Shown here one piece after another: positions 1 through 64,000 of a stretch of DNA of 64,000 bases (positions are counted from its first letter, which is position 1; each line of letters begins with the position of its first letter). This DNA is from Mantamonas sphyraenae STR306 (taxonomy: Eukaryota; Protista; CRuMs). The stretch lies in assembly GCA_026936335.1 (NCBI GenBank), contig JAPMXV010000044.1, positions 496,001 through 560,000 on the forward strand, given 5' to 3'. A program made the position numbers and the translations under genes. The notes below the pieces were generated by a model that searched no databases, was not told the origin of the DNA, and saw nothing but the letters and a program-made list of their open reading frames with translations.

Positions 1-589
1 CCTCAGCTTCCAGCTCGGCGACGTCACCGCAAGTGCCTCCTGGCTGACGCGATGCATCCAGCTGGCACGCACCAGCAACAACCAGCTGGTGGAGCTTCAG
101 GCCTGGCTTCGCCGTGCAATGCATCTCCTTGACGCAGGCAAGACGGAGGCAGCCTTGCGCGTCCTGGGAATTCTCGGCGGCCTCTGGGAGGCTGCCATTC
201 AGTACGACGAGACCCTACGGTACGATTGTGCCTACCTATTCTATTTGCAAACCATTGCGCAGGCCCAACTGCAGAATGGTGACCCAACAGCCGCCCTCAT
301 GCAGCTCGAGGTCCTGCTGAGCAACATCCGCTTCCAACACGACCTCGACGACGACGAGCTCCTGTGCCAGGTGTGTCGCACACAGCCAGACACGTTTGCT
401 GTGTGTGTGTACGAACAGTTTGTGCGCTGGCTCATCGCATTGGCCAAACGCGGCATGCTCCTCAGCAACAGCTTCAGTCTTGACACGGTGTTTGCCACTG
501 CTGACACGTCCATCCTGCCCCCCGGTCGCGCTCACGACCTTGCCCACTCGCTCATCAAGAAGTACAAAGTCAAGGCCACGGTGACGTGA
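1..589 (+). CDS. 3' part of a gene truncated by the window edge; helical (TPR-like) protein of unknown function
   Basis: The frame of ORF 89..589 stays open back to position 2 and ends at TGA 587-589. The sequence has an amphipathic Ala/Leu-rich helical pattern (e.g. AQLQNGDPTAALMQLE). No family recognised. Confidence 0.55.
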   Translation, partial: LSFQLGDVTASASWLTRCIQLARTSNNQLVELQAWLRRAMHLLDAGKTEAALRVLGILGGLWEAAIQYDETLRYDCAYLFYLQTIAQAQLQNGDPTAALMQLEVLLSNIRFQHDLDDDELLCQVCRTQPDTFAVCVYEQFVRWLIALAKRGMLLSNSFSLDTVFATADTSILPPGRAHDLAHSLIKKYKVKATVT

Positions 590-624
590 ATGCCTCCGTC
601 CATTTTCTTCAATTTGCTTCTTTC

Positions 625-3600
625 TCATGCAATGTCTGTGCGCGACGAACCACGAGGTTCTCGCAGCAAACTCAGCGAGTACAGAGCATTTTCGTCGTAC
701 TGGGTCATGGATCCCAGCAGTTGAATCACCGTGGCGTTCTCCTTGAACGTATACTCAAGTTGTTGGTGCTTCTGCAAGCGCTGGATGACCTGATACACCA
801 GACGATGCTTCTGAAAGTTAATCATGCCTCCGATGGCCGAAGGGTTGCCCTCTTCAATGAAAGTCAGGTCGGACATATACAATCCGATGTACGGGAAGCA
901 GGGCTCGCCCTGGGCCTCGTCCACCGCTGTGCGCAGCGCAGCCCACGAATTGTTGGGCGACAGAAGCGCACGCATCACCTCCATGGTTTCCTTGCATCCG
1001 GTGTTGACCAGGTTGCGCGTGTGCTTCATGCGGTGCACGGCAGCCACTGTCAGGCCAGAATTCACAGCCATCACTCCCTGGTAGTTGCGCAGCGCAAGCA
1101 ATTCCTGTGCCACACCCACCCAGTGCGTGACGAGTGCCGCGCGGTCTTTCACATGCGCCTCTGACACAATCATCGATGCCACGCCGTTGCTAAATTGGTT
1201 GAAACGCTCAACCAGCAACGTCACATTTGGCGAACGGTGCTGTGTCTCCTTTTTGCTCCACGCCAGGTCCAACAGTTCCCGAGGCTTGATCCCCTGGAAC
1301 ACGACAAAGTCCCGCAGAGTGATCTGCCTGGCCAGTTCCTTTGGTGACGTTCCAATGATCAGCATGTTTACCGTCACGCCCTCGGTGCGCAACAGCGACG
1401 ACTCCTTCTGTACTGTCATCAGCAGCTCTTCGTCCTCTTCAGCATCCAAGAACACCCCGTCCTGCATCACATCCACGCCCTCCATGCTTGCATCCACTTC
1501 ATCCGTACTGCTGCTATCGTTCTTGCTACTGCTGCTGCTGCTGCTGCTGCTACCGCTGCCGTCGCCGCCGGTGCTGACGTTTGCGTTGGCGTCGGCGTTG
1601 GCGTTTGTGCCGCTGTCGCTCCGCTCCTCTGTGCTTTCGCTATCGTTGTTGCTCTCGACACCGTCGGCATTGTCGTCCCCATCCTCGTCTGTGCTCCCTC
1701 CCTCTTGCGCACTGAGAGCCAGAAGAGAGCGCGCGGTGGGCATGGCTCCACTTCCGATTCCAGACTCGAGCGAGCGCATCGTAACGCTGCGTCGTTCGGT
1801 TTCCTTCACTTCCAGCTCGGTGTCCCGCAGCAACTTGTGGAAACGCACAGAGTCGCCCCGACGCTTGGCAGTATTGTCCACATGAGCATCGAGGAATTTA
1901 CCCAGCTGCTGGCGCAGGAACGGGTTCTTGCGAAAGTCTGCGTATCCGATGGAAACCCAGGTGTACAGGACGTCCAACACGGTGTCTTGCACGGGCTTCA
2001 CGACGTCCTTTTGGTACTCCTCCAGAGTGCGACCCTCGAGCTCGAGCAACTCCTGCTCAGGTTCGGGTACCAGGTAGCGTTGCACAAGCTTGTCCAGCAG
2101 TGCTTTCGGAGTGGTGAACGAACGATATGTGGTGAGAAAGGCGTTGACAAATGTCAAATGCTCCTTGCGGTCCTCCTTGGACGCAGGTGTGGTCAGCCGC
2201 AACACCAGAACGTTAAGCGTGCCAGCACGCAGCACTCGTTCGCCAGATTCTGTTTCTTCCAGCATAATGGTGCGCCCATCCACTTCGTTGGTGTCCCACA
2301 GGCTGTCACTGTCGTCGCCGTCGATGGAGGGCGAAGAGGAGCCACGCAGGGCGTTCCTGGACAGGGTTGGCGTCTTGGCTCCCTCTGAATTGCTCTCGCC
2401 GTGGTAGTATTGCATGGTGCAGTCGATGAGACCGCTCATGCAGTCTACAAAAGCCTTGAGTGCTGCCACGAGGTTCATGAGCATCATGGGGTCGCCGACG
2501 CGCGCCAGCAGAGCGTTGACCTGCTCTTCCTCGGCCTCTGAAGAGAAGCTGGTCACGGAGCTACTGCGGGAGCGAAGTGAGCGGTCGCTGGCGACCGAGT
2601 TGCCACGCCCACGTCGTCCGCTTGCGCTTCTCGAACTCCCCCCTTCGGCAAGTCCGTCTTCGAAAGCGTCGTCGTTGCCGCTGCTTGCGCCGCCATTGTC
2701 ATCCAGGCCCTGGCTGCGAGGCGATTCGAGGTCGCCAGGGTCATTGGAGTCGATGGAGCCCTGTGAGGGCGAGTTGTGAAGGTTCAGCGCCCCGGTCAGC
2801 GAGCTGGAGCGGGCGCGCGTGGACACAGAGGCGATGGTGGTGCCTGTGGGAGTGGAAGTGTTTGCAGCAGTCGATGAGGACGAGGAGGACATGGTCATGG
2901 TGGTGCTGACACGTCGATCTCGCTCCTTGACAAGGTCGCGCACATGGCCAATGACGACGTTGGCTGCGGTTCGCACGTCGGTGCGGGCGCTCATCATGCG
3001 CTGCCTCCGCTCGGCCACGTTCTCGTTGCCCATTTGCTCCAGAGAAGTGATGGCCTCCTGTCGCAATTCCTTGGTCACGACACCGCTCTGTTTGAGAAGC
3101 GAATTCATGGCCACAAAGAAGCAGGTCATGTCCCAGCCGACGGGCGCATCCACACTGTCGTCGAGACCCGACAGGCTCGTGTCGTCTGCCAACAGGCTGA
3201 CGGAGCTGCAGATGGGCTTGTTGTCCAGGAGGGCGTCAATTAGGGCGAGAGTCTGGTCGACCACGGCGCGAATCGAGTCGTACACAGGCTGCTTGAATTG
3301 GCTGACCTGGTCACGCAGCTCGTGTGTAGAGGTGCGTGCGCTTTCGAGATCGTTTTCGGCCACGGTTTGCTGGCAGGCAATGGTGGTGGCGCGGAAGAAG
3401 CGACGCACGGCGGGACGGAAAGTCCGGGTGAGGTAGTTGGTGACGGAGTTTTGGCCCTCGACGCCTCCACGCGAGCCCGAAGGCTCAAGCTCAGGTACGT
3501 CCAGCACACCTCGCACAAACTTGACCAGCTCCTGTTCGAGCATCTCGATGCGGCCGTCCTCGAGAGTGAGCAAGTGTCGCAGCTGGTCCGAGTGCACTTG

Positions 3601-5129
3601 CTTGGCCACAGCCAGGCCCGCACGTTGCGACTTGCGCAGGGAGGCCTGCAGTTTGGGCAGGTCTTCCTCCACCTGGTCGGAGCTGATCTCAAAGGCTCGC
3701 AACAGGGCGCGTTCGCGCTCCTTGATCTCCCGGTGGCAAGCAAGCAACTTGTCCTGCTCCGTCATGGTGTACTGGGTCATCAGCGACCGCGCGGAGTTTT
3801 CCATGTGCGTCTTGGCATCGCGCAGCTGCTTCTTATAAAGAACTCCTGTGGGTGTAGGCCTCCGTGTTAGCGGACGACGTGTGCAAAACACAGAAATTGC
3901 GACCGCCGGTCCTCGCAGAGCGTCGCGTGTCCCGGAAAAAACCTGTTTCAACGCACCTTTGATGCTGCTGCGATGTTCAGTGGCGCCTTTGTTTGTGCCC
4001 AGGCCATCGGTCATGTCAAACATGGTCTGTGTGTAGTCGTGGGTGCTCTGTGGGCCGCAGGGCGTGCGTTGGTGAGCGTCAAAAACAGGGCGAGAGAGGA
4101 AAGGGGGGGCTCTTGAGGTACCTTCATCATGGTCGTAAACGCGGCCGTGGCGGCGAGAGAGCCCTGCAACACAGTCATTTGGGCATCGCTCTGCATCATA
4201 ACCTCGGCGCTCTCCTTGCTGGCAGCCATGAGTTGGTCCAGGGACACGAGGGACTCGCGGGCAGCGGTTTCGAGCTGCAGCAGCGCGGCAAAGAGCGAAT
4301 CGACACTTTTGGCATACTCGGCCGCAGCAGACGAGAGGCCACCTTGATCAAACATGACCGAGGGATCAAAGCCAGACGTCTGCAGGGTCGCCATGCTGGT
4401 GCTCATGGGCCTACGATTGCCACCGAGGGAGCGCAGGGAGCCCTTGCGGGAGGCCCGCAGCGAGCCGGACTCTGCAAGGTCCTCTTCCAGGCGCAGATGG
4501 GCGGGCGAGCCCCCGGGTCCACCGCTACTTGTGCTAGCTGGCGACGAAGAGTTGATGACGACCACGCCCCTGGGGCTTCCGGGTCCTGCGCTGCCGTCGC
4601 TGTCGATGGAGCTGCTCTTTCCGCGCCGGCTGCCAAGAAACGTGGGCTTCTTGGCAAACAGGTTGGACGCCGAGCCACCACCGTTGGACAGGCCGGGCGG
4701 ACGTGATGTGGAGTTGCTGCGAAAGCGCTGGAACTTGCTGTTGTTGGCGTTGCCCTCCTCCGCGTCGAACTCCGACGTGCGTTGCGAGGGCACGCTTTCG
4801 ACGCTCGGCGACTTGCGCATGGTGCGTGTCACACCTTGCTCGCCTTCCACGAGGTTGCCCGAGCTATGACTGAGCGCGTTCAGTGCGCTGGCACGCTTCT
4901 GCGACTCTGGATTGGACATGGAGAAGCTGCTGCCGTTTCCGTTGCCTACAAATGGCTGCTGCGGCCTTTTGTCGTCCTCGTCCCCTTCGCTCGCATCTGT
5001 GTCGGTGCTCCCTTGCGAACGACCAGCCTTTAGTTTGGACATGAAGCCCCGCTTGGACTTCTTGGCGTCCTCCGAATTGTCAGACGACGAGCTGGATCGG
5101 AACAGAGAGCGGCGTTTGGAGCTGGACAT
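625..5129 (-). CDS. Ras guanine-nucleotide exchange factor (REM + CDC25-homology domain) with Ser-rich and coiled-coil/helical N-terminal region; probably 3 exons
   Basis: REM motif AGTLNVLVLRL...FLTTYRSFTTPKALLDKLVQRY. CDC25 motifs ELARQITLRDF, LRNYQGVMAVNSGL, PYIGLYMSDLTFIEEGNP and INFQKHR. Likely ATG 5129 (MSSSKRR). Introns 4121-4027 (GTACC..CACAG, phase 0) and 3956-3846 (GTGCGT..GCTAAC..CACAG, 111 nt, in frame and stop-free, so the ORF track reads through it). Confidence 0.9.
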
Positions 5130-5295
5130 CTTGGTTGCGCGGCACTGCGCGAGGCGAAATTGAACTGGTTTGGCCCCGGAGCTGGAGAGGTCGGCGACCA
5201 TGGACACCAATCGAATCACTTCCAGCGTTGGCCACGGCAAACTCTCACTGCGGCATCTCGGCTGTTCGCCAGCCGGGCCAGTGTTTCCAGAACGA
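5130..5295. promoter_or_regulatory. Putative short bidirectional promoter (RasGEF / NDUFA7-like)
   Basis: 166 bp between two divergent predicted start codons. Inferred from geometry only. Confidence 0.45.
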
Positions 5296-6151
5296 ATGAG
5301 CCGCAAGGGAGTGCTGGACAGCATCATCGAGCCCATCAAGAAGTAAGAGCGTGTGTATGCGTGTGTGTGTGCATGCGTCTTGCACAACCATACGCTCTGT
5401 GCAAAGATTTGGAGAACGATTCGCGGTCTGAATCCGGCCATGCGCTGACACTCACCGTTCACCCGCTCGCGTTCCCCCTGGCCACGTTCCAACCACCCGG
5501 CTTTGTGCACCTCACCTCACTTCCGCCTGAATCCTGCAAAGACGTGTGCTTCTCAACGTGGAGGCTGTCGACGCCATTCCCAGCACATCATACCGCTCGC
5601 CCAAGCCTTAGTACGTGAGAGGGCTTCCGCCTTGGCGCCGCTTCCTCGGTCGCCTTTCCCCAGCCTGCCCACCTTCCCCTGCATCTTCCCACGTCTTGCT
5701 TCGGCCGTACAACGGTGCTGGCCTTTGCCGTGATTATCCAAACACGTCAAGGGCCCCAAGTCGGCTTGCGTGTGGGCCCTGTGTGCGCGACGGCGGCGTC
5801 TGACTCGCATCGTACACCCGCTCCTGCACCCACAGCGAGGTGTCCAAGCCTCTGTACGGCCCCAGCCAGAACTCATCGCTTGCAGCCAACCGCTACCATG
5901 TGCGTGATAGCCGACGCATCGTCGAGCGACCCATCGTCATGTCCCTGGACAACCTCGACGGAAAGGCCAGCTCCCAGGAGAATGCCGAGGGTGAGAGTGT
6001 ACCCGCAGACCAGCACGAGTTTGACGGCGCTGCTGACCTCAGCGGGCACACGCCAGCCTTTGTCAACACCGACCTCACTGAGCTCCTGTCCTCCAACTTG
6101 CCTCCCGTACCTGGCACAAACCCCATGGCCCTGTTCCGCTCCGCAGAGTGA
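5296..6151 (+). CDS. NDUFA7: NDUFA7/B14.5a-like mitochondrial complex I accessory subunit; exons 5296-5342, 5584-5610, 5836-6151
   Basis: Splicing at GT-AG sites gives MSRKGVLDSIIEPIKNTSYRSPKPYEVSKPLYGPSQNSSLAANRYHVRDSRRIVERPIVMS..., which resembles the NDUFA7 core ([28 protein letters not shown]). Confidence 0.6.
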
Positions 6152-6228
6152 TCCATGTGCATGTACGACGTCCACACAACAAAAAGAATCCATTTCATCA
6201 TCCTCTTTGCTCATTGCCTGCACTCTCG

Positions 6229-7613
6229 CTACGACTTGAACGCGGGGTCACGCACCTCCCGATCGGGCTGGTACTTCTGCCGAAACGAGCCGTAGTTCTT
6301 GTTGGCCTTGCCCGCCACAAACGGGTCATACTCCTCGTCTTCATCCTCATCTGCCTGCACCAGCCCCTCGCGCAGATCGGAAAAGTCCACCGTCTGCTGA
6401 TACTTGTAGTTCTGGTAGTGCACCCGCTCGGGCATCAGTTTCAGCGCAATTGCGTCCACAATTGCCGTCGCCACGCTCAGCAATGCCATTCCAGACACAA
6501 ACTGCAGCAGCGTGGTCTGCACATCCGGCCAACCCAGCTGTCCAGACATCAGAAACACCACACGCACGCCGTGACGGTTCAGCACAATCCGTTCTCCCGG
6601 GTAGTCCTTGTACAACACCTGTTCCACCTTGTACTCAGCCCCAGGAATGATGCTCAGATCGTAGGTGTAGTTCACCTTGCGAAAGTCGTACGTCAGCTCG
6701 TTCGTATAGATGATTTCAAACACCACAACAATTCCGTCGTACCGGTTCGTGGAATTGCCCGGATTGCTCGTCGACGACGCGTCCAGGTCGATCTTTCCAC
6801 TTTCCAAAAGCTTGCCAAGCGAAAAAATATCTCCCTTCAGGATTCCCAGCCTGCACTTGTTGTCCTTGTCGTCATCACACAACTCGATCGCGTCGCCGTC
6901 CTCGTTCCGCAGCACGCCTGTCATGTTACGCATGTTGGCATGAACTCCGATGGTGCGAGTGCGCACTGCGTGGTCAACCATAATCGTGTACGACTCGATG
7001 TCCGCCAAATACAGCTCGGGCCCGGCGATTTTGGGGAACCGGCAGGTTGGGTCCTCCCTCGAACAGTTGATGTTCTGTCTGGCTTCCTGCACACGCGTTG
7101 CTATGAACATCGATTGTTCCTCTTCCTCCGGATACAACGCGTCCAGTTCGTCCCAATATTGGCACGGCAAAGGGTTCGCTTTCGCCGCCGGGTTGCGCGA
7201 GCAGTAATTGAACGTATCCGGCTGTGCGAAATGCTTCGGCGACTTGAGACTCGATCGAATCGTGCCAATAGGACCCTCTCCTGCGCATGCGCGTCATGTC
7301 AGCTCGGTTTCACCTCCCAAACGCGACATTCCCCGCGACGGCGTGGATTTCGGCGCGCGACCGGCCTCGTTCGCCCGCCGCTCACACGCGCGCACTCACG
7401 TTTCAAAAACCCCCTTCGCAAAAACAGCACCACACCGATGATGTAGAACGTAATCAGCAACTGAAAGACATAGTGCAAGATGCCCAGCCGCCGGTCTTTG
7501 ATGCTCACAAACTTGATCGTCTTGTACGCAAAGATCTCGTCTGGATCATGATGCTGGAAGAACTTGCGGCACGGTCGACAAGGATCCAGGTCCTGAAACA
7601 CGCCAAACACCAT
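6229..7613 (-). CDS. P2X: P2X purinoreceptor (ATP-gated cation channel family, protist type); exons 7613-7400, 7280-6229
   Basis: N-terminal YKTIKFVSIKDRRLGILHY (YxTxK motif) followed by TM1, a Cys-containing ectodomain, RHGVRVVF...G before TM2 (LLQFVSGMALLSVATAIVDAIA), and a C-terminal YxxxK (YQNYK). Intron GTGAGT..GCAG restores the frame. Confidence 0.92.
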
Positions 7614-7674
7614 GGAGAAACGGAAGAGACGGGCTGGCTACCCTGGCGCGAATCGACAATCGTGCATTCTTTCC

Positions 7675-10600
7675 TCACCGCCTGTCCACAGGGTACACCA
7701 CAATCCCCTCGTCGGACATCTTCAATGCAATGCGTGCACTGCTACTGCGACGCATGCCCTTCTCTCCGGTCGACGATGATGCCTTGCGGGAACGAACGGA
7801 CGACGACCGCCGCATCCCCTTTTCACTCCCCACGCTACTGTTGCTCGTGCTACGCGTCATGCTTCGGTTCGAAGGCTTGCGTTTGAGCGATTCTCGTCGC
7901 TCACTCATTCGCCGATCGTCCACGGACAGCGAATTCGTCGAGGTCAACGCCGCTGCCGCCGCTGCTGCCGCCAGATCCTCCTCTGTCAGCTCCCCGTCTC
8001 CTCCTCCTCCTTCTTGCGCCTTGAGCATGCCCATGCTCATCAGAGACACCATTTCCTCGCTAAACTGCAATCGCCGCGCTTCGCCAAAGAGCATGTGGTC
8101 CGCAATTAGCCCCATGCCTCCAGCCCTGTTGTCCTCGCCCCGCACATGTTTCACCACCGCCTCTGAGCACAGAATCTCGCCTCTTGCTGCGTTGGTCATC
8201 ATCGCTTCCATCACTCGCACTCCAAACCCGTGCACCTGGAAACTCGGCTGCGGGGATTGGAACAGTCCAACATGGCATGGGCTCGCGTGCATCACCACAG
8301 ACACGTTGAACGCAGTCTTTGTCGACAAGCCTGGAATTTGCTGTTTGCGCAGGCGTCTGCACACCTCCTGGATGCGTTTCGCTGCAAGAACCGCCGACAG
8401 ACACATCATTGCCCCGCTCAGCTCAAAGTACGGCGGTCCAAACACGCACCACACTCGGTTGTCTGCGCTGCTTACCACCACGCCCTCCTTTTCGTGCACA
8501 ATCTCCTGCACCACACTCGCAAACACCTCGTTCATCCGATGTGCCGCTGCCGGGTTCTTGGACAGTCTGCCCATGCGTTTGCTCTCCGTACTCCCAAAGT
8601 GAAAGCTGCGCAGCTCCACCATCATGTTCACCACCGTCTTGCATCTGGGGAACAGTGTGTCCTCCATGTTGCTGTCCCGCATCAGCTCCTCCACAATGTC
8701 ACTCGGAAAGTGCCGAAACAGTTTCCCAAACGCTATCCCCGTCCGCGCGATCTGCTGGCCCACCTCATGCTTCCAGATGCGCAGAAACTCCGTCACCTCC
8801 ACATGGTGGAACGACGCCTTGGCCATGCTCCCACTGCCCTGCTGTTTCTCCCCTCCTCCGCCTGCCTGCTTGAAACTCGTACCGCGACTGGCCTCGTTCT
8901 CGTCGCTCTCCTCCTCCCCCTTGTTGCCGTTGCTGCTCTTGTTCTGCGTCTCCTTTCCCTTCTCACCCTCTCCTTTGCTTCCGCCACTGCTGCTCCCTCC
9001 CAATCCCTTGACCTCCTCCCCGTCACCGTTCCCTTCCCCGCCTCCTTCCCCTTCCCCATCCTCTTCGCCTCCTTTCTTGCCATGCTTCACATCCGCCACC
9101 TCCATCACAAGCTTTCCGCGCACAGCTCCGCTCTTGTACGTGCCTCTGTCCTGATCACGTCTCTGCAGCACCAGCAGCGCATTTGTTAGTTCGTTGTTGC
9201 CCACGTTGAAGGGCATGTGGTGCATGTGCTTGCTGCTGTCGTTGCTTGTGTTCTCCAGCCCAAAGCGCTTGCGCACCGCGTCGACGTGCTTGGGTTTGGT
9301 CATTGCCACCCACTGCGAGCGTGCCACCACAATCCCTGGTTCCGTGGGCCTCATGTCGTTCAGCGAGTTGCGTGTCACCGTCCCGTTGCGCAGCGCCACG
9401 TAGTGCAACACCACTCCCTCTTCCGCCTCCTCATTCTCCAACGACGCTCCACTCTCCAGCAGCGACTGGATGCGCCGCCCTCGCGATCCTGGTCTTCCCG
9501 TGCCCACCGTGCTTCCACGCCGGCCAGTCGTCCCGTTGTTCGTTTGCTCCTCGTCGCTTTTCAGGCCATGCAACCGCAACACCGTCTCAAATTCCGACCC
9601 GCCCCCTTCTGCGCCCGGGTCTTGCGAACGGAAGCTGCTCCCACGAGCGTCGCTCTCCTCCTTGCCCGACTTGCGCCTTCCGGCCTTGCGTTGATCCTTG
9701 TCTTCAGCCTTGGACGACGGACTGCCTGCCAGGTCTCCATCTTGCTCGTCATCATCATCATCCTCAGCCGTCGAGTCTGTGATCCGCAGCTCATCCAGCA
9801 TGGTTGCCATGCTCACTCTCGTGCGTGTTCGCGTGTCCATGTCCGTCACACTCACACTGTGCCGCCTGGAGTTGGCTTGACGAGCCAAACGGGCCTGAGC
9901 GGGCGAAACAAGCACACTGTTGTTGTTGCTGCTACTGCTGCTGCTGCTGCTGCTTGCTCCACCTCGGCTTCCCTGCACCGTAACTCGCGGCGACAACAAC
10001 GCGTTCATGTGAGTACTCTTGGATCCGTCCCGAAAACCATTTTGCGGCTGCACAGACAACCTTCGTCCTGCTTGACCGCCCACCAACGACTGGTGACGGC
10101 TTTGCAGTTTTCCCTCAATCGGGTCGTTCAGCAACTCGCTCATGGGATTGTGCACCTCGCCGTCAACACCCCCAGGCAGCAGGTCGAACATGTGTCGCCG
10201 ATCGTCGTCCAGTACGTACACAAACAGGCACGAGCTGACCCCCATTTCGGCACACATCAACTGCAATGACGCAATGATGCCGTTCTGCAGCCGTTCCAGA
10301 TTCATCGGCGTCACAAACTCGCGCACAATCCTCGTGCGAAGCCCGCTCAGTCGTCGTTTGCGAGCCAGCATGCGCATGGTCTCGGACGTACTCACGGCGT
10401 GACACCATTCCCGAAGGAGCACGGGAAGCACGTTGGAAATCTGCATACTCTGCGTGTCATGCACGGTGTGTCCTTCCAGACTCATCTTCCGCCGCGATCG
10501 GCGCGACCGACGTTCCTCCGCCTGAAACGTGAAATTGGATGGCAGAAGCAACGAGTTCAGCTGCTCCGCACGCTCTTGGCCTGCTTCCAGCTCCGGCAAC

Positions 10601-13600
10601 ACCGTGTACAACACGGCCACACCCGTCACGTTGCCCATTGCGTCCTCAAGGTGAGCTCCCACGCAGTACTGGTGCTCCATCTCCCTGAAAAACGGCTTGC
10701 GCAAGTTGGTTCTCGCTGCGACAGTGCTCAACGGTGCCTCGAAGCACTCTCGCAAGGTTTTCGCCCATGGCTCCCCGCTTCGGTGACGGTATGTCTTTTG
10801 CTTGCCCGTCTCGTCGTACGTGCGCACACTCATGGACACCCTACCGAATCCCATTCCCAGCAGCATGTGCTCAAAGTGCACAAACATCTCCGACAACAGG
10901 TCGCCCGTCGATTTCAACGCAACTGCAACCTCCTGGAGCGCCTCTTCATACCTCCGCTCGTGGCTTCGTGCAAGTACCTCTGCGTTGCGCTGTTTCGTCA
11001 GCCGTTTGATGTTTCGGTGTTCATGCTCCAGCTCCGATTTCAAGTCGGCGATTTGGCTCTGCAGCTGGTACACCAGCCTGTCCTTCGACATAATCTCCAT
11101 CGTCTTCTCCAGCAGCTGCTGTTTCAGCTGCCTCTTGGATCGCGGCTGCTTCAGCTTGTTCACCATCTTGACCGCGTTGAACGTGTTCCGCAGCCTCGAG
11201 CTGGCCTCACTCGGCCCTTCTTCAGTTGAGTCCATGCTGCTCCCGCTTCCCGATTGGTTCATCATTCCCTCCTCGTTCTGCTCTCGCCGCTCCTGAGCAT
11301 GCTGCTCCTGTGCCACACCTTCTCCCCACTCCGATCCACCTGTCGTTGCCTTGGCTGTGTCCACACTTCCTCGGCGAGCTACACGGGGCTTCTCCACGCT
11401 CCCGCCCTTGACCCCATCTGTCTCGTCTCCCACTCTGCTTTGTGGTGTCGATTTGGCCATTCTCAGCGGGCCCTGAGCCGGCTCTTGAGACGCTCCCTCT
11501 TCGGCACTCGCACTCTGCTGTACGTGTTCCGCAGCCTTCCATGTCCCATCCACAGCATCTGACATGATGTCTCCCAACGATCGCCTGCTGCCATCCGTTG
11601 CTTCCAGATGGATGGATGGCCTACGCGACCCGCCAGGTGAGGCAACCGACGCAGGTGTCGATGGCGAGACGCTGTCCTCATCGTCAGACCACACAGAGTC
11701 CATCGTGCGTCCACGTGCACTCGGAGGTGTCATCCGGTACTCGCTCAGCTGCGCGTACAGAGCGTCCGCGTGCACGCCTTCGCGCTTGCCATTTCCTCCG
11801 CTTGGTCGCACAGGTTGCTCTGTCACGGCTCCATCCCGAACGCTTTGGTGACTTGACGATGTTTGCATCGAGCGCTGGTCCAACGTAGGAGTCTTGCCCA
11901 GAGACATGAGCGAGTCCTGCGACGAATTGCGCCTGCGTCGTCGAACAGGCCCATCCCGGCCGTCCGGAAACGCAATATCACTGCGCGAATCCAGGTCTCG
12001 GTGGACCTCGGACTGTGTTTGAAGGTGGAACGAGCGTTCCAGCCGCCCTTTGTCCTCTGTCTCCAGAGACATGCGCCGGATGTTTGCTCGTTTCCAATCC
12101 GTCGTTGCGTCGTACGAGTCGGCCACCCCGGCAAGTTCGGGCAGCGTTTCCAACGTACTGCTTCGCCGTCGACCTCTTCTGCCCACCGCTGCATCTTCTT
12201 GTTGCCTGGCCAACTCCTCCTTCTCTCTCTGGTAGTCGCTCCACAATTTCCGTTGCGGCACCGCCTTGCTCTCCGGCTCCGCGGCGCTCTTGGAGGCGCC
12301 TCCACTCACCTCATTGTTGCCAATCCCTGTGTGCCGCGGCGTACTCTGTTGCCCCTTGCGCCTGTGCTCTGTTTGTGGACGTCGCCGAGGCCTGGCAGTG
12401 TTGTTCTCGTCATGAGGTGTGTCCTTGGCGTGCGTCGAGCCAGACCCCGCTCCATGACTCGTCTTGAGTCGTCTTGCGCTTCCAGCGAAAGGTGATCTCC
12501 GGTGTGCCGGAGTTTGTGTCAACGGCGCCATCCCCTCCAGCTGCTTGCCCAAATCCAACGTGCTCAAACCACCGGTTCCCAGTCCGCCCGGCGTGGCTCC
12601 CTTTCGAGTGCCCGACCTGCGATTATGCACGCGGCTGGGAGGGCGGGGCGTGCTGTGTGCCCCACGCTCACCCTGCTCTTCCATTTCCTCCAGCCCCAAC
12701 ATCGCTTCACCAGCCGTCCGCGACGGCGCTCGCGGAGTCGGCGTCGGCGACTTGCTTTGTTTACGTGTGGGCAGTGTCGTGCGCAGCGAATAGTGCTGCA
12801 TGTTGGACCCCGGCTTGCCTGCATCGCTCTTGAGTGCCGGCAAGGTCGTCTTGGAGCTGCTGGAGGTGGTTCCCTTTCCAGTTTGCCTTCGCAGTGCCCC
12901 CGGGTTCTGTCCGCCCACTTCCATTGGTCCGGCATCTTTCTTCTTGGCCACACGCTCTGCCGTATTGTGTCCCCCCGGGCCGGCCCTCTTCTTGGCTGCC
13001 TTTTTGCGTCGGGCCAATCGCGCCTGCCGCTTCTCTTCCATGGCCTGCGCCTCCAGCTTGCTCTGCAGTGATTTCATCACAGATGACACATTCACACGCA
13101 TCATGTCCCCATCTTGAGCTTGAGAGCTACTCTGTGCCACCGAGGTACCTTCCAATTTCTGATCCTTTGGCTCCTGCACCCGCACGCGACTCGATGTCGC
13201 CTTGTCCGCCCTCTTGGCTCCCTCTTTGGTCACTTCCTTGCCCATCATCTCGCTTTTCTTTTCAATGGTTGCCTTTGCTGTCCTTGTCGCCGAACCAGTG
13301 GCAACCCGTCCGGAGGTTGCTGCGCCTCCGGTCCGGCCAGCCACACGCCCTTCCGTCTCGCTGCGCACGTTGCCTACCCCCAACACTTGCTTGCTTGCCG
13401 CTCCAGCTTGTTTTTCTTGCCTGTGGTCCTTCTTGAGCGGTGTATGATACTCCTGTTGCGCGGCATCGGCTCCAGCCTGCAGCTGTTTGCCGTCCAGATC
13501 TACCCGCAGTCGCATGCCCTTCTGCTCTTCACGTAGTTTGGCCACAGTGTCCATCACTTCTTTGGACACCTGAAGCGAGCCCTTGCTGCCTTCGGTCGCA

Positions 13601-16062
13601 AGCGCTGTGCTCAGGGCACCATCGTGTGATGGGATTCCCGCTCGGGTTAGTCGGGCCGAACTGGGACCTGAGCGGCTCTGAGCCTGCGCCGTCTCTGATT
13701 TCTTCTTTGCCAGCTGTGAGCTCAGACGTGCAGCCGCAATCGCCCTGCTTTGTTCCTCGTCGTCATCTTCGTCGTCTGACGACTCAGGCGAAAGCAGCGC
13801 AGAGACGCGTTCAATCTTGTGGACCACCACAATCCCCTGCCCATCGTCTTCTCCATCGCTGTTGTCTCCATCGTTGTCCCGTGCACTGTTCTTGGTATCG
13901 GTTCGTTGCGAGGTGCTTGTCGTACCGGTAGACGACGCGCGCTCCTTTCTCTGGCCCGGTTCCGTCCCACTGGGTCTGCCAGAATTACTCTCCTCCTCTC
14001 CTTCGTCTTCGTCGTCCCGAGAGGCAAATTCCTGCATGTGCTTGGCAATGAGATCGTCGTCTCGCTCTTTGGGAGTCTTTGGGCGGCTCCTCGCGCTAGC
14101 GTGTGATTCCGCTGCTGTGTTCGCATTGAGTACCGACTGCAACGTGGTGTGGCTGTTTGAGCGTGATCGGTTGGCGACGTTCGATGTGCCGGCGCTTTGG
14201 GTGTCGCTGTCTTCCGACTCGGAACTGCCTGCGCTGCTCATGCTGAACGAGCGCAGCCTCATCTTTCCGCCTGCCTGAAGGAATCCCAGCATCTCTGAAG
14301 CTGGCATGCTCTCCGGTGCCACACCAGACATGCCCCAACCTGTCGACTGCTGCGAGCTGGAACGAACCACCGCACTCTGCGGCTGCTTGTGTTCGTGCCC
14401 ACTCCTGTCCTCCAGCTGTTCCTCTTGTGGTTCGTCCTCCTCCACGAGTGCATCCAAGGAACCAAACGAATCTGTGCGTTCCGAATCGACCAGGAGGTCG
14501 GTCCTATGCGGAATGCGCACGGACGGCAAGTCCTGCTCTTTCTCGCTTTCCAACCCTGATTCTGTACTCTCTTCATCCTCGTCGTCGTCGTCTGTGTTGT
14601 TTTCCTTGGGGTCTTCTTTGGGGTCTTCATGCGTGTGCCCAACCGCCGTGGTTTTAAAGTCTTCGGTTTGCACCAACACGATGTCCTGTTCTCCCTGCGC
14701 ATCTGACGCATGGCTAGGCGAACCGATGATCATGATTTCTGGTTCGTGTGCAGGTTGGCTTCCGCGCTTAGCTTGTCCGTCGTGTTGGAGGGTTGGGCCG
14801 GCGGTGCGGCTTGTTCGCCGTTGACCACTGCCACGACCGTCGTGCGCGGTTCCTGACTTTTTGTGGCGCCGTACGCTGTCTGCTGTGTTCATGTTGTGCG
14901 TCAGAGGTCGTGCCTTTGCGTGCTCCTCCACCATCTTTCCAAGGGCAGCCCAGTCCTCGCGGAGGTCTCCACGAGCCGTTGCCGGTTTCGTGACGCCGTG
15001 CAGAGTATACTCGTGCTGCCTTGCTGTGTTCGGAGCACTTTGAGCGCCGTGTTGAGTAGATTCGCCCTGGTCGACACGTGTGCTGATGAATGGGTTGTCT
15101 GTGTACACGGCGGTGTCCTTGTCCGCTTGCACCAGCGTGTCACTGGCGTTGGCATTCAGCATCTTGGCCAAAGGGGCACGGGATTGGCGCGCCTTGACAC
15201 GCACTGTTGTCTCCTTGTCGGAAGAGGACACGTGGCCGTACATCTTGCCCTGGTGACTGCGCGAGGGCCCGTGCCGCGCTTGCACCTCCCCGCTGTCCTT
15301 CTTTGTCTCGACATACTGCAGCGACTTGGAGCCACTGCTGCGAATAGCCCGTATTTGGCGCTGTGCCTCGCGCTCTCGTTCGTTGGCTTCGCGCTGGGCG
15401 TTGAAGGACGTGGCGACGCGGTCGGCAAGAGAAGCGGCTGCGTTTGCCCGTTCCATTTCCTGCTCCGCGGCAGCTGCCATCGAGGCCTCTTGCATCTGCA
15501 GCGACCGCCTGCGCAGACGCTCACGCTCAGCCAAGTCAACGTCGTCCATGCTGTCAGACTTGGGACTCTCTGTGGCGTAAGCAGGCATTGTCTTTTGGTT
15601 GATGAGGAGCAACGGCTCGTCCAGGTCGAGTTCCTGCTCGTTTTCCTGCACCCTTTGCTGGCTGGACAAGCCGCTGCGGCTGCCTGTCTGTGTGTCCCCG
15701 CCACTCTGCGGGCGCTGCGACCTCTGCTGTGCTGCCTCGCGCCTTCGTGCCTCCACCTGGGCTTGCTCGTCCTGCAAGGCTTTCCATAGCGGGACCGTCA
15801 CGATCCCCTTGGGGCGCGTCGGCGTGTGGGCATCATGTTGAGAGCGCGAGCCGCCTACGTTGCGCATGCTATCGCCACCGGAGCCTCGTTCGCTGACTAT
15901 GGCGTACCCGAGGCCGGCATAGTCAAACTTTGCATCTTCGACCTGGGTCCCTTCAGCAAACCAGGCCGAAGGGTCCGCAACCTTGCTTTGCTCTACCTGC
16001 ACCTGCTGACGTAGGCCATCCTCTTCGCTTCGCTCCGTGTCCTGACCACCCGAGGCCTGCAT
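7675..16062 (-). CDS. ~2,800-aa largely disordered protein with coiled coil, possible GAF-like segments and a C-terminal degenerate class III adenylyl/guanylyl cyclase domain
   Basis: Long ORF 7675..16311 whose 5' end overlaps PSMA1, so the start is probably ATG 16062 (MQASGG). Cyclase-fold pattern at ~8650-8140: VNMMVELRSF...VWCVFGPP...AVLAAKRIQ...VSVVMHASPCHVG...GEILCSEAV. No signal peptide or TM segment seen. Confidence 0.7.
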   Translation of the reverse strand: MQASGGQDTERSEEDGLRQQVQVEQSKVADPSAWFAEGTQVEDAKFDYAGLGYAIVSERGSGGDSMRNVGGSRSQHDAHTPTRPKGIVTVPLWKALQDEQAQVEARRREAAQQRSQRPQSGGDTQTGSRSGLSSQQRVQENEQELDLDEPLLLINQKTMPAYATESPKSDSMDDVDLAERERLRRRSLQMQEASMAAAAEQEMERANAAASLADRVATSFNAQREANEREREAQRQIRAIRSSGSKSLQYVETKKDSGEVQARHGPSRSHQGKMYGHVSSSDKETTVRVKARQSRAPLAKMLNANASDTLVQADKDTAVYTDNPFISTRVDQGESTQHGAQSAPNTARQHEYTLHGVTKPATARGDLREDWAALGKMVEEHAKARPLTHNMNTADSVRRHKKSGTAHDGRGSGQRRTSRTAGPTLQHDGQAKRGSQPAHEPEIMIIGSPSHASDAQGEQDIVLVQTEDFKTTAVGHTHEDPKEDPKENNTDDDDEDEESTESGLESEKEQDLPSVRIPHRTDLLVDSERTDSFGSLDALVEEDEPQEEQLEDRSGHEHKQPQSAVVRSSSQQSTGWGMSGVAPESMPASEMLGFLQAGGKMRLRSFSMSSAGSSESEDSDTQSAGTSNVANRSRSNSHTTLQSVLNANTAAESHASARSRPKTPKERDDDLIAKHMQEFASRDDEDEGEEESNSGRPSGTEPGQRKERASSTGTTSTSQRTDTKNSARDNDGDNSDGEDDGQGIVVVHKIERVSALLSPESSDDEDDDEEQSRAIAAARLSSQLAKKKSETAQAQSRSGPSSARLTRAGIPSHDGALSTALATEGSKGSLQVSKEVMDTVAKLREEQKGMRLRVDLDGKQLQAGADAAQQEYHTPLKKDHRQEKQAGAASKQVLGVGNVRSETEGRVAGRTGGAATSGRVATGSATRTAKATIEKKSEMMGKEVTKEGAKRADKATSSRVRVQEPKDQKLEGTSVAQSSSQAQDGDMMRVNVSSVMKSLQSKLEAQAMEEKRQARLARRKKAAKKRAGPGGHNTAERVAKKKDAGPMEVGGQNPGALRRQTGKGTTSSSSKTTLPALKSDAGKPGSNMQHYSLRTTLPTRKQSKSPTPTPRAPSRTAGEAMLGLEEMEEQGERGAHSTPRPPSRVHNRRSGTRKGATPGGLGTGGLSTLDLGKQLEGMAPLTQTPAHRRSPFAGSARRLKTSHGAGSGSTHAKDTPHDENNTARPRRRPQTEHRRKGQQSTPRHTGIGNNEVSGGASKSAAEPESKAVPQRKLWSDYQREKEELARQQEDAAVGRRGRRRSSTLETLPELAGVADSYDATTDWKRANIRRMSLETEDKGRLERSFHLQTQSEVHRDLDSRSDIAFPDGRDGPVRRRRRNSSQDSLMSLGKTPTLDQRSMQTSSSHQSVRDGAVTEQPVRPSGGNGKREGVHADALYAQLSEYRMTPPSARGRTMDSVWSDDEDSVSPSTPASVASPGGSRRPSIHLEATDGSRRSLGDIMSDAVDGTWKAAEHVQQSASAEEGASQEPAQGPLRMAKSTPQSRVGDETDGVKGGSVEKPRVARRGSVDTAKATTGGSEWGEGVAQEQHAQERREQNEEGMMNQSGSGSSMDSTEEGPSEASSRLRNTFNAVKMVNKLKQPRSKRQLKQQLLEKTMEIMSKDRLVYQLQSQIADLKSELEHEHRNIKRLTKQRNAEVLARSHERRYEEALQEVAVALKSTGDLLSEMFVHFEHMLLGMGFGRVSMSVRTYDETGKQKTYRHRSGEPWAKTLRECFEAPLSTVAARTNLRKPFFREMEHQYCVGAHLEDAMGNVTGVAVLYTVLPELEAGQERAEQLNSLLLPSNFTFQAEERRSRRSRRKMSLEGHTVHDTQSMQISNVLPVLLREWCHAVSTSETMRMLARKRRLSGLRTRIVREFVTPMNLERLQNGIIASLQLMCAEMGVSSCLFVYVLDDDRRHMFDLLPGGVDGEVHNPMSELLNDPIEGKLQSRHQSLVGGQAGRRLSVQPQNGFRDGSKSTHMNALLSPRVTVQGSRGGASSSSSSSSSNNNSVLVSPAQARLARQANSRRHSVSVTDMDTRTRTRVSMATMLDELRITDSTAEDDDDDEQDGDLAGSPSSKAEDKDQRKAGRRKSGKEESDARGSSFRSQDPGAEGGGSEFETVLRLHGLKSDEEQTNNGTTGRRGSTVGTGRPGSRGRRIQSLLESGASLENEEAEEGVVLHYVALRNGTVTRNSLNDMRPTEPGIVVARSQWVAMTKPKHVDAVRKRFGLENTSNDSSKHMHHMPFNVGNNELTNALLVLQRRDQDRGTYKSGAVRGKLVMEVADVKHGKKGGEEDGEGEGGGEGNGDGEEVKGLGGSSSGGSKGEGEKGKETQNKSSNGNKGEEESDENEASRGTSFKQAGGGGEKQQGSGSMAKASFHHVEVTEFLRIWKHEVGQQIARTGIAFGKLFRHFPSDIVEELMRDSNMEDTLFPRCKTVVNMMVELRSFHFGSTESKRMGRLSKNPAAAHRMNEVFASVVQEIVHEKEGVVVSSADNRVWCVFGPPYFELSGAMMCLSAVLAAKRIQEVCRRLRKQQIPGLSTKTAFNVSVVMHASPCHVGLFQSPQPSFQVHGFGVRVMEAMMTNAARGEILCSEAVVKHVRGEDNRAGGMGLIADHMLFGEARRLQFSEEMVSLMSMGMLKAQEGGGGDGELTEEDLAAAAAAAALTSTNSLSVDDRRMSERRESLKRKPSNRSMTRSTSNSSVGSEKGMRRSSSVRSRKASSSTGEKGMRRSSSARIALKMSDEGIVVYPVDRR

Positions 16063-16153
16063 GGGTCGGGTTGTTGGCGTCGGAAATTGTTTTGGCAGAA
16101 CCGGAGTGGCGTGGTGGCAAAAGGCTTGCGTTGATTGCATTTTGATGCTGCGA

Positions 16154-17399
16154 TCACTCTTCCTCCTCCTCTTCTTCCTCTTCCTCCTCCCCATTCTCAG
16201 CCTCCTCTTCCACCTCCTCAGCCTCCACGTCCTCCTCAAACACGAGGTTGTCCAGGTACGGTTTGAGGTCGTCGCCCTCGATGACGGTGTAGGTGCAGTC
16301 TGCCCCGACATACGAGATGCTAACGTTCTCCGTGTCCAACTTGTCGTCCTTGTTCTGCTGGGAGCTCATGGACTCGTGCAGGGCGTTGACTGCGTGCTGA
16401 ATCAGTTCTTCGAGGCTCGCCTCCTCAAACTCTTCAAAGGAGCGTTCCAGGTAGGTTCGTGCGCTCTGCGAGCGAGCCCCAATGGCAATGGCCTTGTAAT
16501 CAAAGTAGTTGCCCGACGGGGAGGTTTCGTACAGGTGGGCGCCCGTCTTGTCGTAACCAGCAACGAGCAAGCCGACGCCGTAGGGGCGACGTCCGTAGCG
16601 CTGTGTGGGGACCTGGGATTCTGTGAGCAGGCAAGCACATAGGAGAGGTCAGTTGTGAGGGTGGGTGTGAGTGTGCGTGTGCGTGTGTGTGCAGGGAACC
16701 AAAGAAAAACTCATCCCGATGCGTAGTTTGACAAGTCAACGTACTGTCGGCAATCAGCTGCACCAGTCGGCCGCTGGGCATACCAGTCTCGTAGACAAAG
16801 CGGTGGCCAATGCACTCGCTACGCATAAACTTGACGAGGACGCGTGCGTCCGCGGCGAGGCCCGAGATGGCAACGCCCACATGCTCGTCGACCTCAAACA
16901 GCTTGGGTTGATGCGACGAGAGCTCGTTGGCAGCGCGTTTGATGCCACCCAGCACCACGTGGGTGTTGGACTTGAGCCCCACGGAGCAGCTGCCCTGCTT
17001 GACGGCCTCCATGGCGTACTCGATCTGGAACAGCCTGCCTTCCGGCGACCACACCGTGATATCGCTGTCGTACTGTGAGAGTGACGGGGTCAGCCAAGGT
17101 CTGCGAGCGCGTCATGCACACAGATCCACGTTGCGGCGTTGGGTTTTGGGAACCTGGCCAAACGGGGGGAGTGGACGAGCCGCGGGCCGGAAAAGAGGGA
17201 AAACTGCGACGGAATCAACCTCTTCAGCTTGCAGAGGCCTCGGCCTTGGCACACCCTGGGGGACGTGCAGAACACTCGCGCTGGAAGAGGATGCAAGTGC
17301 AGGCACACACGCAGTTTCGAGAGGCCATAGCCTGGGAGGCGACACCACTGGACGCTGGAGCGGTACGGAAGAGAAGCAACTCACCTGGTTGCGGAACAT
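16154..17399 (-). CDS. PSMA1: 20S proteasome subunit alpha type-1 (alpha6); exons 17399-17385, 17072-16745, 16620-16154
   Basis: Spliced product [33 protein letters not shown]...[24 protein letters not shown]...[14 protein letters not shown] is diagnostic of PSMA1/PRE5. Acidic poly-Glu tail. Confidence 0.97.
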
Positions 17400-17593
17400 C
17401 GCGTGCGCTGGGCTGCGGGTGGACAGGCAGGTTGTGCAAGACGCACACGCAGTCACAATGATGGGTTAGCAAGTCGTGGGAATCAAGTCAAACGCAAGGA
17501 AATGGGAAGTTACGTGTTGTGTTTCGCTGCAACCCCTTGCGCAGGCAAGCCATCGGAATTCTGCTTCCCAACGCACAAAACAAGCCGGGTCAG
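17400..17593. promoter_or_regulatory. Putative short bidirectional promoter (PSMA1 / JTB-like)
   Basis: 194 bp between divergent ATGs. Inferred from geometry only. Confidence 0.5.
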
Positions 17594-18238
17594 ATGAATC
17601 GCGCAGTGTTTGCTGCCCTCGTGGTGCTTGCTCTGGGTTGTGGGATAGGTGCAGCCTCAGGTGCGACCGGAAATCCATCCCCCGGGCACAACCTTGGCGG
17701 CGAGACGTGGAGCATCAACGAATGCAACGTGACTGGCCCTTGCGTGACGTGCTCCAGCACAGAGCAGGTACGTTGATGTGATCACAGGCGCTGGCTCCCT
17801 GCGCAGCTCCAGCTGGACAGCGGGAACACTCCGCTACCCCGAGATTTGCTTTCCAACACCCTATCCCTCAGACACAGAGCTATTGCAAAGAGACGGGTGC
17901 GCGCGAACAATGGACTTGTCAGGTTGCTGCTACAGGAGAACGCGAGCTGCAGTATCGTGCATGCCCAAACCCGGAAGCCAACTTTGCCTCGGTCGTGTAC
18001 TTTGAGGTGCGTGACTCCTGCCTCGGACCATGTGGACCTTTTACGTGCTTGCCCACTCACATGCACTAACACTGACCCTTCTCCCTGCGTGGTACATGAT
18101 CTGTCCCCTTCATTCTTGCCCCTGCAGCTGGCCATGATTATCGTCGCAATGACGTCCTGCTACTTTGTGCAACGTCGCAAACATGGAGCATGGACCGCCT
18201 CCACTCGCGCTGGTGGCTACCGAAGGGTCGGCAGGTGA
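17594..18238 (+). CDS. JTB: JTB (jumping translocation breakpoint)-like small type I membrane protein; exons 17594-17767, 17872-18006, 18128-18238
   Basis: Signal peptide, Cys-rich ectodomain CNVTGPCVTCSSTEQTQSYCKETGAREQWTC...YRAC, then FE followed by a TM helix and a basic tail. This matches the JTB architecture (CxxC...CxxTG...C...C...FE-TM). Confidence 0.7.
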
Positions 18239-18302
18239 GAGAGCGAACGCAATGAAGGTTCCATGCAAAACGTCGCCAGCTCGTCAAACACAAAGCGTTT
18301 CC

Positions 18303-19677
18303 ATGTCCAGCACGCGCGAACAGTGCAAGGTGGTGCTCCTTGGAGAAGGTAGGGTTGAGCCTTGGTGTCGGTAGACTGCGTGGTGTCGTCCACGCTCACG
18401 TTGCATGTGCTGACATCCAATCTGTCGGCCGCCACGCCCAGGCCGAGTGGGCAAGACTTCCATCGTCACGCGTTACTGCCAGAACAGCTACTCCGACAGG
18501 ACGCAGACCACGGTCCAGGCAGCATATCAGACCAAGAAGCTCAACATCTCCGACACACCCATGCAGGTTGCCATCTGGGTACGTTGGCGGAGCACCGCCG
18601 CTCCCCGCAACGACCCTCCCTTTTGCTCACACTGCCTTCCCACCATGCACAGGACACTGCTGGCCAAGAGCGTTTCCATGCTCTCGGTCCCATCTACTAT
18701 CGCGACGCAGACGGTGAGTTGCGTGTTCGCTCGCCCCTGGCCTGTGTGTCCCACGCTTCCACCCCGTGCTTCTGCGCTCACGTCCATTTTCCACCCACCC
18801 GGTTGCCGCGCGCCTCATTTACGTCCTCTCCCGTGCCCTCTACACAGGTGCTGTGCTCGTCTACGACGTCACTGACCCGGAGAGCTTTGATAAGGTTAAG
18901 AGCTGGGTCAAGGAGCTTCGCTCCATGCTGGGTCTCGACGTGCAGCTGGTCATTTGCGGCAACAAGATCGATCTTGAACGCCTGCGTCAGGTCGACGAGT
19001 CTGAAGCTGTTGAGTGAGTTTTCCTCTTTGCCTACTTTCTCCACCCCCCCCCCTTCTTTCCTTCCCCGAAAGGGTTGCCACTGGCCTGCGCCTGAGCGCT
19101 AGCAGCAATCTCCAAGCCCTCATTGCGTGGTCTCGCTCGCCTGCTGCCTGTACACGATGCCTGCTCCCAAGCTCAACTTTCCACTTGCCCTTTGTTTCGT
19201 CGCTCACACACTTACACCCCACTCTCCTCTCCACGCACACCCACAGATTTGCCGAGTCTGTGTCAGCCAAGCATTTCAACACCAGTGCCAAACTCAACAA
19301 GGGGGTCGAGGAGGCGTTTCTCAGCGTTGCCAAAAGTGAGTTTGGCGAATTCTCTTCGCTTCTCACACCCGAACCCTGTCCCCCGCGCTTCTCTTCCCTC
19401 ACACACACACACACACACACACACTCCATCTCTCTGTTTCTCTTTCATCCGCACGCATACACCCACCCAATCCACGACAGTGATTCTGAACCACAGGCAA
19501 ACAGGCGACTCGGACGTCAGCAAGCGCACAGCGGCCAAAAGCAAGGGCCGCCGCCAAACCACAAGCGAATTCTCCTCAGAGTCCTACTCGGGTACATACC
19601 AGACAGAAGCGCCCCGGCGCAAGACAATCATCATCGACGACGAAGAGCCGTCCAAGAAGGAAGGTGGCTGCTGCTGA
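18303..19677 (+). CDS. RAB21: Rab21 small GTPase, about 6 exons
   Basis: KVVLLGEGRVGKTS, TTVQAAY, WDTAGQERFHALGPIYYRD (Rab21 signature), GNKIDLE, TSAKLNKGV and C-terminal GGCC prenylation motif, separated by GT-AG introns. Confidence 0.93.
19400..19424. repeat. (CA)n microsatellite in the last Rab21 intron
   Basis: cacacacacacacacacacacacac is directly visible. Confidence 0.85.
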
Positions 19678-19719
19678 ACTGAAACTGAACATCTCTTTCC
19701 CTTCCTCACCTCTCACCCC

Positions 19720-22700
19720 TCACCCAAACGTCGTCGATGCACCCACCACACTCAATGTACCGCGTCTTCCGCGTCGCCCGGCCCCCACCACACTTCCTGG
19801 GCTCATGTTTCCGACGCTGCCCACCGTCTGCGTGCCCACACTAGTCTTGTCTTTGCCCAACGAGCTTTGCTGCGCTTCCAGCGCATATACCATCTCCCGC
19901 TGAGCCTGCACCTCTTCCTCCAACTCTGCCATACGGTCGCGTACACGCGCCATCTCGCCCACGTGTTCAACCTCCAGCCGCTTCCGCTCTTCCACCAACG
20001 CTTGTTCCGCCACCATCGCCCGCTCTTCAAGAGCACGTACCTTGGCCGCTGCTGCTTCCAAATGCCCCTGCTGTCTCGTGATCCGTTCGTTCAGCATGTC
20101 GATCTTTTTCACCGCCTGCGCGTTCCGAGATCGTAGATGCTCTGCTTGCCAACTGCTTGCACGCATCTCTCCAGACGCCCCTTCCCCTTCCGGGGTGCTC
20201 ACTCCACCCTCACTGCTTCCCGCCCCTTCTTTGTCCTCAGATCCCAGCCCGGCTTTTTGGCTCATTGCCAGCAGCTTGTCCGACGCGCTGTTGCTTTCCA
20301 CGCTCAGGATCTTGGTTTTGATCTCGGGGAATGTGCGCAGCGCCAAACTGCTCGGCAGTAACTCGATCAACCTCTCAGGCGTGTCGATGCCCTTCAAAAG
20401 CGCCTGGCCACAATCCCTCCACGCTGGGTTTCCCAGTTCCCAAAGATTGTGCTTGATTTCCTGCCATGCAGATCCACTCACAAGGATCTGCCCACCGTGC
20501 GCCAAGCCAGATACACGCGCACTCTTGTTTACCATCTTGCCAAAGTAGTCCATGCGATTCGTCAGCGGATCGCGTCGACACTGCGGGTCACCGCTGTGGA
20601 TACCCATGCGCACGCGCAGGCCACGGAAAAGAAGCACTCGCGACGTGCCCTCCTCTTGGTACTGCACACACGAGTTTGGGTGCTCGTACAGCTCATCCGG
20701 CCAGTTGCAAACCAGCAGCGCTTCCTGCACTCCCAGGCAAAATCGTGCCGCTGCCATCGGATTGTGGAACGCCACCATGAACGCGTCTCCTTCCGTCTTC
20801 ACCTCGTACCCGTTTTCCATTTCAATTCGCTCTCGAAACAGGCTGTTGTGCATGTTCAGCGACTTGCTCATGATCTCTGGGAACCGCTCCCACTGCGTCG
20901 TCGACCCTTCGATGTCCGTAAACACAAGCGTCACGTTGCCCTCGGGTGCCCCTTCTGCGTTGCTCGCCTTGATTTTCTTCACCCGCGCCAGCACTTCCTT
21001 CCACCTCGTGCTCTGCATCGAGCTTGGCACACGCTCCGTTGCAGACGACGAGCTTTTGCGCATCTCCGCCGCCTTCATCATCTGCTTGCGATTCATCACC
21101 GACCCACGCCTCATGCGCTGCTGGCTTTCTTCAAGGTTGCGCCCGTCGTCCCCACCCAGCATCAAGCCCATTCGCCTTTGATTTCCCAACAAGTGGGTTG
21201 CGATCGAGCCCGTTCGTGACCGCCCCACACTCCGCTTTCCCATGGCTGCCAGCACAACGTCTCCCATGCCTGCCGATCCCTCTGCCCTTTGGATCCAATC
21301 ACCACCACCTGCAGGGCTGATGCTCCCACGCAGCATCGGCGATCGCGACCCTGTGCTCAACCGCGCCTCTTGTCTCTCTTCCACATCGGCCGGCTGTAGG
21401 AGTTTCACACGCTCTTTCGCCATTGCCAGCACTTCACCCACCCTGTTCCATCTACCCTCGGCCCCACCATCCGAGCCCGCCACGGATCCGGTCTCTGTGG
21501 GCATTGGCGTTGCGCTACTGCTGGCTCCAGGAGTCAGCTCTTCGATTTGCTCCAGCATCCGATACACCTGCATCACCTCATCGCTGCGCTTCCGCTCTAT
21601 CGAGCTGCTCCGATTGATTTGGATCGATATCTCGCTGTTGCCCAACTCCTCATCGTCCAAAGAGACGTCTTCCCCAAGCCCCATAGGCCCCAGCTGCTCC
21701 ATAGGGCTCGGGTCTGACGCAAAGGCAACACGCTCTTCCACGAACCGGTTCATCCCAACCCTACTAGCTTCGATTTCTTCGCTCGTACGCCGGATCTGTC
21801 GTGTCAACGCCTCTTGGCCTCCCTGGCGTTCGCTAAACCGTGCCAGGTACTTGACTCGTTCGTTGAGTTTGTCCAGTTCCATATTGAAGTGCTCTTGCAC
21901 CTCCAGCGCCCATGCTTCGTTCACTGAGCTCCGTCTGCTCCGGGGATCGTCGCCGCTATTGATACCGCTCTCCCCGTGCGTCTCGTTCTCCGTCTGTGTT
22001 TCTGCCTCGGCCGTCTCCACTTTGGCTCGTGGGTCACTTCGCTGCGACCCCGATGCGCTCGACGACGACCAATTCGATGATGAGGCTGCAGAGGACGACG
22101 ATGACCCTTCCCAGCGCACGCTCTCCTGGCCATCGTCCCCCATGATCTTCTCGTCCTGCTCCAGACCCGAATACGTGGCCACATACGTTTGCACACCGAT
22201 TTCCCCAGTTTCCTTTCGATCATCGTCTGCAAAGTCGGTTTGCACCCCGATGTCAAACGTGGTGTACTTCAGCGCCATCATGCCCTCGATTTCATACTCC
22301 TGACGCAACTCGTAGATTTCCTTCTCCGCAGAGCGTAGCCATCGCCGCAGGTGCTGTTTCAAGTCCAGATGGCTGCTATAAAACAACGACAGCAGTTCAC
22401 CCAGCTGTACATACTGCTCGTCCGGCAGGTTGCTCAAATGGTACTCGAAATCTGTTCCCAAGTCGTCCGCTCCCCGCTTCTGGTGCACCATGTGGATGCC
22501 TCCCGAGTCGGATGTATGCCCACTGCGGGCACTGAAAAGCCTCCCTGTCCCGGTGCTCCTGCTCGTCCGTGCAGTTCCTCCCTGTGACCGTGCACTCTCA
22601 GCGCCCGCTGCCGACCCGTGGCCACTTTTGCTCGCAAACAGCCTCAGGCGCTCCATGTGCGCATCGCCACTCCCCTCTCGATTGCTCATAGGTCCCGCGA

Positions 22701-23853
22701 CTCCGCTATCCAATTGGCCCAACGTCAGGTTGGGCCCGACTCCTTCTCCCCCTCGCAGCCGAGGGTCCCCATCCCCACCACTCCCTTCCCCCCTGGTGCC
22801 ATCGCCTTTGTTTTCCTGTCCCAACATATCTTGCAACGAGTCGACCATCTCCTGTGACGCCTTGAAGGCGTGGCGAAACAACCCGGCTGCGTCTGAACGT
22901 TGCTCAAGTTCCGCCAGAATCGAGGCCATGTCTGCGTCCACCAAGTCTCGCTTGAACTCGAACCTATCCTCTTGCTCATCCACATGTTCATCGTTGTACG
23001 TCAGGTACGGAAACGACTCGTCGAGCACCTCGGCCACGCTGAACCGATCGCCGTCGAGAATGAACACCACCAACCGAAACAACTGCGTGAGATCATGGTA
23101 GATGTGAAGCATGAGCTGGCCTCGCTCTGCACATTGAGTCCAAACTTGTCGCGCCAGTTCGTGATACGTCCAGCTAAGCACTCGCTGGGCTTCGCAGATG
23201 AAGTCAAAGACGTCTGCGCTACGTTTCGCGCGCAAACGCATTAGCTTCTCGCTCCAAGCGCGCAGGAACACGGCCTGCTTGCGTGTGAACGGTTTGCTGA
23301 CGGGGAATTGCCTCCTACGCCACACCCTGCGGTCCTCCACGTGCAGGGTGTCTTCGTCTGCGCGGGCCTCCATTTCCGGCAGTTCGAGCTGTGCCTCCTC
23401 CTCCTTGTCCATGGTGGACCACGCCATGGAGCCTTCTTCGGCCATTTGCACATTGACACTCTGGTAGGACTTGGGCACGATGCTTTCGGGTACCAGGGGC
23501 AAGAACTCGGCTTGCCCCTCGGACGAGCGCAACGGCGCGTTCTGCACCAGAAACTCCTCGTCCACGGCCTTGGCCAACGAACGCACCCCCGAGTACACTT
23601 GTTTTCTCTCGCTGTTAGTGATTCCACCTGTGTGTGCTGTATTGTGCGCGCCGTACGTCGCTCTCTTGCTTGCTTTTGAACGCGTTGGTCTTCCGCGTAA
23701 CACCTTGAGCTTGCCCTTGCCCTTGCCCTGGCCCTGGCCCTTGCTCCGAGCATGTTTTTGCTCAATAGCTTCGATTTGGCTGACCAACTCGTCAAAGTCC
23801 ATCGGAGGCGGAACGGGAGGTCGAGGGGGGGCGGTTTGGCCGAGGCTGCGCAT
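19720..23853 (-). CDS. Soluble adenylyl cyclase (fungal Cyr1/trypanosomal-like class III catalytic domain) with an N-terminal axonemal dynein light chain (p28/AXDND1-like) domain and coiled coils
   Basis: Catalytic domain (~20950-20340): APEGNVTLVFTDIEGST, YEVKTEGDAFM, GLRVRMGIHSG, MDYFGKMVNKSARVS, with both metal Asp, the substrate Lys/Asp and the Asn/Arg pair present. N-terminal segment (~23300-23060): PFTRKQAVFLRAW...YHELARQVWTQCAERGQLMLHI. No TM or signal peptide. First ATG in frame is at 23853. Confidence 0.88.
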   Translation of the reverse strand: MRSLGQTAPPRPPVPPPMDFDELVSQIEAIEQKHARSKGQGQGKGKGKLKVLRGRPTRSKASKRATYGAHNTAHTGGITNSERKQVYSGVRSLAKAVDEEFLVQNAPLRSSEGQAEFLPLVPESIVPKSYQSVNVQMAEEGSMAWSTMDKEEEAQLELPEMEARADEDTLHVEDRRVWRRRQFPVSKPFTRKQAVFLRAWSEKLMRLRAKRSADVFDFICEAQRVLSWTYHELARQVWTQCAERGQLMLHIYHDLTQLFRLVVFILDGDRFSVAEVLDESFPYLTYNDEHVDEQEDRFEFKRDLVDADMASILAELEQRSDAAGLFRHAFKASQEMVDSLQDMLGQENKGDGTRGEGSGGDGDPRLRGGEGVGPNLTLGQLDSGVAGPMSNREGSGDAHMERLRLFASKSGHGSAAGAESARSQGGTARTSRSTGTGRLFSARSGHTSDSGGIHMVHQKRGADDLGTDFEYHLSNLPDEQYVQLGELLSLFYSSHLDLKQHLRRWLRSAEKEIYELRQEYEIEGMMALKYTTFDIGVQTDFADDDRKETGEIGVQTYVATYSGLEQDEKIMGDDGQESVRWEGSSSSSAASSSNWSSSSASGSQRSDPRAKVETAEAETQTENETHGESGINSGDDPRSRRSSVNEAWALEVQEHFNMELDKLNERVKYLARFSERQGGQEALTRQIRRTSEEIEASRVGMNRFVEERVAFASDPSPMEQLGPMGLGEDVSLDDEELGNSEISIQINRSSSIERKRSDEVMQVYRMLEQIEELTPGASSSATPMPTETGSVAGSDGGAEGRWNRVGEVLAMAKERVKLLQPADVEERQEARLSTGSRSPMLRGSISPAGGGDWIQRAEGSAGMGDVVLAAMGKRSVGRSRTGSIATHLLGNQRRMGLMLGGDDGRNLEESQQRMRRGSVMNRKQMMKAAEMRKSSSSATERVPSSMQSTRWKEVLARVKKIKASNAEGAPEGNVTLVFTDIEGSTTQWERFPEIMSKSLNMHNSLFRERIEMENGYEVKTEGDAFMVAFHNPMAAARFCLGVQEALLVCNWPDELYEHPNSCVQYQEEGTSRVLLFRGLRVRMGIHSGDPQCRRDPLTNRMDYFGKMVNKSARVSGLAHGGQILVSGSAWQEIKHNLWELGNPAWRDCGQALLKGIDTPERLIELLPSSLALRTFPEIKTKILSVESNSASDKLLAMSQKAGLGSEDKEGAGSSEGGVSTPEGEGASGEMRASSWQAEHLRSRNAQAVKKIDMLNERITRQQGHLEAAAAKVRALEERAMVAEQALVEERKRLEVEHVGEMARVRDRMAELEEEVQAQREMVYALEAQQSSLGKDKTSVGTQTVGSVGNMSPGSVVGAGRRGRRGTLSVVGASTTFG

Positions 23854-23973
23854 GTGCGCGTGCACGGTGCTTCAGGATGTTCTGCCCCACGGCATGCCAC
23901 ACACAGCGATCCTTGGTTGCTGAATGTGCATTGTGAACGTTTTCGCAACACATCCACTTCGCAGACCTGAACT

Positions 23974-25913
23974 TCATTCTTTGTCGGTCGAGGCAAACGA
24001 TCCGTCGTCGTCGTCTCCGTCTCCCATTGCATCATCTGAGGGGTCTCGACGACTACCAAACGCCTTGCGAGGGGTGCTGGCCACCATATTGTGCTTCCGG
24101 TTGCGGAGGATGGCCGGCGGGGGGGTGGCGATATTTTCGATCCACGATTCGGTGTCCCATCGTCGCATGCCCACCCGTCCCGGCGCTTCCCGCTCATCCA
24201 TACGCTCATCCAGCCCAGCCAGCAGCCCTGGTGTGAGAGATACGGGCGATCGGTGCGACCTGGCCAGGTCATCGTTTTCGCTGCCGGTGGACGAATATTC
24301 CTCTTCCAACTCGTCGCCACTTTCGTCACTCCACGAGTCTCGGGATGTGGCACTATGATGCGAGTGTGTCTGTGAGGTTGCTCCGTCGTCTGACGCGTAA
24401 CTCAAGTCGGCCAGCGGACGCATTGCTTGCACGTACTCGTCAGCGTCGATGGTGACGCGTGAATTGGACATGTTACCTTGTGAAGATGAGCTTTTCCATG
24501 ACTTGAGGGCTCCAAACACCTCGTCATTCGTTAGGATGCGGTCTGTCGGCGTGGAGCGGGTAGCTTGGGCTCGCGATCCGCGCGGCGTCCCCGTTCCGTA
24601 GAATCCTGTGCGCGGACGCGCCGTTGGTTGTGTACTTGGTAAGTCAGGTCGTGTGGGTGTGGATGATGACGATGACGAGGAGGAGGAGGAGGAGGAGGAT
24701 GAGGTGGTGGTGGTGGGGGCGGAGGATCCAAATGGGGCCAAGCGAGTTGCTGGCGGGCGGTAGGCACGGCCAGGCTCTTGAGGACGCACGCCAGGCGCAT
24801 GGTTGGGTGCCTGAGCGCGTTCGGGTTGTGCCCGGAAGCCATACGCGCGGAAAGGTCGGGGATCTTCCCGAGCGTCCTGGGCAAACCACAGGCGGACAAG
24901 GCCCAACAGAATCAGCAGAGACATTAGTGAGGCCATGGCATAGGTTCCAAGCACAAAACCAGACACTTTCCAGTGGTATGCGAGGTATGAGAGTCCACGC
25001 AACTGGGCGTGGAAGCGAAGCGACGCAGAGTACACGTGAAGCGAGGGCTTGCTAAGCATAACTGTGGCACGAACAAAGTTCATGTCACGAACATCAACAA
25101 AATCTTCGATCATGGGCACCGTGAGAGCGTGCTGCTCGTGCCACCAGCCCAGAAACACAAGCGGCGCAAAGAACACCGTACGCATGAGCTGCTGCAAGCT
25201 TGAGCGGTACTCCAGAAACGCGGGCCTGCTCGTGTTGAACATCACCTCGCCGTTGAGTGTCTGCAGCACCAGGTTAATCATAAATATGCCTGTTGGGGAC
25301 GCGTGTCAGTTCCAAAAAATCCGTCCGCACGCTGGGCAGCACGTAGCGGCGACATGCACCGCATGGTGGTCGAGCCTTGCACGCCATCGCACTGTTCATA
25401 GCTGGGCATCTGCGCTGGATTGCCACCTCCATGACCTCTTTGTGCTCTCACCTTGGTCGCGGTTGTGCTGGGAATCCGGCAGACGCAGAAAGACGGACAC
25501 GTCATAGCCTTGACCCTGGGCTAGGACACGTGGCCGCAACGGCTGGCAATCCTGACGGTAGGCCTCTTCAAAGCGGCACGGGGGAAACGACGCCGTAGCG
25601 ACCGGCCTGCGCGTTTCTCTGTGAAGCAATCGCGTGTGAGCAATGTGGGAGACAATGAGAGGCGGGAAAATGCCAGGGCGGGCCGGCACACCTACTGCGG
25701 GTCGAAATCAAAGTACAGAGGCTTCTCGTGCAGCATGGCAGGCATCATAAGGTTGTACAGGATGACGTAGAGGAACATGGAGGCCACCCAGGCCATCGCC
25801 GAGAGTCCAATGAAGAGCACAGCACGCTGCACCCAGCGGTTGCTGGCGACTGCATAAAGCCAGGTGGCTACAAGGGCCGCCACATTGGCCAGTTGTTGCT
25901 GAGCCTGATGCAT
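23974..25913 (-). CDS. BSCL2: Seipin (lipid droplet biogenesis); 3 exons, ~25913-25696, ~25607-25452, 25289-23974
   Basis: TM1 then YNLMMP...KPLYFDF, GQGYDVSVFLRLPDSQHNRDQGIFM, SRPAFLEYRSSL, HVYSASLRFHAQLRGLSYLAYHW and TM2, followed by a disordered C-terminal tail. Confidence 0.92.
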
Positions 25914-26075
25914 GGGACGCTCGCAGCTTCTCGGGGCTTCGCTTGGGCCGTTGTTGGTTGCCTTGGAGGAGCAAACACAAACTTTTCAAACACTTCTCAA
26001 GCCGGCAATCTTCTGTCCGACTTTCAAACGCACTTGGAACCGAGAATCAGACACATCGCCCTACACAGAACAACC
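25914..26075. promoter_or_regulatory. Putative short bidirectional promoter (seipin / giant adhesin)
   Basis: 162 bp between divergent ATGs. Inferred from geometry only. Confidence 0.45.
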
Positions 26076-29000
26076 ATGCTACGTGCACGTGTTCCGGGCG
26101 TCTACGCTTTGATTCTTCTCTGCGTTTGCACATTTCTCAGTTCGCCAGCCTCTGCGGCCATCGCAGACTGCCAGGGTAAGCATTGGTGCACTTTGCCTCA
26201 CTCGCTGTTTGCCACGCTCTCCTCTCCACCTCTCTCCGTGGCCATCACGCCACTGCGCTGCCCTCTGAGCCCCCCAGTTTGCCTCCCACCCAGTTTTCCT
26301 TTGGAGCCTGGACCTTTTCCGCATCGGGTGAGTTCCAGCCCGCGTGTTTATCCGGCCCCTCACACCCTGTCTCCACAGCTGGCCAAACCAGTTTCACATT
26401 CACAGGCAGTGCTTGGATGTGCAGTGAAGATGTCAACACTGCCGGCTCGGCCGTCTCCCAGTGGAACGACGTCACGGGCCGTGGAAACGACGCTTCTGCG
26501 AGCGGCAACGCGCGTCCCACCCTTGAGAACAACATCGAGTACAACGAGCGCTTCCGTGACGGCATCAAGTTTGACGGTGTCAACGACTGCTTTGAAATCA
26601 CCAAAGATCCCAACGACGACTTTAACGACGATTTCAACCCATACACAGCAAAGACGGTGGTCATTGCCTTCAAGACGGGCGGCGACCCGGCGGCCCGCCA
26701 GGTTCTTTTTGAACAGGGCGGCGGTACGCGAGGCTTCATCGTCTATATCCTTGCTAACCGTCTTTGGGTCTCTGCGTACAACCTCGACAACGCCCAAGTG
26801 TACTGGGGCGTCAGCTATGTCCAGGACGACCTGTACGCAAACCAGACGAAATACTTTGGCCTGTACCCAAATCAGTACAACCACCTCACCGTGTGGTACA
26901 AGGCCCAAGGCGCCGACGCAGGCCTCGAGCTCTATGTCAACGGCGTCTTCATGGGCAAGAACACAAATGTGGAGCGCCTTTGGACTCACTCTGGCGACGT
27001 CCGCCTTGGATGCTCCGACACAGGCATGCGCTACCACGACGGTAACGGCCACAATGGCTACTTCGGGGGGCATCTCGCAGAGTTTATGTACTGGAACAAC
27101 GTCGCTCTGGACAACACCACCTCGCTCCCTTACGTCTGGACCTTCCTCGACCAGAAATACGGGCCTCACAATTACACCGATGCAGACCGTCAGTTAGCCG
27201 CCCGTTTTTTTTTTCCACGACTCCGGACGCCCTTTCCCCACATCCCCGCACTCCCCGCGTTCTCCTCCTGCCCTGAGTCCAACGAACTGCACCGTGCACT
27301 CTGCGCATGCCATCCTGCCCTCGCTGCTGCTGGATGCACCGGCCAGCGTCACCGTATGAGGCATACCTCAGGTTGGCCTGCGCGGCCGCCGTTTCAGCGT
27401 TTTGGCACCTCGGCTGACACGCACCGCAAAACCACCTCCCGGGTCCCTTCTGCACTCTTCACACAGGTTGCCCCGGGTTCCCCGTAAACCCATGTAGCGG
27501 CCCCACGCACGGCACGTGCTTGCAAAACGCAAACGGCACGCGATACTGCCAGTGCGAGGCAGAATGGATCGGAACCGCCTGCGAGCTTTACAACGGCGAG
27601 CGCAACTTTTGCTACGAAGTCCTGTGGGACCTGGCCAACCCCAACGGGCCCCGCCAGCGCAATTTCAAACCCGTCACTCACTTTCCGGCCGGCCATCCCG
27701 CCGTGTCCAACTGTGGGGGCATTCCGCCCGACGTCAACGGCAACTTCCGCATCCCCAGCACAGGCTTCCACCCCGACGGCTGTGTGCCCAACACTCCCGG
27801 CGCAGCCATCTTTTATTCCTACGACTACCCGGCCTCGTTTTCCGAAAACACAGGCCTCGCCACCGCAGAGTATGCCAACCTCATCATCACCGTGGACGAA
27901 ACTTACAACAGCTCCGTGTTGTGGATCCTCGACAAGAACGGCAATTCCGACGGTGGCCGCGTCGAGGTCTTTCTGGACTCCAAGGTCGTCGGTGGAACCG
28001 GTGTCCAGGTGCTCACCAAAGATGACCCGGCCGCAGACAACACCGTTTCCTGCGTCGGTGCAGGCAACGATTGCTACTTCTGGAACACAAACACGGGTGT
28101 CGGTGACTTTTACTTCCGTTGGGCATCCTGCTGTTCCGATGGTGTTGCTCTTGGCACCATGCCGCGCGAAGTCGACATGAACTACCGCATGAACGTCATT
28201 GCGGGCCTCACCAACTTCCGCATGGCCGAGTTTGACGAGTCCTCCGGTCAGGTGACCTTCTTTGACATCCCGCTCAGCGAGGCTGCAAAGGGCATCCGCA
28301 TCAAGGACCGCACTTGCGAAGCGCAAACCAGCGCCTATTGCGGTCAGTACAAATTCTGCGGCGACTGCACGGCCGACCCGCTGTGTGGTTGGTGCAACGA
28401 AGACCTGCGTTGCCTTGGCAAGGACTTTGCCTCCCTTTGCGTCGGCTCCAAGTTTCCTGTGCCCTTCAGCCTTGAGTGCTGCGGTCAGTGCAGCGACCTG
28501 TGCAACTGTGGCGATTGTGTCGCACGCGAGGGATGTGGCTGGTGCCACGACACGGGCAAATGTCTGTCCGGCTCTCAAGACAAGCCCTGCACAAACTGCA
28601 CCTACTTTGCCACGGACAACTGCGAGACCTGCGGCGGCCCGCTCGACGAGAACCAGCAGCCCGTCGCCTTTGTCGGCGTCAACAACCTCAAGCACATCAG
28701 CTACTGTTCCAACAACGGCACCTGTGACTTTGCTGGCACTCGTAAGTGCACATGCATCCCCACCAAGTGGGGCGACGGTTGCCAGAACGAGTGCAAGGCC
28801 CAGGTCGACGTTGGCGGAGGCGTCATCAAGCCCTGCTCGGGCCACGGTTCCTGCGTCCAGGACGACGGCTCCTGTCGCTGCGACTGTGGCTGGATTGGTG
28901 ACACGTGCAACGTCACTGCTCCGGCCCCGTGTGGTTTGGACACAAACAACGACTGCGTCACAGGCCTCACCGACGGCTCCTGCAACATCACGTGCGGCAA

Positions 29001-32000
29001 GTGCCCTGGCGGAGGTGTCAACTGCCAGCCCACAGGCTACCTCGCCTACAACGGCACCAGCAACAGCACAGAGTGCCGCTGCGTCGAGGGCTGGCGTGGT
29101 CCGTACTGCAACATTTCGTGCCCGGGCATTGACCCGCTCACGGGCGCCGGCACAGCCTGCAACGGCAACGGCACATGCAACGCACTCGGACAGTGCGAGT
29201 GCACACAGTGTTATGAGAACGCAGCAGGGCCCTACAGCACCTGCGTGGAGAAAGGCTGTCCCGCCGGTTGCCCGTCCTCGCAACTGGGTCAGTGCCATTG
29301 CGGCACCTGCTCGTGCCCAGGCCAGTGGAGCGGAGACGATTGTACAACATGTCTCTGTCAGAACGGCGCCATTTGCCACAGCATTCACGGTGAATGCGAA
29401 GACCCGTCCAACGGCAACCCGTGTCTGCCAGGGTTTGCTGGCCTCAAGTGCGAGTACAACTGCTCCCGCGACGGCTTTTGCAACGGCCACGGTGAGTGCA
29501 ACCCAGAGAGTCTGTCTTGCACGTGTGACGAAGGCTGGGTCGGCCCCATCACAAGCCAGTGCAGCCTGGCGTGCAACGCAACCGTAAACTGCAGCGGCAA
29601 CGGCCAGTGCCTGGAGGACGCCTCTTGCTTCTGCAACTTTGGATTCGTCGGCAAGCGCTGCGAGACTCAGTGTGTCAAGGACATCGACGACTGCAACTGC
29701 TACCCGCAGCTCAGCAACGTCTACGTGAGCACCAGCGAGGACGTCGTCACGCCCCTTGTTGTGGACATCACCTCGGCCGCCTTTGACGCAGACTCGGCTA
29801 TCAATTGGTTGGCCTTCGACCTCACCTCTTTGCCCGCCAACGGCACGGTCACGTTTATCGACCGCCCGTCCGGTCGCTTCGGATACCAGCCCAACCCGAA
29901 CTACTTTGGCAACGACACGGTGGGCATCAAGATTTGCGATGTCGAGGGCTTGTGTGCGTCGGCAACCGTTCAGATCCTCGTCGAGTCTGTGAACGATCCT
30001 CCCGTCGCCCTCATCGAGTCCTTTGAGGCCGAGGCTGATGTGTGGAGCTACAGCAAGATGAACGCAACCGACATCGAGGGCGACTCGCTGACGTACTACA
30101 TTCAAACTCCGCCCGCCCTCGGTGTGGTGGAGATCCTCAACAACAAGACTGGCGAGTTTCGGTACAAGCCCTACCCGCTGGTGAACGGCACCGACTCGTT
30201 TACGTTTTACGTCATTGACGACGGCGTGCCGCCCGAGCGATCAAACAACGGCAGCGTGTTCACTCTCATCAACGTGGTCAACCAGGGCCCCACCGCTCAG
30301 AACATGTCTTTTGTGACTGCAGAGGACACCCCTTTGCTCGGTGCCCTGCTTGCCTCGGACCCAGAGTCGCATCCGCTCTTCTTTGAAATCGTCAGCCAGG
30401 GCTCGCTGGGCACGGTCAGCATCCTCAACGTGGCCAACGGCGCCTTCCAGTACGCACCGGACGCCAACGCGTTTGGCACGGATGTGTTTGCCTACCGCGT
30501 GCGCGATGTCTTTTCCGCGTACAGCAACGTCAGCTACGTCACCATGACCATCACGCCCGTCAACGACCTGCCCGTTGTGCTTGGCAACAGCACGTTTGTC
30601 ACGCGTGAGGACACAGAGTACATGGGTGTGCTTAACGCCACGGACGTGGAGACTCCCTTGGCCCTGCAGTTCAACGTGACCAAGCAGGGTGTGCTTGGCA
30701 CGGTGCAGTTCCTGAACAGCACAGGCGGCCTCTACCGCTACACTCCCTTCCTCAACGTGCACGGCGTCGACCGCTTCGAGTTTGAAGTCATCGACCCGGC
30801 CTCCGGGCGCTCGGTCGAGCACGCCTTTGTCAACGTGACCATCCTGGCCGTAAACGACGCCCCCGTGCTGACCACGGCCGTCGCGTCTTTGTCTGCCGTC
30901 AGTGAGGACGCAGACCTGACCCTTGCCGCCGTCAGCGTGAGCGACGTGGACGTCGACGCGCAGGACCTTCGTGTAAACGTCAGCGCAGGCGTCCTGGGCA
31001 ACGTGTGGCTTTCCAGCACCGCCGGCGTGACGCTGTCTGTGGGCAGTGGATCCAACGACCGTGAAACCGTCTTCCAAGGCAACCTGACGTCTGTCAACGC
31101 AGCCTTGGCTCAGATTGTGTTTCGCGCACCGCTGCACGCTTCCGGCAGCACGGAGGTGTGCGTACAGGTGGAAGACCTCGGCCATTCGGGCTTGATGCCG
31201 CTCAGCGCGACGTCCGCCTCGCTGTCAGACGTCGTGTGCACCACCATCACCGTGGGCGCGGTCAACGACGGCCCCAGCGTCACCATGGGCAACGCCACCG
31301 CCGCTGTTTCTGAGGACACTCAATTGACCATTAGCGGCATGAGTGTGTCGGACATCGACGTCGACGTGAACACGCTGCGTGTGAACCTCACCGTGAGCCA
31401 GGGATCGCTGTGGCTGGCTGCAGGCACTGCCGGCCTCACCTTTACCACGGGTGACGGAATCGACGACGCGTTCATGGCTTTCAGCGGCAGCAGGACACAG
31501 GTCAACGCGGCGCTGAGCAAGGTGGTGTACCAGGGCGCGTTGCATTACTTTGGCAACGACACACTGGTGCTCGGAGTCGACGACGCAGGCAACGTGGGCA
31601 CTGGCGGCGTGCTGAGCGCATCGGGCAGCCTTGAGCTCACGGTGGACAGTGTGAACGATGCCCCCGTGCTCAGCCCCATCAGCGCACAAACGGTGAACGA
31701 GGACACAGACTTGACGATCGGCGGCCTCAGCGCAAGCGATGTTGACGTGGCTGCCGCAAACTTGAGCTTGAGCCTGTCTGTGGACGTGGGTACGCTGTAC
31801 GTCGCTGGAACTTCTGCCGTGTCGCCCATCGTTGGCAGCTTGACTGCCATCAATGCAGCGCTGGCAAGCGTGGTGTATCGTGCGCCCGTGCAGTTCAACG
31901 GTGTGGACACCCTTCGCTTGGTCGTGTCCGACTTGGGCAACGCGGGCTTCGGCGGAGTGCTCACCGACGCGGCCAACGTCTCCATCGTGGTGTACAGCAT

Positions 32001-35000
32001 CAATGACGGCCCGCTGCTCACGGTACCCGGAGCACAGGCCACGTCTGAGGATGTGGCCCTGACAATTGCCAGCGGGTTTTCCATCACCGACGTGGACATC
32101 GGGGCGTCTCTGATGCGCCTGAATGTCAGCGTCGGCTCGGTTGGCACCGTGACGCTAGCCAACACCACGGGCTTGCTGTTTGTCACCGGCACGGGCTCCT
32201 TCGACACGGATGTGCGCATGCTCGGCACGCGTACCGCCCTGCAGAACGCCCTCAACGGCATCGTGTACACGCCGAACCTCAACGCCAATGGCGCAGACAC
32301 CATCTCACTGGTCGTGGACGACCAAGGCGCCACGGGCATCGGCGGTGTCCTCGTAGACGCCAAGGCCATCAACGTTACCGTGGACGCAGTCAACGACGCG
32401 CCCTCGTTTGGCGCCCCGGCTGCATACACCGTCACTGAAGACACGCCGCGTGACCTGTACGGCTGGGCGATTGTCGACGTGGACGCGACGCAGGTGCGCG
32501 TCAACATGTCGCTGTCGCACGGCACGCTCACTCTCACGGCCGGTACAGGCGGCCTCACCTTTTTGGTCGGCGACGGCACGGAAGATCGCGTCATGAGCTT
32601 CATGGCGACGCCTTCGGTGGCCGGCAACGCTTTGTTTGGGGCACGCTATCAGCCGGACCTTGACTTTGTGGGCGTCGATGTGGCCGTCATGACCGTGGAC
32701 GACATGGGTCAAACTGGCGCCGGAGGCGTGCAGGTGACCGCTCGCAACGTAACCCTTACGGTGGAGGGAGTGAACGACGCGCCGCTGGTCGTTGTGCCGG
32801 GCACCCTGAGCGCCACCGAAGACGTAGACCTTACTTTGTTGGGTGTGTCTGTGACGGACATTGACGCCGGAGCATCGTCGATTGTCCAGGTCAACGTCAG
32901 CGTGGGTTTTGGCCAACTGACCTTGGCCACCACAGCTGGACTCACATTGGACGTGGGCTCTGGCGCAGGCGACTCGAGCGTGAGCATGCGCGGCAACATG
33001 TCTGCCATCAACGCAGCCCTCAACGGCGCGGTGTATCTCGCCACACAGGACTACAACGGCCAGGACAACCTGACTGTGTGGATGACCGACTACGGCCACA
33101 CAGGCACCGGTGGGGCACAGACTGCCATGCAGAGCACTGTCATCACTGTTGTGGGCCAGAACGACCCCGTGGTGTGGACATTGCCGTACGTGTCGGTTGC
33201 CGTGGACGAAGACACGGATCTGACCATCGCTGGCATCAGTCTGAGCGACGTGGACGTGGCGGCCAACCCGCTTCTCGTCAACGTCAGCGTGGACACGGGT
33301 CGCTTCAGCCTGGCCTCCACCGCCGGGCTGACCTTTGAGGCAGGTATGAGTGGCACGGCAGCCAACCACACTCACGTGAGCGTGCGTGGAACCCTGACTG
33401 CCCTCAACGCAGCGCTGGCCACAGTATTCTACCGCGGCAACGTCAACTACGTGGGCGCTGCACAGCTGACTCTGTACGCAACCGACATGGGCTCGGTGGG
33501 ACTTGGCGGCGCGCGCAACGAGACGCGCAACGTCAGCATCTCCGTACAGGCTGTGAACGACGCACCCGTGCTGAGCGTGGCTCCAGTGAGCGTGTACACC
33601 GTGCTGGAAGAGGCTGCTCTGACCGTCACAGGCATCAGCGTCAGCGACGACGACGTGGCTGCAGGCCAGCTGGGCTTTGAGCTCAGCGCGAGCTATGGCA
33701 CCCTGTCGCTGGGCGGCGTGGCCGGCCTTTCATTTTCGCTGGGCGACGGCGCGAACGACGCCGCCATGCACTTCAACGGCACGGTGACTGCGTTCAACGT
33801 GGCCATGGGAGTGTCGGGCGTGCAGTACGTGGGCAATCTTCACTACTTTGGCCCCGACGTGCTGGTGGTGCGCGTCACAGATTACGGCCAGGTCGGGTCG
33901 GGAGGCGTGCTGAGCGACGTCAAGTTGATCAACGTCAGCGTCACAGCAGTCAACGATGCCCCTGTGTTGAGTGTACCTAGCGCTCAGAGCATCAACGAGG
34001 ACACTCAATTGACGATTGCCGGCGTGAGCGTAACTGACGTGGACGTGGCCGCAAACAGCTTGCGCGTCAATGTCAGCGTGGCACACGGCACCGTGTGGCT
34101 GGCACAGACCACCGGACTGTCGTTTGCACAGGGAGATGGCGTGGCAGATGCCACCATGCAGTTTGCAGGCACGCTGACCGACGTCAACTCCGCCGTTGCA
34201 AGCATCGTCTACCTGGCCAACGTCAACTTTGAGGGCGCCGACGTGCTCGTTGTCTCGGTGGATGACCAAGGCTTTGTTGGAGCTGCCGGGAACGTGCTGT
34301 CGGACAACAAGACAGTGAACATTGCCGTGCAGGCCATCAATGACGCGCCTGTGATCGCTGCCCCTGCTGCCATTACGGCGACCGAGGATGTGCAATTCAC
34401 TCTCAGTGGCGTTAGCGTGACGGACGTGGATGTGGCTGCTCAGGAGCTGCTCTTCAACGTCAGTGCAACTGCAGGCACGCTGTGGCTGGCACAGACAACT
34501 GGGCTCACGTTGCACGTCGGGTCTGGTGCAAACGACGGGGCCATCCACATGCAGGGCACGCTGACGGACGTCAACGCAGCGCTTGCTGGCCTCATCTACC
34601 AGACCAATCTGCACTACAACCTGGGCGACACGATCAGCATGTTTGTGGACGACCTGGGGCACTACGGCGCAGGTGGACGCTTGACAGACACACACTCTGT
34701 CAGCGTGGCCATGGTGGCCATCAACGACAACCCGGTGGTCACTGTGCCATCGTCGCAGTCTGTGAGTGAGGACACCGACCTGACCATCGGCGGCATCAGT
34801 GTGAGCGATGTGGATCAGGCCGGAGGCACCATGCGTGTCCGGCTCGAGGTCACAGAGGGCATCCTCACTCTTAGCACGACCACTGGCTTGACATTCAACA
34901 CGGGCGACGGCTTCCTGGAACCGACCATGGAGTTTACCGGAGACCTGACCACCATCAACACCGCCTTGAACAACATCGTGTACCGCGGCGACATCAACTA

Positions 35001-38000
35001 CTTTGGCGAAGACCGAGTCAAAGTCACGGTGGACGATCAAGGGAACGTGGGCGCAGGCGGGTTTGTGCCCACTGTGGAACACATCAACGTCACGGTCACA
35101 CCCGTGAACGACCCGCCTGCGTTTGGCGTCCCGGGCACACAAAACGTGGACGAGGACACCGAGCTGACCATCTATCTGCTTGGCTTTCTGGTCACCGACG
35201 TGGATGTATTTGATCGCCCCATGATGATCAACCTCAGCTGCAGCAGCTGTGTGATGAACCTGACCACCACGGAGGGACTGACGTTCCTCAAGGGCGACGG
35301 CCTCCTGGACACCGAGCTGTCCTTCCTGGCCAACCGCACATCGGCCAACGCCGCCATGTACACCGTCATTTACCAAGGCTTGCCCGACTTTGCCGGCAGT
35401 GATGCCGTCGAGGCATGGGTTAGCGACGATGGATGGTTCGGCGAGGGAGGCGTCCTCTCGGGTACGGACCGAGTGCCCATTGTGGTGAATCCGGTCAACG
35501 ACGAGGTGGTCATCACGCTGCCGCCAGCGGCCATGGCCAGCGAAGACGTCGACTACTCCATATCGGGACTCACGATCACAGACGTGGACATTGCAAACGG
35601 CACGTTCAGCGTCAACCTGACCGTCACAAACGGTTTGCTAACGCTCGCCAGCACCGAGGGACTCGTGTTTGCTGAAGGCGACGGCGTCAGCGATCGCATC
35701 ATGCGCTTCGATGGCAACGAAACGAACGTCAACCGTGCACTGGCCAACATGACCTATCTCGGCGACCTGAACTGGTACGGCACGGACATGTTGCTCGTGG
35801 AGGCGACCGACAACGAGCCGAACAACGCGACGTCGACGTACAAGAACTATGTGATCAACGTGCTGCCGGTGAACGACCCGCCGGCAATCACGGTGCCATC
35901 TCCAAAGTACTTTGAAGTGAGCGAAGACACAGACCTGACTCTGAGCGGCTTCAACGTGACAGACCTGGACGCGTTTGGAGGCGACCTGTTCTTCAACGTG
36001 AGCGTCAACAACGGAATGTTCTCACTGGCAACCACGAGTGGACTGGCCTTCCAATTTGGCGACGGCACACAGGACCGCGAGATGCGCTTCACATGTACGA
36101 TGACCACGTTCCGCGCGGTCACGGCAACGCTGGTGTACCGCGGGAATTTGCACTACAACGGATTGGATACGATGACAGTGACTGTGAACGACCAGGGCGA
36201 GAGTGGCAGCTTCGGCCTGATGCCCCTCGAGGATGTCGACAGCCTAGTGATCAACGTGACGGCTGTGAACGACGTGCCTACGTGGACGGTGCCCGGTGTG
36301 CAGAACGTGGACGAAGACGTGGAACTGACGCTGCTGGGAATCGTGCTGTCGGATGTCGACTCGGCAACAGACTCGTTGTACGTGGAGCTCAGCGTCAAGA
36401 ACGGCACGTACGCGCTCAACGCGACCACAGGCCTGACTTTTAGCCTGGGCAGTGGCACAGGAGATCGCAGGAGCGTGTTTACGGGTCGCGTGACCGACGC
36501 AGCGGCGGCGTTGGCGGAAGTGCGCTACACAGGCGACTTTGAGTTTAGCGGCGTGGACGCACTGTCTCTGTTTGTGTCGGACCAGGGCTACAACGGCTTT
36601 GGAGGCACGCTGACAGCCAACAACAGCGTGCAGATCAACGTCAACATTGTCAACGATGCACCTGACGTGTGGGTGCCTGGTGCTCAGAGCGTGAGCGAGG
36701 ACACCGATTTGACGCTGAACGGCATCAACGTGACGGACGTGGACGTGTTTGGCGACACCATGCGCGCCAACCTGAGCGTCGCATCTGGCCAGCTGACCAT
36801 TGTGAACGCAGGTGGCGTCTCGTTTGTGGGTGGCACGAGCAACGGCGCAAGCAACGTGCGTGTGGCCGGAACTGTGACGCAGGTGAACACGGCGCTGGGC
36901 CAGGTCGTGTATCGCGGCAACCAGGACTTCTACGGATCAGACGCCGTAGTGTTGGTGGTGGACGACGGTGGATCCACAGGAGCCGGCGGCGTACGCGTGG
37001 TGACGCGACAGGTCAACGTGACTGTGGTGTCGATCAACGACGCCCCCGTGGTGACTGTGCTGTCCCCGGCCAGCGTGCTTGAAGACGTGGACCTGACCGT
37101 GGGCGTCACTGTGGCCGATGTCGACATCGACGCCGACGCAATGCACGTGAGTGCCAATGTCACGTCGGGCGTCTTGTCGCTGGCGAGCACGACTGGTCTC
37201 ACGTTCATCCGCGGCGACGGCGCGAGCGACGCATGGCTGGAGTTTACTGGCACGGTGACCGCGGTGAACTCGGCACTGGGTGTGATTGTTTACCGCGGCA
37301 ACCAGGACTTTTACGGCGTGGACACACTGCGCCTGGATGTCGACGACCAAGGCTTCCGTGGCGCCGGTGGCGTGCTGTTGAACAGCCAGAGCGTGGCAAT
37401 TACAGTGAACAGCGTCAACGATCAGCCCGTGATTGGCCTCGTGGGCGGCGTGACCGTTTCAGAAGACAACAGCCTGCTCATCAACGGACTGAGCGTGACG
37501 GACGTGGACGTGCTTGGCGATCACCTGTGGCTGAACATGAGTGTGAGCCACGGCGTAATTTCGCTGTATGCAGGCGCCGGCGCTGCTGCATCGCAACAGC
37601 TGTTGGTCACCAATCTGACATCGATGAACGCAGCCATTCTGAGCGTTCGTTACACACCGGACACCAACTTTTACGGCAACGACGCGCTGGTGCTGCACCT
37701 CACGGACCAGGGCTACCGTGGCGCGGGTGGTGTGCAACAAGACATCCAGAGTGTTGCCATTACGGTGGTGGGTGAGAACGACGCACCCACCCTTACAGTC
37801 GCGTCGACAGGCGTTTCCACGAACGAGGACACACCCGTGAATGTGGGCGCCATGAGCGTGAGCGACGTGGAAGCCGCGGCGCTGGGTTCCGCTTTGCGTG
37901 TCAACGTGAGCGTGAGCGAAGGCGCACTGAACCTCGCGTCCACCGCCGGCCTTACCTTTTCCCAGGGCGACGGCAGCGCAGACGCCTCCATGGTGTTCAC

Positions 38001-41000
38001 AGGCGACGTGACGGCGGTCAACGCAGCACTGGCAGGCGTGGTGTACGCCCCCGCAGTGCATTTCAACGGAGCCGACCTCCTGCGTGTTTATGTGAGCGAT
38101 CTGGGCGCAGCGGGCTCCGGAGGTGTCCTGGAAACCAACAAGAGCATAGCTCTGACGGTGGCGGCCATCAACGACGGTCCACAGACCATCCTGGGAGGGG
38201 CCACTGTGGTGAACGAGGACGAGGTGCTGGTGCTTTCTGGTCTGTCTGTGACGGATGTGGACAGCGGCGTGTCTCCGCTGCAGCTGAACCTGAGCGTGGT
38301 CCACGGCGAGCTGACGCTCAACTCCACTGTCGGCCTTGTGTTCACACAGGGTGACGGCGTGTCTGATGCGAGCATGGTGATCGAGGGCACGGTGACGGCT
38401 CTGAGGACGGCTTTGGCCGAAGTGCGCTACGTTGCAAACCCGAACCACTTTGGCGGCGATGTCCTGACCATGAGCGTTTCCGACCAGGGGGCCTCGGGCG
38501 TAGGTGGCGTACTGACAAGCCAAGGTACACTGGCACTCACGGTAGTGAGTGTGAACGACGCGCCCGTGCTGAGCATCCCTGGCGGCCTGAACGTGACCGT
38601 GGATGAAGAGACGCCCGTGAATCTGGGAGTGGCCCTAGGCCTGTCTGTGAGTGACGTGGATGTGTTCAACGCACCCATGGGCCTGAACATGAGCGTGAGT
38701 TCGGGGCTGTTGTCAATGGCCACAGACAGTGGCGCCTTGTTCAAGGTTGGCTCCGCAAGTGGCAGCGCGCAGTTGTTGATCGAGGGTAACCTGACACAGG
38801 TCAACTACTTGCTGAGCGGCCTGACGTACACGGGCAGCGCCTTGTACTCCGGCAGCGACTCGCTGTGGATTTCGGTGACGGACAACGCGGCCACGGGTGT
38901 CGGCACGCTTTTGTACGACAACGCCACCATTGCCATCACCGTGGTGGCCGTAAACGACGCCCCGGTGGTGTCTGGACCGGCCACGGCATCGGGAGTGGAA
39001 GAGGCGGCGATTGCCGTCGGTGCCGTGAGTGTGGTTGACGTGGACGTGTTTGGCGCGCCGATGGAGGTCAACGTGTCGTGCAGCAATGGCAATGTGACGG
39101 TCGGTGACGCAGCATCGCGCAGCGCAGTGACTTTCCTTTTGGGCGACGGCGTGGACGATCGCGACATGCGCTTCCGAGGCACAATCACAGAGGTAAACGC
39201 CGTACTGAGTGCGAGCGTGTACACGGCCAAGGTGCACTTTTCCGGCGTTGACAACCTCGTTTTCGCCGTGAGTGACCTTGGCGCAAGCGGTCGCGGAGGA
39301 TCTCTGTCGGACACCCACGTGGTGGCCATCACAGTGCTCGAAGTGAACGACGGACCGTCTGTGAGTGCACCGAGCGCCGTAAGCGTGGACGAAGACGTCG
39401 ACGTGACCATTGGCGGCGTGAGCGTGAGCGACGTGGACGCAGGCAGTGGTGACGTGCGTGTCAACATCACGAGCAGCATTGGTCAGGTCTGGCTCTCACA
39501 GACAACCGGCTTGACCTTCAGCGTGGGCGACGGCGTGGCCGACGCGCAGGTGAAGATGCAAGGCAGCCTGGCGGCGGTAAACGCGGCGCTGAACAACCTT
39601 GTGTATCGCAGCCAGCTGCACCAGCACGGAGTGGACACGCTGAACATCACTGTGGATGACATCCTGGGACTGTCTGCCCAGGCGTCGGTTGTGGTGACTG
39701 TGGCGAGTGTGAACGACGCCCCTGTGTGGAGCGGGCCGAGCGCAGTCAGCGTGAGCGAAGACACGGACATTGTGCTGAGCGGAGTGAGCGTGAGCGACGT
39801 GGACGTGGGCACGGGTGCCCTCTACGTCAACGCGAGCGTCTGGTTCGGCACCGTGTCGCCATCCAGCGTTTCCGGAAACCTGACCGCCGTGAACGCAGCC
39901 CTGAGCGGTCTGACGTACCGAGGCAACATACACTTCACAGGCTCTGACGTGGTGCGACTGTTTGTCAGCGACGGGCTTCTGTGGAGCTGGAAGGACATTG
40001 CAGTGACTGTGGACCCCGTAAACGACGCACCGGTGGTGATCAGCAGCACAGCGTCTGCCGTGAGCGTGCAGGAGGAGGGCACGGTACTGATTGGCACGTT
40101 CAACGTGAGCGATGTGGACATCGGCGGGGGACAGCTGCAGGTGCGCGTCGAAGCGCTTGGCGGCACGGTAGAAGTGAACGGAACCACGGGTGCGACGGTG
40201 CTGCTCACGGGCACCCTGTCCGAGGTCAACGCAGCACTTGTTGGGGTGCGTTTCACGGGCGCGTTGGATTTCGACGGCACCGGATACGTGTTGGTGAACG
40301 TGACGGATGACGGCGGTCTGAAGGGATCCGCGAGCGTGGTCGTGAACGTGGTCGGTGTGAACGACGTACCGACGCTGGTTGTGCCCAGTGGACAAACGGT
40401 GGCGGAAGACACGGACCTGACAATTGCTGGCATCAGTGTGGGCGACGTGGACAGCGCACAGGTCTTTGTGCGCATCAACGTGACCACAGGCACGGTGAAC
40501 GGAGCCACGGTGTACGAGGTGAACGGCACGGTGGCGAGCGTGAATGGTGCACTTGGTGCAGGTGTCGTTTTCCGTGGAGCCCTGCACTACGTAGGCAGCG
40601 CCACGGTGGGCGTGTCTGTGAGCGACGGCGCACTGAGTACGTCTGCGTCGATTGTGGTGGTTGTGACCACCCAGAATGACGCACCTGTGATCACTGTGCC
40701 CGGCGGTCAGGTTGTCGCCGAAGACGTCGATCTGACCCTGAGCGGCGTGAGCATCAGCGATGTTGACGTGGGCAGCGGCCAGATGCGCGTGCGTGTGCGC
40801 GTCACACAAGGTATGGTGTGGCTGACCAACGCAACCGGCCTAACCTACCTGCAAGGTGACGGCGTCGCCGACGCCCTCGTGGAGGTGCAAGGCACGGTGA
40901 CGAGCGTGAGCGCAGCTGTGAACGGCATGGTTTACCGCGGTGCACAGGACTGGTTCGGCAGCGACTCGGTAGAGATTCGTGCGGACGACCAAGGTGGCAG

Positions 41001-44000
41001 CGGAGCCGGAGGAGCGCAGGTGACGACCGCAACGATTGCAGTTACAGTGACAAGCGAGAATGACGCACCGGTGTTGACCATTGGCTCGACATACACGGTG
41101 TCTGAAGACACGGTGCTGACGATGAGCGGCGTCGACGTGACAGACGTGGACATCGACAACAAGGCGATGTTCTTCCGCCTGATTGCGACTTCGGGAGTGA
41201 TTTCTCTGAAGCAGACGAACGGGCTGACGTTCTCGACGGGCGACGGCACATGGGACGCCACGCAGCAGTTTACGGGCGTGGTGACCAGCGTGCGCAACGC
41301 CATCACGCAACTGCGCTACAGGCCAAACACAGACTTTAGCGGCACCGAATCGATGACAGTGCAGGTGAACGATTTCGGCTTCAACGGCGCAGGTGGAGCC
41401 AAGGGTGAGATCCGCACGGTGACCATCAACGTGCAAGGCACGAACGATCCACCTGTAGTCAACGTACCGGGCGCTCAGACGGGCGCTGAGGACACTGACC
41501 TGACTATTGGCGGCGGCTTGGTGAGCGTTTCTGATCCAGATGCCGGCGCGGGTACCATGGCGATGAACGTGAGCGTGACGCCTGGTGCGACTCTGACATT
41601 TGGCACAACGACTGGTCTGACCTTCAGCGTGGGTGACGGGAACAATGACACGCGCATGGAGATGCAAGGCACTCTGGGCAGCCTTAACCTTGCCCTGTTT
41701 CAGGTGATTGTGCACCCGGAGGCCAATTTTGCCGGCGCCGTGACAGTGCAGATTGACGTAAACGACCAAGGCAACTCTGGAACTGGTGTGGCATTCGGAG
41801 CCACCGGCTCATTTGTGGTCAACGTGGTGGCTGCCAACGATGGCCCCACGCTGACCGTGGCCAGCAGCAGCTTCACGGTCAGTGAAGACGGAAACGTGTT
41901 GGTAACGGGCATGAGCGTGAGTGATATCGACGTGGCCACGGGTCTGATGGAGTTTAATGTCACTGGAGGCCAAGGCGTGGTGAGTCTTGTGGCGACCACA
42001 GGCTACGTGTTCTCCGTGGGAGACGGCGTGTTGGACGGCACGGTCGTGTTCAGGAGCACGCTGTCGACCTTCAACACAAACATGGCCTCGGGCGTGCGCT
42101 ACTACCCAGCAGCAGAGTACAACGGCAACGAGGCAGCTGTGCACGTCAGCGTGAGCGATCTCGGTGGCACCGGCACGGGTGGCGCACAAACGGATGCCAA
42201 GGTGATCTATGGCATGGTGGAAGCTGTGAACGACGCGCCGGTTCTGACTGTACCCAGCGGGGTGGTCAGCGTCAACGAGGATGTGGATGTGACGATCCTG
42301 GGCATCAGCGTAGCCGATCTGGATGTGGGCAGCGGGACGCTGTCGATGAACATCTCGACTGCCTCGGGCGGACGCGTGTGGTTGTTGACCTCCAACGGCC
42401 TCACGTACTCGCTGGGCGACGGGAGCGACGACACGGAGATGCGCTTCCGAGCCATCGGACTCGGCTTCCTGAACGGCGCGGTGAGTGGCGGCATCGTGTA
42501 CCGAAGCGCTGCAAACTACTTTGGGCAGGACAACATCACGCTGAGTGTAAGCGACGACGGCAACACTGGATGCTGTGGCGCACTGTTCGACACAGGCGTC
42601 ATCCAAGTGTCTGTGAACAGCGTGAACGACCCGATTGTGCTGAACGTGCCTGGCGCACAGGTAGTGAACGAAGACGCAGACTTGTCTGTGAGCGGCGTCA
42701 ACGTGACGGACGTGGATGTGGCAGCCGGGAACATTCTGATGGAACTGGAGGTGACGCAGGGCACGCTGAGCCTGGCCAGCGGCGCTGGGATCACGTTTTC
42801 GGTTGGCGGACCCACGAACAACGCCAAGATGCAAGGTGTGGGCACGCTGACGAGCTGGAACGCAGCGTTGGCGGGCCTTGTTTACCGTGGTGCGACGCAT
42901 TGGTTCGGCACGGACACGATCAAGGTGTACGCGAACGACCAGCAGGGCACAACGGCGAACAGCACGATTGCAGTCACCGTGACGAGCGTGAATGACGCAC
43001 CCACAGTGGTCAGCGCTGTGGGCACACAGAGCACTGTGGAAGACACCCCGATTGCCATTGGCAGTGGTTGGTCTGTGAGCGACGTCGACGTGGGCACGGG
43101 TCTGGTCAAGGTGAACGTGACCGTGAACAACGGCGTGCTGAGTCTGACGGGCAGTCTGGCAGGCGTGACTTTCTCCATTGGTAACGGCACCCAGGACGGC
43201 ACGATGGAGTTCACGGGCAACCTGACCTCTGTGAACGCAGCGATGAGCAGCCTGGGATACAAACCCAACACCGACTACAACGGCGTGGACACAGTGGTCA
43301 TGATCGTTGACGACGGTGCCGGCGGCGTTGCATCAAGTAGCTTCAATGTGATTGTGGAGAGCGTGGACGACGCGCTCGTGGTGACAGTCGTTGCAGGTGG
43401 TCTGACGATCGCCGAAGACACAGACCTGACGATTACGGGCGTGAGCGTGAGCGATGCGGATCTGGGCTCAGGCGAACTACTGATGAACGTCAGCGTGAGC
43501 CAGGGTCTGCTTTGGCTGAACACGACGACAGGCCTTGTGTTCCGCGAGGGAGACGGCGTCGCAGACGCAACCGTCAAGTTTGTCGGCAACCTGACAGAGA
43601 TCAACGCGGCACTGACAGGTTTGGTGTACCGAGGCGCACAAGACTGGTTTGGCACCGAATTGATGGTCGTGTGGGCGAGCAACGAGGTGAACACCACGAC
43701 GTCGCGCACGCAAACGATTGCAGTCACGAGCGTCAACGACGGCCCCGTGTGGAGTGCACCGACATCTGGAAGCGTGAACGAAGACATCGAACTGACCATC
43801 AGTGGCGTGAGCGTGAGCGACGTGGACGTGGGTACGGGATCTATGCGCTTCAACTTGACGAGCGAAAAGGGCGGCGTGCTCAGCCTGGGCACAGCGGCCG
43901 GACTCAGTTTCACGGTGGGCGGCCAGACCAACAGCCAGGAGATGGTGTTTACATCCACACTGTCTGCATTCAACACGGCCGTTGCGAGCGCGGGCCTGGT

Positions 44001-47000
44001 CGTGCGTGGCGCTGGCGACTTTAACGGCGAAGAGGTGTTCTTGCTTCAGGTGGATGACCAGCAAGGCGCAACTGCAACACACGAGATCCGAGTTACGGTG
44101 GCGCCTGTGAACGATGCACCTGTTGTGAGCCTTGTTGGCGGCGTGACCGTGAACGAAGAGACGGAGGTGGCCATCGGCGGAGTGAACATCGTGGACGTGG
44201 ACTATGCGGGCGGCAACGTGCGTGCCAACGTGAGTGCAACACACGGTGTGGTGCGAGTGGGTGCCCTGGAAGGAAAGACGCTCAGTGTCACGGGCAACAT
44301 GACATGGGTCAACAGCGTGCTGAGCACACTGAGGTACCAGGGAGACGCGAACTACGTCGGCAGCGACACAGTGCAGGTGGTGTCCGAGGACGATTTCGGC
44401 GCGGTGAGCAACGTTGGCGGCGCGGTGGTGACGGTGATCGGCGTGAACGACGCACCCGTGCTGACTGTGCCAGGAGGGCAAAGTGTCAGCGAAGACATTT
44501 CGCTGACGGTCTTTGGCCTGGAGGTGAGCGACGTGGACGCTGGCACAGTGCTCGTGGTCAACATCACGAGCGCATTCGGATCGATTTCGCCAAGCTCCTT
44601 CAGCGGAAGTGTGGCGAGCGTGAACGCGACACTTGCTGGTGGACTTGTGTACCGAGGCTACCAAGACTGGTTTGGAACGGACACAATTGTGGTGAGCGTG
44701 AGCGACGGCTCTTCTACAGTGAATGGCACCATTGTGGTGACTGTGAGCGCTGTAAACGACGCGCCGGTGGTCTCTGTACCAGGCGCGCAGGTCGTGAACG
44801 AAGACACCGACCTCACGATCACGGGTCTGAACGTGAGTGACGTGGACAGCACTATGGTGTGGGTGTCCGTGAACGCCACATACGGTACAGTGTCGCCTGC
44901 AAGTGCATCAGGCAACGTGACAGCGGTCGTATCCGCACTGTCGCAGATTGTGTACCGTGCCCCGACACAGTGGAACGGAGCGGACGTGGTGACGGTGACG
45001 GTGAGCGACGGCACGGCATCTGTGAACGCAACCATTGCCGTGACGGTGACCGCAGTGAACGATGGCCCTGTACTCACCGGATGGCCGGTGCCACTGCAGA
45101 CTGCGTACGAAGACACACCGTTTGTGCTGACAGGTGCAGGCGTTACAGATGCGGACGCAGGCACGTCGGACGTGCTCATGCGTCTGTCTGTGGGTGCAGG
45201 TGTGCTGTCGTTGAACTCGACAAGCGGCCTGACGTTTGTGCAAGGCGACGGCGTCAGCGACGCGGTGGTAGAGTTCCGCGGCACACTCACCGCAGTGAAC
45301 GCGGCAGTCGAGCGCATTGTGTACCTGGCCGGTTCAGAGTACCAAGGCGCTGAGACGATTTCGGTGTTTGCAAGTGACTTGGGCAACACGGGCACAGGTG
45401 GTACGTTGACCGCAACTGCATCTGTGTTCTTGGACGTGCAGGGCGTGAACGACGCGCCTGTGGTGACGGTGCCTGGAGCACAGACTGTGGACGAAGACAC
45501 GGACCTGACGATCACTGGTGTGAGCGTGAGCGACGTGGACATCTTTGCGGGCACCATGGTCGCCAACGTGAGCGTGGCCAATGGAGCCGTAAGCCTGGCG
45601 ACGACCGCTAGTCTGACGTTTGTGCGCGGAGACGGAGTGGCAGACCCGTCGGTGGAGTTCCAAGGAACGCTGACCGCAGTGAACGCAGCCTTGGCCAGCA
45701 TTGTGTACCGCGGCGACCCGAACTGGTACGGCGTGGACAGTCTGGTTGTGCAAGCCACAGACGGCAGCGACCTGGCAACAGGCAGTGTGAACGTGTTTGT
45801 GAGCGCGGTGAACGACGCGATCAACGTGACGCACGGAGGTGTTGTGAACGGCTTTGAGGACACAGACGTGTCGCTGAGCGGAGTGCTCGCCGTGGTGGAC
45901 GTGGACAGCGGCGTGGTTGTGGTGAACGTGAGTGTGTCACAGGGAAGCGTGAGCCTGGGCACGACGACCGGGCTTGTGTTTGTGCAGGGAGACGGGGTGG
46001 CGGACGCGTTTATGGAGATGCAAGGCGAGAAGAGCGCGATGAACACGGCGCTGAACAGCATGGTGTACCGCGGGGCAGCCAACTGGAACGGTCTGGAAGT
46101 GATGACCATTGGAGCGCGCGATGTGAACGGCAGCAGCGTTGTGGTGTACCAAAGTGTGAACATCGCTGCAGTGAACGACGCACCGAGCGTGAGTGTGCCG
46201 AGCAGTGCGAGCGCGGCCGAGGACACGGATGTCGTGATCAACGGCATCAGCGTGAGCGACGTGGACATTGGAGCGGGCAGCCTGACGGTGAAGCTGAGCG
46301 CAGGACAGGGCGTTGTGAGCCTTGCTGGCGTCGGCGGCCTGACGTTTGTGCAGGGCGACGGCGTGAGTGACGCTGTGGTGGAGTTCCAGGGCACGCTGAC
46401 TGCAGTGAACGCGGCGGTGAACGGAGTGACGTACCGTGGCAACGCGAACTACTTTGGCAGCGATGCTGTGGTGGTTAGCGTGAGCGACGGGTCGCTGAGT
46501 GTGAACGGCACGGTCGCAGTGAGCGTGAGTGCTGTGAACGACGCGCCTGTGGTGACGGTGCCTGGAGCACAGAACGTGAACGAGGACACGGACCTGACGA
46601 TCACTGGTGTGAGCGTGAGCGACGTGGACATTGGCGCAGGTGTGATGAGCGTCAACGTGAGCGTGAGCAGTGGCACGGTTGTGCCGAGCACAGTGTCTGG
46701 CAACTTGACTGCGGTGAACGCCGCGCTGGCGAGCATTGTGTACCGCGGAAACAGCGACTTTAACGGGGCGGACGTGGTGACAGTGCGTGCTGGAGACGGA
46801 CTGCTTGTGGGCGTGGGCACGATCAACGTGAACGTGGCCAACGTGAACGACGCACCGAGCGTGAGTGTGCCGAGCAGTGCGAGCGCCGCCGAGGACACGG
46901 ATGTCGTGATCAACGGCATCAGCGTGAGCGACGTGGACATTGGAGCGGGCAGCCTGACGGTGAAGCTGAGCGCAGGACAGGGCGTTGTGAGCCTTGCTGG

Positions 47001-50000
47001 CGTCGGCGGCCTGACGTTTGTGCAGGGCGACGGCGTGAGTGACGCTGTGGTGGAGTTCCAGGGCACGCTGACTGCAGTGAACGCGGCGGTGAACGGAGTG
47101 ACGTACCGTGGCAACGCGAACTACTTTGGCAGCGATGCTGTGGTGGTTAGCGTGAGCGACGGGTCGCTGAGTGTGAACGGCACGGTCGCAGTGAGCGTGA
47201 GTGCTGTGAACGACGCGCCTGTGGTGACGGTGCCTGGAGCACAGAACGTGAACGAGGACACGGACCTGACGATCACTGGTGTGAGCGTGAGCGACGTGGA
47301 CATTGGCGCAGGTGTGATGAGCGTCAACGTGAGTGTGAGCAGCGGCACGGTTGTGCCAAGCACAGTGTCTGGCAACTTGACTGCGGTGAACGCCGCGCTG
47401 GCGAGCATTGTGTACCGCGGAAACAGCGACTTTAACGGGGCGGACGTGGTGACAGTGCGTGCTGGAGACGGGCTGCTTGTGGGCGTGGGCACGATCAACG
47501 TGAACGTGGCCAACGTGAACGACGCACCGAGTGTGAGTGTGCCGAGCAGCGCGAGCGCCGCCGAGGACACGGATGTCGTGATCAACGGCATCAGCGTGAG
47601 CGACGTGGACATTGGAGCGGGCAGCCTGACGGTGAAACTGAGCGCGGGACAAGGCGTTGTGAGCCTTGCTGGCGTCGGCGGCCTGACGTTTGTGCAGGGC
47701 GACGGCGTGAGTGACGCTGTGGTGGAGTTCCAGGGCACGCTGACTGCAGTGAACGCGGCGGTGAACGGAGTGACGTACCGTGGCAACGCGAACTACTTTG
47801 GCAGCGATGCAGTGGTGGTTAGCGTGAGCGACGGGTCGCTGAGCGTGAACGGCACGATCGCAGTGAGTGTGAGTGCTGTGAACGACGCGCCTGTGGTGAC
47901 GGTGCCTGGAGCACAGACTGTGGACGAAGACACGGACCTGACGATCACTGGTGTGAGCGTGAGCGACGTGGACATCTTTGCGGGCACCATGGTCGCCAAC
48001 GTGAGCGTGGCCAATGGAGCCGTAAGCCTGGCGACGACCGCTAGTCTGACGTTTGTGCGCGGAGACGGAGTGGCAGACCCGTCGGTGGAGTTCCAAGGAA
48101 CGCTGACCGCAGTGAACGCAGCCTTGGCCAGCATTGTGTACCGCGGCGACCCGAACTGGTACGGCGTGGACAGTCTGGTTGTGCAAGCCACAGACGGCAG
48201 CGACCTGGCAACAGGCAGTGTGAACGTGTTTGTGAGCGCGGTGAACGACGCGATCAACGTGACGCACGGAGGTGTTGTGAACGGCTTTGAGGACACAGAC
48301 GTGTCGCTGAGCGGAGTGCTCGCCGTGGTGGACGTGGACAGCGGCGTGGTTGTGGTGAACGTGAGTGTGTCACAGGGAAGCGTGAGCCTGGGCACGACGA
48401 CCGGGCTTGTGTTTGTGCAGGGAGACGGGGTGGCGGACGCGTTTATGGAGATGCAAGGCGAGAAGAGCGCGATGAACACGGCGCTGAACAGCATGGTGTA
48501 CCGCGGGGCAGCCAACTGGAACGGTCTGGAAGTGATGACCATTGGAGCGCGCGATGTGAACGGCAGCAGCGTTGTGGTGTACCAAAGTGTGAACATCGCT
48601 GCAGTGAACGACGCACCGAGCGTGAGTGTGCCGAGCAGTGCGAGCGCGGCCGAGGACACGGATGTCGTGATCAACGGCATCAGCGTGAGCGACGTGGACA
48701 TTGGAGCGGGCAGCCTGACGGTGAAGCTGAGCGCAGGACAGGGCGTTGTGAGCCTTGCTGGCGTCGGCGGCCTGACGTTTGTGCAGGGCGACGGCGTGAG
48801 TGACGCTGTGGTGGAGTTCCAGGGCACGCTGACTGCAGTGAACGCGGCGGTGAACGGAGTGACGTACCGTGGCAACGCGAACTACTTTGGCAGCGATGCT
48901 GTGGTGGTTAGCGTGAGCGACGGGTCGCTGAGTGTGAACGGCACGGTCGCAGTGAGCGTGAGTGCTGTGAACGACGCGCCTGTGGTGACGGTGCCTGGAG
49001 CACAGAACGTGAACGAGGACACGGACCTGACGATCACTGGTGTGAGCGTGAGCGACGTGGACATTGGCGCAGGTGTGATGAGCGTCAACGTGAGTGTGAG
49101 CAGCGGCACGGTTGTGCCGAGCACAGTGTCTGGCAACTTGACTGCGGTGAACGCCGCGCTGGCGAGCATTGTGTACCGCGGAAACAGCGACTTTAACGGG
49201 GCGGACGTGGTGACAGTGCGTGCTGGAGACGGACTGCTTGTGGGCGTGGGCACGATCAACGTGAACGTGGCCAACGTGAACGACGCACCGAGTGTGAGTG
49301 TGCCGAGCAGCGCGAGCGCCGCCGAGGACACGGATGTCGTGATCAACGGCATCAGCGTGAGCGACGTGGACATTGGAGCGGGCAGCCTGACGGTGAAACT
49401 GAGCGCAGGACAGGGCGTTGTGAGCCTTGCTGGCGTCGGCGGCCTGACGTTTGTGCAGGGCGACGGCGTGAGTGACGCTGTGGTGGAGTTCCAGGGCACG
49501 CTGACTGCAGTGAACGCGGCGGTGAACGGAGTGACGTACCGTGGCAACGCGAACTACTTTGGCAGCGATGCTGTGGTGGTTAGCGTGAGCGACGGGTCGC
49601 TGAGTGTGAACGGCACGGTCGCAGTGAGCGTGAGTGCTGTGAACGACGCGCCTGTGGTGACGGTGCCTGGAGCACAGAACGTGAACGAGGACACGGACCT
49701 GACGATCACTGGTGTGAGCGTGAGCGACGTGGACATTGGCGCAGGTGTGATGAGCGTCAACGTGAGCGTGAGCAGTGGCACGGTCGTGCCGAGCACAGTG
49801 TCTGGCAACTTGACTGCGGTGAACGCCGCGCTGGCGAGCATTGTGTACCGCGGAAACAGCGACTTTAACGGGGCGGACGTGGTGACAGTGCGTGCTGGAG
49901 ACGGACTGCTTGTGGGCGTGGGCACGATCAACGTGAACGTGGCCAACGTGAACGACGCACCGAGTGTGAGTGTGCCGAGCAGCGCGAGCGCCGCCGAGGA

Positions 50001-53000
50001 CACGGATGTCGTGATCAACGGCATCAGCGTGAGCGACGTGGACATTGGAGCGGGCAGCCTGACGGTGAAGCTGAGCGCAGGACAGGGCGTTGTGAGCCTT
50101 GCTGGCGTCGGCGGCCTGACGTTTGTGCAGGGCGACGGCGTGAGTGACGCTGTGGTGGAGTTCCAGGGCACGCTGACTGCAGTGAACGCGGCGGTGAACG
50201 GAGTGACGTACCGTGGCAACGCGAACTACTTTGGCAGCGATGCAGTGGTGGTTAGCGTGAGCGACGGGTCGCTGAGTGTGAACGGCACGACCGCAGTGAG
50301 CGTGAGTGCTGTGAACGACGCGCCTGTGGTGACGGTGCCTGGAGCACAGACTGTGGACGAAGACACGGATCTGACGATCACTGGTGTGAGCGTGAGCGAC
50401 GTGGACATTGGCGCAGGTGTGATGAGCGTCAACGTGAGCGTGAGCAGCGGCACGGTTGTGCCGAGCACAACTACTGGTACACTCACGGCGGTGAACGCCG
50501 CGCTGGCGAGCATTGTGTACCGCGGAAACAGCGACTTTAACGGGGCGGACGTGGTGACAGTGCGTGCTGGAGACGGATTGCTTGTGGGCGTGGGCACGAT
50601 CAACGTGATTGTCAACGCAAACAACGACCAAATCGGCATTGACGTGCCACTGGCCCAGACCGTTGCCGAGGACACCAACCTTGTGTTGCCAGCGATCAAC
50701 GTGACCGATGTGGACATCGGAGCCAACAACATGGAGGTGACGTTGAACGTGACATCTGGCACGATTGTGCTGGCTCAGACGACCGGGTTGACGTTCTCTC
50801 AAGGGGATGGCACTACCCCGAGTTCGGTGCAGCAGTTCCTCGGCTCGTTGACAAACAGCCGTGCAGCTCTGAGTGGAGTGACCTACCGAGGCGCGCTGAA
50901 CTATTTTGGTGCAGACGCACTCGTGGTGACTGTAAACGACCAAGGTTCCGTTGGATCGGGAGGTACCACCGTGGCTTCCAAGACGGTGGCCATCACGGTG
51001 ACTCCTGTGAACGACGAACCGTTGGCCGAGGACTCGAAGTGGGAGGTGGACGAAGACAAGTGGGTGCTGGTGCAGCTCAACGGAACAGACGTGGAAACTC
51101 CATCGACGTCGTTGACGGCCATCATTCGCACGCTGCCTGCTCGCGGCCGACTGTTCCAAAGCACTGCAGCTGGAACCAAGGGTGCACAGATCGTCGGCGC
51201 GCACACTGCGGTGAGCGATGCGCAGCGACGGGTGATCTACCAGCCGGACGGCGCGAGTGGTACTGGCAGCTTCTTTGCTCTGTTCGATTTTGCGGTCGTG
51301 GATAGCGGAGCACTGGCAAGTTCGGTGTACGGAAGGGTCAACGTATCTGTGGTGGCTCTTCCTGCCGGCCCAGCCATTGTGAGCGCGGTGTGGCGTGATC
51401 CGGCAAACGACGACATTGTGCTGGATGTGAACGACACGTTGCGCGTGTGTTTTGACGTGGCCACAAATCAGCCCACACTGATTGACAAGAGTGCTGTGGA
51501 CGCGGTGTTTGCATTTAACGTGGGCAGTGCATACAGTGGCTCGTGGGTGACCGAGTCGTGTGCCGACCTGCGCGTCGAGGCGTTGGCCGGTGCGTACAGC
51601 GTGAACCTGGGAGTGGACACGGTGAGTGTGGTCGGATTGCTGCGTAATGCAGCGGAGCGCACGCTTGTGTCGAACAGCTCTCGTGTGGTGGGAGGCAACT
51701 TGGGAACCAAGAGTGGCCCTTCGCTGATGAGCGTGTATGGCGAGGATCCGGGCAACCGCGACAACGAGTGGAGCGTGGGTGACACGGTTGTGCTTGTGTT
51801 TAGCGAGGCGACAAACGAGGTGAACGTGAGCACGCAGGCGCAGGTGGACGCCGTGGTTCGTTTCGACGGGGGCGTGCTTGGAAGTGCGTACCATGGATCG
51901 TGGCGAAACAACCGCACGCTGGTGATTACGATTGACGCGCTGCACGGTGGTGCTGCGCCTGTACTGAGTGCACTGAACGTGACCATGCTTGCTGGTGGCG
52001 ATGTGCGCGCCGGCGACGCTGGATCGTCGCTTCCCTCTACGGCGACGTTTACGGGAGTGGGCGGCACGTTTGGCACGTATGACCCACAGTGGGTGCTTCT
52101 GGTTGCAGTGAACGCGAAAACGCTTCACGTGTACATGAACATGCCCACGAAGTTTGAGCCTGTGGCAACCAAGGCACAGGTGGACGCGTTCTTGCGACCG
52201 CCGTTGGCCCTGCTGTCGAACTTTACCGGGTACAATGGTACGTGGCTGAACAGCACGGTGCTGGTGCTGAACGTGACCGAGACGATTCCTGTGATCCCTG
52301 GACTCGTGGTTACGCCAACGCTGCCGCCTGGACCCAAGATCACGCTGTTGGAGACGTCTGATCCGGACGACGCGGACGCGGTGCACGGTGTGGGCGATGT
52401 GATCAGCATCTACTTTGATGTGGCCACGAACCAACCTACGGTTGCGACGAAGCCGGATCTGGACTCGCTGTTTGCGTTTTCGCAACCGTTGGGTGCAGAC
52501 TACACCGGTGTATGGCGCAACGCGAGCGTACTGGACATTACGGTGGTGTCGATGGTGGGCACGCCGTCGATGGACTTGATCACCAACGTGCTGAACCTGA
52601 CTGTGACGGGCAACATTCTGACTGCCGACTCTTTCAGTTCGAGCAGCGCAGGTGTGGCAAGTGCGTCTGCGGTGGGCTCATGGGGCTCGCTGCCTGGACC
52701 GAACGTGACAGTGGCCGAGTTCAAGGACGACGGCAACAGCAACGCTGTGTACGACCTGAACGACTACCTCGAAATCCAGTTTGACCGCAACACGAACCGA
52801 CCTGCCATGAGCAACAAGGCGGCAGTTGACTCGCACATCACTTTCTCGCAAGAGATTGGACGCAACTACCGCGGCGTGTGGGCAAACGCACGTACGCTGC
52901 AAATCCGCCTGACCGAGCTTGGCACGACTGTGCCTACGCTGCGCAGCGCGACATCTGGTAGCAGTGTGGTGCAGCGCAGTGGCACCGGACCCTTGCGCGT

Positions 53001-56000
53001 GGAGGTTGTGGGAGACATCCGCAACGACCTGGGGACGTCGCTGCCTGCGCGTGGATCGCTGGTTGTGGGAGGAAACTTTGGCACGCTTGCGGGACCGTGT
53101 GTGACACGTCTTGTGGCGGAGGATTTGGACAACAAGGACAACACCTACGGTAACGGCGATGCACTGGTACTTGTGTTTAGCGAAGCGACGAATCAGCCGC
53201 CGGTTGGAAGCAAGAGCGCAGTGGACGCGCTGATGACCTTTTCGCAGCCGATTGGCAGTGATTACGTGGGCAAGTGGCGCAACGCGAGTGCTCTGGAGAT
53301 TGAACTGGTGGACACGGCGGGTGTGAGCTCTGCACCGTCGCTTGGGGTGCTTACGGTGACGCTTGTGAGCGGGATCCGGAACGCTGCAGAGACGTCGCTT
53401 GTGAGCGCATGCGTGTCGCCGACACTGGTTGGCAACTGGGGCACGTTTATTCCGCCGCCCGTGGTGCCGCCTGTGTGCCCGGAGTACTTCTGGGTGCTGA
53501 TTGGCGTGTTTCTGTTGGGACTGGTGGTGAGCCAAGCGTGGTTCTACCAGCGTGCTGCAACTCGCAAGAAGCTGCTCGAGGCGTTGCGAGGACGCGAGAA
53601 GATGAAGGTGGTGGACATGTTTGGTGTGATGCCACGTGAGGTGGACAGCGACAGCGACGAGGGAGACAGCGACCGTGAGAGTGGAGAAAGCAGCAGCGAG
53701 GGAGAGCGTTCGCGCACGGTGGGACATCGTGTGATGGGCAAGAACAAGGTGGGCCCAGCAGAGAGCGTGGTGGCACAGAGCCTTAAGAAGCAGGCAGTGG
53801 CGGAAGACAAGGCCGTGTTCAGGATGAAGGAGCGGCTGGGCTTTGTGCTGGAGCTTGTGTTTGGCGGGCTTGGGTGCACGTTCTGCGTGCTGTGTGAGAT
53901 CTGGTGGGTGGTGCCAATTGTGATTGTGGAGATGATTCTGTACTGGCTGGTGTACTACTGGCAATTCAAGCGATCGAACCAGGTTGCTGCGGAGGTGCTG
54001 CTCGCGGAGGAGAAGGAGAAGGTTGTTGCTGAAGAGAGGAAGCCGAGCGCGGCTATGGAGAAGCCGCTGAGCCAAACAAAGGGCGAGATGATGGCGATGG
54101 AGCTGAGCGACAGCAGCGACGAGGAGGAAGCGCAGGCAGTTGAGGTGTCGCTGAGGCGGGAATCAGACGGGTACGTGCCCAAGATCCCGAACATGCTGCC
54201 GATGCTGAAGGCTGCCAAGAGAATGCGTCCGGAAAGGAGCACGGGAAGCAGCGGGGAAGACCCGGAGCTGCCGAGTGTACCGACTTTGCCGTCGCTGGGC
54301 AACGAATGGAGTGGATCAGAGGACGATCAGGAGGGCCTGACACCAGCGGCGTTGGCAGCGTTGAACGCAAACAAGAACGTGAGCGCTGGCGGGCGCGTGG
54401 CGGCGGTGCCGTCGATGCCGCAGCTTGTGCGCCTGGCGACGAACCCGAAGCTGCGCAACAAGCCGAGTGCACCGAGCAAGGGCGAGCGCAAGGGGAAGAA
54501 GGGAAGGAAGGGAAGGAAGAAGGGCGGCAAGAAGAGCGGAGCTGGTGGGGAGTTTGCCGGGCTGGGGATGGACATGCGGCCGCCGAGTGACGACAGCGAC
54601 AGCGGAGCAAGCAGCTCGTCGGAGGACGAGGGAGTGCCTCGCTTGCCGCAGATCCCGACGCTTGCGAGCAGGTCGAGCAGCAGCACAAGCAGCAGGAGCC
54701 GCGAGAGCGTGGAAGGAATGACAGTGGACGGAGGTGTGAATCTGCCTTCTCTGCCAAAGGGAATGCGTGGAGCGTACAAGGGCAAGATGAAGGGCAAGAT
54801 GGTTCCGCTGCCACCGCCTCCGGGCAAGGGAAGCGTGGGCGGAAGTGCGACGCTTGCTGGGGCCGGATCTGTTGTGGGCAGCTATGGCAAGGAGGAAATG
54901 CGTACGATTGAGATCCGTGAGCCAAGGAGCGGTGGAATGGACAGCGGAGTGCTGCCGTCGATGCCAGCCAACGCGAGCGGACACGACTTGAGGATGGACG
55001 GTTACTTGCAGGCGTTGTTCCGAGAGGATTACGAGACGAGCGAAGACCAGGCTGCGGAGGAGGTTACGCTGGAGAAGGGAGTGGTGCGTGAGGAGTTTGA
55101 AGATGAGATGGCGATGGCAGCTGGGGTTGGAGCCGGGTCCGGGGGAGCCGGAGGGGTTGAAGGATTGCGCAAGCACGGGGAAGGAAAGGAAGGGGAAGAG
55201 GGAGAGGAGGAGGAAGGTGAAGATGGTGCAGCGTACGAGGAGGAGGAGGAGGGAGAGGAGGAGGGAGAGGAAGGCGAGGAGGGAGAGGAGAAGACTGAAA
55301 AGGAGAAGAGCGTGCTGCTGAACCGGGTGAGGAACAGGCGTGTGGGAAGCATGATGAAGGGCAAGGGACCGCTGAGGAACAGGAGGTTGGAGGGAGTGCA
55401 GGGTGGAGCAAGGGCACGCGGAGTGAGCAGCGGACAGATGAGCTTCATGAAGTTTGGTGGATCGAGCGCGAACCTGACGGGAGCAAGCCGACGAGCGGAG
55501 GCCAAGAGGAGGATTGAGGCAGCGGAGAGTAAGTGGATTGGGCTGATGGAGACGATGAGCATGCAGACGAGCAGCGAGCGTGAAGAGACGAACAAGCCGA
55601 GGCTGGAGGTGAGCTCGAAGTTGAGGAGGTTGGTGTCGACGGCGGTGATGCGAGCGGAGGTGGTGACGAGCAAGACGGAGAAGGATGTGGTTGCGATTGT
55701 GAGGAACACGTACGACGGAAAGAGCAACAGTGACCTGTTTGAGAGCAGCAGCTCGAACGCGGAAAAGGTGAAACGACTGCCGGACTTTGTGTACGACACG
55801 CTGCGCGTGGAATTTGGAACGAAGAAGGCGACAGAAACGGAGCTGTGGAAGCTGATTGTGGCGCTGACGGAGCTGAGGAAGCAGAACGCAGAGCTGGACA
55901 TGTTTAGCGAGTTCCTGGAGGAGAGCCGTACGCTGGATGAGCTTGTGTTTTTCCTGTATGTGAGGACGGTTGTGCTGAACACGTTTACAGGCGTGCTGGT

Positions 56001-56583
56001 GCCGACCAACTCGTCGCTGTGCATGCCTGAGTACATCTGTATGAAGCGTGCAGCGGCGGTTGTGAAGCGAGTGCTGGGCTTCCAGAGCGCGTCGGGTCAG
56101 TACGACTTTTTGAGGCGGGTGATGGAGCAGAGCGTGTCGCTGAAGGACGAAGAGGTGAAGAAGAGCGTGTACATGCCTGCCGGAAAGGATGTGGCGTGGG
56201 CAGAGAGTCAGGACGACGAGCTGCCGCAGAACAGGCGTGTGGCGCTGGTGAAGTTTGAGACGATGCTGCTGGAGGAGTACGACGGAATCCAGAAGAGGCA
56301 TAGGGAGCGTCTGTCGATGGCGTTTGACCAGATCGACGTGAACGGAGACGGCGAGCTGGACGTGGAGGAGTTTGCGGCGGTGTGCCGTGCGATTGACGAG
56401 AACATGGAGGAAGAGAAGATGGAGCAGATGTACTCTGAGGGCACGGACGGTGGGACGCGTGTGATGGACCGCGAGCAGTACGACCGTGTGACGTGCAAGG
56501 TGTTGCTGCGGGAGTTGATTCTGGCAGATGTGCGTGCAGCTGGAGTTGGGAGGAGCGGAGGCGAGCGGATGAAGCGAGGATGA
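26076..56583 (+). CDS. Giant (~10,008 aa) cell-surface adhesin/receptor: signal peptide, LamG/concanavalin-like, EGF, unknown beta domain, 2 PSI, multiple EGF, ~60 cadherin-like (NDAP) repeats, ~6 second-type repeats, 3 TM, cytosolic low-complexity region, helical domain and EF-hand; exons 26076-26175, 26379-27188, 27467-56583
   Basis: Signal peptide MLRARVPGVYALILLCVCTFLSSPASA. Two phase-1 introns (GTAAGC..CACAG and GTCAGT..CACAG) join it in frame to ORF 27520..56583, giving 30,027 nt. Repeats have the signature NDAP...EDT...V(S/T)DVD...Y..NFNG.D. TM segments at ~53482-53550 and ~53836-53967. EF-hand DVNGDGELDVEE. Confidence 0.9.
45448..50620 (+). repeat. Near-identical intragenic higher-order tandem repeat: 2,433-bp unit x2 plus a partial copy, each unit = X(363)-Y(363)-A(363)-B(309)-A-B-A with an inner 672-bp period
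   Basis: The unit start aacgacgcgcctgtggtgacggtgcctggagcacagactgtggacgaag recurs at 45448, 47881 and 50314. Identical 221-aa antisense ORFs recur every 672 bp (46449/47121; 48882/49554). Confidence 0.93.
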
Positions 56584-56634
56584 TGACAGGGACAGGAGGA
56601 GTGAAAGAAATGGAGAAGGGATTTGTCCGCTGAC

Positions 56635-56652
56635 GGTGTGTGTGTGTGTGTG
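56635..56652. repeat. (GT)n microsatellite just downstream of the giant gene
   Basis: gtgtgtgtgtgtgtgtg is directly visible. Confidence 0.75.
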
Positions 56653-56897
56653 CGGCAGTGAGGCCAAGTTGAAAACAAAGAGTGCGTGCTCGGGGATGGT
56701 GGTGGGTGATGTGAATGAGACAGATGGTGGAGGAGTGGCCAAAAGGAGGGATAGGAGTGTGTGTGGGGCGGGAGGGGCAAGGATGGATGTTGGCTGTTGG
56801 GGCAAAGGGAGGGAGGGCTGGGGGTTGTGTTTTTGGAGCGTGGCGGCAACGGCTCTCTGACACCGAGAGTTTTTTCGTGGACACACAGCACTGGAAG

Positions 56898-57840
56898 ATG
56901 CGAACTATTGTGTTGATTACGGTTGCGCTGGTGGTGTGCTCTGCATTTGCTGCCAAGACATGCACAAAGGCAAACGATTGCGCGAGTGTAGGTTGAGAGA
57001 GACGAAGGCGAGGGAAGGGGCGCGGGGAAAATTGTGCGGGGCTGCATCCTGGTGGTGGGAGGGGTTCGGAGGGAGGGTGCGGGTGAAGGGATGTGTTTGG
57101 AGACGGGAGGGTTTGAGGATGGGCAGTAGAGGGAAAGGGCGGGGCTGTGGAAGTCAGGAAAGGGAGGTGGGATTGGGGTATGGAAGAAAGGCTGGGGGAG
57201 GGGAGAGCGGGGGGCGGGGAACGGTCAAAACGGGTGTTTGTGGGAAGGTGCGGTTGCTCACACACCGAGATGGTTGTTGGACCGGGCCGGGCACACACAG
57301 GAGGCAAACGGAGCACAGAACTGCGTGCTGGACAGGAGCAGCAACGCAAACAGCACGACGCTGGGTTGCCTGGAGTGCGACCCGACTGACGCAAACAAGG
57401 ATTGCTTCTGCGGACTGAGCGAGATTTGCTACAACGTGCCGGGCGACAGCAAGTGGGGCACGTGCCAACCTGCCAACCTGACGATGATCGGCAAGCAGTG
57501 CGACCCTGCGGTGACTGCAGCCAATTTGGACAAGGATACAAACACGCTTGCGTTCTGCGGCGCAACGGAGATCAAGGAGAACAAGCTGTACGTGCAGTGG
57601 TCTGGAGCGTGCGTCAGCAACGTGTGCCAGCGCTGCACAGTGGGCGGCACGGCATGCACTATCACGGACGGCGACAGGCGCACGTGCCCGAACGGTGACG
57701 GATATGTGGACAACGTTGGGGGCGTGACGGGCTGGGCTGCGCTGGGAAGCAACGTGCCGTCGTTCTTTTCCTTCCTGTATGCTCTGGTGCTGATCCCCGT
57801 GGCAGCCGTGCTGTGCTTCAAGACAGTCAAGACTGCTTGA
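56898..57840 (+). CDS. Cys-rich (16-Cys) type I membrane protein, paralog A (alpha type); exons 56898-56987, 57301-57840
   Basis: Signal peptide + KTCTKANDCAS | EANGAQNC...FCG...VQWSGACVSNVCQRC...TM...KTVKTA. Phase-0 intron GTAGGT..CACAG. Confidence 0.85.
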
Positions 57841-57949
57841 GCGGAAAGTGGGTCTGAAGAGGCGCGGAGGGAAAGGAGGAGGAGAGGATTGCGCGGATGC
57901 GTCGGCGACGCAAATCAAATTTTTCTTTTGAAGGAAAGCGAACAACAAC

Positions 57950-59036
57950 ATGCAGGCAAAGTTGGTTATGTGTGTGGTCCTTGTGGCCGTGGTTGCGTTT
58001 GCAAGCGCAAAGGAGTGCAAGAACCCCAACGAGTGCGGTAGCGAGGCAGGGATGCCGATCTGTGCGACGGACTACTCGTCGTCGACGAACGCCACCAAGT
58101 CGAAGTGCATGCAGTGCAACCCCGCGGCTGCGTCGAAGGATTGCCAGTGCGGCATCAACATGGTTTGCTGGAACGTGCGCGGCGATGTAAGTTTTTCCAA
58201 CGGACTGCGCGGGAAGGCGCGCGGAGGCGAGGGAGTGTGTGGGAGTGGGAAGGGAGGAGCGTGGGTGTGTTGAGGAGAGAGAGGGAGTGTGGGGGTAGGA
58301 GGAGACTTTAGTCGTGGGATGGAGAGGCGGTGGAGGTGAAGAGGAGGGAGCGGAGGGGGAGTGGGGAAGGCGGCACAAAAAACGCGCACGTGGTCGGGGA
58401 TGCACTGCAGTGCAAAGGGCGACCAGGCGCGTGCGAGAGGAGGCAGGAGTGGCAACAGGGCCAGGGAGATGCGGGTGGGGATGTGAGGAGGGAGACGGAA
58501 GTGGTGACAAGGATGTGGGGTGTGGGGTGTGGTTGTGTGGCGTGGCGTGGAGAGGCAGAGGCACACAACGGCTAGTGCGAGGCGGCCCTCCGGTTTCGGG
58601 AAACAAGAGCGGAAAAAGGTGTGACTAACACGCAACTCGGGGCACACGCGTACAGAGCGACTACGGCATGTGCAAGGCGGCCGACACGGCGATGGTGGGC
58701 CAGGCGTGCTCTCCGCTGGTGAACGCAGCGAACCTGAAGAAGGACGAGAACGAGAAGCTGTTCTGCGGCCAGGCTGTGGAGAAGGAGAGCAAGTACTACG
58801 TTGTGTGGAGCGGCAGCTGTGTGCAGGGCACTTGCCAGAGGTGTGAGGTGGAGAGCACAGCCGGATGCGGGGACAACAGGCGCTGCAACGACGGCAGCGG
58901 GTACTCGACGTACTTTGCAGGCCCGTTCTCGTGGTCGCTGCTGGGTGCGAACGCTCTGTCGTTTACCATGTTTGTGACGTTCCCGTTTGTGGCGGTTGCT
59001 TCCATCGCGTATGCCATCAAGGTGTGCCGCGGCTGA
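57950..59036 (+). CDS. Cys-rich (16-Cys) type I membrane protein, paralog B (beta type); exons 57950-58186, 58656-59036
   Basis: MQAKLVMCVVLVAVVAFASA-KECKNPNEC...CWNVRGD | SDYGMC...NLKKDENEKLFCG...WSGSCVQGTCQRC...TM. Intron GTAAGT..GACTAAC..TACAG. Confidence 0.87.
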
Positions 59037-59076
59037 AGATGAAGATGAAGATGCTGGAGTGAAAATTGAAGTTCGT

Positions 59077-61311
59077 TCATTGTGAGGCCATTTGTGCGAC
59101 GAGCTCGTCGACGTCGCAGGGAATGCCGTCTTTCCAGAGAACCCACTCGCCAATGGCGACCTCTTGCCCGCCAAGCATCCAGACGGGGCGGCCGTCGGGG
59201 CCAACACGCCCCGCAGGGACGCAGGCAATGCCGGCGGCCTCGGCGACCTGTTGGACGTACTCGCGGTAGGTGATGTCTTTGACAGGAGGGCGAGTGGAGG
59301 AGGAGGAGGTTGTTGTGGTGTGCGAGTTGTCTGCGGGACGCGCGAGCTCGCGGACGCGTTCGACGACAGCGACAGCCTGGGGCAGGTCTCTGCCCTCGAC
59401 CCAGTCGTCGATGAGTGCGTAGGCGAGTCGAAGTTGAGCCTGGACCTGCTGGGAATCGAGGACATCTTGGCCAAGGAGGGAACTCCACATTTGGACCCAT
59501 GCCATGAGCTCTTCTGCGTCTGCACCGGCAGTGAGCCATGTGTGGAGACCGACCATCCAGTCGGGGAAAAACGAGTCGTGGAGCATGCCGACAAAGGCAG
59601 CAGGTGGAACGTGAGCGTGCCACTGCATGAGGAGACGAACATGGGCCTCGTCGACGTCAAATGGCTCACGTGCGGCGGCGCGGACCAGATCAGCGACACG
59701 GGGAAGGGCAACGGAGGCGACTGTGTCACGGCCAAGGACACGGGACCAAGGGCTGAGCCAGTCGGGCATGCCTGCGCTGGGGAGCCAGGAGCGCATCCAC
59801 GAAGCGATGCGCTTGCGTGCAGACTTGATGACGGCATGGCGGTCAGAGTCTGCAAGCTCGGGCAGCCATGGATGGACCCAGGTATGCATGCGGTTGGCGT
59901 CTGTGTCGCGCTGGCCGATGGCTCTGCGAAGCTGTTCGGCGACGAGATGGCGGACGTGTGCGGCCATCCATTCGGTGAGGGCAGGCTGCCATTGCTGGAG
60001 GGTGGCAAGGAGTGCGTCGGAGGCACGATGGTCGCGCATGGAGCAGTTTGTGATCTGCTGGCGCAGCCAGGGGATGACAAGTTGCCACTGAAGGCGGCCG
60101 TAGACATCCTCGTCGGAAAATGGTTCAATGTGGCCGTGGTCTGGGTCGGGTACACAGTCGCGGATGGACTGAAGTCGCTGGACGACAGTGTGTGCGTCGC
60201 GAGGCAGCGCCTGGATCCAGGTGCGTACTGCTGGAAAGACGAGAGGAACGACAAGCTGGTGGAGGCGGAACTGGCGGTATGCGCTCGGGTGAGCCTGGCG
60301 ATACTGCTGGAGGGTGGTAAGGACGGCATGCCAGTCATCAGCGCTGTCGACGCAGGCCTGAACGCAGGCCTGGACGTCTGCGACAGCGTTGACGCGTTCG
60401 AGGTCGCGGCGTGTGGCAGCTTCGTACTCGGCCTCCTGGCGCTGCAAGACAGCGAGCTGGGACTGATGATGGGTGGACTTTGCGTCGAGATGTGCAATGT
60501 GTGCGCGGGACATGTCGACGAGGGTGCGGAGATTGTCCTTGAGCGGGAGGTCGTCGTTGCGGGCGGTGGAGGCGGACGCTTCGGCAAGGGAGTTGAGGAG
60601 GCGCGTCTGCGGGCCGCGCATGTCGACGACGACCATAGGCGAGTGGAGGGAGGATTCTGGAGTGTGTGTGTCCGCATATTGGATGCGAGGCGCCTTTGGG
60701 GTGCGAGACGAACTGCGGCGCCACTCACCGTGGCGCTGTGGGGTGGTGGTCGAGTGGTGAGTGCCGTGTGGGTCGTGGTGGCCTTGGTCGTCTTGAGAGG
60801 TCGTGTCTGCCTGGATGGAGCGAAAGTCGTTTGCAGCGGTGTCGTTCTCGTTGATTCCGGCGCCGTGTTCGCGGATGATCACCTGGACGGGCTTGACAAT
60901 GCCACGGGACGGGTCTTTGCCCATTGCACCGCCGGTGTAGCCCATTTTGCGCATGAGCTTGGAGCCAATGCCCTTTGTGTGCTTCTCGAACTTTGCAAAG
61001 TCGGCGTCGTGGCCAGCAAAGGCGGGCGCGGATTCCGTGCGCTTACGCGGACGTCGTGAGGATGAGCGGCGGGGAGAGGGGGGAGGGGAAGGGGAGGAGG
61101 AAGAGGAAGAGGAGGAGGAGGAGGAGGAGCTGACGAAGCGAACGGCGGAAGAGGAGGAGCGGTTCGGGGTAGGGGACGGGGAGCGCGGAGGGGCAAAGAC
61201 GCCATAGATTGGGTCGAGGTCGTCTTTGCGGCGGCGTTTGTGGGAGTGGTGAGAGGAAGGGTCCTCGTCCTCTTCTTCGTCTGAGGATGAGTCGTCTGCG
61301 AAGAAGTTCAT
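59077..61311 (-). CDS. TFIP11: Tuftelin-interacting protein 11 / Ntr1 (spliceosome disassembly factor; G-patch + GCFC domain), intronless
   Basis: IYGVF N-terminal motif, G-patch FEKHTKGIGSKLMRKMGYTGGAMGKDPSRGIVKPV, VVDMRGPQTR, PLKDNLRTLVD, MHTWVHPWLP and FFPDWMVGLHTWL. Likely ATG 61311. Confidence 0.9.
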   Translation of the reverse strand: MNFFADDSSSDEEEDEDPSSHHSHKRRRKDDLDPIYGVFAPPRSPSPTPNRSSSSAVRFVSSSSSSSSSSSSSPSPPPSPRRSSSRRPRKRTESAPAFAGHDADFAKFEKHTKGIGSKLMRKMGYTGGAMGKDPSRGIVKPVQVIIREHGAGINENDTAANDFRSIQADTTSQDDQGHHDPHGTHHSTTTPQRHGEWRRSSSRTPKAPRIQYADTHTPESSLHSPMVVVDMRGPQTRLLNSLAEASASTARNDDLPLKDNLRTLVDMSRAHIAHLDAKSTHHQSQLAVLQRQEAEYEAATRRDLERVNAVADVQACVQACVDSADDWHAVLTTLQQYRQAHPSAYRQFRLHQLVVPLVFPAVRTWIQALPRDAHTVVQRLQSIRDCVPDPDHGHIEPFSDEDVYGRLQWQLVIPWLRQQITNCSMRDHRASDALLATLQQWQPALTEWMAAHVRHLVAEQLRRAIGQRDTDANRMHTWVHPWLPELADSDRHAVIKSARKRIASWMRSWLPSAGMPDWLSPWSRVLGRDTVASVALPRVADLVRAAAREPFDVDEAHVRLLMQWHAHVPPAAFVGMLHDSFFPDWMVGLHTWLTAGADAEELMAWVQMWSSLLGQDVLDSQQVQAQLRLAYALIDDWVEGRDLPQAVAVVERVRELARPADNSHTTTTSSSSTRPPVKDITYREYVQQVAEAAGIACVPAGRVGPDGRPVWMLGGQEVAIGEWVLWKDGIPCDVDELVAQMASQ

Positions 61312-61387
61312 GGTGTTGTTGGGTGGGGAAGCGGGGGAGGGAAGGGTTGGCATGGATCATGAAGAAGGTTCATTGGGTCAGATCTGC

Positions 61388-62618
61388 TTATTTCTTGAAG
61401 GTCTTGAAGCAGTAGAGGGGTGCGAGGACGAGCACGGTGACAAAGGCGAGGAAGAGGAAAAGGTTGGCCGGAGCAAAGAAGAGAGCGTTCCAGCTGTAGC
61501 CGGTGCCAGCGCGCTGGATGGTGTAGCCCTGGCCAGAGAGGCAGTAGCGGCTGTCCTGGGTAGTGCACGAGGAGGAACCTGGGCGGCATCGCTGGCAGAC
61601 ACCCTTGTCGCAAACGCCCTCCCAGAGGACGGTGTACTTGCTGTCCTTCTCGACGTACTGGCCGCAGAAGGCCTTTTCGTTCTCGTCCTTCTTGAGGTTC
61701 ACGCTGTTGACATCGTTGGAGCAGAACTGGCCGACCTTGCTGGTGTCGGGTGCGACACAGGTACCGTACTCACTCTGTGGAGGGGGGCGGAGATTGAGAG
61801 TCAGCGGGCCGTTTTGCTCTTGCGAAGGAGGCGTTTGGTTTGTGGCGGGCATGGCGGTTGCAGGGGAGGACGAGGCACCCAATGCAGGGTGCAAAGTGGG
61901 CCAAGGATAGGTGTGGAGGGAGAAAGGATGCAGACGGGGGGCGGTGGCGGGCGGTTGTGCGGGAGGGCGGACTTGCTGCAAAGGGCGCGCAGACCAAGTA
62001 GCCGTTGTGCGGAAAGGGCAGCCTGTGTGGCCATGCACAGAGCTGGAGAGAACATGGATGGGCGAGGACGGCTCGGGCAACAACGGCCGAGGGCAGGGGG
62101 AGGTTGGGACACAATGCAGGTAGCAGGTGGAGCCAAAGGGAGGCGTGGCGTGGAAGCAGGTTACGGATCCACAAAAAAAAAGTTGACCAAGGGGGCAAGA
62201 TGCCGCAGCGCTGGCGCAGGTATGCACAGAGGACACAAGGAATGGGGAGGTGCGATGGGTGGAAGGCAGGAACAGGGGAGGAGGGTGGGTGGAGGGGCAG
62301 GGGAGGTTGCGGAGGGGCGGTTTTGCGGGAGGAGTTTTGCGGGGGCTGGTGGAGAGACAAAGACACGGACGGACGTACCTGGCCCTTGACGTTGTAACAG
62401 ATCTGGCTGAGGCCACAGTGGCAGTCCTTGGTGTTGGACTCTGGGTTGCAGGCCATGCAGACCATCTTGGTGGTGGCGTTGGCACTGGCGGTGTAGTCGA
62501 GCGCACAGATGGGCTTGCCCTGCTCCGTGGCGCAGTCGTTGTAGGTCTTGCACTCCTTTGCAGTTGTGAGAGCAACCAGGGCCACGAGGGCGATACAGAT
62601 GATGAGTTTTGCCTGCAT
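61388..62618 (-). CDS. Cys-rich (16-Cys) type I membrane protein, paralog C (beta type); exons 62618-62379, 61774-61388
   Basis: MQAKLIICIALVALVALTTA-KECKTYNDC...CYNVKGQ | SEYGTC...NLKKDENEKAFCG...WEGVCDKGVCQRC...TM...KTFKK. Intron in the same position as in paralog B. Confidence 0.87.
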
Positions 62619-63092
62619 TGTGATTGTTCAGGTGGATTTTTTGTTGGTTGCCCGTGGGGGGCGATGGCCGGAGGAGGAGTTGCTGGCAGACGCGGGTGTG
62701 TGATCATGGGAGGGGAGGAGGAGAGGGGAGAGGAGGGAAGGGACCGGGTGTTGGGTCAGGGAGGAGTGGAAGGGAGGGTGGTGGCGCGTGTTGGGGATCG
62801 GAGGCGGGGAATCGTCCGGTGTCCGGGATGCGCGAGGCGAACGAACCGCGCGTCGGGACGCAAGAAATTTTTTCCTTGTGAATTCTGGTAGGTGAAAGGA
62901 GCAGAGGGGCGAGAAAGGAGGGAGGGACGGGAGCAGGGATTGGAGGGATCGGAGGAGGAGAGGGAGTGGGAGGAGGAAGGTGGAAAAGCAAGAGGAAGAA
63001 AGGCGGTGCGCGCTTGGACAAGGCAGGTCACCAAATTTTGCAACGGCTACAACGCTGACCCGGAGCGGTTTTTTGGGCTGGAACAGAGAAAG

Positions 63093-63830
63093 ATGCGCGT
63101 TCTGCTGCTGGTAACTCTTTCGCTTTTGCTGTGCTTTGCGTGCGCCAAGACATGCACCAAGGCAAACGACTGCGCGTCGGTAGGTTGGCGCGTGGGAGGG
63201 GGAGGGGGCGAGACACAGAAAAATTGGCGGCCCTCCTAGAGGGCGTCCCGGAGGGAAGAAGGATGGGAGCTGACAGAAGCGCACACCCTACAGGAGACGG
63301 GCAAGCCGATTTGTGCTCTGGACAAGGGTGCAGAGGCCAACAGCACTGCGCTGGGCTGCCTTCAGTGCAACCCGGGCGCAGCGGACAAGGACTGCGGCTG
63401 CCCCATGGGCCAGGTGTGCATGAACGTGCCGGGCAAGAGCACCTGGGGTACATGTGTGGCTGAGAACACCACGGCAGTTGGGCGTGCGTGCGACTCGCGC
63501 GTCAACTCGGTGAACCTGAACAAGGACAACGACCTGATGTTCTGCGGCGCGTACGTGGTGGAGAAGGACGTGTTTTATGTGCAGTGGAGTGGTGCGTGCG
63601 TGCAGAACTCATGCATGCGCTGCCGCCCCGAGTCGAGCACATGCTCGACGGTGAACGGTGACCATCGCACGTGCGTTGGCGGCGACGGGTACAGCTCGTC
63701 GGTTGCAGGCACCCTGTCGTGGAGCTATCTTGGATCCAACCAGCCTGCTCTGATGTGGTTCTTCCTGGCGCTGTTTCTTATCCCCACGTCCATCATTCTG
63801 TTCTGGACCAAGTGCGTCAAGTCGGCTTGA
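63093..63830 (+). CDS. Cys-rich (16-Cys) type I membrane protein, paralog D (alpha type); exons 63093-63179, 63294-63830
   Basis: Signal peptide + KTCTKANDCAS | ETGKPIC...FCG...VQWSGACVQNSCMRC...TM...KCVKSA. Intron in the same position as in paralog A. Confidence 0.87.
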
Positions 63831-64000
63831 AAACGGGTTTGAAGGCCGTGTGAGTGATTGAGGGAATGAAACGGAGTTGAGATGCCGGGAAGTTTGTTGG
63901 GGGGGATGGGGAGGGGTGGGGGGGGCGGGGGGATGGGAGTGTGTGGGGGTGCGCGGTGGCTGGCAAAGGTTGTGGGTATGATGTCTGAAGCAGAGGTCGT

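Follow-up and report, generated by a model that had tools for sequence, protein, structure and literature searches.

The window analysed here, a 64,000-nucleotide stretch of the Mantamonas sphyraenae genome, harbored on its forward strand a giant gene modelled as three exons (30,024 nt; 10,008 aa) and extending from a head through a long repetitive stalk to a membrane anchor and a tail (Table 1). Read from the sequence, a single frame starting at 27418 remained open over 9,721 codons up to the stop codon. The frame of exon 2 is closed by a stop at 27487, and the giant frame, which is a different one, is open from 27418; a splice between them was therefore needed, and intron 2 joined both in frame. 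Both introns, placed from splice consensus and frame, were of GT-AG type and in phase 1. The spliced open reading frame with a 29-kb terminal exon reported in a preliminary description of this DNA was thus recovered, with two short 5' exons, and the observation of a giant spliced frame with its named parts was confirmed as real. The whole gene would be transcribed as a single mRNA, and the longest contig of the Mantamonas transcriptome (32.28 kb, contig identity unchecked; PMC10492846) is of a size compatible with it. The start of a divergent minus-strand gene lay about 160 bp upstream of exon 1.

Table 1. Features of the giant gene of Mantamonas sphyraenae, in positions of the window.
Feature	Position	Strand	Description and basis
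Exon 1	26076..26175	+	ATG at 26076; signal-peptide-like hydrophobic N-terminus; 33 codons + 1 nt; read from sequence
Intron 1	26176..26378	+	GTAAGC...CAG, 203 nt, phase 1
Exon 2	26379..27188	+	LamG-like (concanavalin A-like jelly-roll) domain; Pfam
Intron 2	27189..27466	+	GTCAGT...CAG, 278 nt, phase 1
Exon 3	27467..56583	+	First part of the head through stop
Head, first part	27467..28638	+	EGF-like knot, ~230-aa beta-sandwich without Pfam name, two PSI knots; AlphaFold2 model
Head, second part	28639..29769	+	Cys-rich EGF-like array, teneurin type; Pfam
Stalk	29770..51282	+	~121-aa tandem-95 / Cadherin_4 / Big_9 repeat; 60 matches, 56 full-length
Recent internal duplication	45430..50295	+	Two 2,433-bp units, 99.0% identical; frame kept
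Second repeat region	51283..53457	+	About six copies of an unnamed ~115-125-aa repeat; read from translation
Transmembrane helix 1 (TM1)	53473..53541	+	Hydropathy and flanking charge; followed by a basic stretch, 8 K/R in 22 aa
Hydrophobic hairpin	53842..53970	+	43 aa, central Pro, basic on both flanks; probable helical hairpin
Low-complexity charged tail	53971..55686	+	Rich in E, G, S, K; few N-glycosylation sites
Helical + EF-hand module	55687..56445	+	Common to proteins with axonemal dynein light-chain domain
EF-hand loop DVNGDGELDVEE	56335..56370	+	Canonical 12-residue loop; Pfam
Stop codon	56581..56583	+	Open-frame reading

The N-terminal part of the protein displayed domains of eukaryotic type. 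Exon 2 gave a borderline match to Pfam Laminin_G_3 (E 4.5e-6; 27.3 bits, just under the cut-off of 27.6), and a Cymbomonas homolog (P0223) carried both Laminin_G_3 (40.1 bits) and the head domain in a single protein. In the alignment-based AlphaFold2 model of the first part of the head (pLDDT 86, pTM 0.77), residues 313-361 could be superposed on PSI domains from plexin A2, Sema4D, Met and RON, with 21-30% identity and an rmsd of 1.5-2.0 A over 40-48 residues (Z 4.9-5.7). The Pfam scan had given no PSI match, and the fold was identified through structure comparison instead. The EGF array, with about 29 Cys per 200 aa, scored 35.2 bits with EGF_Teneurin (cut-off 24.3), EGF_TEN and EGF_2 remaining under their cut-offs. 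The PSI and EGF modules initially ascribed to the head were both found in this way, and the eukaryotic type claimed for it agreed with its homologs: among 388 homologous cluster representatives of the first part, all named ones were eukaryotes. Choanoflagellate proteins shared 35-39% identity with the head over about 700 aa, and shorter matches were obtained in Hondaea, Cymbomonas and Fabomonas. Judged from these sequence relatives, the head is of eukaryotic stock. The stalk repeat was absent from every eukaryotic head homolog examined. A shape search returned weak Myxococcota look-alikes of the beta-sandwich of the head, which count against the reading preferred below.

The stalk was made of a repeat of bacterial giant-adhesin type, as had been proposed. 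An HMM built from the giant's own repeats yielded 60 matches, of which 56 were full-length at 100-126 aa, in line with the ~60 repeats of ~100-130 aa counted at first sight, and its consensus reproduced the signature then noticed. Scores were over the cut-offs for Cadherin_4 (PF17803; 532 and 300 bits against 25.1, in 25 and 17 matched stretches) and Big_9 (PF17963; 278 and 194 bits against 23.6); Cadherin_5 of Pfam also matched, and NCBIfam tandem-95 (NF012211) reached 120.6 bits (cut-off 90) over a piece of 1,018 aa. PF00028, the Pfam model for classical cadherins, was not matched at E <= 0.01 over the whole protein, which bears out the claimed lack of a metazoan cadherin signature, and no RTX (HemolysinCabind) or T1SS model was matched in Pfam and NCBIfam scans of the C-terminal half. 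By tblastn, bacterial genomes from many lineages showed 33-47% identity over residues 1-113 or 1-120 of the 121-aa repeat, so that the bacterial matches spanned the whole unit, and 126 bacterial genome loci encoded a relative of one Mantamonas repeat; the median identity among the giant's own repeats was 40%. Bacterial-type repeats scored up to 132 bits with the Mantamonas repeat HMM. The repeat matched 63 giant proteins at E <= 1e-5, the named ones being bacterial tandem-95, VCBS or Ig-like proteins (including those of Bellilinea, Reyranella, Ramlibacter, Rhodopirellula and Magnetococcales). The best match (P0001) fell outside this named bacterial set and counts against the preferred reading. 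A Cadherin_4-bearing cluster recorded from Euglenozoa in the ESM Atlas and an expressed Vermamoeba gene with a tandem-95 protein as best match (PMC7125106) indicate that the domain is not confined to bacteria.

The stalk repeat kept the Ca2+-ligand positions of a structurally characterized adhesin. Compared with PDB entries, the repeat profile matched AhLap (6xi1, E 1e-12) in an alignment limited to the first ~70 repeat residues. The Ca2+ ligands of AhLap (V127/N128/D129, E143/D144 and D160/D162; PMC7493085 Table 4) aligned with VND, ED and DVD of the repeat, and conservation in the giant's repeats was 0.98 for N9, 1.00 for D10, 1.00 for E24, 0.89 for D25, 0.98 for D37, 0.98 for D39 and 0.98 for D113. 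At sequence level, the repeats agreed with the Ca2+-binding type previously suggested, the AhLap ligand positions being 89-100% conserved, and Ca2+ would be expected to stiffen the rod. The idea that the protein is convergent on giant cadherins became doubtful, as VNDAP, ED and DVD together make up the Ca2+-binding motif set also seen in cadherin-like domains; this shared set may reflect distant common ancestry with them.

The composition of the gene was host-like, and its glycosylation sites set the stalk apart from bacterial-type repeats. GC3 stayed between 0.71 and 0.77 in every part of the gene. At column 48 of the repeat, an N-x-S/T sequon was present in 68% of the copies in the giant and 73% of those in the paralogs, compared with 1% among 289 repeats of bacterial type. 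The stalk encoded 129 sequons versus 84 +/- 8 after shuffling, and sequon density per 100 aa was 1.7-1.9 in the ectodomain against 0.4 in the tail. The introns, the uniform GC3 and a glycosylation site present in about 70% of Mantamonas repeats but 1% of bacterial-type ones argue that the gene is native to the nuclear genome of Mantamonas sphyraenae. In the repeat tree, 68 of the 73 Mantamonas repeats grouped on one side of a split along with 3 outsiders (support 0.88); since the tree was unrooted and its sequences had been selected by their similarity to those of Mantamonas, with no other eukaryotic tandem-95 repeats included, it does not give the direction of transfer. Each unit of the recent internal duplication contained three 672-bp two-domain units (96-100% identical), and it is in the repeat number of this segment that the assembly is most liable to error.

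In correction of the preliminary description, the membrane-proximal 725 aa belonged to a second repeat type, which had no match in Pfam or NCBIfam and was common to loci on contigs C32, C61, C28, C74, C13 and C39 of this genome. The transmembrane segments and the ~870-aa tail with a canonical EF-hand were retrieved as TM1, the hairpin, 870 aa following it and the loop DVNGDGELDVEE. TM1 was conserved in paralogs, and the C61 paralog displayed a second hydrophobic segment at a place similar to that of the hairpin. Basic flanks at TM1 and the hairpin, together with sequon density, suggest an outside N-terminus and a cytosolic tail, which would place the canonical loop on the cytosolic side, as first claimed. 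The loop fits every position of D-x-[DNS]-x-[DNS]-G-x-[ILV]-x-x-x-E; EF-hand_7 scored 30.0 bits at a cut-off of 30, and centrin and troponin C chains matched at E ~4e-8. A partner EF-hand looked degenerate by eye. In Pfam, EF-hand families were the sole matches of the tail, and no catenin-binding cytoplasmic domain was found. The EF-hand did lie near the C-terminus but did not stand alone, being part of a ~250-aa helical and EF-hand module, which shared 32% identity (E 6e-37) with residues 1063-1320 of a 1,620-aa ORF on contig C2. This module was present at five other loci in the genome, with Ax_dynein_light over its cut-off in three and under it in a fourth, and word-based searching in a large set of proteins, covering those of 0.55-1.75 times the query length, returned no relatives of it.

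The giant gene is not a one-off: the genome contains a family of such genes, with many paralogous loci on other contigs. At least three paralogs shared its head (62-71% head identity), and in those on contigs C29, C27 and C61 a LamG exon lay upstream of the head in the same order. The C61 paralog followed the order of the giant from LamG to the two hydrophobic segments and was spread over three shifted frames, while the repeats of the C29 and C27 paralogs reached the last positions listed, so that both may break at contig ends. Paralogs with the giant's head lacked its tail module.

These features are best explained, with a probability of about 0.7, by a native nuclear gene whose 10,008-aa product is a fibrillar adhesin or receptor, anchored in the membrane and with an extracellular N-terminus. 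The signal peptide would direct the protein into the secretory pathway. Its distal end would present the likely ligand-binding parts (the LamG-like jelly-roll, the unnamed beta-sandwich, the two PSI knots and the EGF array), followed by about 58 tandem-95 (cadherin-like) beta-sandwich domains and then by the membrane-proximal domains, and Ca2+ bound at the conserved VND, ED, DVD and D113 would lock each interdomain junction. The tandem-95 domains and the six membrane-proximal domains would together form a rod; such domains measure 4-5 nm each, which would make it roughly 0.25-0.3 micrometre long. One transmembrane helix and the hydrophobic hairpin would anchor the protein, leaving in the cytosol a tail of ~870 aa that ends in the helical and EF-hand module. 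A bacterial origin of the stalk domain appears most likely: it would have come from bacteria long ago, then expanded within the Mantamonas lineage and gained its N-glycosylation site. Adhesion is the function that this domain make-up would suggest, and the module at the end of the tail would serve in Ca2+ sensing.

A refinement of this reading, possible though rather improbable, is that the protein serves as a traction adhesin of the ciliary membrane during gliding, an analogue of FMG-1B whose head would contact the substrate and whose EF-hand module would link to axoneme-associated transport under Ca2+ control. Mantamonas is indeed a gliding flagellate (PMC10492846), the tail module recurs at loci encoding Ax_dynein_light, and FMG-1B is moved by intraflagellar transport in a process regulated by Ca2+ (PMC3679542; bioRxiv 10.1101/2020.08.17.240366). 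The giant's tail, however, has no Ax_dynein_light domain itself, which makes the ciliary link indirect, and both the failure of the word-based search to find relatives of the module and the lack of this tail in the head-sharing paralogs weaken the link further. The complete version, with a rod of bacterial domains, a eukaryotic head and a tail coupled to axonemal transport under Ca2+, is somewhat less probable still; if true, it would represent an independent FMG-1B-like invention near the base of Amorphea, in which bacterial gene transfer supplied the key part of a eukaryotic motility apparatus.

The stalk domain might otherwise be an old eukaryotic one, vertically inherited and lost or unrecognised in most lineages, its bacterial likeness reflecting the shared ancestry of the cadherin-like superfamily. 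The Euglenozoa clusters, the tandem-95-like gene of Vermamoeba, the fully host-like composition of the stalk and the nearly single group formed by the Mantamonas repeats would fit such a history, which we nevertheless regard as unlikely, because the whole unit is as close to many bacterial lineages as the repeats are to each other within the protein, the named giant matches are bacterial, and the examined eukaryotic head homologs are devoid of the domain. Slightly less likely again is a role as structural coat or spacer instead of specific adhesion receptor, in which a brush resembling a glycocalyx would keep the membrane off surfaces or protect it. Heavy predicted N-glycosylation of the stalk, a multigene family and fast repeat turnover speak for it; yet a complex head conserved among paralogs and with other eukaryotes suggests ligand recognition, and the long regulated tail is more readily explained by signalling than by a passive coat.

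More doubtful than these is the possibility that the 29-kb frame does not form a single coding unit as drawn, and instead gives several transcripts, contains spliced-out in-frame stretches or has a repeat number inflated or collapsed in assembly. The gene model comes from reading the sequence, the 99% identical 2.4-kb duplication lies in a PacBio assembly, and the C29, C27 and C61 paralogs are possibly broken or frame-shifted. On the other side, 9,721 stop-free codons at about 60% GC are not due to chance, the domains follow one another coherently from signal peptide to tail, their order is repeated in C61 from LamG to the hydrophobic segments, and the longest published transcriptome contig, of fitting size though unchecked identity, also speaks for one unit. 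Bacterial DNA in the assembly, through contamination or a very recent insertion, is conceivable for a xenic culture, from which bacterial contigs were filtered out (PMC10492846), but is already contradicted by the single frame from eukaryote-type head through stalk to EF-hand tail, the spliceosomal-type introns upstream of the stalk, the uniform GC3, the paralogous loci on many other contigs, the lineage-specific glycosylation site and the lack of RTX or type I secretion features in Pfam and NCBIfam scans.

The Mantamonas giant, read as an anchored adhesin or receptor, is a clear example of a bacterial-type adhesin domain within a eukaryotic type I membrane protein, and one fully adapted to its host through upstream introns, host-like codon use and an N-glycosylation site added per repeat. 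CRuMs, the lineage that includes Mantamonas, branch near the base of Amorphea and have been little studied, and to our knowledge nothing has been established on the mechanism by which Mantamonas sticks to and glides over surfaces; the giant gene and its paralogs are concrete candidates for this machinery. A literature search found no account of this architecture. The giant is a real and unusual member of a small family in its genome, with a function proposed here from domain content. It would also represent an independent, non-animal case of a long Ca2+-stiffened beta-sandwich chain on a membrane anchor, which bears on the origins of cadherin-like adhesion.

Bacterial tandem-95 or Cadherin_4-Big_9 giants share with the Mantamonas protein the same ~100-120-aa repeat, matched over its full length, with the VNDAP, ED, DVD, G...NAAL and D-G positions conserved in both, and likewise string together tens of copies in tandem, their proteins being 5,000-8,000 aa long. 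Unlike it, they have no eukaryote-type signal peptide, LamG, PSI or EGF head, C-terminal membrane anchor or cytosolic tail, and their repeats lack the sequon at column 48. RTX adhesins (AhLap, PDB 6XI1; MhLap, MpIBP, LapA, SiiE) are also built on a tandem beta-sandwich extender rod, which binds Ca2+ in its linkers, and have ligand-binding modules at the far end, as proposed for the giant. Their RTX nonapeptides, type I secretion signal and N-terminal retention module were not found in it with Pfam and NCBIfam, and its polarity would be opposite, with a distal N-terminus and a C-terminus anchored by a membrane helix.

Among metazoan cadherins, Fat, Dachsous, CELSR and protocadherin-15/cadherin-23 are likewise type I membrane proteins with a long Ca2+-linked beta-sandwich chain and analogous linker motifs (acidic ED, DxD, xNDxP), some members also bearing EGF and LamG domains. 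These domains are membrane-adjacent in cadherins but distal in the giant, which matches neither PF00028 (E <= 0.01) nor a cadherin cytoplasmic domain. With the eukaryotic PSI/EGF surface proteins (teneurin, attractin, MEGF8 and plexin) the giant has in common PSI knots and teneurin-type EGF repeats in an extracellular head. To that extent the likeness to the first three drawn in the preliminary description stood, but it did not reach their defining domains, Pfam scans of the giant being devoid of Kelch, CUB, Sema, YD-shell or other defining domains of these four proteins; the proteins actually related in sequence to the head are unnamed ones from choanoflagellates, labyrinthulids, green algae and ancyromonads. 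FMG-1B, the major flagellar membrane glycoprotein with which the flagellate Chlamydomonas glides, is very large and heavily glycosylated and works with Ca2+ signalling and axonemal transport, although its domain make-up appears unrelated. The Trailins of diatoms, adhesion proteins of gliding protists whose key domain was reported as bacteria-derived (bioRxiv 10.1101/2023.03.06.531300), provide a precedent for a bacteria-derived adhesion domain in a gliding protist; they use another domain (Choice-of-Anchor-A) and form secreted trail material, whereas the Mantamonas giant would be a membrane-anchored rod.

The predicted product of the giant gene of Mantamonas sphyraenae is best classed as a eukaryotic version, in the form of a type I membrane protein, of the known design of fibrillar Ca2+-dependent adhesins. 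The observation made in the preliminary description was confirmed, and its reading is supported for the architecture, for a stalk of bacterial type and for the positions of the Ca2+ ligands. Gene transfer, a single transcript and the function are still proposals.

The proposed single spliced ORF with a 29-kb terminal exon was borne out as a model read from the sequence. A single frame stayed open across 9,721 codons, 27418 up to its stop codon (56581-56583), and the predicted exons summed to 30,024 nt (10,008 aa), with both phase 1 junctions in frame. A splice was needed between exons 2 and 3, since a stop at 27487 closes the frame of exon 2, which is not the frame of the giant ORF. Database searches were run exon by exon, not on the joined product. 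The LamG exon lay directly 5' of the head, with orientation kept, in paralogs on contigs C29, C27 and C61, and a Cymbomonas protein (P0223) displayed Laminin_G_3 and the head domain within one chain, which lends indirect support to the exon model. A divergent minus-strand gene apparently began near 25912 (within 25700-26076), so that the promoter and 5' leader of the giant gene would have to fit into only ~160 bp. Many long antisense frames overlapped the giant gene on the minus strand of 27394-56886 (the largest of 1,371 aa, 48370-52485); these probably arise from the GC-rich, repetitive make-up of the coding sequence and are unlikely to be genes. GC content of the window was 57-63%, and the published FALCON assembly (25.06 Mb, 78 contigs) has 59.19% GC (PMC10492846). 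In the published M. sphyraenae transcriptome the longest contig measures 32.28 kb, which could accommodate an mRNA of the predicted length.

Features of the giant gene and of related loci in the same genome (bare coordinates are window positions; others carry a contig or locus name)
Feature	Position	Strand	Remark
Start ATG	26076	+	start of a hydrophobic, signal-peptide-like sequence
Intron 1 (predicted, phase 1)	donor GTAAGC at 26176, acceptor CAG to 26378	+
Exon 2	26379-27188	+	bounded by GTCAGT donor
Intron 2 (predicted, phase 1)	GTCAGT donor after 27188, CAG acceptor to 27466	+
Second repeat, ~six copies of ~115-125 aa	51283-53457 (frame residues 7956-8680)	+	from reading of the translation
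TM1	53473-53541	+	followed by 8 K/R within 22 residues
43-aa hydrophobic stretch, central Pro	53842-53970	+	both flanks basic
C61 paralog	G000:C61:56752-76813	-	overlapping shifted frames of 3,601, 2,075 and 1,215 aa
Same-head paralogs	G000:C27:155869-224285, G000:C29:713784-749452		Cadherin_4 arrays downstream
Proteins with C-terminal helical + EF-hand module	L023:3872-8731, L024:3833-8632, L115:3622-7611	-
Proteins with C-terminal helical + EF-hand module	L114:851-5998, L113:1637-6016	+

The stalk consisted of repeats of the kind seen in giant bacterial adhesins. An HMM refined by iteration on the giant protein gave 60 repeat matches, spread over frame residues 785-7955, 56 of them full-length (100-126 aa), in line with the earlier hand count of ~60, and its consensus agreed with the signature first reported. 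Pfam assigned the stalk to Cadherin_4 (25 + 17 matched stretches), Big_9 and Cadherin_5, and the NCBIfam tandem-95 model (NF012211) scored 120.6 bits (cut-off 90). Classical cadherin membership was rejected, PF00028 giving no match, as the reported lack of a metazoan cadherin signature had suggested; RTX adhesin membership was likewise rejected, with no RTX nonapeptide or type I secretion feature in Pfam and NCBIfam scans of the C-terminal half. When one genome per bacterial species was scanned with a single repeat, 126 bacterial loci were found to encode a relative, at 33-47% identity. Their hosts included Novosphingobium, Desulfomonilaceae, Hymenobacter, Verrucomicrobiales, Planctomycetota, Magnetococcales, Nitrospirota, Solirubrobacteraceae, Acidobacteriota and a cyanobacterium. 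Because these matches spanned residues 1-113 or 1-120, the entire repeat unit, beyond the VNDAP motif, is of the bacterial type. A search of giant proteins returned 63 matches (25-46% identity), the named ones being bacterial tandem-95, VCBS or Ig-like proteins, with Bellilinea as the source of the second-best cluster; the repeat HMM reached 132 bits on their repeats, within the range of its scores on the giant's own repeats. Pfam was uninformative on the non-repeat parts of two Cys-rich matches (P0014, P0016). The best outside stalk match, P0001 (41% identity over 1,001 aa), came from a 24-kb contig of a JGI metagenome; besides its tandem-95 repeats it carried a LamG domain at the C-terminus and 29 repeats of the classical Cadherin type (PF00028).

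Within the stalk, 45430-47862 and 47863-50295 were 99.0% identical, each 2,433-bp unit comprising three 672-bp two-domain units (96-100% mutually identical). Repeat copy number is least certain in this part of the assembly (45430-50295). Tandem Repeats Finder reported none, both periods being above its 500-bp limit.

Ca2+-ligand positions of a structurally known adhesin were conserved in the giant's repeats. One repeat triple searched with phmmer against the PDB gave no match; a profile of 47 repeats retrieved 6XI1 at E 1e-12, a structure of four extender repeats from AhLap, an adhesin of Aeromonas hydrophila (PMC7493085). AhLap binds three Ca2+ per domain junction through V127/N128/D129, E143/D144, D160/D162, E166 and D220, and loses rigidity without Ca2+ (PMC7493085). 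In the HMMER alignment, V127/N128/D129, E143/D144 and D160/D162 paired with VND, ED and DVD of the repeat, which were 89-100% conserved in the giant and conserved likewise in bacterial-type repeats. Since these positions align and are conserved, a Ca2+-stiffened rod is a well-founded prediction. Such beta-sandwich domains measure ~4-5 nm each, so that about 64 of them would give a rod of roughly 0.25-0.3 micrometre.

The head was of eukaryotic type, and its reported LamG, EGF and PSI content held in part: Laminin_G_3 fell just below its cut-off on exon 2 (27.3 bits against 27.6, E 4.5e-6), EGF_Teneurin exceeded its own in the Cys-rich first 764 aa of exon 3 (EGF_TEN and EGF_2 remaining below theirs), and PSI was recognized by structure. 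An AlphaFold2 model of head residues 28-390 (46-sequence alignment, pLDDT 86) superposed at residues 313-361 on the PSI domains of plexin A2, Sema4D, Met and RON (Z 4.9-5.7, rmsd 1.5-2.0 A, 21-30% identity). With E limited to 0.001, an exhaustive HMMER search yielded 388 cluster representatives; the top ones shared 35-39% identity across ~700 aa, and every named match among them was eukaryotic: choanoflagellates (Hartaetosiga, Salpingoeca infusionum, Acanthoeca, Choanoeca flexa), an MMETSP transcript, Hondaea fermentalgiana, Cymbomonas tetramitiformis and the ancyromonad Fabomonas tropica. The top match (P0064) lay on a gene-dense contig, with neighbours carrying RING, MYND, Hint and LRR domains. 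A word- and length-based protein search with the head alone gave zero matches, a limit of that method given the 388 proteins of the exhaustive search. Cadherin_4 was absent from all head homologs scanned, which paired the module with EGF, Kringle, TRP, chitobiase-type or REJ domains. The region 27550-28638, a ~230-aa beta-sandwich plus two PSI knots, is a module conserved among eukaryotes that Pfam does not name; it occurs with many different partner domains, in lineages that include choanoflagellates, an ancyromonad, a labyrinthulid and a green alga. Its ~150-residue beta-sandwich core showed a weak likeness to adhesin/cohesin sandwiches (Z about 5), and Foldseek with the head model gave weak beta-sandwich matches and nothing stronger. 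Shape search of the ESM Atlas produced one good match, an unnamed, partly eukaryotic cluster, and weaker Myxococcota look-alikes, so that a deeper bacterial link of the sandwich is possible.

Bacterial contamination was rejected as a source of the stalk, as one frame spans the eukaryote-type head, the stalk and the EF-hand tail, with predicted introns upstream. It is also countered by the scans that found no RTX features, by GC3 (uniformly 0.71-0.77 throughout exon 2, head, stalk, proximal region and tail), by paralogs on many contigs and by N-x-S/T sites at repeat column 48. These sites occurred in 68% of the giant's repeats, 73% of paralog repeats and 1% of bacterial-type repeats (n=289), whose consensus there is V-T-L; the predicted N-glycosylation site is a derived character that members of the Mantamonas repeat family have in common. 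The stalk contained 129 N-x-S/T sites, against 84 +/- 8 after shuffling, and its domain has been adapted to the eukaryotic secretory pathway.

Paralogs on other contigs make the giant gene one member of a family, in which it has the longest unbroken frame. PF17803 matched numerous loci on C61, C27, C29, C32, C28, C13, C56 and C4, and head identity was 62-71% in three paralogs (C29, C27, C61). The C61 paralog (~6,800 aa) kept the order of parts in three shifted frames, reflecting either introns within the stalk, frameshift errors or pseudogenisation. Arrays on C27 and C29 ran for tens of kilobases, repeating every ~2.7 kb at the same scores; that on C29 reached about 749 kb, and may extend to the contig end, the longest contig in the assembly being 751 kb. 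Arrays on C32 and C28 ended in proximal repeats and a membrane helix, and the two pairs may be halves of even larger genes split by assembly.

In an unrooted FastTree phylogeny of 362 repeats (73 from Mantamonas), whose sampling was biased toward likeness to Mantamonas, 68 of the 73 fell on one side of a split together with 3 outsiders (support 0.88). The closest outside repeats belonged to P0016, a Magnetococcales protein (P0022) and P0027, then to several others including P0020; the N-termini of P0020 and P0022 are presumably of bacterial giant-adhesin type. One old acquisition followed by expansion within the Mantamonas lineage would fit this topology, which is not proof of it. The tandem-95 domain is not confined to bacteria and is present in eukaryotes: a Cadherin_4-bearing ESM Atlas cluster is recorded from Euglenozoa, and an expressed Vermamoeba gene best matches a tandem-95 protein (PMC7125106).

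Between stalk and membrane, the second repeat (G-D-x5-F-x3-T-N-x-P ... V-D ... F-S ... G-x-Y-x-G-x-W-x-N) had no Pfam or NCBIfam match. The proximal region and membrane helix were common to loci on C32, C61, C28, C74, C13 and C39 (34-48% identity), and one 6,185-aa frame on C13 held many copies of the repeat. The 43-aa hydrophobic stretch beyond TM1 fits a hairpin, which would put the tail in the cytosol; sequons per 100 aa numbered 1.7-1.9 in the ectodomain and 0.4 in the tail.

The 870-aa tail after the hairpin was mainly charged and of low complexity, its final ~250 aa comprising a helical region and an EF-hand pair. The canonical EF-hand reported near the C-terminus was recovered (loop DVNGDGELDVEE), centrin and troponin C chains matching at E about 4e-8. 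This module aligned with residues 1063-1320 of a 1,620-aa ORF on C2 (32% identity, E 6e-37) and recurred at four further loci, five in all. Pfam Ax_dynein_light was above cut-off in three of the five, below it in one, and the last showed coiled coil only; the five proteins are ~1,300-1,700 aa long, and an axonemal dynein light-chain domain occurs in most of them. The module was absent from paralogs with the same head. A word-based protein search (0.55-1.75x query length) found no relatives, which is not evidence of absence, and an AlphaFold2 model without alignment was of low confidence (pLDDT 37). The module may hint, and only hint, at a link of the tail to the cilium. The hint is of interest because Mantamonas, a marine flagellate within the CRuMs, moves by gliding (PMC10492846), and because intraflagellar transport carries the giant Chlamydomonas glycoprotein FMG-1B in a Ca2+-regulated manner (PMC3679542; bioRxiv 10.1101/2020.08.17.240366).
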